The position numbers and the translations under genes were made by a program. DNA of 64,000 nucleotides, taken from Phoronis australis (taxonomy: Eukaryota > Animalia > Phoronida). The stretch lies in assembly GCA_002633005.1 (NCBI GenBank), contig NMRA01000344.1, positions 62,001 through 126,000 of the forward strand, read 5' to 3'. Under the pieces are notes generated by a model. That model searched no databases, was not told where the DNA came from, and worked only from the letters and a program-made list of their open reading frames with translations. Shown here piece by piece: positions 1 to 64,000 of this stretch; position 1 is the stretch's first letter; each line of letters opens with the position of its first letter.

Positions 1-149
1 ATTATATTTTTCGAATGTGAATTAAATTTCTATGTTCTTTTTTGAAAAGCCTTAGATATGGAGGTTCTACCTTCAGCTTTCTACAGTATATATTCTTTTT
101 GGTCAAAAGAACGGTAAGATTAAAAAGTTCACTCGCGTTTCCATTTTAC

Positions 150-650
150 CACTGGCTTTCATTTTTAATGATACCCTTTAACTGCTTGTTGCTGCATTTT
201 CCCGATTTTGGGAATTGTGCAGCCAGTCTGGAGCAATATCTCTCCAAGCCGGCTGCTTACGTTGACTTGATTTGGCACCAGTTTTCTTGTTCTCTATAAC
301 ATTGGCTTTTTCTCTGATCAGTTATGGGAGGGAACATTTTTCCTCGTGAGAAAAGCTTTTAGGCCTTTTTCGCTAATGTCTGCACTGATTTTATTGCTGT
401 GTGCCATTGTGCACCCACTTGATCAAGGTTTCATTGAAGCACTTCAATAGTTTCTGTATTGGGTTAATCCGAATTGTTACAGTAGGCTTGCATACTATAA
501 ACATGATTTAATAAACCAGTTCCCTGATCTAACAAAATCAGGCTTTCAGACTTTTCAACCACATTGGTGAAATTCACTTTAGGTCTAAAATTAGACCAGA
601 TTTAGGAAGACCAGGTTTAAGTCTTTAACCTGGTTTTGTTAAACTACCTC
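150..650 (-). mobile_element. Decayed PIF/Harbinger-like remnant with Myb/SANT-like coding fragment
   Basis: Minus strand from 372 reads RKRPKSFSHEEKCSLP*LIREKANVIENKKTGAKSSQRKQPAWRDIA, then QLK after a frameshift; possible terminal sequence near 630-650. Confidence 0.6.
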
Positions 651-1162
651 TATAAAATCGGCTGATATGTGTCTAAGTTCTAAGAGAGTTGGACGAATTC
701 ACGTGTTTGAACTCTGGTGGGTTTGCAGTGCTAGGATTATGGAATATGAGAACACTACTACAATTTCCTTAAGAAAATACGCCTAGCCCCAAACGATTGC
801 TTTTTCTGTCGCAGCTGTAGCCACTATCTTTTGTACACCTTTTCTCTTACATGTGGTCATATCCATGGATAGTCAGTAGATGTAACTACTCAAGCCACTA
901 TGTTAAGTCTTTTCTCAACCAATATGTTTTACACTTTTCTTGGTCTGTCGACAAAGAATCCGTGTTTATTTATTGTTAAAGAAACCCAATCAACTGATTA
1001 CTTAGAAATAGACGTGTTGTTACAACTGGCCCTAAAATACAGGTAAAAATTTATCAAATGATCGGTGATATATTTTGGGCATTTTCTTAAACCAAACCGT
1101 TATTCTAAAAGGTATGCATTGGTATTCTTAACTATAAAGTACTAACTATAGGTTATACTTAC

Positions 1163-1300
1163 CATTTCTGAACCAACACGGCAAACAGCTCTATCAGGCT
1201 TACGCATGTCACTGGGACAATTTTTGGAATTCCCTCTGCAGTATTCGACACGATCGCATGAGTCGGTCTTGTCCCTACACACTTCCGTCGATGGTTTGAA
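1163..1300 (-). CDS. Module 4 disintegrin loop exon ([46 protein letters not shown])
   Basis: ttcaag/GTAAGT, 138 nt, phase 0 to 0; gene presumably continues past window position 1. Confidence 0.93.
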
Positions 1301-4300
1301 CTTGAACACAATTAAACAAACATTTCCGTTGAAGCGGCTATAAATTTAAATTCCATGTGCGAAGAGACAATTAGATTTAGACTATTTGCCGTTACAAAGT
1401 TGGTCCAAACTTGTTCCTTACTCAGATAACAAAAATGTTCGGCTTTAAAAAATGACAGCAGCGTAACTCATAATAACCATACTCGCCCGAAATGACACGT
1501 TAGCAGCCTGGTTCAAAGTAATAACGAACCGCCAGTTCTTTTGAAATCCTCAAATCAAGTCAACTTTTACAAAGGGGCAATATGACTGAAATTCTGTTGC
1601 AAAAGTAGTTTAAATCAAGCAAGATAGAAAGCGGGTGAAGTCAATTAAAATGGCAAGTAATACAAGCGTCTGAATCAATGGTATGAACAGATTTTCTTCT
1701 TTTCTGAAAATAGGCTTGTATGGGAGATAATGTCTCGTTGCATTTCGGTTTAAAAAGCATTGGACTATGTAGCTGGATGCGCAGGAGTCATAAATTTAAA
1801 ACGTTTCAGCTAAAAATACTCTCTTAGTTAAACCCCAATTCAATTCGCTTAAAATACGCTCTGTTCACACCCCAACCATACACGTATATCGGAGGAAGGT
1901 TCCAATGGAGTTGAACGGTAGTTGCCAACATTTCCAACATAACACTTGTGGGTGACGTCTTAAAACGTTGACGTCATATAAAATGCGTTGCTTTCTCGCG
2001 GAGAATTTATAATGTGTTAACTTAAAACGTTCAAGATGAAAGGTTTTAAAATGATCGTACGCACCCAACCTATGATAAGGACATTGGAACTGCCACCACG
2101 TTATTCTTGTTTTACAAGAATTTCATTGCGTAACCATATATTATAGACAACAGATTCGCAACTCTGACATTTTCTTCAGTGTTATCCAAGAGGCGGCGCC
2201 ACTCTCCTCATTTATCTGGTTCATTTCCCGGTTAGTGTATTGTGACGGGAAATTCTCACATCTATTTTACTGTCCAGTACAAAGAAAGCAAAATAATAAT
2301 TTCGGCATCGAAACGCTGTTCAAAATCTTAAAACAGTAGAACTGTTGGCATCGTGAGCACTTTTAGCAATGCTACTGCTACCCGACCACACAACAACCGA
2401 CCAAGATTAGCAGACGACGTACTTGCCGGAAGTAATGCCAAGTAATTGTTCCACGTGTCGTTAGTGAATAATGACGTAACGTTATGCGGACGAGCACACA
2501 TTTCGTCCATTGAAAGTATACGGAGTTGGCGGTCCATGTACTATAGTCTACGGTGTAAGGAAGTGATTAGAAATCAGACTACTTTCCACGTGTAGACTGA
2601 ACATCTTTTATGAATTAGGTCAAAGCTACGCGGCAAGAAAACGTTAACACCAATCGTCTACTGCACTCGGTAACAAAAGGATACGCGGAATAATGTCCAG
2701 TGGGATATGCCTTCATGTACGCCAATCCAGGTGCGTTTTTTTATTTATCCCATACGCTTCGAATTCTTAACTTACTTTCGTTTTTTCGGCAGATATTTAA
2801 ATACTTCACCCACACTGTTCACGTAGCGGATCACATGTACTTGCGCGTTAGATAAGAAGTTTTCTCACGAAAAAGAAGTTGTAAATGTAACAATTTATTG
2901 CTTAAAAAGAGACAACAAAGACGAAAGTAACGGTTTTTGTGCATTGAATTTGTAGCATTTCCTGAAAATAATTAAATAACAATATTTAACAATGCAGTTA
3001 CCGAGGAATCGGCACTGGGAAAGTTTGATGATCGAGCCCGCTACCCGAAGTTGATTCGACTTCGACTTACCTTTTGAACGTTTCATGTCAGAAGCCATTA
3101 TTAAAGTAGTCCCGGGAAAGCAATCCGGAGAACAGTATCACATGGCCATATTGTACTCGACTTATTCAACGCGTAAAAAGAACGTTTGGCAGCTACGTGA
3201 TGGAAAACCTATTGTAGCACTTTGAATTTCAGTGCCCAATGCTTTACCTGACAAACGTTCAGATCGCAGCAAGGTCCATCAGCACATTGTGACCTGGAAG
3301 TCAACGTGCACGTCCAAGGATCACAGCAGCGGTGGTTACACTGAGAGGGTAACCCGCAGTCGCATTGTTCGCCAGTTTCCACAATACCGTTCATGCATGT
3401 AGGCTTTGCCTGAAAAGACAATGTTTGACATTAAACGTTTACCTATTCTGAACAAAAACAAGTTAGACGAAAACCAAAGTTGTCATTGTTATTCAGATTT
3501 GTTAATTCAGGTCCCACTTTCAGCCTAAGGAGGAAATAACATACGTCAGAATTTGGAATCGTTGATTTTAAAGCTCAAGGATAGAGTGCAATTAGAAATC
3601 TCTTACCAAGCGTCATGTCTAACTATGGTGTGTTGACAGACCAATGCAGAAAGACTATAACCTGACGTTGCTACCGGCTGCACAATACTCTAGGAGTTGC
3701 AGCATATGACCACGCTGTGTGTCAGTCAATCCCCCCCCCTTGTTTGCCACACATGTACATGTATAAAACAGCAAAGGTCTGAGGAAATACATAGTTTATT
3801 AATTAACCCCGGAAATGAATATTATACGGTAGAAATACAATTTTACAGTGTGTGGAGTTTAGTTTGCGTGAGCGTGTGGGTAAGGGGCTCAGACTAGATT
3901 TCAAGTGTCTGATTGAGACAGCCGGCGCAATTGTAATGGTAACTATGGTTCGGTAATGCCGCTCCTATTCGATGCGCGCGTGATATCCCAGGCGACCGGC
4001 AGAAAAGCTGCGCATTGCTTCTAGCTGTTTCCGTCGTCTGCTCCACTGTGCAATGAAGAAAATTACTTCATTTTTAAAGAAAACAGAAGCTGAGTGACGA
4101 TGACGAAACAGAAACTAATGGCAGTAGTAAATTTTAATCGGAGCCTTAGTGAATTACACAGAAACTCATAATTCTCTGGGTCGTGGGATTTTACAGCGCT
4201 AGTCACGACTAACGACCAGGCCAAAGACAAAGTAGAGCCGTAGAGGACTGGCTACACCTCAGAAAAAAGGAAAATGCCTGATTTAGGAAGCGAAAACAGT

Positions 4301-4982
4301 CTTTCTCTGGGAAGAAAGGGAAACCCCCATCACGGCCCCCCTCATACGGCTTTACGTGCGTCTACAATCTCGCTTTGCGCTAGACAAAATGTTGCCCTCT
4401 CCTTATGAAATCCAAGATCTGCCTCTGCAGTACGGTGTTGAAAACGGAAATTTTAATAGCCCGGACGTTGTTGCAATAGAGGCTCAGATTTGGATTTAAT
4501 GTGGTTGTTCTCTTAAGTCAGGTACGGAAGTTCTAATCAGATAACGAGTTGGGAGCGAAGGCTCCTTGTAGGGGTCACAGGGAAGAGGGTGAAATGTTGA
4601 AGGCATCAGGCGTGAGGTATTCGTGTCCTCTGTGAAGCATGAAAGACATCAGAAAGATTTTACAGTGACTACATCTCTAATTAGGACGTCTACCACCAGC
4701 CCCTGCAGACGTGTGTGCTACCTTGCCTTTTGCGTATCTGTACGCGTTCTTTCAGTAATAATTTATATCTCACTTATTCACTTACCGTATTTGTTGTAAT
4801 AATGGATTGGCAAGTCGCGTTAACACACACCTAAATGAAGGAATGTCATGGATTACGAAGCAGAACGTCATCACAAATGTTTATGCTAAAGGAGATACAC
4901 GACTTATGATTAACTTACACACACGCACCCACAGACACAAACAGACAAACGCGTGCGCGCACACACACACAGACACAAACAC

Positions 4983-5018
<36 letters not shown>

Positions 5019-8000
5019 ACACACACACAAACACACATACTTACACATGCAAAAATCATTCGCATAAATAAAACTCTTGGACAGGGGAGAATTTCGATTA
5101 GCAACTTAACGGGCGAGACTGCTACTGAACCTCTTTGGAAAACATGTATTTTAAAAGTGTGTCATCCGAACTCCGAGCACAGAAATATAGTTTGTATTTC
5201 GTCCCGAAAAGTTGCACGAGTAACTTTCACCATTAAGACCAAGCATAACTACTCAAAATAGACCTACCTTCCCAATGCCGCAAATACTGCCGTCTTCAGT
5301 CATGCCAAAGTCGGGATTGGCCCTAAATGTGATGGCTCGGCATCCACCGTGGTTCATCATGAAGTCCGGGTAGGCGGAAAAGTGGTAGGCATCGCCGCCG
5401 CTACACTGCAGCGAACCGCACATCAAGTCCCTGTCGAGAGAAATGCTACATTTAACTTAAATATATAGTCTACATGTGGGTCGAAGAGAATGGATTAGAG
5501 TGGCCACTGTTACTGTACGTTTCATGCAATGATTCGTTAAGTCTGGTATAGGTAGCGTTGTTGTCTGGTACTGGGTTCTATTTAGTGTCATAAACAAGCA
5601 TAGCGTTAGCTTCCTGGGTCTTCTTTTCTCATTGCAGCAGCATAAGTTACGTGAGAACAATAGAAAGCTGCGATAGAGGTTGGGGAGTTGGTCATACATT
5701 AGCCGAAAAAGAAACGGGACCAACCAGTTACTGTTGGGTAAGCCAAGGACTGCGCTGTAGTGAAAGTAGAAGACGTGTTGAATGATGGTAATGGCTTGGG
5801 ATACACTGGACTAGATTCCGTTTTCCTCAAACACGAAGAAAGTCGTGTGAATGACGCACAATAGGATTTTGAGCGTTTTCAGTGTAAGACTAACATCAGC
5901 CAAAACAAAACTGACTTTGGCAAATAAGTGTCATAAATTATAGAAGTATGACTCTGATTACCGTTGTATCTAGTCTTAAGGGGTTCCCACCATGAACCTG
6001 TGTCTACAGCGGAATTTTTAATTACATATTTAGAGATTTGATAGCCTATAGTACAGCTGTGCTAAGAGACATGCCAAAGATTTTTAAAAATCATTTTTCT
6101 GTTATCGGTGTTGTACGTGATGGGTGAAAGATCGTCTCCGCCGTTGGTGTTTTACCAGAGCGTTACGATTTGCTAGGAAAGTCCGCGGAAAACTGCATTT
6201 TTCTGACCTGAAAAGATGTGTTCGTGGAGGCTACAACTTAACCGAGAGCGTCTCTGTGTTCGAATTTCTTAAAGACGTACAAATTGTACAGAAATGGCAT
6301 CAGTATGTGCGCTGTAAGAGAGTGTGGAACATACGATTCTGTCAGGAGCCCATGCATTGCTGTAGATGTAAAAAAGAGGTAAGTAGGCGCCCAAAGCCCG
6401 CCGTATCACCTTGAACACCGAACGTAATTTAAGGTGCGTAGGCGCTACGTTCAAATGTCAAAAGGTGGTTGGCTGCGCCAACGTGCGCCTACGCCCCACT
6501 ACAGCACTGCAGGAGCCACACATTTTTGGACTTATTTCAGTTAAGAAATCGCGTTGAATCGAGTGACCTTTGTCTGTGATTATTAATTGTCCATTTTGTG
6601 AATATTGACCACCCCTTAGTTCAGTTAGTTGTGGCTCACATACTGTATGTCTGCTGCATTTCTCGTGCACGTGGAGTTCATATGGCCTCTAAGCCGACAA
6701 AAGTTCACTGAGTGATAAATCGAATTCTCACTTTAAGTGTAATGCCGTATCCACTCTCCTCTGTCTACATGACAATTGTCCAGTTCTCGCTCAAAATCGT
6801 GCCCATCTTCTGACCTGCTGTGTTCCGCCATTGCAATAGCGGAGTTGCAACATGCAATGATTGCGCATGTCCGGAAATTAGTGTGTGCAAAACCTATTGG
6901 GATTGATAGACGTTTCAGGAATGGCCGACTGGTGTGCACGACGTGTGATTTGTGTGCATTAAACTACGCTGCTGTCTGTAGGTCAGTTTCCAACATACGT
7001 TTTCTTGCCGCCCTCAAAACAAAGATTTTATAGATACCTAAGATCTCCGACTTATGACCTAAATAGTCACAGCATTACAAGTAGCGCCACCTTCTGGAAG
7101 GCGCTCAAATACAGCATAATAACACGGTTGACTGTAATGCCACTGTGTCATCTGGTGCTTACAAAATACTTTGTTTCGCTTGCCTAAAGATAAGGAGAGG
7201 TAAGNCAATTGTCCAGTTCTCGCTCAAAATCGTGCCCATCTTCTGACCTGCTGTGTTCCGCCATTGCAATAGCGGAGTTGCAACATGCAATGATTGCGCA
7301 TGTCCGGAAATTAGTGTGCGCAAAACCTATTGGGATTGATAGACGTTTCAGGAATGGCCGACTGGTGTGCACGACGTGTGATTTGTGTGCATTAAACTAC
7401 GCTGCTGTCTGTAGGTCAGTTTCCAACATACGTTTTCTTGCCGCCCTCAAAATAAGCGCTGCATACTTTATGCCACGAAGTCGGAACAAATGCACTAAAT
7501 TGGGTAAAGACCTGCCGGTTTAACGGCTTTGTGAAGAGCAGTGGTTGTAACCTAATTCAATCTATGAATCAATATAAAGGTGGGTGTAGAAGTTCTCTTT
7601 GTAGTCGAGTCACATAACGCTCTAGCGACCACAGTTTATGACGAAAATGGCTGAAAATTTTATTGTATGATGAAAATTGAGGTGTTGACGCCTGAACAAG
7701 AGCGGTTTCATGCAGTTTGGTTTTGGTTCCGTTTCATTGGAAGCAGGTGAAGAGTCTAGCTTTTAGTGGATCGACGATAACACAACATTCTTCTTGAGGT
7801 TGTGTTAATACGCATTACGATGCTGTAAGGGTTCGTGTGGGTGTTGTATTCTCAAACACATCTTGATAAAAAACTTTCATCAGACTTGAATGAACACTGC
7901 TTATTTTAAGAGCCTAACTTGGCCTCTCCAGTACCATTAGGTCACAGACTTAAGTAACTGGTGTTCGTACATATGTATCATGCCGTTAAGAGGAGACTTC

Positions 8001-11000
8001 TTCATTGAGCAAGCTACAGCAGGTCAATTCATGCCTTGCGTAGCATCTTGCATCAGTTAACATGATGATAAACCTAAATTCATACAGTAAATTCTTTGAA
8101 ACAATCTTTAGAAGAACAGCCTACAGTCAGTTTTGGTTGAAGACACAAACGGCTTTGGCATCGCATTAAGGGAACGGTACATACTTTTGTAAGCATTGCT
8201 GGAAATTTCCATTGTTGCTGTCGTAACCACAATGGCCGGCGTGGTTGCCAACAGAGTTTTTCTTGTAGCAGTCAATATTTGCTACATGGGCTGATGATCC
8301 CCAGAGCAGTCTACATTTGGCGTTGCGACTCACGCACTTTCCTTCGTAGCAGTAAGACTACAAGACATAGAGACACGTTCTTGACATTAGGTGTTTAATA
8401 GTAACACACCATTAGAGATCATTTTTGCATAATATTTCACTGCCATCCACTTCCTGCATAATATAGCTCTTTGTCAAAAGCAAAACAATGGATTAAATAG
8501 AAGATGCCGTAGTTGATTCGCACCTTCGACTGAATACTTGTCATGATATCGCGGCCGCAAGCGATTACTCAATCGGCAGTAATGGGAAAACGACATGACA
8601 ACCGACACAGGAATCTGCGATACTTTTGAAAAATGCTCTGTTGTCTATAAAGACAGCCAGATTTGAACCCGGGTCTATAAATGAGAATTCGGGTCTCAAA
8701 ACACCGATCCACAGCTAGTGTCTATTCCTCCTATTGCAAGTTATTCAATTGATTCCACACTTGAATTTTTCTGAAATTCACCCTTCAGGTGATCGCTGCA
8801 ATGAGCCCACCTGAGCGGCCTGTGCATGTCTGGTACAACTTGTTTCCGACCCCATGCAATTATTTATATGACCCTACAGCAAAAGGCACAACATTAAAAA
8901 TACCGATTGAGTTGAGAGATAAAGTGTTGCACCTTGATTGCCTGAATGTCATATTGAGTGAGGGTTACGAGGCGAGAGAGAATCTTAGACGTTTCGGACA
9001 CGCGTACCAAATCGAAAATTCCTACCAACGACAAATCACGTCAGTCATTAAATCAAAATTCAAATACGGATTTCCTGATAGATCTGTACATACTCTGTCT
9101 CCCTCTATTGTGCACAGGTCTCCAGACTTAACCAGGTCGGCAGGACACTGGCTCGAGTGGCCGTCACACATTTCTTCTACGTCACATGTGCCGCGTGATG
9201 TTCTGCAGACGGTCCGAGCCGGGAGCAGCTTGAAACAGGCAAAGTTGCAGGTAAGCTAGATTGATGTTTCGATTTTTGTATAATTAAACAATAAGGCACC
9301 ATGTTGGCCGTAAAAACACGAATGAAATAAAATGTTTAAAGATTGGTTAAAGTTCACAATTTTTAAGATTGGCCATCATCTGAACAGAAATTCCGTTGCA
9401 ATAACTTGTTTGATTAAACAACAGAACTGAGGAATATCGTACACAACAACATACCTGGCACGTTTCTGTATTGCAGCATCCTCCCGTGGCGCATTGTGAG
9501 CCAGTCTTATATTGACACGTCATGGTGCAACAACGACTCGTGTAAAGGCAAGGGATACCACAGTCGCATTCTTCTCCACTGTCAACGCGGCCATTTCCAC
9601 AATCTACACAAGACCAACAAAGAGCGTTGACATGGCCCACGGCATGTTAAGTAAACTAGTAATAAAATAGTTATGATTAAAAAGGTGTTCATTACAGAAC
9701 CGGGGACATTCCTTCCAAAAAGGACATAAAAATATTGTTGAGCTCGAGCGGCCGAACGCAGTTGCTGTCTTGTCTTTGCGTGATGAAAGTAGCAAAGATA
9801 AGACAATGATTTAAATGGAAAACACTTACCCCAAAACAACTAAAATTGTCACTACAGATATGGCTGAACATTGAAAACAGTCGCTAGAACACACATCCCT
9901 ATAGATGTATTGTGTGGTTCAGAGTGATCAAGCAGAACGGAACAGCAATGTAAACTGGGTTCTTTTTCGTTATATTGCGACACCCAGACGTCGCCACATT
10001 AGGGTGAGTGCAACTGCGGATCAGTTTGAGCGTGTGAATTGGTGTGGCAACACATTTTCTTCTGACTGTGTTTGTTTCCCCTTTATACTGTGAAGGTTAT
10101 GTGAACTAGTAAGTGTAGGTCTTTTCACGTATTGAAGCACTCAGAACACGACGTTAAAAAACAATATTTTACTTATTTTTGTATTTTAGAAACCATAAAT
10201 GTACCGAGAAAATAAAGGATAACACGACTTCGTAGGATGTCTTGGTTGTTATAAACAAAATGAGGTCAGAGAGACCATTATAACCAAGTTTATAGAAATG
10301 AAGAGGTTTGCAACCCTCATTACGCTCCAGCGATTAGGTAGACCTCAAACGGACGTCAAATATATGACATCAACACCGGTTACGTAACGGCATTAGGCTG
10401 TTCTCAGAATTGACCTATCGCAACCCCCGCCCCTTACTTAATACGTCGACAAACAACCTTCATGTATAAGTTTCACCCGGCAACGTGTTGTATGTCGGAT
10501 AAAATGGCGGCTTTGAAACTAAGATGTGTCAAAAATGATGCGTTCTGATTGGTCAGTTGAGCCACGGCTGAAATTGGATGTCATTACTGCTGTTGTTCTC
10601 TAATTAAGCGCGCTGTGGGGACAAGAACTGCCTTGTGCAACAGATTCATACAGTGCTAGTCTTTTTGTTGAAAGGCAGTTGGTGTCAAACTATGCATTTA
10701 ATGGGATTGCGTATAGGCGACTCAGTTAGGTCTAAACGAAATGTACACGTGTCTTCCCCATGCCAAAAAACGCATCCATTAGATTTCTTGAAGATACCTC
10801 TAAGAGATTTATCAAGAATGAGACATAAGCAAAACAGATTCCGTGATCTGCATGGTAGACCTGTACTAAGACATCAAAGCAGGTTTAACTTTAGACCTGG
10901 TCATGTCAGCTGTGTATGCAGAGTAGACTTACTTTTTGAAAACAAGGGGATTGAGATTAAAAAGCTTGTTTAGACGGGAGCCATTTCAAAAATTGATTAT

Positions 11001-14000
11001 TTCTTATTGATCGGCAAGCACGGTATTGTTTGAAAATATAACTATAACCTTCTGTAGTTTGCTACGAAGAGCTGAATTCAGACTGTAATCTTTGACTTGC
11101 GACTTAATCTATACGTGAGGATACCCACCGTGTTATCATTTTTGTCTCTTTTTGAATTCATTCCTGTTCAAAGAACTAGTGCTCGTTCCACGATATAAGT
11201 TCGAAATTGCTTTAAGCTGAATTCTAGATGAAGACATTTTTCGTGAACTTCCGGTCACTTGGAAATTAGAATAGCTGGCAACGGACGTACCAAACACACC
11301 CAATTTCATGTGGAACGAGCAACAGTATTCAGTGGTTTAATTGAGTTATTTGACCTAGGTTTCATTGAAAGTAGGTTGTAAGGAAAGAAAACGGCCAACG
11401 TCGAAATCAGCGATGTTAAATAAGCGGTAAAATAGCGGCTGCTATATGCCTATCGAATAATCTGTACCTGGACGTGGATTTGTCATAGACAAAAACGAAA
11501 ATGTGTTATAGTTTCTTTTAGTCCAATCTACAGCAACTTCTCTACTGAGTACGACTGTACATTGAATCTAAGTGAACACATTACCTTCAAGTAGGCCAAC
11601 CTCCTGAAATTTCTAAAAGTAACCTCCCCCGCTTTCGATAATGATCATACAGTAATTCTTCTTGTCTAATGGTCGTTCTCCGTGACATGGACATGTTCAG
11701 TATAAAAGTGCTCATGATTTGAAAATTTTGGAAAAATGTCCGGCGGACGCCCTTCTACTAGCTCACGTAATAAAGAGAAAATAACACTTACTAGAGGAAG
11801 GTGCTGGTGCCCCGCTGTGCACGCTTCCACCGGCTCCTGAAGAGCTACATGTCGGTGGCGTGTAACCAGAGTCGCAATAGCAGTCTCCTGCGTTGTCACA
11901 AACCTGAGACAGACAGCAACTACAGAACTACCAGCATTGAACACCATCTTGTTCCTACATGACTTAGTTATTCACGGGAGATTAGCATAAAATCGCTGTG
12001 GACGAGAAGATCAAACAACTTGAAAACATTTTGTATTGCGTGAGGCAAGTATGAAGAGAACAAACTTTTTATCGTTTCATAAGAAATTATTACAGAACAG
12101 AAAAGGATTTGAACTTATCATGTGTTGTATGTGTAATCGTTGACGAATGACATGAGCGTCTCTTCACCAACCGTACACGTGTTAAGCCAAATTGAACAGC
12201 AGTGAAATTAGTAGTGCTTTCAACACTTTCAGTTAAGCCGGTGTCTTGCAACATCACACAGCAGTTGGAATGAAATATCCCGCCAGCATTTGCTTAGTAA
12301 ACAACTGGAGATACACTTCAAACAAAATGGCCGTCATTGGCAACACTTAGACGGCCACTAAAAACAGTGCAGGTGGCCTGATGTCATTTGTGGTGCATCA
12401 GACGTGCCTCATGGTTGGACCTATTGCAAAAAACACCTGAGGTAAAGCACGAGAGCCCCGTTCTTCGGGAAGGAACTTTTCAACTCTGCCAGTCTCCTTT
12501 AAGAAAACAGACAGACGTTTCCATTTGTTGACATGTATTATATGTTGTAGGCATGTAACGGTGACATCCAATAGGTAGCTCCTTAGCCTATAAAAAGCTG
12601 GGCAAGACTCTGCCAGATATTTAGGGGACACACTAGGCACCCCACATGCTCAGTAATGTGACTGTGTCGGGTTAGGTTACAGAGCCCTTTAAAATTTGAA
12701 TCTATCTACACTCAGAAGTTTTTTTTTTAATCTTTTGGTGGATCACGTTGGGAAAATTCTCCTTGGTCTATCTGCAGGGGTTAAGTGATGGCCATTGGGC
12801 TATTGACTGGATGTGTGTATTTATTCTGCAGCACCCGTAAGGTGCAACAGTTTTGCCGTCAACAATGACACATACACTCACATTAAAATCATACTGGACA
12901 TCGTCAAAATTCAATAAGGTTTGGTGCGCCAAAACGCAACTAAACATCCTTTTCTTTTCAACTATAATCCGTGTCAATACTGGGTTAATGAAACAAAACA
13001 TCCAATAAACGCACTTACACCATGGGAAGAGCAAAGGCAGGTGTCTGGTCTTGAAATATCTTGGCATTTTTGATCCACACACATCTGCGGAACACATTTC
13101 ATTACAACATACCATACGAGCGTCTCACCAACACTTCTCGGATCCAAAAACTGCTTTATACATACAAACATGAATCTCTTGTCAAAAGCAATAACGTCTG
13201 TTTTTTTCAATCGCAGTAAACGTATTTTGCAAGCTTGCTGAGATTAGAAGTGATTTCTGGGCTTGAATGAAAGAACGGACAATTCTCTATTCACCACTTG
13301 CACGCATTCGGCAAAACGAGGCCACCTGTCAAACTTCGCAAACATGGTTCATTGCTGTGTGCCGCTGTGCAGTAACTCGTCCAAGAAAAAGTCGTCATTT
13401 TCCTTCCATAAGTTTCCGAGTGACCAGACAGTACGCAACAAGTGGATAGTTAATATCCGTAGAGATCCAGGAAAAGACATTAACGTAAGTTTACAGACAA
13501 TTGCCTTCGAAATAATCCGATTGAAATCCTTGAAAGCCGGTGTCCTGTCATGGCCACTTCTCCCGTTTCCACACGTCGTAAGGTCGATTGTAAATAGGCT
13601 ACTTGAAAAAAAGACTTATTTTTGCCAAATTGTTAAACGCTTTCGTGTGTTTGACAATGTAATTTTTGTCTAAGACGCATTCTTTTGATCTTACCGAATA
13701 TTTATGCGATTTAATCCCATCGTTGGTCTGCTCGGCCTGAGCCTGACTGACTGTACTCACTGAATTGGTACGTCAGGTACGCGTCCCCTTACAAAAATGA
13801 ACTTGAGTTTTCATCGAAGAACTTAAATTTTGGTCTGAAAAACTTATGTTTTCATTCACGAAAACTTAAGTTTTTGGCGAAAAGTTAAGTATTTTGGAAC
13901 AAGTTTTTGGGACGAACTTAAGTTTTTCAAAAACTTAAGTTCTGAAAACGTTTTTCAAAAACCTGAGTTCTGAAAACGGCGGCTTACTCGGTGTACGATG

Positions 14001-17000
14001 TCTAGTTTTTATTTATGGTTTCAGGTAGGAGTAGATTATTTTGTTGTCGTACCAGTGCGCAGAACACCAGTATGCAAAATATGTTATGTTCGTTTCAAAC
14101 CATGTCTGCAAAATCGGGGTGCTGGACAACACTCCCCCGCCCAGCCAGCGAGGCATATCTTTTGGTCATGTGCAAAACTATGCAACACAATAGCCCCTGT
14201 ATTGTAATTGGTCTACTATCAGAAGGAGAAATTGCTTTGCTTAGGAAAATTATTTCTCTACGTGTATGTGATTAATACTTTTTATTCATTCAGTTAATAC
14301 CAAATACATGTGTGTGCTCAGCTCACTTCACGAAAGATGACTACATCTTCAAGGCGACCATCATGGAGAAGATCTTAAAGGATGGTGTGGTTCCAACCAT
14401 TTTTAACTGGAGCAAAACAGGCGTTGTCAGAAAGCGAAGGTCACCAAAAAAGAGATCTTTGTTGATACTCTGGGGTATGCTATATCCAGGAATTAAATTA
14501 CATAATAAGCGTAATTTTTGGTGGGGGTGGGACTGTAACCACTGTACTCGATCAATACATTAGTGTCAATTTTTACATTCTTACCATTACGACTTAAAGG
14601 AGTGTTGCCAGCCATAGCTCCGGTAAAAACTATTTTCTAATCTATCTGATACTATCACTGTAACGATAGGCGGGACAGTATTTAAAGCACGTCCTCTGAG
14701 CTACTAATTGTGCTCTTTTTTATAATCTTAAAGGAGCATTAGGCTGAACCCAGTTTCGCCTATTGTCAGTTATTGAGTGTCATTAATGCTTTATGTGGGG
14801 TAATCATCATATGCCGATCAACAACCACCAAATCAATGGCTACCTGACTTGAAGCACTCATGTCCCTTTAGAAATATTTTTCGATTCCTGTTGTTTCCAC
14901 TTCAGAATCTCAACTTTGCGACAAGATGAATCGGATGTGGTGGACGTGGCAGAACCTGTGTTAGATAGACCCGTTGTGCAGAGTTTAGTGAAGTTCTGTG
15001 TCCCCCTGTTTGTTGCGACCACGACTATTGGATGGTTGTGTCATTACTGATGTTGTGTAGCATATGTTGTGTCATAACGTAAAGATTCAAACAAATGCGG
15101 GGTCTAAAGCCGGGCACGCTGAAATAAATAAATGCTGGGTCTCTAATAGACGCCCCCCTCTGAATAACAAAATGTGTAACAGATTTGCGTACAAAATTTC
15201 ACTGTGATGCCATGTTTAAAAGATCATGTTGTACCACGATTTTAGATCGGACGAGTAATAAGGACGAACTTTTAGTTTGCTGTCGTATGATACATAGGCC
15301 TACTGTTTTGGCTGGCCATAAGACTGTTATAAATTAACGCTGACTCTAATAAGTACCTCCCTCTAGAAGACCCCTTGTCTGGAGCACGTCTGAAAAAAAT
15401 AAATGCCCCGGTGTTGATTACAAGCCTTACGGTATATATGTAAATAGACTTTATACTATCAAAAGGTTTTACAAAAGTATTTGAATAGAATATATATGGA
15501 AAGTGTATTAAACAATAGAATTTTAAAAACCACAAATGCTATTTTATTGTTATATACAGTCCAGTGTATTTAACAGTACTTCAACTCTTGCAAGCATTAG
15601 CCACCAACAGCTCCTTCAGGAAGTGGTTGTAAAAACTGTCTAGCTTAAGTTTCATTCCATTGAAAAGTCATTGTCAAAATAGCTCTGTTCACAATGGAAT
15701 TCATCGTGACACATAACATAAAATTCACACCACACTGCCCCTGATATGCCCAGCTGGCCCATCACTTTATCAAAATACATGTGCGTTTTTCTTAAACTGT
15801 AACCATCGTCATTTTGGCGCAAGTACGCCAATTCAGCCAAAGTATTTTTCGTGCTGCATTTCACTTCCAGCAGACCCCAAGACGGTGTCTCGTCGGGATC
15901 AAAGACACGTCTGTCAGGGCTGCAACCCAGATGGGGAGCTGTGAGATTTATGATGAATCCTACTGGATGGACCTCCACCGCGAACTGGCATACCTCTCTA
16001 CAGCAACACCTTCATTTTCAATGCCAAATGCAATGTCTGCTGAGACGATACGTTTCTTAGATATCCAGTCTTTTGCTAACTGGTCATAATTTGCTCTGCG
16101 CGAACACACACTTTTAAATTTGAATGCAGTAATGCGCCACTCTCGAAGTTTGTGCCACTCTGGACAAATGGACTGTGACCGAGTGTCCTTTTCGTATTGT
16201 TGGCTTTCCTCTATGGTAACAGCAAGAGACTTGAGGATAACTGCTGCCTTATGATTCACTTCAAATTGATTGCCAGTGATGTCAGGTAGGTGAAAAACTG
16301 GTGGGGTTGGAGGTCCAACAAATACCGGAAACGGCACATGTTCCTGTTGATACGAAAGTACAGACCCCTTTGGTACCACTCCGAGTGACGACTCAGTTAA
16401 CTGTTCGTTTTCTTCTTCATCTGACCTTATCTGAAGCCACTGAACAGGTGGATTGTGAGATTTCAGAGTTGGCATCAGCTTTCCTTTTAGGTTGATAGTG
16501 TACAAAGGTACAGTGACAGGGTTGTACACCAGTAATGTGATGCCATCGGTGTGGTGCTTTCTTGACTGCGAGGGGAGCTTCGGTTTCACTACACGCACAC
16601 TAGTTGTGGGCTTGGGAGCAATTCCATGGGTCCTTGGGGGAACATGCCACATTTGTGGCTGTGATGTTGAGCTCAGGGACCTTCTTTAAACGCAAGCTCT
16701 GATAGTGAGACACTTGGTATAAAAGGGCTATAGCGTGAGAGCACAGTCGTTTGCCAGCAGTGCAGGTGAAGATGTGTGTCATTAATGACACTGCACCAGA
16801 ACCATTCAGAGTAATCTGAAATAATAAAACATTAATCATGTTGACATCAGGAAGTCACACTGATAACTTTCAGATTCCATTCTAACCTGGGATTAGTGAT
16901 CTGCTGTAATGATTTTTTAGGAAAATTAAAAATTTCCATGGGAGTCGACTCGATAGTAAGAGGGGCACCATAATTTCATTTTTTACTAGCAGTCCTTGAA

Positions 17001-20000
17001 AAAGGTCACTAATTCAACTAATAAAAAATAACTGGCAAGAGTTCAGAAATATTTTTGAAATTAAGATCACTGATCCTATTAATAAAAAATACTGGCCTTA
17101 GGCAAAAATATTAGTTTCACTAAATCATATCACAATATCATAATCCATAAATATATTATAAATGAGATATATTCATTTTTATATACTTTCCCTTTTTATA
17201 CTATGGTTGTGACCCATAGATAATTAGCCATCCTTGTGGGCGCGCGCAATCAACATAACTTCAGCATAATTCGTTCTAAAATAAAAGTAAAAAGTTGGCC
17301 AAGTAGGCACTAATGCACACTATCTCCCAAAATACCTTAATGCTATGCGGGTTTTCAGACTTCTTCATCCTCCTGTAGCACTTGCAGCGCACTTCACAAT
17401 TTTCTCGTTGACTTGACATGACTGTAAAAAAACACAGCAATACATTTTAAGGTTGCTGATCAGCTGACTGACCCCAGCAACGCAAATGCCTACGACATGT
17501 GCCTAGAACAGTCACCTTGCTAAGAATAAAATTATATGCAATCAACGTTGAGGCGTGTTAAGAATGCGTCATTTTATACAAACTTCCTATCATGTAATGT
17601 TTTGAACACGTAACGTGAGAGTTTTTATAGTTCATTTCCGTATTAAAGCCTATGCGACCGGCAACTGCCCGGCCGAAGCGTGTATCGAGCCTAATTTTGA
17701 ATAATATTTACCTTCGATTTCGTGGACGTAAGAATCCCAAAAGAACCTGTAAGGTTTTTGAATTCCACTTTTGGGAGTTTGCGAAAAAGTGGGTACCATT
17801 CTGTCGATATCCTCGTGTTTAATCGTCGGCACATTCGTGAGCAATTTACCCCATACACACTCGTCAGACGCCATTTTTCTCAACTCAGGGACAAGAAGCC
17901 TCGTTTTCAATGGGGTCGACAGTAGCGCCGCTGAAGTGTGCAAGTAGTGAATTGCTTGGAGCTTTGCTGACTTTAAAGGAGCTTGTCGCCGTCGTTCAAA
18001 TATGTGAAATTTGCCTTGGGGTCACGCTCATCCTGTCGTGAATTGTCGCCGAATGAATTGGCAACTCAAGTCGCAGGCAGTGCGGGTTTGTACCACGTTC
18101 GAAATCACAACCTCAATACATTCTGATATGTTTCCGTGAGTCACCATGATGTTCTCAATGTCCTTGATGGTAGGTCCTAATGGAATCTTACGGAGCTTCA
18201 AGTCTGCCAGTACGTAACACGTGCGGGTATTACACGTCGACGCGTTCGTGTTGACTCATTTTCCGGTTAATCAATTTTGCAACGGTTAATGCACGTACTG
18301 CAAATACTAGTTAACACAACCGCTGAACCACTTCACCCTAACCCCAAAAGTCGCTTGGCCTCAAGTCATATGATTGGCGTGAAGTGCCAGCCGCATGACA
18401 TTCCTTGTTACACAATGACATCGCTGACTGTTGTACACACGAAGCCCCTGCAATTCTTTCTAAATGTAGTCAGTTTGCCGGATGTCAACCACTTTCGTGT
18501 TCAAGACTGAATTTCACACGTTAGTAGAGAGGTGAAGTGGGTATATTAATTTCGCGATTTTGTGAATGGACTGCCTCAGTTCATTGGCTCGGAAATCAAT
18601 TCAAAAGTTCGCCAAACACTTACACGTCTAAAACTTGCACGTGTAAACGTGTAAACCTCGCATGCGTAAACGTGTAAAACCCACACGTATTACCAACTGA
18701 CAGGTTTGGAGTTCCATATAAAGTGAATCATGTCACGATGAGCAACTTGCACGGTTTTACATGAGTAATAGCCACGTGTCGATTTCCGATGTTGGAATCC
18801 AGCTTAACCACACAGGCCATACTATTCTGCCAGATTAACAGTCAAAATCAAAAATAGGTTTCGAAACAAAGCAGATTTACAACGCATGTACCATTATGCC
18901 AATGGCATAGGCCTACTTATTTCAAACACACCGCAAACCACTTTGTTCCGGCACTTGATCATGAACTATGTTCGTAAAGAATTTGGGTCTTATTTGAACT
19001 AACTGTTTCTTGTTCAGTAATTGTCATGGCTTGTAGGGGCACCCCTTTTGAATTTTACCCGAATTCCAAACGCTGTTGCCTTGTTGAGTGTTGCATTCGT
19101 TCAACTTGATGTTTTGCAGTAAATTCATTAAACCCCCGGAGATATTTAGCACATCCGGTCAGATGTTTGGTAAATAAGAATTACACTTTACACGGGATGC
19201 TTTAACTCATACTTAACCTTATTGGTTCCGCACTGTGTTCCATTTGGTACTAAGCCCAAATCAGCCGAATTTCCATCCCTTACAAATAGGCCTACCACAC
19301 TAGAACATCCGTCGGATTCGGTCACGCGGCTTTTGGAATATCGTGCACCGGAAACAACTAGAGATCCCGAGGTGCCTGCACAGTGCAAGCGTCCACATTT
19401 CACGTCTCTGTGGGAATAGATTCTATCACTATCATCGTTGTTTAATTAGCTAAAACAATATTATGTACACAAAAGTATCACTACATAGTAGTGGATAGTA
19501 GCAATAAATGATGGTAGTAGGTGGTGGTTGTAGTCGGTCACGTTGTTTAGCAGCAGCTGCGGCGCCGGCAGCCTCACTAATCAGTAGTACCGAGTCTCAT
19601 GTAATACGAAATTATTCTTGAGCGAAAACACAGAGTATCGTTGCGTTTTTTATGGTGTACTTACAATGGATTGATATGCATATGTGGAATATTTTGTGCA
19701 ATTTCAATGAATGTTTTTCCAAGAAATAAAGGTTAAAATTCGAAATCTTATTTTTGACCACCCGATATAATGGACAAATAGTGATTTTTCGCTCTGGAGT
19801 TTTAGCCTCCATCTTGAATTTCATATTAAATACTGATCATCTCTTAATTTCAAGCACACCAGTCAGTTGCTCACCCCTTAAAACTCCAGAATAGAACCCA
19901 AAATTATGTCTCTATCTCAATTATTGAAATTATATATATATTTTTGGTGATATCGAAACGTCTTGGCGGCCATCTTGGAAATGACGCAGTTTCAACCCAT

Positions 20001-23000
20001 TTCCGGTGGTCAGATTTCGGTAGACTTTTTTCCTGTTAACAAGGCTTCCCAGTAGAGCATAAAACCACTGTAAAACCTTTTGCTGCAATTTGTCGTGGGT
20101 CAGGTGGTATATTGACACGTTAATTTGGAATACAATTCAACTTAATTTAGAGACGAGTCTTGAATAGATTTCGAAATGGCCACATCGATAGCAAACATTA
20201 TAAAAATGAAATATAACTAATTTCCTGTTCGACTGTGACTATCAATTAATATCTAAAACAGAATACAATTATCAACATTTCTAGTTATTTCTACAGGTCA
20301 AACGCCTCCGCCAAAACCAACGATATGAGACTACCATTAATCACTTTGTACTTTAAGGAAGTTATAAATTGGATGAGATGCATTACCATTTCCGCTCACC
20401 GTTCTCTGAATCATATTAGGAACAACGAACCAATCAGAGGCTTTACAGTAGCGAGCAAGAAATCAATGCATGATAAGCAGACGATACAATTGGTTTGTGA
20501 AAGTGGGGCATCTGGGAACAATTGCGTTAAATCTTAGTCCGGAAAAATATCCGAGTCTCACTGGTTAATGTGAAGGCGTCTAGTTGTCAACACACATGTA
20601 TAACCGAAACCATCTTCCTTGTAGGGACTCAGTTGGCCACAAAAATCCATTAAGAGCATATGTATACATTTCAGTAGAAATATGGTAATGTTGGTCAACT
20701 TAATTTTAATGGAAAGTAGAAACTACTTTTTTAACTTCATTATCTGCTCAAAACATAACAAACCACAATATCTACAATGCAACTGTTACGTACTGAGAAG
20801 AACATGGAATAAAGGAATTTGTCCTTGAGTCATGCCCACAGTCGCCCGTGGCGTCGCCATTCCTGTTTCTTACCAAGCACGCAACACCAACCGACGCCGA
20901 CGACCCCCAGAGAAACTGACAACGTTCCGCATTGGTGTTGCATTCGCCGTTGAAGCAAAAAGCCTGGACAGAATCACGGTTAGATATTAAAATGCGCCCA
21001 CCGTCAACAGTTGTTTGATTAACATTGCCCTGTTTACAGTTGACAAAAACCGACGCGTAGTTATCCCTGAACATAGATCGGTGGGACTCGCTTAGTTAAT
21101 CTAAAACCAGAATGTCTCACACAGGCTATGATACGCAGTAAAATGTAACAATTTCGTCAAATGCAACAACTGTTACATTTTACATCATTGACACATTTTA
21201 CGTTGCTAGGCCTCTCCTGAACCTAATCAGCAGTTACGTTTTATGGAGCTGCTACAATTAAGGTCGAATGCACATGCGAGAAATGTACCATACATTTTAC
21301 AAAAGCGAAGTCATATTTCATGAGTTTGCATAGCATTTGTCACAAGATGGAAATCGGTTTACATATTTAACGGATTCTTTCTCGGATTGTTTTAATGAAA
21401 CTATGTCAAATGTGCCAGCTCGTGTTTGTTATGTGTCCCTATGGGCTTCCTATTGTTTTTAACATGAATAGTTTCTTCGCATAGTAAAGCTTCAACTCCA
21501 GGCGAACGCAGTTCCCAGGATCTGGTAACAAGTTTTTGCCCCCATATATTTATAGGTGGGGGCATATTGCCGTCATCTCTGTCTGAGCGTCCAGTTGTCC
21601 AGCTTCAGCGGCTGTATTTCCTAAGCCCCTTGCAAGATCTTATAGAATTTTGGCAGGCGTGTTCTTATGAGATTGACGACAGCTGACGATGACCGACCTC
21701 AATACCGCTGTGCAATTTTAGTGTTTTACGTTTGGCACTGTAGGCTTAAAGCTCATCAACCGATTTTCATGAAATTTGGCACATTAATGAGGTGACGTTA
21801 TCCTCCCATTTCCAGATGGATTCCTGGGCCCAGTTGCATAAAAGTTATATGACGTATAGAAACAATGACGTCGCATTATCACGTGTCTCCTAAGTCCTCT
21901 GTGGGGTCTTTATTAAATTACAGTAGTGGTGGTAATAGTAATAAAAATGATAATGAGTAGCCAAATTCAAACCTTGTGCCACTTTCGACAAAATACTATC
22001 TAAAAGGTGCGTTTTCTGAATTTCTGGAAGGGAGAAATGTGATTTTTTACTCAAAATTACTCTCAAAATGGGTCCCTTATTGCCTGAGCCCACTCTCTAA
22101 ATGGGTAGGTATCTAAAATTTTCGGGCTGTAGCTCTCGTCCAAAAAATACCGTGTCAGTACCACTAGCTCGTGATTTTAGTCATTTTCTTTGTAATATGA
22201 CGTTGGTTTCGTACAATGTAACAGTGTTTCGTTTTTCGTATGGACATTCGACGTAAAACGTAACATTTACGTACTAAACTGTAACAACGTGTTCATTTAA
22301 GGAAAGGTTTAGCAACGTAAAATGTAACGATGACAAAAACTGTTGTCACATTTATTGAAATTGTTATATTTTATGGCGTATCACGGCTATCGCTAATATG
22401 GCAATTCCGTGGTATTTAGTAGCTGCGCCCACCTTGTCCAAGTAGATAACGTTCTTGAAATGACATATTTTGTGAAATTGACTGCTTCTGATATAAACGA
22501 AATTTCAATCACGCGGTTGTGCAAACGGTCATGTTCAAAGAGGTTACTGTTACAAGAATTCCTTATGTATCGAAAAACAATTCCATACGTTAAATAGAAG
22601 TATAGTTCTAACAGACAGTTGCGACAGAGCGGTTATTTTCCTAGTAGCAAAATACAGTTCCAGCTTCTATATTACTTTAAAGATTCACAAACCGTGTTCT
22701 CAGCACAGACAATGCCATTCATTTTGTAACGATCCTCGGGACAGGCACTAGATCGTCCGCTACAATATTCCGCTAGGTCGCATGCACCTGTCGCTGGTCT
22801 GCACATTGCACCTTGGCCTTTGTACTAAAATAATCCAGAAACCATATTTTTGAAGACATCCACTTTTCATCTGATTTATGTAATGCGGAAAGCTTTGGCA
22901 GTCTGAATGCACTATCTCTCAGATCTTAGTAACTGCATGCAAACGGTGGCTTTGGAGTTAAATCAGATGATCTGGCGTTTTTGCTCGTTTGTTCAGGTAG

Positions 23001-26000
23001 CCGGCTGTATTTCCGTTGGAGTTCTCCTCAAACAGATGTCAGATGACATAAATTGACACTTAATCAGGCTTTCCAGAAAATTTGATATGGATAGATTTTA
23101 CACAGCACTTTCTTCAAGGTCGCCTGTTATCGACATTATTTCCCCTGTCACATTTAGGGCCTTCCGAAGCGACCCAAAGATGACAACACCTTTTAGTTAT
23201 ATCCTCTCCTTTTGACAGAAGGTCCACGTAAATTATTCCATTCTAACTTATATCTGTCAAATATATAATTGTGAGAGCTGATGCAACCAATAAAACAATC
23301 CCAGATGTGTGAAAAGTTCATATTCAAGACAGTTTATTGTTCATTTGCCAGAACGCGGGATCTTATTCAAACTGACCAGCAGGTTGGTTCAAATATCTGG
23401 TCAATTGTATCCTACAGCATTTCACTGGATAGCAATGACGAAATATTTAATACGTAAATATTTTGGCAATCATAACATGATCAGTATGAAATTGAGGTTA
23501 CGCTTACATTTGACACAATTCGACGTAAATCTATTAGCGCCATATTTTAAAGTCCACGAGGTCATGTTGCCAATCTGGAACGAAATTTTAAAGAGCAATT
23601 TTTCGGAAAATTTTGAGTGCCGGCATAAATACTTTTGAGATCTGTAAGACCTCAACATGGTGTTCCACTTGAAGGGATATAAACGAGGTTTCGCGATAAG
23701 GTGAAGATTTTGTGTCTTTTTGCTAAGTTCGGAAAACTTCTCACGAAGTATTTACCTGACACGTGTCATAATCACAGCATCCACCGTGGGCGCACCTTGC
23801 ACCTTTCACCAACCGGCAGGTATACGGATGGCAGCACTTGTTCGTGCATTCGTTCGGCAAACCACAGTCGCATTCTTCACCTGCATCGAGTTTACCATTC
23901 ATACACGTCCCTAATGTAACCTGGATAAATTTTGAACAAGTAAAACACAGACAAGTAGTATACTCGCATATACAGTCAGTTTATAAAGACGGCATGGACC
24001 AGGCAAGGAAGAAAAGTATTTTTATGTGAATTTGTTTTCTTGTGAACAACTTAATAATCTGGGAACTCGCGCTGCCACCGGAAAATAACCCAACATGATA
24101 CACGTACCAATATAAGTATTTTTCTCATAAAGCAACTAACATTATCAAATCAAAAACAAACCGCATGACGGTCGCAGTTATCTCCACACGTGACAACATC
24201 CCTCATCGATTTGCATTCCTGCCTTAGGCAAATCTGCAAACAAAACTGTACATGAGTCGTGATCATTGTTTTCTAGTACAGGCAAAGCACTCTGGTCGTC
24301 TTTTGAAATACCCCACCCCAGTAAACAAATAACAGAAAAAATAGAACTTAGTTATGCTACAAACAAAGGTAACACTTGTGTAAGTGACAGTTCATCAACC
24401 CTAATACGCTATGACAAACGCATTAGCTTAATAGAAAGTTATATAACCATCTCAAACGTATTACTCGGTGACCGGTATTTTGTTATGAGACACAAAGCAT
24501 GCATTTGGTATTTCATCTCAAACTGGTGCCGTCAGCTGATCATAATCCAATAAACCTACATGTAATTCACGCCGACAGGACGCGCGTTCCAAAACGATAG
24601 CTCTGTTGGCTTATCGGCATAGTTGCATTCAGCGATGCTTGAACACATAAAAAATACGGACTCTCAACTGTACGTTTTACAATCCCTCGGGACGTTGAGA
24701 TTCGGAAGCGATGGGTCGCTGCCATACGCCGGAACGAAGGAAAATATGTCCCGTGTAAAATTTATAAATGTTTTCGCCAAGTTAGACCATATTTGTCACA
24801 TCTCGGTTGCCGAGCTTCATAGCAACGACTGGAGAATCTTCGGCCAGCCAGGCTGTGCTTTCACGACTACGGGTTGAAACATGATGCATTTTTCTTTCCA
24901 AGAAGCAAGGTACCTAAACTACGCGGTCAACGTACCCATAAACGAGGGCACGGACGCATAAACACGACTCATGGACTTGCAAACACCGACCACTGACTCA
25001 AAAACACGGGAACGGACTCACAAAACACGATCCACGCACCTAAATACACGGGACAAGGACTCATATTCACGAGGAAACACGGTTAACGGACCGCCAAACA
25101 CGGGTCATGGACTCATCGGCTTCCTGGGTCAGCTAACATCTCCATTTTGTCCGTAAACCGTACTATTGCATTACAATAGGATGAGGAAACTGCTAAAGAT
25201 GAACCGTCACTCACATGAAAATGATACATGGTATTGTTTTCGTTTTAAAAGGACGCCAGTAAAACCCTCCACAGTACCGAAGCGTTAATTACAACGTCGT
25301 CACAGTCTCAAACAATAGTTATTTAGAATTATTAAAGGAGAATGCCACCCAAAACTCAACCTATTTTGTTTCAGTTTAGATCGAGTAGTTCTACTCGATA
25401 AAGGCACAATCAACGGCAGACAGAGGTGTTGAATTTATCCAAGGACGTCATTGGTTTCACACGCAGTCTGTTCAGCAGTTAACAACACGGGTTACTGTAC
25501 GGGTTCAACTTATCACTTGAATTTATCGTTTAACACCAATAAATCATCAAACGTCGATGTAAAACCCTTAAAAATATACCGAGTTCTTATAAAAACGTGT
25601 TGCTTTATTTCGCTGTTATTGGTATTTGGACACACGGTAGCCAGCAAAGTTCGGCAGGCCAATTTACCGAGGTCCGTAGCAGGAGTTTGGGGTCTGTTCG
25701 GAGATAAATTCGAAGTACTCTTCCTTAAAATACAGACAGGAGAACCTAGATCTGTGTTGTTATACTTGTGATTTTTTGAGTTCTAAACACACAAAACATT
25801 TGTTATCCCGGCCCGGGAACCCGATCAGGCCCGTAGCGGTCGCCGGGACTGGTACGAACATAAACCAGCTTGAGTTGGAAACTAAACCTCCAGTCACAAA
25901 AAGACTATAATAGTGAGCTAAAGAAATAAGGTGCACGTAATTATTTATGTGAATTAGCCACGAAACTCAGTGAAAATCTACTTACTTGTCGGGGGCCGCG

Positions 26001-28885
26001 AAGTCGGGTTCCCCTTCCACAGACCGTCAGGGCAAAGGTTGTACAGTAACAATGATTTGAATAATGTATTTGTTTTAGTTTCATATAAGCATTGATTAGG
26101 ATGAGAATACTTCATTTTGAATAATAAACCTCTACATGGCAACTCGCCCGGCGCCCATCCCGACTTAGTCAAGAGCTCATCCGACGAAGACTTCACCGGT
26201 CGGATCGTTAGGTTTCACAGGTTATCAGTTCAAACCGGAATACACTGACCCAGAAATACTAGAGAGACGCTGTGAACATGCACAGGCAACGGAACGTATG
26301 GATATTTCTGGTAAGCTGGAATTTGTCAGAGAAATCCCTGTCGACGAAGCGGCCACAGACACGGAGATGTTTCAAGGCCTCATACTTGCTATTAACAGCT
26401 TAGGCCTACCTTTCAGTCTTCACTACCGCTAGCCACTTCCTAAGCATCTCTGGCTCTCGAGGAAGTCGAAAAAACGATATACCCGCTTTTTTCGCAGCTT
26501 CATACTTCGGACAAGCGGGAACGATGCACCTCAATATAGCGGCATTCACTCTGCAGACGAACCACTGATGTCGCTGCGTCGTTTCTCACCTCACAGGTTA
26601 CGCGACACCTCTCGGCAAGGTGAGGTCGACCGTATAAGAGGCGATGTGGATATAGACAGATTAAGACGGTAAAAAGGACTAATTAAATCGGGTGTCATTC
26701 TCCTTTAAAACATGTTTGACAACAGTGCCCCGGTGAAGCATGAATACAGTTTTGAGCCTGAGTATACATGATATTGAGCCTGAGTATACGTGATATTGAG
26801 CCTGAGTATACATGATATTGAGCCTGACTATACATAATATTGAGCCTGAGTATACATGATATTGAGCCTGAGTATACATGATATTGAGCCTGACTATACA
26901 TAATATTGAGCCTGAGTATACATGATATTGAGCCTGAGTATACATGTTATTGAGCCTGAGTATACATGAAATTGAAGACTTTATACTTCTGCTTCAGACC
27001 CTGTACCCTTACAAAATCTGCTTCAAACTATTCACTACTCTTATAAGAGATAGTTTGTGGGCTTGGAAAATGCTAAATATAGACCAGGTACCCGTTCCAA
27101 CAAAACTGACTTAGCTAAGGCAAATATAAGATTTTTGTAAATTTTAAATTAAAAACTAAATTTGTCTCAAAACCAATCCAAGAAAGAAACCTTAAGTTTG
27201 ACTTAAGTGTTTGACATAAGTTTTACAGAATGTGGAAATTTCAAAGTTGGTAAGTTAGGACAAATCTTAAACTTAAGTCAATAATGAACTTAAGTCAGTT
27301 TCTTGGAACAGGCCAAAGTATTAAAGCTGTAGGTGTTTAGAACATGAACAAAAAGACTGGTACTACAGCTTTAAGTGATTAAGAGTGATTCCATATAAAA
27401 ACCAACTGGTAGAGTATATACCCACAATTACAGATTATTTTGAGACTTAGCACATGAGTTTGGTTTGGTGAGATATAAAAAATTCGCTTTTTAAGAATTC
27501 CCGTCCATTATTTCTCTTTTTATGGCACGTACATCCATTTCACAACAAGATTGGGCGCCGAAGTAGACACATTTGAATGCATTTTACTGGCATATATAGC
27601 TAACTGATAACAAATAAGTTACACTTTTAAAGGACTATGATTGAATAATTCACTGGCATATCTTTCAAAATTAACTTTCAAATATGTATGCTTTGATTTT
27701 GTGTGACAATAACGGCTATTCTGCAGGTTTTCAAGGAAGCCATGTTCGGCCAACTTTGGCAGCCATATTGCACCTTTTCAAATACTGGCCTTGTAATTAT
27801 TTGTTTAGCAATTCCTAATCTCTTCATAATCTAAAATAAAAAATCTTGGTTTTTATATGGAATGCCTCCTAATAGATAAACGTATATACCGTTATTACAA
27901 CTGTAACTGATTAAAACATGAAGTTTATTTAATGGAAAGTGGGTTTGGAACAGCTTCTATGAGTCAAAAATTAGATTTTTCTTCAACACTCGTGTTCGAC
28001 ATCATTTAGCGGAAGATCTCCAATTATTCCGGAGCTTCTTTGAGTTACGTCCTAAAAAATTAACCGCTAATTGTCCACATATATAGATCAGTCAAACCAT
28101 TTTGTAGCTATTCTACAAGAACATTCCCACCTTGCCATCCCCACACACTGTGCCATCTGGTGCCATGCCTCGGTCGAACTTTATAAGATCGCTATAGTAA
28201 AACACAGTCTTTGTGCACTGGGCTTGGGACGTAGCGCTTTGGTGGTAACTGGTGTTATGGAGACCGTCGTCCGACCACGTGAAATTTGTTGTATTACCCA
28301 AGTAACAGTGGAGCCGACCACAGCCAACATTGCTATGAACAACACACCACGCAGTGTCTGTTATAATGGTGTAATACTGTTAGACATCGTTGGGCTATTA
28401 CATCATGGTAATAGATGATGACATGTGTCAAAACAACCCAGAATTCAAGGCGAGAAGAACGAGATTTCACTGGAAGAGTCAACTCAAGTTTATCGAATAG
28501 ATGGGGATAATTTAGGGGCTAAAACATTTTTAATGGTTTTGGCTTCAAAGCGTCGAGAAAGGACGGGCTGATTAAAAACGTGACCAGTTGAAGTAACCCC
28601 TTGGTTGATCACGTTAAATCAAAGATTTTTTTTTCAAAATGCCTGAATTACCTCTAAAATGCACCGGTTGCTTACCATTTTGTTAAACCCTATTAGATTT
28701 TTTCATGCTTTCTAATGCTGCAAAATAAGCCATTGACTGAGAGGATTTTAGTTCTTGTTTTTGTATCATTTGTTAACTCAAACAAACCGGACTTAATGTA
28801 AAGACGCTGTGCTTCATATCCACGTTTCAATATTACTCGATATCATCCTGAGGATTATAACCACTACAAAACTGCTTATTTTTAT

Positions 28886-28932
<47 letters not shown>

Positions 28933-31900
28933 TTATCCCACATGCATAGGAATACAACTGCCATATCCTATCGAGAATTCACTTCATCTGGGAATGTCCC
29001 AACGAGACCGAAGGTCGAGTCGCAGCAGTATACCTATGTTGTGGGATAACCTTTTTATCCCATATATTTGGACTTATTTGCATCATCGTGGCAATACCAT
29101 GTTGCCGGCTTGATGTTGTATGACGTCGTATGTATGTCAAGTACGTTACCAAAACTAAGACAATCTTTGAGTGTTGAATAACCAGTAAAGTTTTATTTCG
29201 CAATAAATTCATCAGAATTTTTAGATTCTGAAATATACAAGTTAAAGCATTGAAACATTCAATTAAACAATAGTTTGTCGGAAACTTAGAAACAATCCAT
29301 CCGGGAATATAAAAATTGAAACATTCCCTGAACAACAGACAATAGTACATGGACCGAATGGACGAAATCTGTGCTGTTTCGCTAGCGTCACGTGGCAAAA
29401 TTATCTGGTGATATTTCCGGCCAGTACGTACGTCTGCTACTCATGATCAGTTGCTGTGTGGCCGGGTGGCAAACGTGACCCAGTCGCAAAATAACCTTTT
29501 TTATTCTCGCGACATCTAGCGCCTAGATAGCTTATTACCTATTGTAGCTTTGATTTCTTTCTGATTCCGCATTTGGTGGTGCAGAAACAGACTGCGATTG
29601 AAAGCGAATATAAAAGCGATATTTACCTGCCTTGTGTCTTCTATTACAAAATTACTGATTCCTTCTAGTTGTTAACGTGTTCAAGATTACAGTTGTAAAG
29701 GCTTAATTACATAGTAGTGCACAATTTGTCATTTTTCATTAGTTTGCAGCTTCGTGTTTAAAGGTCTAGAATAGACAATTGTTTTGTAACCTGGCTTAGA
29801 CTTAGTAACAGTTCGTTAGGTATTAGGCCTAATTTTCATATTATTCAAGTGTTCCAGTAACTCATAAATTTGGTCGTAGACTTCCAGACCTGCAACAAAT
29901 CATCAAATGAGAATGAGTCCATAGCATTATTACATTTCAATTGAAGTGTTTCTCTAGAACAAATTGCCTGCATCAATAAGATGTTACAATGTGCCAGAAC
30001 CGTTTCGATGTTGTGTCATGTCTTTCGCATCGCGTTGGCAATTGTAGTTATAGCCGAGTTTACCCAACCTCAGAGTATCGAACCGCAACTCTGATAAATA
30101 CCCTGATAAAACTGGCAAGTGTGCTAACCATTCAGCCAATGGGCAATTTCCCATCAGCGAGTGGCTAACAGAGACTCATACAATTCACTGGAAGTACGTT
30201 TACCACTCAACCATTAGATTTTGGCTATGGCTTGTATATATAGAAATGTATGTTTTTTGCATGTATATCTTCTTCTATGTATACCTCTCTGTAAATAATT
30301 CTCTAAACATGTATTTTCTATCTGTAAGTAGAACTTGTTGTAATGCCTCTTTTGTTGTATCCACCCACACCCTGATTTATAATATACACTTTACCTATAC
30401 CTACACTTACCAAGTCCGGGGTTTGTTGAAAAAACTAAATTGTGATTTAGGCCACTTATTGTCTACCCTTTGTTCCTGTAAGGAACTGGCAGTCTCTCAG
30501 CGATAACTGTACATGACTTAATTGGCCACAGTATTTTACAGTCCACACACAGTTTTCACTGAAGTTTTGATTACAGTGGACTATCGCTTGTAAAATTTAT
30601 TTAAGATTGGGTTTAAGATATGACTAGTTAACATTAGCACAAGTGATAGTTTCCGACAATGGGACTATATATAAATATTTACATGTATACGATATAGTAC
30701 AGTGCCAGGATAAGATGGCTCATCTACCAACACACATATGAGCACGGGTTTTAAGGCAATATCTGAGGGTTGTCGCAACTGTTACATTGACAGACTTTAT
30801 GAAGAATCCATTAGCAGGTGATTGAAAAACATTTTGTGTACTCATGCTTCTAGAAATATTTGGGAGACTTATATGTCTTATGTTTTGATAACAAATAGAA
30901 CAATAATCATTAGTTTTTTTTACTGTAGCTTGGAATACTTAATGGCTTTCACAGTCACGCTGTTGCAAATTTTGTTAAATGTTATTAGTTCGTCATAGAA
31001 GCCATTGATTCTATTACAAACACTTAACTTATTTATTCCAGGTAAAGGTGATCACAGATAGTATTTTCAAGTACGTCAAGAGCGACAGAACCATTAGCAT
31101 CGACTTGGAAGTATGTAGTGGACAATTTGTAAGTTTTTACTCGGATGGCAAGTTTAACACTACAGCAGTATTAAAGGTATATTTCATCCTGTATAAGTGG
31201 CTTAAAACCGGAAATTACATATTGCCTTTTACTTCAGTCTGTGCAACTTTGTCTTGTTAATATGGAACACTCTTTCCATTACAAGCAAGTTACATAAGAA
31301 AACTACCAGTAACTCTAGGAGTCATTCTTTATTAAAAGTATAAACTCACTGATCAACCAAATTCTTGGGTTTTGATTTTTTGATGTTCCTAGTTATGTTC
31401 TGTTACTAGCATAAAGCAGAACAAGTCAAAAGTTGAAGTCATTGATGAGATGTAAATGCTTGATTTCTTTTCAAAAGTTGACTGAAGTTTGTTAACACAG
31501 TGATTTCTCTTTTTTTCGTTGTTAGAGACATCTCAGGAAAGTGTGATGCAGTACTTCTTCATGCGGGGACGAATGACACAGTAAAGAGACACCGCCTGAT
31601 GACGACTGCACGCGACCATCAAGCATGGATCTACATTTGCATCGTCCCTTCTGCCCCGTTTGGATAAGTTAGAAGTTGAATTTAGTGACTGGTGCTCCGG
31701 AAAATACATTTATTTTGTCATCTATGTTACCATGTGGTCTTTGATGAAATATTCAATACCACAATGATATTTCTGTCTAAGAGAATGAACATTTTATTAC
31801 CGTCTACACAACAGCTAGTGCAACTTATCCCTATTTTAAGTAGAGGTACGGTGTTTCGGTGATAATTGGTCAATGCAGGAAATGCTGACTAATAACATAT

Positions 31901-34900
31901 ATAAGTGTTCGTTCATTTTACGGCTGACGGTCAGGTAAATTTGTGTTTGACCGAATGAATACCTGCTGGTGCTTTACTGCATATTGTGCCTATCCTTAAA
32001 CTTCTTACTTTCAATTAACTCCTTCATCTGGTGTGGGTTGTGCTACCGGGTATTCCTAATAACTGCATTATTCCATATACATGTGAGTGAGATCATGCAA
32101 CACAACATCAAATCAGATTCAAATTCTGGAAAGTATCATTTCACTGTAGATCCACATTCCACTTTATGTGCACAATCTCTAGTGAAATAAAATCACTACC
32201 AAGACATTTCTTGAAAACTTTGAAATCAACTTTGATGTGTGTACCCTATATGAAATGGAAGAGCAGATGTGTTAACTACAACTCAGTGTACACAATGACT
32301 TTCCTGTACAAAATCTTGTAACTTGACTGCTCTGGGTCTGCTTGCACAAATGCCTTATCCTAATCCTCATTTGATCTGAAATGTCCTTCTTCAAAGTGAA
32401 TTCAAGATAGGATATAGTTATTTTGTATCCATAAGTATGTATGATAACATATAATGTACTAGTGACCTACTGCCACATGCACCTGATCAATTCCTTACTT
32501 AGCTAGCTTCAATGACTTATTTTGCACAATCTCCATTGTAGTTCACCACGTTTTTCATAGGCAATTTGTCTTTTTGCTAGTGTTTCCTGAGGTATTCCCA
32601 CTCACACATTGTGTTTGTTTTGAATCGATTGTGTCATCTTGCTTAAATTGTGTGTCCTAGTTTGTATAGTCTGTTTCTTCACCTACATTTTAAAAGGCAT
32701 GCAGCTGCAGCATATACGTACAACACAGACCATCTGGAGTCACTGGATAGGAAGGTGACATTGACGGACGGCAACTTACACAACGTGGATTACACAGCAT
32801 GCTTCAATAGATACTGCTTTCGCCAACTTTTGTCTAGGTATTTCTTCTTATACCTTGAATTATATGAAAGTCCTGTGTGACTGCATAATATATATTGCAA
32901 ATTGTTTCGATGGGGAGAGCACTGGAATTTTTTGACTGTGTACGTTTTGGGATGCATTCCACAATTCATCATATTTTCCTTGGTTTTTACTTTGTGAGTA
33001 CTATGTATTTTTCCACCCAGTTGCTGTTCTAATGATTTGGAATAGTCTTTTTGTCTGCAGCTTCTCTTTGATGTTGACTATATTTTACAAAAGGCCTGCT
33101 TGGTACTAACACGTGAAAATGATGTGCTCTTTTCAAGTTTGAGATGCATCAATCTTGTTTGCATATCAATTGTGCTGTTAACCCATGTCGATACCAAACT
33201 TTTTGATTAGTGAACTGTTTTCTTCATCGGTTCTTGAAGGCCATTGTGACTGGAACTTTAAGGAACGGATGGAAAATGTTACATGTGGACAGATGATGAA
33301 TTTCCATCCATTGTCTTTTGAGAAGAATTCACTCACGCTTTCTACTTTCGGTCCTTCTGTGTTACTTCTGTGTTACAAACTAGCATTTCCGAACATGGAT
33401 ATACTGCAGATGCTCCAGTTAATAGAACTAATAAGGACATGGTGGGAATGTTGCTTCACATTAACACAGAAAAGACCTAATTTTACATCCCTGAAGAGTA
33501 TAACGTGCTACTTGTTGGTCACAATATTTGTAAATATCATTTGCGCACTAGCACTTGTCTGTCATTTATTGTTATAGGGAAACCATACTTTTTTAAACAT
33601 CAAAATGAGAGTCAAAATTGTAAAAAAAACCTGTAATGATTCAGTGCCAAACATGCTTTCCAAATTACACCATTCCGTTTTGCTAATGAGGGTAGCCTGA
33701 GCAAACGCATTCAGTCCAATCAAAAGAAGCGAAGATTTTGTGTATTGTTATAAAGAAGGTCAGACTGGAATGAATTGTATTTTCAAAAATTTCCAAAAAT
33801 GCTGTAACCATTTCAAAGAGCATTCCATCACATCTATATTTGAGGATAAAGATGCTTGTTTGTCTCATATATCTCACTTTCCAATTAAATAACTACAAGA
33901 CTTATCCAATTCCACGAAACCTGGTTTGGCAAATATTACCGTCAGAGTATAGGCCAAAAACAAGTCTGAAACATTTCTTCTTTTCCGTATGTAACTTAGA
34001 ATGTAAGGACCCAGATGAGGGAATTCAACCATCCATTCAATGTGACAGATGATACGACTGGTTTCACTTTAAATGTGAAAATGTTATTGAGGACAATTAC
34101 CTCCCTCTGACGGGGAATGGTTTTGTCTAGCGTGCGACTCCAGCATACAATCAAATGAATGACTTAAGATAATAATCACTTCAAAAACAAGACACTTATT
34201 CATTTGCTCAACTGTTAATGATTCTCAATGTTTAATTCAGTTTTAATATACATTCTGTAAAACATGCCTTGCCCAGTATTATATGGCTCAAATGCATCGT
34301 CCGTTTCTGATCATAGTCTTTAACTTACTATTGTAGGTATCCGTTTTGTACTTTTATAAACTTCAGTCATGGCAGCTAACAGTTATGATTAAAAGCTACA
34401 TAAAATTCTGGCTTCAATCTATCAGGCTTCAAATTTCAACATGGCAGTACATCTAGAGTTGCCGATTCAAATGACTCAAGAACTATAAAATGAACCTGGT
34501 GATGTTTTACACTCCAAAGGACTTGGGTTAAGAATTCAGGGTTTACCACTAAACACTGACAAATGTTGTTTAATAATTACCGTTTATCTACAAGTATTTC
34601 ACCAATCGTTGTAAAGCTTGGTTTTCAATTGATTACAGTACTTATTTTATTTTCAGATGGATAAGTTGTATTCTGTGTCAACAACTGTTCATATTTATTC
34701 TTTTCGCATCAGTTTAGATGCCAGTTTTTTTTCAAAGTGCTCAAATGATGACAGGTGTTGAGGGATGGGTTGCTTATTTGGAAGGTGGTTGTTTGTTTTC
34801 AGCAATCACTGCTGAATGCATAACTCAAAGCCCTCTTTTGCAACATACACAGAAGAAGGAAAAGAATGTTGTTCAATAAAAATAAGTTTAACTTTATTTG

Positions 34901-37900
34901 AGATGTCAGTCAGAGGGGCATTCAATTATAAGCTAAACCTATCCAATAACAAGCTACCATTGACTTGCCATTCTTTTAGTTGTGTGCATTTAATTATTTG
35001 TATTGCAAAACTATTTTTTTCTGAAAATGTACACTCTATAGTATAGCATTATTGTCTTTCTAAATAATAAAGTCTAATGTTTGTAAAATATGTATATCAA
35101 AATTGTATTTGTACTCAAGATGTTGCTACAGGTTGAAAATTGTGAGTTGCATATGGATAAGACACATGGTTAACAGTCAGATGTAGTGCATTTTGAGAAC
35201 TAGTTTCTACACTGAATAATAAGCATCAAACTGGTTCTCGAAAGTTAGATTATGCCACATTCGACTATAGTACACTATTCAGTGTGTTTGAGATTTTTAT
35301 TTCAAATTATTCAGTGATCATTTTTATTCTTCATCACTTGTTTAAGACTTCATTTGTTCTGCAGGTGTCTGCTTTGAATAAGTGTCATCAATGGTAACTT
35401 ATATTGTACGTCTAGGAATACAGATCCTTAAAGATTGTACTTATGTCTCATGAAATAATGTAAAATAAAATGAATCACCTGCAAACTAAAAATTCTATAT
35501 TTTTTCTCTCATACGATATTTTTTGTTACACTAAGTTTTATGGTGTTAAGAATGTTGAAATTTGCCTTCATTCTATTTTTGATTTTTAAAAGTCTTCATT
35601 GCACACCATTTAGCTGTAAGAAATGAAATGCGACCTCGTTTTACGCATATGAAATGTTCTTATAGTTTTTGCCATGATAGGATTACATTTCGATTACCAA
35701 CAAGAACTACCTCTTGACTAAAGAAACACCTTCAGAATTCATTGGAATTAGTACGGCCAGTTCCTTACATTTGCAAATTGGTTTATCTTCGCACTGCATG
35801 AGATTGGGGCGTTGAAAAATTCAAAATCTGATTGGATGAACATGTTATCTTCAAAAGCAAGTGCTGACAACCATGCATCGTCAAATAAAAAAACATCGGC
35901 TTTGTGACCGACTGTGTAAGACTGATGAATACATAGAGTGTGCATTTTCATACAAGCCAATTACTTGTGTCGTTTGTATTAGGCAAAATGCGAGGTATGT
36001 CATAAGCATAAAACTATATACTTGGAGTATGTTTGTTTATACCTTTACAAATTATCAAAGAATACAACTGCAGTGTAATTTGAAAACAAGACCTACCTCC
36101 AAAAGTGTTTAGTTCCTGTATAAAATACTCCTCCACTTTTGAAGGCTTGGGACATTCTATTAACGCGCATGTCATCAATTACGTTTTCAGGTCGCTAGGT
36201 GTCGCGAAAGTAAAAAAGGTTATTTTGCGACTGGGTCGCGTTTGCTGCCGGGTGTTCGGCCACACAGGCGAAATGCAACGGCGTTAGCTTCAATAGCGTA
36301 CGGAGACCCCATAATCGGCTGTGGGAGAAAAACCTTATGTCTTTTGCAAACGTTAATGAAAATAATACTTGATGTATATGTTCAAGACATTATGATGATG
36401 GATGTTATTTACTACCACTACTTACAGCTCACATATCCATTATTCTTTTCTCCTTTTTGATGAACATTACCTGGTAATTTTTTGACGAAAATTGCCCGCT
36501 AAATTCTTTCAAAAGATAGTGATTCACGAACTCCTGTCCTTATGAGGAACTTCTGCCATAGTCTAGTGTGCGACTTAACCAAATTAGCCGTCTTCGCTAG
36601 CACTAATAAGGCGGTTACTATCTCAGCACAATGCGCACATTTCGTCGGGATTTGAATCACCGATTTACGCGTCGGAATTTTCATCGATAAATCTTTTCTC
36701 TTTTTAAAGCAGTAAAACTGCTTTTTTAAGAACGATGTCTTTAATTAATGATTTAGGTAACCCAAATGATTGAGCCCAATGACGCGAATTAACTCCACCA
36801 ACCAGGGGCGGATCCAGGATTTCGAGTTACATGTACGGGCAAATCACAATCAAGGTCCATAATCGGTGGCCACTTTTGGTGAAAAATGAAGGATGTCATA
36901 TAACTGTAAAAGCTGGGTTATTTTAAAGTACCATCATTCCTGGTTTGTAATCTAAAATATTTTTGCACAAGAACCACCGAATAAAATTTTATGGCCTAAT
37001 GAATCACAGTATGTACAAAAAGGGTACGTACTCTACAACTTGTGGTCACAGCCAACTTCTACCATCAAAAATTCGTTAGGTAGCTGTTTATTAGTAAGTT
37101 CTTGATCAAATTGAAGAAGTATCATATACTAAAGTAAAAAACTTATTACCGTGCTGATCAAGTTGTTCTAGATTATGATACATTGCATGTCTTAGCACAG
37201 TATACTGAGAATTTCTTCTCTTGCAATATGATTCTTACACAAAGAAAATGACAGGTAATTACTTTTTTCAAAAACTTTATTCGTGCTATTTGCCTAGTTT
37301 TCAACACATTCACCAGTTGGTCAAAATAGTTAAAGCAATGTTAGGCCTAGTGTTCAACTTGCAAACAGTAAAAATGGTACTGGTTGGGGGTACGTACACT
37401 ACGCACAGTCAATCAACTTCAAATTTTGACTAAGTTACAAGTGTATGCGATGATCTTGAGTTTTTTGCTGCCTCTACTTGTTGTTTTGTTGCAAGTTGTC
37501 TTGAGAGATAGATAACCTACCTATGCAACATCAGTTGTCACATGACATGTCTTTTAGGATGTTACTAGCCAAGAACTGTGCGGCATTTTATTTCCCACAA
37601 ATTTGATAGTGTCCATTGTTTTTTTGTTTTGTCATACTGGGTGCATTTTGGAAATATCTGTATAGTTCATGAGAACAGCAGTATGCAAAAATACTTGTTG
37701 GCAATACTTTATAGCACAGAGGTTGGAGGTACGTACACTACACAGAGGTACGTACACTACATTTCAATGACTTGTCAGATTTATAAAAAGTACTCAGAAT
37801 CTACTGAGAGTAAAAGCTCACTTACCAAATCTATTCAAAGAGAACAAACAAATAGTACAGCATAAATGTGTATATCTGTCTGTCATTCTTTGAAAACAGG

Positions 37901-40900
37901 CACGTGTTAAAATATAGGGGTATGTACACTACACAAATGTAACATTTCACTCAAAACAAATGCATTTGTAATTAACACCCTTTTAACCTAGCATTTTAAT
38001 GGAGGAAACTGTGTGTGACAAATGTTGCATACTTACCATTTAATATTTTTGTTTCATGGTATTTGTTCACATCGGGGTACGTACACTACATTTCCATGAC
38101 ATGTCAGGTTTGTAACTAAATACTAAGAATCTACTGAGAGTTAGTTGATTTACTAAATCAATTCAAAGAGAAAAAATAAAAAAACACAGCATTCATGCGC
38201 ATATTTGCCATACTGAAAAAGGCACAAATTAAAATATGGGGATACGTACACTACACAAATGCTAATAGTTCTCTCAAAACAAATGTATTTGCAATAAATA
38301 CCCTTTTAACCTAACATTTTAAGAAGAGAAACTGTCTATGACCAATGTTGCTCACTTACCAAGTGATATAATTTTCATGGCATTTTTAATCATGGGGGTA
38401 CATACACTACAAAAGGAGGTACGTACACTACATCACTGTTTCTGCATCACATGGTAACATAATATTGTATGGACATTTATTTTTCTTTTGTGATAATAAG
38501 CACCATGTTGTTATTTAAAAGGCAATAATTTCATTTGTAATGACCAGTTGTGTCATTGGATTTCACATGGGGGTACGTACACTACATTTTGTTAGCCTTT
38601 TTGGCCCATTTTCACCATAGCAGAACCCAGTCAATATCCAAACTTTCGGTTTGTTTAGATATTGAATAATTTGCCGTAATGCCTAGGCTAACATATTCTA
38701 CAGTAGTTCTTTTTATTACAGAGTGTGAACTTTAGTTTTTAACCCTTTTTACAGTAGCTGAGGGTTAGAAACGCTAAATTCACAAATTTCGTAACGAGTG
38801 CCTGTTTTATGATGAACCCTACCATTTCCCAATGATTAAGCACAACTTCGTCTAAGTGACTCTGAAAGTGACTCAATTTATTCCCAGTCATATCAAAGCA
38901 ATTGCTTACTTAATAAAATAGATTTCTTTTCTACTGTTGACAGTTGAAAATTGTAATTTTTAAAATGGTCACTCGTAACGCTAAAAATGCATGAAATTCA
39001 TAGACAAAAAGATGCATAAATTTCTCAAACATTGTCCGATTTTGATGATTTTTTTTAATTTGCACAACTAAATAACTCTTTGCCATTTGGTAAGTAACCA
39101 AAAAAAATTATTTTAGACTGCAACACAGTCAAATCTTGAATATGGACCTTGATTGTGATTTAGCAATTAGGGGGGAGAGGGCACAGGTATAACCAGAATT
39201 TCGGCACATGCGCGCTCCAAGCCTAAAATTTAGGGATGCGGGAGTCTCGAATTTTAGGGTTTGCTGACCTGATTACAAAGAAAAAACGGTAAACGGGGTT
39301 TGTTCAAGGTCTATGCATTGTTTATTCGCCCCCGAGCCCCCGTGGATGAGCACCCGGACTGCCAAATGGTATCTGGTAGAATTTTAGGGGGGCCATGGCC
39401 CCCTTGCCCACCCTCTCTCAATCCGCCACTGCCACCAGACTGCACACCGATGGTGAAATACGGCTTTTCCGATGAATACGGCTTCTACCGTGATATACAG
39501 ATTGGCTCTACTTTCCCGTATATCACACTTGAATACGTCACATATACAATGGCTATATTTTCATTTGGGTTAAATATAGATTATTACATGGCGAAGTCGT
39601 TATCCCCCGTTATCTAGAGCCCGAGTGGATTTTGGAGAATTATCGCCCGAGGGCCGTTAGCCCTGAGGGTGATAATTCTACAAAATCCACGAGGGCTCTA
39701 GATAAGGGGGATAACGACTGAGAACATGTAATAATCTATTTATACCACATACTAAACGAGAAACATTGCAATGAATCGATCTACCTTTCTCGACTCGCCT
39801 CGGCTTTGTAACTACTTTCTATGTCAGAGGCCCGGGGTCGGAGGTCGTGACCTTTTAAGAAAAGCCGAGCTATTTTTGTCAAATAATNNNNNNNNNNNNN
39901 NNNNNNNNNNNNNNNNNNNNNNNNNNNNNNNNNNNNNNNNNNNNNNNNNNNNNNNNNNNNNNNNNNNNNNNNNNNNNNNNNNNNNNNNNNNNNNNNNNNN
40001 NNNNNNNNNNNNNNNNNNNNNNNNNNNNNNNNNNNNNNNNNNNNNNNNNNNNNNNNNNNNNNNNNNNNNNNNNNNNNNNNNNNNNNNNNNNNNNNNNNNN
40101 NNNNNNNNNNNNNNNNNNNNNNNNNNNNNNNNNNNNNNNNNNNNNNNNNNNNNNNNNNNNNNNNNNNNNNNNNNNNNNNNNNNNNNNNNNNNNNNNNNNN
40201 NNNNNNNNNNNNNNNNNNNNNNNNNNNNNNNNNTATTTTTCGGAGCGTATAAGTACAGTACAATGCAGTTTGTTGAACGTGCGATTATTGCGCGTGCTCA
40301 TTTAAGTATTCTATTTTCACACTTACTGACGTCAGTCGCTGCGTGGTGTAGTGGTTAAAGTCGGCGACCAGCAATATTAGGGTCCCGGGTTCGACCCCGT
40401 CCTCGGTTTCCCGCCAAATCGTTATCTCACTAGTGAGATAACTTTATGGGTTATTACACGGTTGTATCTGCCATTTGACGCTTTTATTGTGGTATAAACA
40501 TGTTTATCCCAGCTGTGTACTGACTACTGATGATATCGAGTGTTGTTTTTGCTATTTAAGTTTCTATTGACCATCTGGCCAAGAAGTGGCAGTTCTTTGT
40601 TCCAGACATGACTTAATTAGCCCCGCTTTTCTTTGACTTACTCTTGATGGCATGCAGTCACACTTTCATCCAGGGTGTCAACACCACAGTCGCCAAAATG
40701 GCCGCCGACGGCGTTCAGTTGGAAGTTCTCGGGGCACGCAACTGACGCTGGACCATAGATCTGTTGACAGGCACGTTTGACAGTGTTGCACTCTCCATTA
40801 TAGCAGTGGGACTGGAAAAACACCGGCACTAAAGTTGAACATGCACAAACCAAATTTATCCAACGGTGCGTAAGCAAGATATCTACCAATGTTGTCATCA

Positions 40901-43900
40901 AGATGTCTACTGATGTTGGTGCTGCCAATGATGCTGCTACAATTGCTGCTGTATGTGTTGGTGCTGCTTCAGCTTAAACTGCAAAACAACGACTTACATT
41001 TTCTCCTTGAAACGAGCACCTTGTTCCGTTCGGCCTGTGAAGATCAGCAGGACAGAATTCTGTTTCTCCTGTACAGTATTCGGGAGTGTCGCAGAATCCT
41101 TTTGACGCTCGACAAACTGATCCAGCTGTTATCTAAAAGAGATGATTATTCAAAGTACGACTAACCATTGACAAGGATGGGGATATAAGGGGCAAAATTA
41201 TTACTATCGGACACTCAATTCAAGAAAATAAACTTAATCTAATGATGCTACATATCTGATACTACTTTGTGAATCAAAAGTCGCTTCAACAGCTTCATTT
41301 GGTCTGTTTCATGCAATTTCAAGAATCGGATGTCAACACAACTTCTTTCAAATTAAGAAAACATTTTAATCGACTTTCTGAAGAGAGCCGTTATAAGGAA
41401 CCGAACCAACCATCTTCGAAATTGCAGAGTCAAGTGTTGTCACTTTGGTAAAAGCTTCAAGAAGTGTATCCCATAAAACAACGGATAACGCCCCGCTGTA
41501 CAGACACGGGTGCATCTGGGATTTACTACATGTTTGTCGTGTGAGGAACACATTATATAGTTCTGGGAGATGTTCATTAACCCATGTCAAAATGCTTCGA
41601 AACGTTTGCTTCTGAAAGCAAGACATAAAACTTAGTGGTGTAAAACAAGGTTGTGACGCTAAACAATATTATTAGAATGTGTCATTTGTAACAGAGTACA
41701 AAGTAATTCAATGACAAAAAAACGGTAGTTTTGTCGACCTCCGCAATGGGTTTTGTCAGCGTGGCGGAGAGCTCAACAATTCTGTTGATGACCAAAAGCA
41801 TTGTTCCCGAGTGTCCAAGTTGGCGATACCGGCGAGGGATGATGATGGCATCATTGTGACGTTTGAAGTCGTGTGCTATCACCAAACGAAGAATCTTTAA
41901 AACTAAACGCTCCCTCAATTGATGTAAAAATCATGTTCAAAGGTTATATGAATTAGCCACTGTTATTAAATAACGACTACTTTGTATTTGTTGAGCGCCA
42001 TACGTTAAATAGAGGACTGACCTTGTTTAGCTTTTTAAAACCATGAACGTCAGGGCCCGGACTAAACAGTTCGTAAACGAAATCAAACTCGTGTTTTTAG
42101 CATTTTCCGGTCTACTTATTGAGTGAATTCCACATAAGTGTCAATTAGTCTGTGCTCGAGTGCATCGCTGTAAATGCTTACGAATTTCTAGTCCAGATTC
42201 GCACTTGTTGATCTCTAGATTCAAGCTGCAGACTCGAGCAAATGGTTGAGATTTTGAAGAAAAACTCGAAACTTCGATTTCAGATTCAAACCGTTAAATT
42301 TAATGCTGGTGTGCAAACTACATGTCGGTCAGTGCAATTATCCTCATTAGCCAGTACATGCATGTACTCGAGCATAAAACATAGATATTGTATTTGAGTT
42401 TCCACAAACGTAGAATAGAAAATACCAAAGTAATTTGGAGTTCGACTTCGGTTAAAATTATTAGACAGCGTGACCTCATTTATCATTGCTTTAAATTTCA
42501 TTTCCCACAACAAGACAACACGGAATGATTTGCTTTCCGAAGCCGGCCCTTTTTTGGAATATTGGATGAATACCTTTAAAACTAACTGAACAGCTATACT
42601 CTAGATTACTGAAACAATCACGTTAACATTTCACCGCTGCATTTCTTCTCGACAGTTGCTGTTGGTTTTTGAGAATGGAGCTATTCGGAGAATTCTCATC
42701 GCGGTGTCGCTGTTGTACTACTGGCGATTGAATTGCGGGCGTCGCTGTCGGCATGTAAACAGCTGGCGAGTTTCCAGTTAGTCAAAGTGATGTCACCGGA
42801 ATGAGGGCAAAACCCGCCATATTGTTCTTGTTTTGTCCCGAGTCTTTGCTACACACGCGAAATCTTACTGGAGTATTTATGCCGAAGTTTACGCTTAAAA
42901 CGTTAACACGATTTAAGGGATGGTAGACGGATCGTGGAATAAATGTGAATGGACGAAGAAACTTCTTATGTTGTGCGAAGCTGTGAACGGACTGAAATTG
43001 GAACCCGACCCTGTCTAGGCCTGAATGCCGCGGGCATACAGGGGCGATAGTAGCCTGTATCGCCATAGAAAGTTTCTCATTTTAAAATACAGCAAATAAA
43101 ATCAATTGAAACATGCATATGTGCACATGGAGCTATAATTAACACATACCCTGACTCTGGATACAATTTAGTCTACAAATAACTTGAACATATCCATCAA
43201 AACCTCACGGTTCGCTTGAGTTTCTCTCACCGGGCGCTATTTTGAGGACGTTACGTCAAATCACGCCTGTTGACGACCAAAAAGTCCAAGGGACACATAT
43301 CTTACAAATTTCACTTGATATTTTCTCATGCTATTGTGCAGGTGTCACGCGCCAGGTCACGCACTTCGCTCAGTCTCACCTGACTCAGTGGTTATCGCAA
43401 GCGCGGACAAAGTTAACAGTAATCAAAAAGTGGAGTTGGAATTCTTCGCCAAAGTCACCTGAATTCCCGTAGCTATGCTTCATCGAAGATATGCTTAGAA
43501 GCAGAAAGGATCACTGAAGAAAGTACGCGCCTTTTAGGTGATAATTTTAGGTGTAGACTGTATTTTTGATGAGATGAAAACTTAATCAGTGAGCCGATTT
43601 CGCCTACCGCCCGTTTAAACTACACGGGACGAAATTAGTACAGAACGCGATGGAACGTATTGTAGTGCGAATCTGAATTTCATTTGCCATGCTTGTTTGA
43701 CATTTTTCACACTAAAAGATTAAAAACTAGAAGTAGCCAACAGAATACACTCTGCTACCGTATCGGGCAAATGGCAAAACGACAAGCTTTTGCCCCACTT
43801 CCGGTGACGTCACAGTTAAGTCTCACATAATCTCGCGTTATTGTTATAAACTCGCAAAAGGACTAGGGTTATCAAAATACGTCGTCTCGCTAAGCCTCAT

Positions 43901-46900
43901 TATTGCTATTGTCCCTGGTGCAAGTCTTCGACAGGTAGTCACAAATTCCTAAAAGAACTAAGGTTGCCACACGAATGGAAAATTGCGGTCAAAAGGGTCA
44001 ACCAAATGACAAGAAGTGTGTGGATGCCGGAGCCTTACTGTGTACTCTATGCATTCCCATTGAGAGACCATATAACGGTACTTGTTAAGATTTTAGCAAC
44101 CAGTTTCTATCGACATCGTTCGGTGATGTTATCCCCACCAGCTACCCCCACTCAATAACGGGTTTATTCAGTGGAACAAAGTGTCTTTTCACGGAAACTC
44201 ACCCGGGACCCGGATGGTAGGCTACCAGCACATATTCACGTTGTAGGTGGGAGTGCGCCCAATGTAAGAGGTGTATGGTGCGTGACGCTCAGAAGTCAAG
44301 GGTGACTTTTTCACAGCAGTTTCTCTTCAAAACTATGCTGTGTCCGATAAAATTCTCTAGATGAGTGAGTTTCCTTATTTTATAGCGCACCCCACCCCCA
44401 GAACTACCAGATTAGTTACCGAATTTACATGAATGAGCTATTCAGCAAATGTCGTAACATTGCATTGGAATAAAAATTGAACCTAGAATGAATTTTATTT
44501 GTTGAGATCAGAAACACATTTAAGGTGGCATGAAAAATACACATTATTAAATCACTTTTAGCCTGTTTCACATATTTTAATTCAGATCTTAAATTAGACT
44601 TGGGTACAAAGATTATTAGTTGATGCATATAAACATGAAGATGAAACGTCAAGACTATGTTCTGCCTTACAAAAGTAGTTTTGTCTTGTGTTTTCTTTTA
44701 TAATTTGCTAATATTTCCCTGATTATTCTGTTACAGGTGAGAGAAAACGACTGAAACCAGACGCCTGACTGTCTATTTAACCTTTGGACAACGTAAAAAG
44801 CAATCCTTCAGCAATAACCTAAGACAATTGAACCTAATTCAGAAAGTCAGCCCTTGATATGCCTGATTATGGACTCCGTTACATTGGGAAAATTACAATT
44901 GTTTTTAATCATGTTGTTTCTTTGTATGTGTGTGGTTGTTCAGTTTGCCATTTCGTTTTTAAATACACTGATACTTTTTTTTCAAACCTTGTGCATAGCA
45001 AATTCTTATCCAGCTAGCTACAATTGAAAACTTACTTTTCTTTCATGTGGAACTCTTGTTGACAAGTTAACACCAAATTTAAAATTGTTCAAAGGCCTTC
45101 TTAAGAAAGCTCTAAAAATAATTACAAACACAGATCAAATGCAAACAAACGGAATACTTCATTTTGATCGCTGCGCATTTCTATAGGTCAACAGGAAAAT
45201 GACAATTCGCAAGCGTAATCAGTAATAATTTCACCTTTATAAAGAATCAGCACGGCTGCATTGTATGGGGGTTTAAAACTGAAGAAATATTGTGGTTTCC
45301 ATAATTAGTGACAAATTTGCCTGTTGATGAAAAATTTATTCGATCATCAAAGTGTAACATCAACGGACTTTCTATTGACAATAAGACAATCGATGCAGTC
45401 ACTGAATGTCATTTCCCCCAATAATGTGTACCAAATTGAAACGTTTTACCGTTAGTATAATGCCTTTCTTCTGAAAGGAAAGGTTAATGTTACTCCATGA
45501 GAAAGGACAGGTATTTACACCAGATTCTTTTGGTTTTCATTTCACTGGGATCTAGTTTCAGTGACCTATAGACAGATTCCATAACGGAAACAGCCGAATC
45601 CTGGGGAGCGCCATATTGAGGTCACGCCATTACAGGCATGGCAGACTAAACACTGAAGTCAGTACAGTCTGTCTGTAAATTAAGCCTTCTGAGCTGGTGT
45701 GTCTGCTTGTGTTTTGTATTTGGTAGCAGATCAGCTGTTTTGAAATCATTGATAGGGGATGAAACTATAGCCAGTACAAATCGCACAATACTGCAAAGTA
45801 TATGGTTAAAATTGCACTAAATCATGGGTACACCAAGTACGTATCTAAAGCATTTAGGGGTAGGTGCAGTGACAAATACCTAATTGTAGAAAAATCTGGA
45901 TTTCTGGAATACCTTTTACCTAAAGACGCAGTTGTGGCAAGTAGAGGTTTTACTATTGATGACCAACTGTTTTCAAGACGAGTTAAGTTAAACACACCAG
46001 CTTTCACCAAAGGTAAGTCACACCCGTAGTTAAAAAGATCTGACAAAAACACCACGTGTTTCCACAGTTAGAATCCATGTGGAGCGAGCAAAACGAAGAC
46101 TTAGTTTTCAAAATTTTGAGTACCGTTTTCAAAATTTTGAGTACCGGTATTCCAGTGTCAAGCACAAAATCAGCGCATAACTACTTGATTGTGTGTGCTG
46201 GCCGGGATTGTGAACCTATGTGCTGATCTGATCAGAAATCAAAAGTTGGAAGACATGGACTAACTTACAGAGTTTTTATGTTGCCCATTCCAAGTGATAG
46301 CATGCACTGTTTCCTTTGGGGAAAGTTGGTATACAATTTGAGAAATTGCAATTTATACCAAAGGTGTACTGAGGCAAAGCATGCATGTGTCATAATATAT
46401 GATTCAAATATGGCTGGCTTGGAAAAACATTCAAAGTACTTCAAGCAATGAAGACGGTAAAGGCTTTGCAAAAGTAAATCCTCTTAGCCTCAACTTCGTC
46501 CACGAGGCGTTCAAGAAATTTCTGAAAGTAAAATGTACGCAATCGTGCAACACTTTGCTCAACAAAGCTTTCACTGTATGGCACACCTATGTCATAATAA
46601 AGTCATTGTCACGAACTTTAAAATTAGCGCACGTGAATAAACTTCGTGCTTCTGTTTTGGCCTAAAACAAATGTGATCAAAGTCATTGTCAGTTGTGTAC
46701 AAAACAAGTTTTGCTTTCTTAAGTCCAGTACAAAACATGGTTGTTGATACTATTTTTTAAATGGACTGCTTGATATGGGTATCACCAGGAAAGTAATGTT
46801 GTGCAACTGAACTAAGTGACTCACGAAAATAATCTTAAGAACTTAGGGAAATCATAAGAAATTCATCACAATGTTGCCATAATAGGAAATGGTTATTTGG

Positions 46901-49900
46901 CTCTGGGATGTTTCTGTGAACACTGTTTCATCCTGTTTAGAACATGTGTGGGATGGATTCCAGCACATCTTTGATTCCAGGGAACAGTTCAGCCTCAATG
47001 AAGAAAGTAAACAAGTATATGAACAAACCTGGAACAGATCCATTTGAAATAATTAAAACATAAGTTAGAACAATAAACAAACATCAAATTTATGTCACAT
47101 CACATATTTAATAACACACAGACCTTGTATAATCCAATAACACGACTTTGAATAGCTCACTAGCATGCTGAACAGCTGCGCTGTTTTTGTTTTTGGCATT
47201 CTTGTAATGGCTGACTTGGGTATGCGAAGCCTGTGGCTATAGTACGAAGTTACAAGATCTCTATCTGTAAAAAGGTCCAGTTTCGGCACGTGGCTTTTCT
47301 TCGTGCAACCTCGTTCAGCCACACATGACTCATTGCCTATAAAAGGGCATCCTCACCAATGAGGTTGGCTTGTGTAGCAGTTTGATATAGTTCCTTTTCA
47401 AACACAAACAATCCACTGGCACATTGTCTTAAGGTAACTTAGTACTGCGATTCACATTTCTCCAAGGCCACTGACTTGTACAGCTTGTCTATTTTGCGGC
47501 TTGGAGTGGCCTTAAAATGTCACTGAACCTGGAACAAATATTAAAATGTGAATTATTAAGTACTCCATGTTGGGTCAAAAATGCTACCCCTGTTTTGCAA
47601 AAATACCATATGGTGACTGCTCTACAATTTCACACAAAATTAAATAATTACTATTTCAAGAAAGCAAGGGTGTATATAATAAGTATTGTATAAAACTGCC
47701 TCTTTATTTTTCATTCATAGCCATAAGAATTCTTTAAACGTATCACTTGTCTCCAAAGTATGCAAGTTATTTGAGACAACTTTAAAGTTTTAAAAAACCT
47801 TTGTTACCCATTTTCAAGTCTTAGATACTTTCAGCAATTTCAAACTCCAATTACAGATTCATGGCATACTTCTGGTCTAAGGCTGAGGGAACAGTTTTTC
47901 AGACATTTTTATTTTTTTCTAATTGAAGATATGAAGACTTGGGTCATTTAAAAAATGATGGATAATCTTTCTGTTGTTTAAAAGTAATTACAAATCGTAA
48001 GGCACCATCAAAAATGCAATTTTCACAAAAAATAGTAGTTATTTGACTTTATAAACGACTTGCTACATTTCAAGGCATGAGTTAAGACTATTCAGTCATT
48101 GAGAATTCAGAAAATGTAATATATTTTTATGGGTTTACAATTGATAGCAAAACAGTTTCATGAAATAAACTCAAAGGAACTTCATGAAGGTTAAGAATTA
48201 CCTCACCATGCTCTTTTACCCAGACACTAAATTACCTGTTATTTCCACACATTCAGTTGCACCAAATTTTACACCCCAACCCTCTATGCCAACCCCTCGC
48301 TAAGGACCTGAATAAGTAAATTAACAAAACGACTTACATACCTTTCTTTAAAAATAGATGTCCCTTTTCAAAGACTTTGTTCGATGTCTCCGATATAGAA
48401 AGTAGGCTTTGACAACAGATCTGAACTGGATGGGAAGATCTTGCTTGTTAGCTGCAGTCAACTGTTTAAAACCAATTTTTGTCCATTCAAGGACGGTGGA
48501 GAAGCGATGAATATCTCCTCTGCGCGGTACAAGCCCTCAAACCTAAAAACCGAAGGTCACGTGAAAACAGACATGATAGATTTCCATTTCAACGTGTAAT
48601 AGATTTCCGGAAGACAGGATAGGGAGTAAACAAATAGTCTAATGCCAATGAATATTTGTCACGTACTCTTTGCCATTGGGCTTGGATTGTGACCTTAACC
48701 CACTAACCAATATCGAGTTGACAGCATAAACATTCAGCATTGATTGATATAACTGTCACTGATAAACCTGTTAAAAATCATTCCAGACATTAATAATACT
48801 GCCTTGACATACGAAAAGATCCCGAGTGTAACGTCAAGTCTCGTAACAGACATCAAAACAAACAAAGATTAACCCAACTGGCCACCGCCGCGAAGTCGAC
48901 ACCGGCGAGTAGCCTACCTCAGTCAACAAGCATCAGTAAAATAAACATGGAATAATCGTTAAAGTAATCACAAACCTTACCTTTGTATAAGGTCGTGCTT
49001 ACTTCCTCTCATAGAAGCCCTTTTTACGCAATCTCAGATTCAGTTGGCACGGCTGCAAGCCATTTCTCTCGAAAACGAGGCTGCTTAATCTATCCACGCG
49101 CGCCCTCTAGTTAATGTAAATTTTCCGAATAGCCCATTCCATCTGCAAATGGCTTCCCTGACGGATTGCCTGATTATTCAAGGTGAAGACTATAAACAAC
49201 TCTTAAGAAACGCAGCCTGGTCTGAAGAAGTCCGAAGGGAAGTTCAAAGTCCGAACTCATGGGCGGCCCTAGGATTTTGAGTTAGGGCGGCACGCTGAAG
49301 TACTAGCCAGGATTTTGCCCGTCAGACATTCACACCCCCGAAGTGACAAATGGAATCTGGGAGAATTTTAGGGGGACATGGCCTCTTTGGCTTCCCTCTA
49401 TATCCGTCTCTGGAACCTGATATATCTGCGGGATAATTCTTGTAGAAAGTTGATGCAGGAGGGTTTTAAACTAAATCAAAGACGTCTGGCAAGACTGTGG
49501 TTCCGGGGTCTTAAAGTAGCGGCAGTGCATTTATCGTCACCAATGAATTTCGTTATTTTTGTTTGGAAACGATACTTTTTGTCCACACTACGATTTTCCG
49601 CCAATGTACATGTAAGAGCAAATTATGGCATGACGCTGTTTTACATGCAAGGATAACTTCGATGCGTCTCTGCATTGGCGACCAAAGTGTGTTTTCTGGC
49701 AATGGTCTTACAACCCTGTAGCATCAGGATCACGTAGACAAAGCCAAATGGTTCGTGCAGGTTTTATGGTTAGATAGATTGCCTTTTCGTTAATGGTTGG
49801 AGTAGGTGGCCCATGCACAGTCTGTAGGAACAAATTTCCACTCGCTCCGTGCAAGCCTTAAAAAAAGAAAAACATCCGAACCAGCGTGTCTGCGGACATG

Positions 49901-50676
49901 CAATGACTGGTCATCACAGAGAGTGCACTAGTGGAGCATCCAACTCGTGATGTCGACAGAACTTGTGTGTGAAGTGTTCCTGGCCCTTAAGGTGAATTTC
50001 AGTGCACAATGTCAGTTAGTTAATACCAGAAAATTTTATACGGGGATTTTACATGAAAAAGTTCGTACCACGGGTGTTTTAGGTCCCAAGCAAAGTAAGT
50101 TAGGTTGAAATAAAGTGCCTTTCAGCGTAATGCTTAAGTCTTACAGAGCAGGTGTCGAGATCGCAACACGGCCCAGTAGCACAATGGGCATTCTCCACCA
50201 ATTTGCATGTCTCAGCCTGGCAGCATTTGTTGGTACAGAACATCACCAGACCACAGTCACACTGTTCGCTATCTTCGACTAACCCATTGCCACACCTCGG
50301 ACCATACATAATACTGTCTGGAACGTTCAGTAAGCAGATGTCTTTACCCAAACGAGCGGTGTCCAGTAAGGCCTGCACAGAACAGTCAGACCACGAAAAG
50401 GAAGTATCCCTGTAGGAATTAAATGGAACTACGAGCGATCGTCTTGCACAGACCTTTGCTTTTAACGTAAGTTACGTTATTATATCACCTAGATTTGGAA
50501 CTCAGTAGAATGTATTGGGTGGACACAGTGAGTGTATGTAATAATTAATAATAAATACTTAATTTATTAGAATATTGCAATTAAACACATAACTTGTCCA
50601 TATACATACACATATACATACAATCATACATGCATACATACGTACATACATACATACATACATGCATTCCTCTACG

Positions 50677-50756
<80 letters not shown>

Positions 50757-53700
50757 AATACGTATTACACACGTTTACATTTAAGAACTCTCTGGAACAC
50801 ATTTTGACCAATCAAAGTCATAACTCTAGTAGCCGCAATGCCAATTGACATTATTTAACACCAGGGGCCTGTTCCAAGAAACTGACTTAAGTTCAATTTT
50901 TACTTAAGTTTAAAATTTGTCTTAACTTCCAAACTTTGAAACTTCCACGTTAGGCAAGTAAGTCAAAATTAAGATAAAACTTATGTCAAACACTTAAAAC
51001 AAACTTAAGATATCTTTCTTGAATTGGTTTTGAGACAAATTTAACTTTTATTTTAAAATTTACAAAAAATTAAGATTTGTCTTAGCTAAGTCATTTTTGT
51101 TGGAACGGGTCCCAGTTCTCTATAGTTTGGGATAGTGAATATGCATGCCAGGTTACGTGAAAAAGACAGGGAGCGAATACTTCCTTTATTTCTTGTAAAA
51201 ACCGTCAAGGTCGAACTCTCCAAAACGTTCAAGCAAAGCGAGCGTAAAATATGTGAAGATTAAGGGCTTCAGTCTGGGTGCCTTCAAACTGAGGTTACTT
51301 GGATTTTATGTGACAACAGTGCCCTATACTAGGTAATAACATAAACATGCCAAGCATTAGGTGTATGAATGATATAATGAGTTATTTTTGACAACGACGG
51401 GCCATAAAAAACCTGACATCGCTTATTCAACATGATGTGCAAGCATTGAATTAATTCATAAATGAGGCCAAAGCGGCTGCCAATAACGACGTTAGCCAAA
51501 GATTTGTGAACAGCGCACACGAGCAGTCGTAAAAAGCTACGCTTTGGTTGCGGATTAGTTTAGCATTCGACAATTAAAGAACTTAGATGGCCACGAAATA
51601 TGTCCACTTTTGTCCTTACGCGTAGTAAATCTCCCAATCCATCAGACATTTATCTTGAGAGCAATTGCAGGCAGGGGTATCGTCTTCAAATCCCAACTTT
51701 TGTCCAATCTCATGGGCCACAATTTTGGCAGTCAGTTCTAAATTCTCTGCAATGTCCTGAAATTGTCGGAAGTTTTCGGTACACGAGTAGAGAATCTGGG
51801 AAAGTAAAGACGATTAAAGAGAAAGGGAAAAACAACGTATTTAATAAATATGTGCCACTTAGAAATTCGCAGATCAAAGAAAACATTTTGCAGACATTCT
51901 TCCTCGCTCTCTGGTGCCCAATTTAAGGGTGTTCGTTTATCGTAACTACCACGTTGTATATCTGTTCTCATGCACGTGCACACGAACAGTTACTTCAATG
52001 AAAATGTGGATCAAAAATGTACTTGTTTTTGATGTTCAGAGAATGTCGACACATTTAAACTTGCATTTCACCCCTGTTTAGTTGACAAAAAAGCGAAATT
52101 CGAATTTTGTCGTGTGCTCACATGATATTGTTCTCATAACATTTGCCACTGTAATTGCATTCCATTTCTTTTAACAAATAAGGTTTCGGTCAATGGGTGC
52201 AAGCGCCGTTTTCGAATGGGCAAATTTAGGACTGGTCAACCGCAAAAGTTCTGCTTGAATCGCTGATGATTTTCATGTTCTTGTCGTTATGGGAAATAGA
52301 ATTCTATTACTGTGATTTTTAATAAAGGTCCAACTAAAGAGGCGGTTATGTGTTATATGATTCTAAGCACCTGGAATCCATGCTCTCTGTGAGTAAAAAA
52401 TGTAGCTCATTTTCAACAAAGTAACTTTAAAATAAGATCGAAGGATATGATAAAAGAAAGTTCGTTAGACCATGCATGTTCTGTGACGAAAAACAAATAT
52501 CTCACCGTGAGAGAGAAAGATATGTACGTTGTTCAGATTCAATGCTTTGAAACCCATAACCCTTGAGATTGAAGTGTAAGGTGCAGAACGTTTGCACTTA
52601 ACACGATCGCTCCCACCGAATGATTGAACACGCAAACACTTAACGCGGTGGCTCCCACCAAATGGCTGAATATGCAAACACTGACCATGGTTGCTCCCAC
52701 CGAATATCTGAATAGGCAAATACTTACGACGGTCGCTCACACCCAATGACTGAATACGCAAAACTAATCACGGTGTCTCCCACCGCATGACTGAAAATTC
52801 AAAGTTACACTTACCACGGTGGCTTACACCTTATGACTAAATAGGATAACACTTACTTTGGTCACTTCCACGGAATGAGTAGGAACGCAAATCGTGCCGA
52901 AGTATGAATTTAACTTGCTGGTTAAGAAGGTAAACATTTTTCGCCTGAAAACAGTATTAACCATGTTATATACTGAGTATCCTCTGATAATCGATGATGG
53001 CCTCTGAATGCCCTACGCTGAAAACGGATTGTTTTAAAACCTCCTCGACCCACGACCCCTCGGCCCACAGCCCACGACCCCCTGACCAATGACCCACAAC
53101 CTCCTCGACCCAGTTTACACAAGCCCGACTCGATCTGAATCGCAGGACCAGTGAGTTAGGCCATGAGCTCGGCTGGCTTTTCCCTGTTTTTTTGCATTTA
53201 AGCGAGTCAATTAGGCAAGCTTGAAAGCAAAGAAACAGAAAAAGCAACGTGACCAAATCAGAACAAAGACCTACAAACGTTACAAATGTCGTTCAAGGTC
53301 GTTCTGCTCTCCAATGAATGTCAGATTCTACGTCTTTTGCGGTGAGTGCGATGAACCGACAAATTGTAATTTCAACAGTAAATACAGTTTGAAAAAACAA
53401 ACTGTGAAATGGAGTATATTGTAAACGACCAAATAATAAAAATGTGAAATTATATACATTCACGTTAACGTGCACTTTCCCTAAGTTTAGTCGTAGAACT
53501 ATTTCCGTGACAACGATAGCGCCCTGACAATGCGCTATTTCACATTCACGTTCTCACGGCGCTTTCTGTTATTAGTCACCAGACTTGAGTCACATCAGAC
53601 TCGCGGTAAAGTCACTCAGCGACGTAATAAGATTATGAAATATGTAAAAATCGCAAAAAACTCGTTTACCACAGGTGGTGGGTCGAGGAATGTGGGGGTC

Positions 53701-56700
53701 GAGGGGGTTTTAGAACAACCCACTGAAAACTCTACAGCGCGTTGCAGTAGGGTCATCTACATGTACCGTTCGTGATAAAAATTCTTTCAACATTGAAGCA
53801 TAACATCCGGAAGTCATGTCTAGCAAGAAACAACTTGAGAGGTACTGGTAAGTGACTTTCTAGAAAGTCATGGTTAAAAAAGATGAGAGATCAAGCAGTT
53901 TTCAGTTCAATTATAGTAGGCTTTGTGATTTCAAATGGGTGGTTTTTCCTCAACCAATCGATAGTACATAATACTTGCAAATTTAGCGAACTTATTATTT
54001 ATTAATGCACACAATACGAGATCTCCTTTTACTTCAACGTCAGTGTTAAGCTACCACTCCAGTAACACTTAATACAAAGTTTCCTCCTGTACCACCTTTT
54101 GGACTTTCCAGAACGTGAACAGTATATGGGCTAAAACTAAAACATATTATAGCCGTGCGGAGAATACAAAACAGACTGGAAATTTGCGAAATATTACGTT
54201 AATAGTACAGTAGTGTCGCTCTTGAAAAACGGTCTGATCTGCTTTGTCTGATAAGCCCTAAGTGCTTTCAGTGATTCGAGTTCGTTGTCTGTCATATTAA
54301 TGCGATCGCCCGCCGACCATATCTCCACCCCCGTCAAGGCGATAAAGACTCTCAGGTTGCTGAAGGCCTGCATACACAAACACTCAAGTTAGAATTTAAA
54401 AGTCTCTTGCAATTTCATCCCCAAATGCGGAATAAAATTGTAAGGACCATTCTGATTTAGCGATATCGGTATTTCGTGGATGTGTCAATTTGCAACCGTA
54501 CATGAAGTGTCCTCGAAGTGGAACGAGGCGGAAGTGCGGCGTAGACTTTTGGTGCCCATGCCATATTTTTCAAATTTTAGCTCTGGAAACAGTAAATGGT
54601 GGGGATCGGCCTTTCTGCTGTTGAGAGGTTTTGAGAAATCCCAGAGTTTGGCAAGGAGTGCAGATGTCACCGGAAACCGATCAGAATTAGTGATTTATAC
54701 TGATATTCATATTCGGAATGTTTGATTAAAATGTATTGATTAGTTCACTCCAGATTAGTTGAGCATAGCTAGAAAATGCAACGAAGTTATGATAAAGACA
54801 ATTAAGCATGGCTCCGCCAGAAGGAGGGTGCTCAAAAAATCTCCTCAGATGCGCAAAATATTACCAAACAGAGCAATTAGTGGCAATTCTTCCACTGTGG
54901 ATGTGAAAGACGGAGCCTCAGATGAGAATGGTTTTCACAAAAATGGCAGTCACAGTACCATCTTGGGTCAGATTTCACACAAAAACCCAAAGTTTTCCAG
55001 CTATTGACGAGATAAAAATTGTAGGTAAATTTCATGTCGATGCGACCTGAAGCACAGGCATGAAATTCGAACAAACGTTGCGATGAGTGAGTCAATAAGA
55101 CAACAGTCAGCGGATCAGTAAACCTCGAATATCTTGGGAACAGCTAGTCAGACCCAGAAGAAGATTTCAAAATGGACACAACGCCTGACAGACCAAATTT
55201 CATCCAGTTTCGTCAAGAGATGCCTCTGCCCGGTTGCATGAAACAGTCCCAAATAGGGACTAAACTAAGTTCCCCAAATCTAGTGTGTATTTGTGTACTT
55301 GTGAAAACTCTAATTGTCCTTTCTTCTGCTGTTTTAGTTTCATTAGTTAGTCAATTTTTGGCTTTGATGAAAAATCGAGAGGGAACTCAACATTGAATTC
55401 GCAATGTTGTGTAAACTATTTAGGGATATTTTCATGTAATATTCCTAACTTAAGGACTTTGTCCGCATTTATTTTCATTGAATTTAGGGCTCAATTTTTA
55501 GTTATATTACTAGAAATTGTCATAAGGAGGTCATAAAAAAGACGAAGTGATAGAAAAATATTACATGTTTGAGTAAACAAAGACACAGATAGACTACAGA
55601 TTTAGGGAACTTAGATTACTCCCTATTTGGGACTGTTTCATGCAACCAAGCACAGAGATATGACACAAAAACTTAATCAATTAGCGGGAAGTTATCGGAA
55701 AATCTTGACTATATCGAAACTGATAGATTGTAGCGAAGAACAGATGTCACGGGAATTTTGGCGCTTGATGTTGACGATATATATCTACCTTAGACAGTTC
55801 AGAGAAATCCTCCGAGTGATCGCAGGACTATAGCTTCGAGAAACTTAAAATGGCCGCCACAACCCATCGTGAGTCTGATGTCAAACAAAAACCAATAGGC
55901 TTCGAGCAATTTACAAAGCACGTATTGCGTATAGATATCATGCTGATCGGATAAGTAATGCAACCTGAAGCGTGCGTACGAAAAGCTTGATCACAAAGTA
56001 AAATACATGAAGAAATTTCCGTTCTCCAAGTGCTAAAAGGGTCATACGGGGCGCAACGTGGGTCATGTCCGCTTAAAACTTAGCAGCCGATGTCTTCTTT
56101 GTCAAATTTCATGACTAGTCATTACAGAACTTGTCAGATACCAAAGCAAGCGCTTAGAAAATGAAAGTCGCCACTAGAGGATTCCACAGTTGTAGAATTT
56201 GTCTCCTCAAAATTCCCGACAGTTGTACTCTCTTAAATAAACAGAAACACGTGGATAACAAGAACCTTACAAGAGGTCGAAATAAGAGAAACGGCCTTGA
56301 GTTCAAAAAAGAAGACAAAACTGTCACTTGGAAACGCCACAGTGCTCGTAGTCGACCAAAAACTAGTCTGCTGTGCTCTTCTCAGAAGGAGCACGTCTGC
56401 CAAACTTCGTAATACTTGGCGCACGCCAAGAACACTCAAACAAAGTTTCTGACGAAAAATGCGTTACACACATTCATAAAACAAGAAGGCCAAGATGTTT
56501 TTAAATAGATACTTGTACTTGAAAAAATTCATGAAGATCTACCTCGTGACAATCGAGGATACAGAGAAAAAACGCAAAAACTAAATTTGCCAAAAAAGAG
56601 CAAGAGATTTAGGAGACACAGAAAATATAGAAGCTAACGCAAAAATTGAAATTTTCCCGTACGGAACAATAGCAGTCGTCGTCCGATCGTGAATTCGACC

Positions 56701-59700
56701 GTGTGGTTCCATTCGTAATAGGAACATGCTGTGCAGTTTAACAAACATCCACCAGTACTTTCGAAGTAGAGCAGCGGGCGCAGTAAGTCAGTTACCGAAC
56801 CCAAACGCACGCTAACCAGACGCCGGACGAACGCCGGACGGACGCAGGAAAGAAGAGATAATCAACCCACATGAATATTGGTGGCTGCATGAGAATGGCC
56901 CGTCCGTCACATCACAATGCCAAACTTCTCATATCCTGTTCCATGTTTCCATTTGTTTTGTTCATCCTTCCGGCCTGAAAACCTGTTCTTCCCTTCAACA
57001 TTCATTGCTTCCCATTGCGTTAACAAGCGGATAAACATTTTCAACAATTTAAAATAAATAAACATCGCATCATTCAGATGTATGTTTTGTCGCCACATTC
57101 ATGCTTTTTGGGATACTTAATACATATTTGTGACTTTGACTTGAAGTTTGGACTCTATTTTGCAAACAGCGGAGGTTACATGATACTACAAGGATCACGG
57201 CTCTGTGGAGCGACATATACGTGTTTTTACTCACGCCGCCAACAAGGTTAGATATCTCCAGCAGTCTTTGAGTTACGTCATGGCGGTTGCTACCCATGTT
57301 TTTATACTGGAAATAACGATAAAATATTATTCATTTTTCTCCTAATTGGTATTTAAAGCCACATTTTCTTTTACATCCACCAGTTTAGAACGCATGGCAA
57401 GTTTCGAAAGTCAAAAGTTACCAATAAAGTGTAATCGCTATTTGAGTTAGCGCTATTTTAAAGTATTTTTCAATAGTGGTCGAGGTTTCCGCGGAAATCT
57501 CCTTACATACGGCAGTAGTCGAGGGACTACCCATAATGCGTGAGTCAGCCGTTACTCCTGAGGGGATGCATCACCAATAAATCAAACTAAAAATCACTTG
57601 CTATTCAGTTAAGTTTGAAAACATTTGAAGACGTGTTGACGGAACATGATTTGGGTTTTAGTTTCGATTGAACTAACTTGGGTCAAAATGCATTTTATGA
57701 ATCCCTTAACTGAACTGAAGCGACAGACTATCTTGACACCACCACTATGATACGAGTGAAGCTCCCTCGGACAAAGAGACACCAGACTTGGTCAGTGAGC
57801 CACAAAACAGTGTTTTAGCTCAGAGGCATGACGGAAATTTAAATATTATAAAGCCTCTTATGAATTGTACATGAATTCAACTGAATAGCTAAATGGTTGT
57901 TTGATAATACGGAGCAAGTAATTTTATTGAAATGATTTGTAAGACAATTTTAAATTGTATGTTTAACTCACGGGCATGCCTATGACCTACAATCGCGTGG
58001 GTTGTTTTAGAGCTTGAAGACGTTGACCAGACGTAAAGTATTGGTATTTAGGTTCTACACTGAAAAAGACGATTATTAAAGAAGTTGCCTAGCTACAAAT
58101 AGCAGTTCTTACCATTGTGTTGTCAGCTATAAGAAAGAGTTCCACATAGCGATTTTTTCCCTTCGGATTGGCGGGTTCTTTAACTGAACGTCGCAGCTAA
58201 AAAAGCGAGATTCTCTACGTAAAACAACAATTGGAATATTTCTGCACTTTTTTCGTTTTTCAGTATGCAACTTGCAGTTTGACATGCAGGTCAAGTGAAA
58301 GTGAAAGTGTGCAAAAAGTTTGCCGTGCATAGGCGCGTATTTAAGCCCAACCATTTATAATCAGATGTGCGCCTATATCCGAAATTAGGCGTATGCGCCT
58401 ACTGGTGAACCATTAGAAGTAAATCATACTTAAGCGCGATGTCGGAATGTAGGCGCTCCTCATCTATTTTTGTAGATTTTCAGTAATTTGACATGAAGTG
58501 AAGAATGTCACAATGAGTAGGTTCAGGTGTACTGCAAGTACAGGAACAGGAATTTCGTTTGTAGCTTGATTTCAAAACACGCAGTTTGTTTTTTTTTGCA
58601 GAAGTGTGTCGTGAGACCGCAAGGACTCCAACATTCTGTTGTCTGGTGACGAATTGCCTTATGTCCACCTGTTGACTTCTGTGAAAGAGGAAAGACAGCG
58701 CATCCGAAGCCACGTCAGAGACATGTTTACGAATTATTTTTTGACATTTTCCGTAGAAGTTTAACTAAGTTCAGATCATCAGATCATTGTCTATATTTTT
58801 AGCCGAGTAGATTTTGGTTTGTGCTCAATAGAATGTGGTCACCCTTTGACATCGAACTATTCACATAGTTCCAGGCTATATTTTCTCCGCCATATGTTTT
58901 GCATGCTGTGTGAATTCATTTGCTTGGTAATACAGCACAGTGGAAGTTGGGCAACTTCGAGTACTTGTAATAAAGGTGGAATTTTATAAAATCTTGATCG
59001 TCAATTTATCCTAATGCTACAGCCAAAACGAACCTAATAAACCAATACGTCAACTGCCTGTATTTCAACAAATAAGTGACAGCCAACTACGTTTGTTGTT
59101 TACAGCGTTGTTCAATTCCTCTAACATGGAGACGTCTGATATTATCCAACACTAAGCCCTAAATATGTTTCTCGGTGGCCAGTGTGTCTCATTGACGTCC
59201 CGATAAGTCTATGTGACACGCGTGTAGCCAAGGGCACTTGTACTAGATTACAATGTACACAGAACACATCCGTTAACGTAGCCGGGCTTACCCTGTCGTT
59301 AACCTCGCTATGGATATCATCGCGAAGTCCGCTGCCGATCGGAGTGCCGTCGTTCAAACTGTCAGGTGTTTTACCTCGCGCTGTTCTATAAACATAATGT
59401 TCCCCCTTTGACAAGTGTGATGGTTCTAGGAAGAAAGTATCGGCACTGTTGATCATCCCTCTGGAAAAGAAAGATGATATATCATAATACACTTGGATTT
59501 GGAGATTGTTCTAAAACCCCTTAACGCCCTCGACCCCCAAACTCCACGAACCCCGCGACCCACGGCAATAGTGAGGGAAGGGCGACACAAACGGGCGGAT
59601 GTGGCACAAAATCAATGACGACTCAGGGAAAGGAAGCGTCTAATTAATGGATGTTGAAAGGGAGGTGCGAAATCATTGACGACCGAGAAGTGGCAACACC

Positions 59701-62700
59701 GTCATCCGCTTTCGATTTCGTTAGGTGACTAGCGGACACAGATCACTGCCATGTTTTGAAAGGTCTATGAGCACATCTGATATTCCCATGTATTCTTGTG
59801 GTCGGAGAGTGGCTAATACGTATGTCATTTCAAAAGAATTTTATCAAAAAGTGGTTCCAAAATATTTCTGGCGCACCAATTAAACTAAGATGAAAAGTAT
59901 TCCATCTCCAAAACCGCGGGAACTGTTAAAAATCATGTAAAATGCCATCTAATTGGAACTGTTTCGTCAATTCTATGAAGCTCATCTGCGTTGAAAGTAA
60001 AATTGCAAAATTCACCAAATACCAAGAAAAGTCATTCACGTCTGTGATATACAGCAATTGCTTACGAAATAAAGCTTTACTATATGGTATACTTAATGAT
60101 CTAAACTGACCCTCATTATCATCAGGCGCGTTTAAAATGAAAATTAAAACGTGAATAATTCCTACATTAAACAAATACAGTTTTCATAGTACACGTTATG
60201 ACCGAAAGAAAAGCTCGTAGTGATCAAGCTTTGAACACGTGCAGCGGTCCAAGTGAGTTGTATTCTTACGCTGTTCACTTTCCGTAACCTTTTCCATTGG
60301 CCAAGAGGCGGACAGACGTTCATTCCAATCTATGTCAGACAAATTGCCTTGGACATGAGCAATGATGTCAGAAGCAAGGTACAAGACTTAAGCAAAGTCT
60401 GTTCAACCAGTAACACGAGCACTGCAGGCTACTTCCGTTGCTTCACTTGATAACACTGTCAAACTTAGGGTTTGAAGAACAGGCGCTATTCGTTTTTATA
60501 ACAATCAACCAAAGTGAACGAAACAAAACTTTTAAATTAATTAATCAAACCACTTTCAAAAAGGAAATATTATCCTTCGAGGTAATAAATGGTTAATGTA
60601 GACTAACCTCAGACCTAGACATGTGCTCAATGCAACGCTTGAGTTGGGTTCATTGCGAACGCGGCCTTGGTAGTAGCAATTGTGAAGGCTCTGGAATAGA
60701 GGAAATCCGAGAAGAAAACAATAGACATTTGTTTTAAGCTAGGCATGACAGTTTTGTGAATGACAAATGGATCTTCGGGAATTGAAATTAACACATGCAG
60801 TGCAGTATACAAGATACAATGATACAGAGCCCACTCATAGATTGCGGCAGACCATTGACAAGAAAAGACTCATTCTTACGAGTTGACCGATTCAAGCAGT
60901 GAAGTGTAATTGTTTGCCGAAATACTGTAATATTTGGCAACAGAATTGGGGCTCCAAGAAGCTCATTTCATTTGCGCAAATGACAGTTTTTTATTATTAA
61001 TGTTTATTACGAAAACTTCAGAATACAATGAATTACATAACCCAGAAAGCGCCAAGAGGCATTATATCTGGGTTAAAAATACAAAGAAGTCTATGCACAA
61101 TTATTATACACGAATACATAAATTAAAAAACTGATGTTAAGATTACAATGATATATGATTACGAATGTAAACAAATCATTTTCATACACATGTATACAAT
61201 TCTATCCACTCACAAAAAAGATTTAATATTATAAAGAAATTGTGATACTATTTCAAATAAAACCTTATTTTCGTTTGGGTTGAGTTCTTGACATCCATAT
61301 AGAAAAAATTAATTTTGTTGTACAATTGCGGAATTTCAGAATATTTTTGTAAACATTGGGGTATTGTTCGAGTGTCTGGAAAAGCTGTACCCTCTGCTCC
61401 TTGCATACGTCACAAGCAAAGAAAACATGAGGATATGTCTGGGTGTCTCCACGGGAACACAGAGGCGAAATATTCTTAAAATTATGTCTAAATTTCTCGT
61501 TGTATAGGAATAGACCGCATGTTGATCTGTATAAGGTTATTTCATGGTTGCAAGGAAGTTGGAATGATGTCAATGGGACTGGCAAGTCTTGATTAGTGGT
61601 CTGCATTTTAAAGTTATTTTGAGAGTGACGATTGAAGTGCTTTCTTTTATTTTGGATGGTAAGGAATTCCAGTTGTCAATACAAGTTAATATCGTTAACC
61701 TCCTGAAGGCTTGGCTGAGGGAAGATCGAATAGTGTGCATATTACTTTGCCACAGTCCTGGTCTTGTGTTTGGTCTTTTGTAAGAATCAAAGAGGATTTT
61801 GTTTGAATATTTGTTTATGTTGGTTAAGACTTTGAATGTATACATGGACAGGTAGAGTTTACGACGGGTTGCTAGTTTGCTCCAGTTGAGACTATTTAGA
61901 GCCTTGACTGTATTGGACCCTTTGTGTGTCCCAGTTATGGCTAAAGCTGCTTGGTGTTGTAGTCTTTCTAATTGAAGAAGTATGCCTGCGTTTGCCGATT
62001 GGGAGGTTATGTCATAGTAATCTAGATGTGGAAGTACAAAAGACTTGAACAGAGTTTCCAGCTGCATGGAGTTGATATGACGAGAGATAATTCTAATTGG
62101 ATTAATTAATTTTTGTACTTTTTGAACGAGTTCGCGACAATGAGGAGTAAATGTAAGCTTATGGTCTAGTAGCAAGCCAAGATGTTTGTGCGTGAATTTA
62201 TTGGGAATAACTTCCCCATTAAGTGATAATTCCACCATTGGATTTGTTTTGAAATAATGAGTATTATTAGACTTAGAAAATATAATATCAACACTTTTTT
62301 CAGGTTTAAATTTCATCTTCCATTTGTAAGACCAGTCATAGAGTTTGTTCAGGTCAGTTTGCAATTGTAAGGAGTCGTGGGGATGCTCTTTTAAGAATGA
62401 GTAGAAAATTGCAGTGTCATCAGCATATAAGAATGTTTTAGAGTTTATGTGTCTGGAAGATCATTGATGTACAGTAAAAAAGAGTAAGGGGCCTAGTACA
62501 CTACCCTGTGGCGCAAATGACGATGCGAACACTTAATTTCTCCGTCGCAATTTGACTGCAACTGGAAATATCATGAATCCAGATGTGGTCTAGCATCTCC
62601 GTAAGACGCGCTGCCGTTCACATTCGTACTTCAAAGTTGAATAATTGTTGGATGCCGTTAACGATAACAGAATCACTGCCATCGGTGAAACGTTAGGAAG

Positions 62701-63530
62701 GTGCATTCCTTTCACTTTATTCGTGTTTGTTCGCAACCACTCGCTTTATCCAGACGTATATTCATTTGATCGTGATAACGTCTGCCAAACGTCGTCCTCA
62801 ACATAAGTATTGTCAATGCATGGCCTCCCCTTAAATTCTCCCAGATACCATTTGGCAGTTCGGGGTACGAATTACTGACTAAGCATATGCGCGCACCCAG
62901 GGGGCCTGGGGGGCCGAACGCACAATGCATAGGCCTTGATCAAACCCCGTTTACCGTATTTTTTAAGCAATAAGATCCACAAAACCAAAAATTCGAGATC
63001 CCTGCATCCCTACATTTTATGGCTGGCTTGTGGCGAAATTCTGGTTGTTCCTGTGCCCTGGCCCCTCCTAATTCAAAATCCTGGATCCACCCTCGTAGAT
63101 ACTACCTTGTTTGTAACCTTGGTCAAGTTATGGCATCCGGTGTCAAACGGTGTCTTTCGACCAGGTCCCTTCTTAAAATGTCGGAGTCAGCTCTAAGCTC
63201 TTGATTCAACAGTCTTGTGACGGAGCAAAGGAAAAACTTTGGCAAAAGACCGCCGCACTGAATGCAACACGTACTATGACGTTCTCCCTCGAAGTAGCAA
63301 CAAGGGATTCCGGCATGAATTCCTTTCAAAACTCAGTTTCAGACTGCTACTGTCAATATGCGTGAGAATTGCTTTGATGTGACAAGAGCATTGAAGAAAC
63401 TGAAACGGAATAAATGCAATTTGTGCAAGAGTAGTGAACACTTTTTCAAACCTTAGTGTCTGACCGTTCCACAACAGCTGTTCCATCAGGCAGATAATAC
63501 TTTTCGACAAAGTTCCGTGTAAGAAGTTTC
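1163..63530 (-). CDS. Multi-exon ADAM-like gene (partial at both ends): prodomain, degenerate metalloprotease domain, then at least 4 tandem disintegrin/Cys-rich modules
   Basis: 26 exons with AG/GT borders and mutually compatible phases, 3526 nt (1 nt + 1175 codons) with no internal stop. ADAM motifs in every exon (listed separately). That all exons form one transcript is inferred. Confidence 0.85.
3248..3409 (-). CDS. Module 4 disintegrin first half ([29 protein letters not shown]...[10 protein letters not shown])
   Basis: tttcag/GTAAAG, 162 nt, phase 0 to 0. Confidence 0.95.
4786..4830 (-). CDS. Module 3 Cys-rich end, no EGF ([15 protein letters not shown])
   Basis: atttag/GTAAGT, 45 nt, phase 0 to 0; CxxxxC. 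Confidence 0.85.
4917..5047. repeat. (CA)n microsatellite, imperfect
   Basis: Visible acacac run. Confidence 0.95.
5268..5430 (-). CDS. Module 3 Cys-rich exon b ([12 protein letters not shown]...[15 protein letters not shown])
   Basis: cgacag/GTAGGT, 163 nt, phase 2 to 0. Confidence 0.95.
6773..7452. repeat. 247-bp direct duplication (6773-7019 and 7206-7452) flanking a single N at 7205
   Basis: Copies identical except one substitution seen; second copy starts right after the N. Confidence 0.9.
8185..8357 (-). CDS. Module 3 Cys-rich exon a ([20 protein letters not shown]...[17 protein letters not shown])
   Basis: ttgtag/GTATGT, 173 nt, phase 0 to 2. Confidence 0.95.
9094..9228 (-). CDS. 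Module 3 disintegrin loop exon ([45 protein letters not shown])
   Basis: ttcaag/GTATGT, 135 nt, phase 0 to 0. Confidence 0.93.
9455..9603 (-). CDS. Module 3 disintegrin first half ([30 protein letters not shown]...[10 protein letters not shown])
   Basis: gtgtag/GTATGT, 149 nt, phase 1 to 0, matching the phase-1 end of the EGF exon. Confidence 0.95.
11792..11903 (-). CDS. Module 2 EGF second half ([37 protein letters not shown])
   Basis: tctcag/GTAAGT, 112 nt, phase 0 to 1; VCxNxxxCxCxxGxxPPxC...GGSxxSG. Confidence 0.95.
13019..13084 (-). CDS. Module 2 Cys-rich end plus EGF first half ([22 protein letters not shown])
   Basis: ccgcag/GTAAGT, 66 nt, phase 0 to 0; CSxHG. Confidence 0.9.
13344..15028 (+). 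pseudogene. THAP-domain N-terminus of a transposase, spliced (13344-13484, 14294-~14455, remnant ~14906-15028); DDE domain not seen
   Basis: [11 protein letters not shown]...FHKFP...KWIVNIRR | [12 protein letters not shown]...[10 protein letters not shown] (C2CH THAP signature); DHDY motif at 15017-15028. Confidence 0.85.
13790..13996. repeat. Array of AAAACTTAAGTT-like units in the THAP intron (MITE-like insert)
   Basis: About ten aacttaagtt variants in 200 bp. Confidence 0.6.
15581..17874 (-). pseudogene. SWIM-finger plus YqaJ/lambda-exonuclease gene, frameshifted (exons 17712-17874, 17336-17421, 15581-16815)
   Basis: [17 protein letters not shown]; [20 protein letters not shown]; GIENE; LGCSPD; LLEVKC; [15 protein letters not shown]; several frameshifts between ORF-track segments. 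Confidence 0.88.
19218..19407 (-). CDS. Module 2 Cys-rich exon b ([11 protein letters not shown]...[15 protein letters not shown])
   Basis: ccacag/GTTAAG, 190 nt, phase 2 to 0; DxxCGxLxC and GLVxxGTxCG. Confidence 0.95.
20794..20963 (-). CDS. Module 2 Cys-rich exon a ([20 protein letters not shown]...[17 protein letters not shown])
   Basis: gtccag/GTACGT, 170 nt, phase 0 to 2. Confidence 0.95.
21129..22383. mobile_element. Non-autonomous element with ~85-bp TG...CA inverted repeats and nested inserts
   Basis: tgatacgcagtaaaatgtaacaatttc vs reverse complement tgatacgccataaaatataacaatttc; flanks aggcta/cggcta (possible 6-bp TSD). Confidence 0.7.
21534..21800 (+). mobile_element. Helentron-associated (HINE/DINE-like) non-autonomous fragment
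   Basis: tttttgccccc...gggggcatattg small hairpin followed by gtctg/gtcc repeats and gattttcatgaaatttggcac. Confidence 0.5.
22693..22824 (-). CDS. Module 2 disintegrin loop exon ([44 protein letters not shown])
   Basis: ttttag/GTTTGT, 132 nt, phase 0 to 0. Confidence 0.95.
23756..23920 (-). CDS. Module 2 disintegrin first half ([35 protein letters not shown]...[10 protein letters not shown])
   Basis: atccag/GTAAAT, 165 nt, phase 0 to 0; GEECDCG. Confidence 0.95.
24162..24233 (-). CDS. Module 1 Cys-rich end plus first half of EGF ([24 protein letters not shown])
   Basis: ttgcag/GTTTGT, 72 nt, phase 0 to 0; CxxxxC...CxxxCxxH pattern. Confidence 0.85.
25336..26704. mobile_element. Kolobok-like non-autonomous DNA transposon
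   Basis: TTAA on both flanks (25332-25335, 26705-26708); TIR AGGAGAATG(C/A)CACCC 14/15. Confidence 0.8.
26753..26972. repeat. 22-bp minisatellite, 10 copies (tgagcctgagtatacatgatat)
   Basis: Direct reading; variant unit tgagcctgactatacataatat at copies 4 and 7. Confidence 0.95.
27087..27314. mobile_element. Harbinger/Tourist-like MITE, copy 1
   Basis: Ends cccgttccaac...ttggaacaggcc; homologous in inverted orientation to 50865-51112. Confidence 0.8.
28131..28332 (-). CDS. Module 1 Cys-rich exon b ([19 protein letters not shown]...[13 protein letters not shown])
   Basis: tcatag/GTGGGA, 202 nt, phase 2 to 0; CGxLxC and GMxxDGTxCG motifs. Confidence 0.93.
28889..28930. repeat. (TA)n microsatellite
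   Basis: Pure ta run. Confidence 0.95.
30063..30139 (-). other. tRNA-like Pol III A/B-box sequence (SINE-head-like)
   Basis: Minus strand TGGCTGAATGGTTAGC ... GGTTCGATAC; no intact cloverleaf. Confidence 0.4.
31042..31668 (+). pseudogene. Spliced SGNH/GDSL-hydrolase-like remnant
   Basis: After ttccag: [12 protein letters not shown]. After gttag: [19 protein letters not shown], then SSLLPRLD in a shifted frame (block I and III-like motifs). Confidence 0.55.
36803..39431 (+). mobile_element. hAT-like MITE (CAGGGGCGGATCC...ATCCGCCACTG) split by a nested insertion
   Basis: Flanks ccaccaac/ccaccaga (6/8, 8-bp TSD-like); related copies at ~49258-49412 and 62818-63094. Confidence 0.75.
36839..39164. 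mobile_element. 2.3-kb non-autonomous TIR element with ten GGGGTACGTACACTAC-like motifs and a ~325-bp internal duplication
   Basis: Perfect 21-bp TIR aaatcacaatcaaggtccata at both ends; motifs at ~37022-38585 all in the same orientation. Confidence 0.85.
39576..39739. repeat. ~164-bp imperfect palindrome (long hairpin)
   Basis: atagattattacatg...agtcgttatccccc...tctagagccc...gagggc[cgtta]gccct...gggctctaga...gggggataacgact...catgtaataatctat. Confidence 0.9.
39888..40233. other. Assembly gap (346 N)
   Basis: Run of n. Confidence 1.
40338..40408 (+). other. tRNA-like Pol III A/B-box sequence (SINE-head or pseudo-tRNA)
   Basis: TGGTGTAGTGGTT ... GGGTTCGACCCC; acceptor and anticodon stems do not pair convincingly. 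Confidence 0.5.
40642..40811 (-). CDS. Module 1 Cys-rich exon a ([20 protein letters not shown]...[17 protein letters not shown])
   Basis: ttccag/GTAAGT, 170 nt, phase 0 to 2; CYNGxC...CxxxxG...GxCG. Confidence 0.95.
40998..41132 (-). CDS. Module 1 disintegrin loop exon ([45 protein letters not shown])
   Basis: ttttag/GTAAGT, 135 nt, phase 0 to 0; CRxxxxxCDxxExCxGxxxxCP. Confidence 0.95.
43895..46240 (+). pseudogene. THAP plus Harbinger/ISL2EU-type DDE transposase remnant
   Basis: [18 protein letters not shown]...[19 protein letters not shown]; RKRLKPDA; [11 protein letters not shown]...GRCSDK...SGFL...VVASRGF (catalytic D lost); RIHVERA. Confidence 0.85.
46480..49063 (-). pseudogene. Very degraded second gene of the element (SAP-like start, YqaJ-like C-terminus)
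   Basis: LRLRKKG...[10 protein letters not shown]|gt near 48980-49060; [16 protein letters not shown] near 46695-46742; [11 protein letters not shown] near 46515-46547. Confidence 0.45.
50145..50409 (-). CDS. ADAM exon, end of metalloprotease domain plus disintegrin 1 first half ([10 protein letters not shown]...CLLNVP...[15 protein letters not shown]...[10 protein letters not shown])
   Basis: ctacag/GTAAGA, 265 nt, phase 2 to 0; WSxCS, CLxNxP and CGNGxVExxExCDCG motifs. Confidence 0.96.
50598..50757. repeat. Compound (TACA)n/(CA)n/(TA)n microsatellite
   Basis: Direct reading. Confidence 0.95.
50865..51112. mobile_element. Harbinger/Tourist-like MITE, copy 2
   Basis: TIR gggcctgttccaa / ttggaacgggtcc with CAG on both flanks (CWG-type 3-bp TSD). 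Confidence 0.85.
51620..51756 (-). CDS. ADAM exon with degenerate zinc-binding motif ([46 protein letters not shown])
   Basis: tttcag/GTAAGG, 137 nt, phase 0 to 2; AHEIGxxLGxxxD followed by CxC...CLM Met-turn. Confidence 0.95.
52594..52890 (-). repeat. 42-bp tandem repeat, 7 diverged units, one of which overlaps the 3' end and donor site of ADAM exon 52857-52944
   Basis: Plus-strand consensus acacttaccacggtggctcccaccgaatgactgaatacgcaa. Confidence 0.85.
52857..52944 (-). CDS. ADAM exon, metalloprotease domain ([29 protein letters not shown])
   Basis: tttcag/GTAAGT, 88 nt, phase 2 to 0, exactly bridging its neighbours; GTICxxxxSxxV motif; N-terminal half diverged. Confidence 0.8.
53026..53721. 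mobile_element. Mutator(MULE)-like MITE
   Basis: TIR ggattgttttaaaacctcctcgaccc / gggtcgagggggttttagaacaaccc; 9-bp flanks gctgaaaac/actgaaaac; further ends of this family at ~59502-59565 and 63865-63965. Confidence 0.8.
54198..54367 (-). CDS. ADAM exon, metalloprotease domain ([23 protein letters not shown]...DTTVLL-T)
   Basis: atgcag/GTAATA, 170 nt, phase 0 to 2; IALxGxEIWxxxDxI reprolysin motif. Confidence 0.95.
56480..56890 (-). mobile_element. Helentron-associated non-autonomous element (HINE-like)
   Basis: Minus strand begins with a small hairpin plus cgtccgtccggcgt repeats and ends ...catcttggccttcttgtt. Confidence 0.5.
57235..57306 (-). CDS. ADAM exon, metalloprotease domain ([24 protein letters not shown])
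   Basis: ttccag/GTGAGT, 72 nt, phase 0 to 0; RxxEIxNxV helix pattern. Confidence 0.92.
58113..58196 (-). CDS. ADAM exon, furin-type site and start of metalloprotease domain ([28 protein letters not shown])
   Basis: ttttag/GTAAGA, 84 nt, phase 0 to 0; R|LRR across the junction; RYVELxxxAD motif. Confidence 0.95.
59292..59460 (-). CDS. ADAM exon, prodomain end ([30 protein letters not shown]...EVNDR)
   Basis: ttccag/GTAAGC, 169 nt, phase 2 to 0; FLEP...HxVYR motif; contains no cysteine. Confidence 0.92.
60608..60690 (-). CDS. ADAM exon, prodomain ([28 protein letters not shown])
   Basis: ttccag/GTTAGT, 83 nt, phase 0 to 2; CYYQGxV...SxVALSTCxGLRG motif. Confidence 0.95.
60985..62511 (-). mobile_element. 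5'-truncated CR1/L2-type non-LTR retrotransposon (RT C-terminal half), frameshifted
   Basis: [71 protein letters not shown]; C-terminal [16 protein letters not shown]; 3' boundary approximate. Confidence 0.92.
62818..63094 (-). mobile_element. Uninterrupted copy of the hAT-like MITE family seen at 36803-39431
   Basis: Reverse complement gagggtggatccaggattttgaattaggagggg...accagaatttcg...ggtaaacggggtttg matches both halves of the split copy. Confidence 0.75.
63452..63530 (-). CDS. ADAM exon, prodomain ([26 protein letters not shown])
   Basis: ttgtag acceptor, GTTTGA donor, 79 nt, phase 2 to 0; LLxxxFxExxYxxDG prodomain pattern. Confidence 0.85.
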
Positions 63531-64000
63531 CTACAACAAAAGACAAAGTAGTGAATCGGTTGCAGGGCTGGGACTCCGACATTTCACTGAAAACCACCTA
63601 GGATGTTTCTAAGCGATTAGCATCATATTTCTTAGGCTAGGAAAGTCTGAAGGATGACATGAAAATATTCAAATACTCGTAACTAAGCTGTTGTGGTATA
63701 TTTTGCACAGGCTTTCTTTTGTAGCTGGTAAAAGGGTGATTCCAGAAAATCTGATTATCCTGGTTATACCTCTTATCGTTATAAAATTTGTCTGCAAACT
63801 GATAGATCGTTGGGAATGGATTCTTTGATTGTAAATATGTAACGTACGTGCCTAAAGCAATGAAGGATTGTTCTAATACCCCCTCGACCCCACAACCCAC
63901 GGCCTCCTCTACCCATCACCCCCTCGCGCCACGACCCCCACTACCCACAATCCGCTTGACCCAGCAGATTGATTATCTTTGCGCTTTTTACGCATTTCAT

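What the first reader, a model, noticed from the sequence alone, without database searches (positions are those of the whole stretch)
1163..50409. ADAM-like protein with at least four tandem disintegrin/cysteine-rich modules
Seen: after one prodomain and one metalloprotease-like domain, a five-exon cassette repeats: disintegrin-a, loop exon 132-138 nt, Cys-rich-a 170-173 nt ending in phase 2, Cys-rich-b 163-202 nt, short Cys exon 45-72 nt. It occurs three complete times and a fourth begins before the window ends. Cysteine spacing and intron phases are kept, the intervening residues are strongly diverged, and there are no stops. I found no prodomain, metalloprotease, signal-peptide or transmembrane exon between modules. 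Established: canonical ADAMs and P-III snake venom metalloproteinases have one disintegrin and one Cys-rich domain. Inference: old exon-block duplications under purifying selection built an elongated, multivalent adhesion or recognition protein. I do not know of a described family with this layout, but could not search.
Basis: partly seen in the sequence, partly recalled or inferred. Interest (0 to 1): 0.9.

Follow-up and report, generated by a model that had tools for sequence, protein, structure and literature searches.

The report
Dead ADAM with tandem disintegrin modules
An expressed animal gene encodes an ADAM-family protein whose single, predicted protease-dead head is followed by three complete and likely a fourth disintegrin/cysteine-rich module instead of the usual one, so it likely works as a long, multi-site adhesion or recognition protein rather than as an enzyme.

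Summary
Confirmed and extended. A minus-strand model of 26 AG/GT exons (63530 to 1163) reads 1175 codons without a stop: prodomain, one M12B domain, then D-C, D-C-EGF, D-C, D (cut by the window end). RNA reads of the same species label support 15 of 15 junctions tested, consecutively from the zinc-site exon to module 3. These include 24162>23920 (76/64 reads) and 11792>9603 (87/79), and cross the assembly gap. Ten junctions, including 4786>3409, are untested. New points: the zinc motif is [12 protein letters not shown] (two of three His lost, so predicted non-catalytic); only module 2 has a whole EGF; two runs express the gene and a third shows no junction read. Modules are 38-46% identical, saturated at silent sites, yet keep the cysteines and both calcium sites. 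None of 294 database proteins has this layout; ten literature searches found no description. Likely a tissue-restricted multivalent adhesion/recognition protein; a mainly structural stalk is the main rival. Organism, signal peptide, module count and membrane anchor remain unknown.

The parts
63452..63530 (-). prodomain exon (first one found; signal peptide and earlier exons not found, probably beyond 64000)
   Evidence: weak own-HMM hit, AG/GT, phase fits; not RNA-tested
60608..60690 (-). prodomain exon (CYYQG...STC core)
   Evidence: own prodomain HMM iE 8e-12; no Pfam hit alone
59292..59460 (-). prodomain exon; no Cys-switch cysteine in it
   Evidence: not RNA-tested
58113..58196 (-). prodomain end with furin-type RLRR across the junction, start of M domain
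   Evidence: not RNA-tested
57235..57306 (-). M domain exon
   Evidence: own M HMM iE 0.03, phase fits
54198..54367 (-). M domain exon
   Evidence: Pfam Reprolysin E 1.8e-7
52857..52944 (-). M domain exon (best candidate)
   Evidence: weak HMM match, consensus donor, needed phase; not RNA-tested
51620..51756 (-). M domain exon with degenerate zinc motif [12 protein letters not shown] and Met-turn CLMD
   Evidence: Pfam Reprolysin E 1.6e-7; its 3' end joined to 50409 in 76/73 reads
50145..50409 (-). end of M domain + disintegrin-a, module 1
   Evidence: Pfam Disintegrin; joint to 41132 in 141/80 reads
40998..41132 (-). disintegrin loop exon, module 1
   Evidence: joint to 40811 in 152/98 reads
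40642..40811 (-). Cys-rich-a, module 1
   Evidence: ADAM_CR; loose ends read into 28332 in 92/48 reads, across the N gap
28131..28332 (-). Cys-rich-b (hypervariable region), module 1
   Evidence: its end read as loose end of the 24233 exon in 109 reads of X1
24162..24233 (-). short Cys exon, module 1 (keeps only the first two EGF-type cysteines)
   Evidence: joint to 23920 in 76/64 reads
23756..23920 (-). disintegrin-a, module 2
   Evidence: joint to 22824 in 130/74 reads
22693..22824 (-). disintegrin loop exon, module 2
   Evidence: joint to 20963 in 109/69 reads
20794..20963 (-). Cys-rich-a, module 2
   Evidence: joint to 19407 in 99/94 reads
19218..19407 (-). Cys-rich-b, module 2
   Evidence: joint to 13084 in 143/126 reads
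13019..13084 (-). short Cys exon, module 2 (start of EGF)
   Evidence: joint to 11903 in 119/80 reads
11792..11903 (-). EGF-like exon (module 2 only)
   Evidence: EGF_2 E 0.0014; joint to 9603 in 87/79 reads
9455..9603 (-). disintegrin-a, module 3 (phase-1 acceptor)
   Evidence: joint to 9228 in 58/68 reads
9094..9228 (-). disintegrin loop exon, module 3
   Evidence: joint to 8357 in 86/83 reads
8185..8357 (-). Cys-rich-a, module 3
   Evidence: loose ends read into 5430 in 115/108 reads
5268..5430 (-). Cys-rich-b, module 3
   Evidence: own HMM; its start seen in reads; 3' junction untested
4786..4830 (-). short Cys exon, module 3 (no EGF cysteines)
   Evidence: AG/GTAAGT, in frame; not RNA-tested
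3248..3409 (-). disintegrin-a, module 4
   Evidence: Pfam Disintegrin E 7e-10; not RNA-tested
1163..1300 (-). disintegrin loop exon, module 4; gene continues beyond position 1
   Evidence: Pfam Disintegrin E 1.7e-7; not RNA-tested

Best explanation
This expressed gene encodes one ADAM-type chain with a single, predicted protease-dead metalloprotease head followed by three complete and likely a fourth disintegrin/cysteine-rich module, and it likely acts as a tissue-restricted, elongated, multi-site adhesion or recognition protein. Shown: exon order and reading frame; splicing of 15 consecutive junctions; loss of two of three zinc histidines; retention of cysteines and both structural calcium sites in every module; expression in two of three raw-read runs. 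From established ADAM structure (PMC4885070): each D-C arm is a rigid, disulfide- and calcium-stabilised unit, the disintegrin loop is buried, and the hypervariable region (HVR) of the Cys-rich domain is the proposed contact surface. Inferred: the prodomain is cut off at RLRR; the dead head and the three or more different HVRs bind partners on a cell or matrix, as the catalytically inactive vertebrate ADAMs are thought to; the modules arose by old in-frame duplication of exon blocks, possibly of a two-module block (D-C, D-C-EGF), and then diverged. Whether the chain ends in a membrane anchor is unknown.
For: Frame and splice sites. RNA joints, all with first mate on + as expected for a minus-strand RNA, 48-152 reads each in X1/X2, none in X3 among 11.0 million records. 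Zinc motif [12 protein letters not shown] against HEXXHXXGXXH; pro+M only 31-34% identical to its best database hits. Calcium site III consensus matched in 4 of 4 modules and a relaxed site II pattern in 4 of 4. The Cys-rich-b exon that carries the HVR differs most in length (163-202 nt; 49, 45, 36 residues between flanking motifs). No RGD in any module. Block model: modules 2 and 4 share Met at a position that is Gly in 287 of 288 homologous D domains and both have phase-0 acceptors; they pair in a tree (SH-aLRT 82); modules 1 and 3 both lack the EGF exon and pair at 81.
Against: No binding or localisation data. [quoted passage not shown] Only structural residues are shown to be conserved, which fits a stalk equally well. 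No orthologue was found, so selection on surface residues could not be measured. Short reads prove neighbouring joints, not one full-length molecule; 37 weaker joints were not displayed. The block model is not favoured by overall identity (M2-M4 45%, M1-M2 48% over 93 columns; fewest shared quartet sites, 3) and the M1-M3 pairing is a long-branch join.
Confidence: 0.58

Rival explanations
1. The modules are mainly a rigid stalk: only the dead metalloprotease head binds a partner, and the tandem D-C arms hold it far from the membrane or span a wide cleft.
For: What is conserved between modules is the disulfide and calcium framework; non-Cys identity is only 30-35%; D domains are described as scaffolds with a buried loop (PMC4885070). 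An unchecked AI note (e1-9924719) describes a dead ADAM10-like head on a different cysteine-repeat stalk: a lead, not support.
Against: Each module keeps a full Cys-rich domain with a 36-49-residue HVR segment, within the range of single-module ADAMs (19-57 in the 33 of 172 units the pattern could measure); a pure spacer would not need it. The head itself is also strongly diverged (33-36% to best hits).
Confidence: 0.27
2. The chain is a precursor that is cut between modules to release soluble disintegrin/Cys-rich units, like the processed D-C fragments of some P-III venom enzymes (recalled, not checked).
For: Linkers after the EGF and after module 3 are short, Ser/Thr/Pro-rich and probably exposed; no hydrophobic segment in the 1175 residues seen (best 19-residue mean 1.27).
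Against: The only furin-type site found is the one before the M domain; its own protease site is degenerate; module 1 runs into module 2 with almost no linker.
Confidence: 0.07
3. The head is still an active or metal-binding protease with an unusual ligand set, and the modules are extra exosites.
For: First His, catalytic Glu, the Gly and the Met-turn are kept; a furin-type site precedes the domain.
Against: Second and third zinc His are Gln and Asp; all three His bind zinc in M12B enzymes (PMC4885070); the exon that usually holds the Cys switch has no Cys (weak: my pattern found it in only 28 of 49 homologues).
Confidence: 0.05
4. Assembly or annotation artefact: adjacent ADAM genes or pseudogene fragments read as one.
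For: A 346-N gap lies in module 1; fused gene models are the usual source of multi-disintegrin database entries.
Against: Spliced reads cross the gap and both tested module boundaries; no stop in 1175 codons; no M or prodomain exon between modules. Still open only for module 4.
Confidence: 0.03

Closest known systems
Meltrin-type ADAMs (ADAM8/9/12/15/19/28/33 group and their invertebrate relatives; MEROPS M12B)
   Same: Prodomain, M12B, disintegrin, ADAM_CR and EGF domains in the usual order; 28-cysteine D-C pattern; calcium sites II and III. Best hits are such proteins from annelid, mollusc, brachiopod, nemertean, nematode and arthropod genomes (D-C 38-45%, pro+M 31-34%).
   Different: They have one D-C unit (178 of 294 proteins are M-D-C; none has D-C-D-C-D) and mostly an intact zinc motif.
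Catalytically inactive vertebrate ADAMs (ADAM2, 7, 11, 18, 22, 23, 29, 32)
   Same: Degenerate zinc motif; some act as adhesion molecules (PMC4885070 passage); restricted expression. ADAM22 structures are among the PDB hits.
   Different: One D-C-E unit next to the membrane; no orthology shown here; the loss of activity may be independent.
P-III snake venom metalloproteinases
   Same: M-D-C architecture; top PDB sequence matches of the M-end/disintegrin exon.
   Different: Active, single D-C, no EGF; nothing here suggests a venom protein.
Database entries with two or more disintegrin domains (P0073 Helobdella, P0109 Halotydeus, P0159/P0273 Petrolisthes, P0157 Sciurus, P0290/P0292 Macrostomum, P0160 Diceros, P0044, P0002)
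   Same: More than one disintegrin domain per entry (10 of 294).
   Different: Seven repeat the M domain too; P0157 also contains IDO and the Petrolisthes entry is two adjacent genes in a sister species, so several look like fused models. P0160 is M-D-D with a long gap; P0044 (unnamed contig) has two D but no Cys-rich domain; P0002 repeats half-domains.

Membership tests
ADAM (M12B) family | Prodomain | tested here: met
   Own HMM from 49 homologous prodomains, iE 2e-29 over residues 2-131 of the model; Pfam propeptide not hit by single short exons
ADAM (M12B) family | Reprolysin-type metalloprotease domain | tested here: met
   Pfam Reprolysin on two exons; own HMM iE 1e-55
ADAM (M12B) family | Disintegrin domain with calcium sites II and III | tested here: met
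   4 of 4 modules; site II matched with a relaxed pattern (G>M in modules 2 and 4, E>D in 2 and 3)
ADAM (M12B) family | ADAM_CR cysteine-rich domain | tested here: met
   3 of 3 complete modules
ADAM (M12B) family | EGF-like domain after the Cys-rich domain | tested here: met
   Module 2 only; half-domain in module 1, absent in module 3
ADAM (M12B) family | Signal peptide; transmembrane and cytoplasmic domains | not testable with these tools
   Both ends of the gene lie outside the window and no genome is held; no TM in the part seen
Canonical ADAM architecture | A single D-C(-E) unit per chain | tested here: not met
   Three RNA-linked units, a fourth in DNA
Proteolytically active ADAMs / P-III SVMPs | HEXXHXXGXXH zinc motif | tested here: not met
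   [11 protein letters not shown] in the DNA; the motif itself was not covered by the read lays
RGD disintegrins | RGD in a free disintegrin loop | tested here: not met
   No RGD; loops are of the ADAM XCD type
Inactive adhesion ADAMs (ADAM11/22/23, sperm ADAMs) | Orthology and ligand binding | tested here: inconclusive
   Trees leave the modules on long unsupported branches; ADAM11/22/23 were not in the trees; binding not testable

The most novel reading that the evidence does not exclude
An undescribed lineage-specific class of protease-dead ADAM receptors built from a repeated (D-C, D-C-EGF) block, possibly with many more modules beyond the window, in which each module shows a different hypervariable surface: a multivalent, tissue- or sex-restricted recognition rod (for example for gamete or cell-type recognition) and a natural test system for whether ADAM D-C units bind ligands on their own.
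Probability: 0.4. Interest if true: 0.85.

Novelty: new variant of a known kind. Interest (0 to 1): 0.72.

Why it matters
The ADAM ectodomain is treated as a fixed C-shaped M-D-C unit in which the Cys-rich hand faces the protease site of the same chain. Here D-C arms have been kept, under evident constraint and for long enough to saturate silent sites, in positions where no protease domain sits beside them, and the one protease head is predicted dead. That argues the D-C unit has a role of its own, and it makes an open question (does the hypervariable region bind ligands independently?) testable by comparing three or four natural modules in one protein. It is, so far, one gene in one unidentified animal with no function measured.

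Tried and rejected
No own genome is held, so the ends of the gene could not be read. Word-index protein searches with the first disintegrin exon (16 candidates, none significant) and with the three Cys-rich-a exons (136 candidates, none significant) found nothing; both are weak negatives and stop at 2000 residues. The profile search (best 120 of 220 listed) and the phmmer search (best 150 of 1113 listed) returned only distant ADAMs, at most about 60% identical over the 88-residue query: no orthologue, so no dN/dS. Unlisted hits were not examined. ESM Atlas gave only short disintegrin/reprolysin fragment clusters. No RNA holder was listed in the index; the raw-read runs came by species label; the 2015 contig set X4 shows no junction (no evidence either way). 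A hidden transmembrane exon after the EGF was considered: a hydrophobic stop-free stretch at 9742 is the pyrimidine tract before the 9603 acceptor; reads join 11792 to 9603 directly and depth there fits the exon alone. Mutually exclusive use of modules or skipping from 24162 to the EGF exon was considered: no such joint among those displayed. Trees did not identify the lineage or prove one origin of the modules (support 64; AU p 0.57, not rejected; one search left out unnamed rows and one very long branch). No structure was predicted: single exons would not show module arrangement. Earlier-findings look-ups by place, words and sequence were empty.

Full report
Observation. Six-frame translation and splice-site inspection gave 18 minus-strand exons between 50409 and 1163, all AG/GT, in compatible phases, 881 codons with no stop and 110 cysteines. 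Pfam on single exons found Disintegrin on 8 of 8 disintegrin-half exons, ADAM_CR clearly on 3 of 3 Cys-rich-a exons and weakly on 2 of 3 Cys-rich-b exons, EGF_2 on 11903-11792 and Reprolysin on two upstream stretches. HMMs built from homologues and run over all six frames found the prodomain and M exons only upstream of 50145. Eight upstream exons (63530-51620) extend the frame to 26 exons and 1175 codons without a stop; the 52944-52857 exon and the 51756 acceptor are best picks. The layout is pro - M - D C - D C E - D C - D..., open at both ends of the window. No whole genome is held.

RNA. Four runs with the same species label were listed, three as raw reads. Two stretches were laid, 7600-26700 (four runs) and 40300-50560 (X1 and X2 only). 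Of the 25 introns of the model, 15 could be tested and 15 are supported: 11 as joints (58-152 reads in X1 and X2) and 4 as loose ends whose consensus matches the neighbouring exon (48-115 reads; the 24233 one is displayed for X1 only). They form an unbroken series from the zinc-site exon to Cys-rich-b of module 3, and include module 1>2 (76/64 reads), EGF>module 3 (87/79) and the intron that holds the 346-N gap (92/48). All are on one strand, as expected for a minus-strand RNA. X3 (11.0 million records) has no junction read although it covers repeats in the same stretch, so expression is restricted by tissue, sex or stage; which is unknown. Limits: short reads show neighbours, not a full molecule; 37 weaker joints were not displayed; ten junctions, among them 4786>3409, are untested. 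Two displayed exon differences between reads and genome are conservative (M>L, T>S); most differences were not displayed.

Age and constraint. Modules are 38-46% identical, 30-35% without cysteines, no closer to each other than to foreign ADAMs (sister modules rank 33rd to 133rd of 174). Third-position identity is 30-37% and fourfold sites 8-35%, i.e. saturated, while modules 1-3 keep 27, 28 and 27 of 28 family cysteines (the two misses have a cysteine 2-3 residues away in the printed alignment) and 21-22 of 24 other conserved columns; module 4 keeps 16 of 16 and 14 of 15. Introns fall at the same columns and phases. Calcium site III is matched in 4 of 4 modules, site II in 4 of 4 with a relaxed pattern. 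A two-module block duplication is suggested by a shared Met in modules 2 and 4 (Gly in 287 of 288 homologous domains), their phase-0 acceptors and tree pairing (82), and by the lack of the EGF exon in modules 1 and 3 (paired at 81, long branches); overall identity and quartet counts do not favour it. One origin for modules 1-3 is not rejected and not shown.

The head. The zinc site reads [12 protein letters not shown]: first His, Glu, Gly and the Met-turn are kept, the second and third His are not. All three His bind zinc in M12B enzymes (PMC4885070, passages), so the domain is predicted inactive. RLRR precedes it. Pro+M is 31-34% identical to its best hits. The 1175 residues hold no hydrophobic segment.

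Mechanism. From PMC4885070 (passages and section 3.3 read whole): the D-C arm is rigid, the disintegrin loop is buried, the HVR is the proposed but unproven contact surface, and some inactive ADAMs act as adhesion molecules. PMC7590139 (passages) reports binding of D-C units of ADAM13 and ADAM9 to matrix or cells. I therefore read this as a dead-headed, elongated protein that presents several different binding surfaces (0.58). The main rival is a stalk that only spaces the head (0.27). Release of soluble modules, residual catalysis and artefact are minor.

Comparison and novelty. Of 294 proteins gathered, 178 are M-D-C, 10 have two or more disintegrin domains and none has D-C-D-C-D. Seven of the ten repeat the M domain as well; one includes IDO and another is two genes in a sister species. 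This sample is biased: top hits only, queries of single exons, a 2000-residue ceiling in the word-index search, and no orthologue found. Ten full-text searches found no description of an ADAM with tandem D-C units; 'tandem disintegrin' in PMC7590139 means D next to C. PMC1867822, PMC4550289 and PMC10381214 (passages only) give the canonical layout and small invertebrate ADAM counts without such a form. The library lacks most subscription papers, including a eukaryote-wide ADAM survey I recall but did not see; no supplements were read; InterPro/CDART could not be queried. The organism is an animal of unidentified lineage (39% GC, long introns); trees do not place it.

Verdict. Observation confirmed, interpretation supported, with three RNA-linked modules, a fourth in DNA, and a predicted dead protease head. 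New variant of a known kind; interest 0.72.

Noticed in passing
window 15655-16854 (minus), intron 19218>13084: Nested element with a SWIM-like CxC...CxH stretch (by eye) and a lambda-exonuclease/YqaJ-type frame in two overlapping pieces (Pfam Viral_alk_exo E 2e-8, YqaJ E 1e-6); probably a degenerate DNA transposon; hardly any reads.
   Followed up: partly
window 26409-26585 (minus) and 24800-26700: THAP domain fragment (E 6e-7) in a repeat region heavily covered on both strands by 90-95% alike reads in all runs.
   Followed up: partly
window 61268-62460 (minus): LINE-type reverse transcriptase remnant (RVT_1 E 1e-4) in a prodomain intron.
   Followed up: partly
window 6773-7022 and 7206-7455: 250-nt direct repeat, 99% identical, with a single N at 7205: likely a contig-overlap artefact in the intron 8185>5430.
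   Followed up: no
window 21129-21320 / 22191-22383; 55224-55302 / 55577-55655; 39576-39739: Inverted repeat pairs and a 164-nt palindrome, MITE-like.
   Followed up: no
window 24162-24233: Module 1 keeps the first two EGF-type cysteines without the exon that holds their usual partners; they may pair with each other or be free for interchain bonds.
   Followed up: no
protein P0044 (unnamed contig protein, 448 aa): Degenerate M-like region, two tandem disintegrin domains, no Cys-rich domain, EGF-like end and hydrophobic tail: a separate case of disintegrin duplication.
   Followed up: partly
proteins P0290, P0292 (Macrostomum): M-D repeated three times; cluster mates of 522-537 aa suggest fused gene models.
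   Followed up: partly
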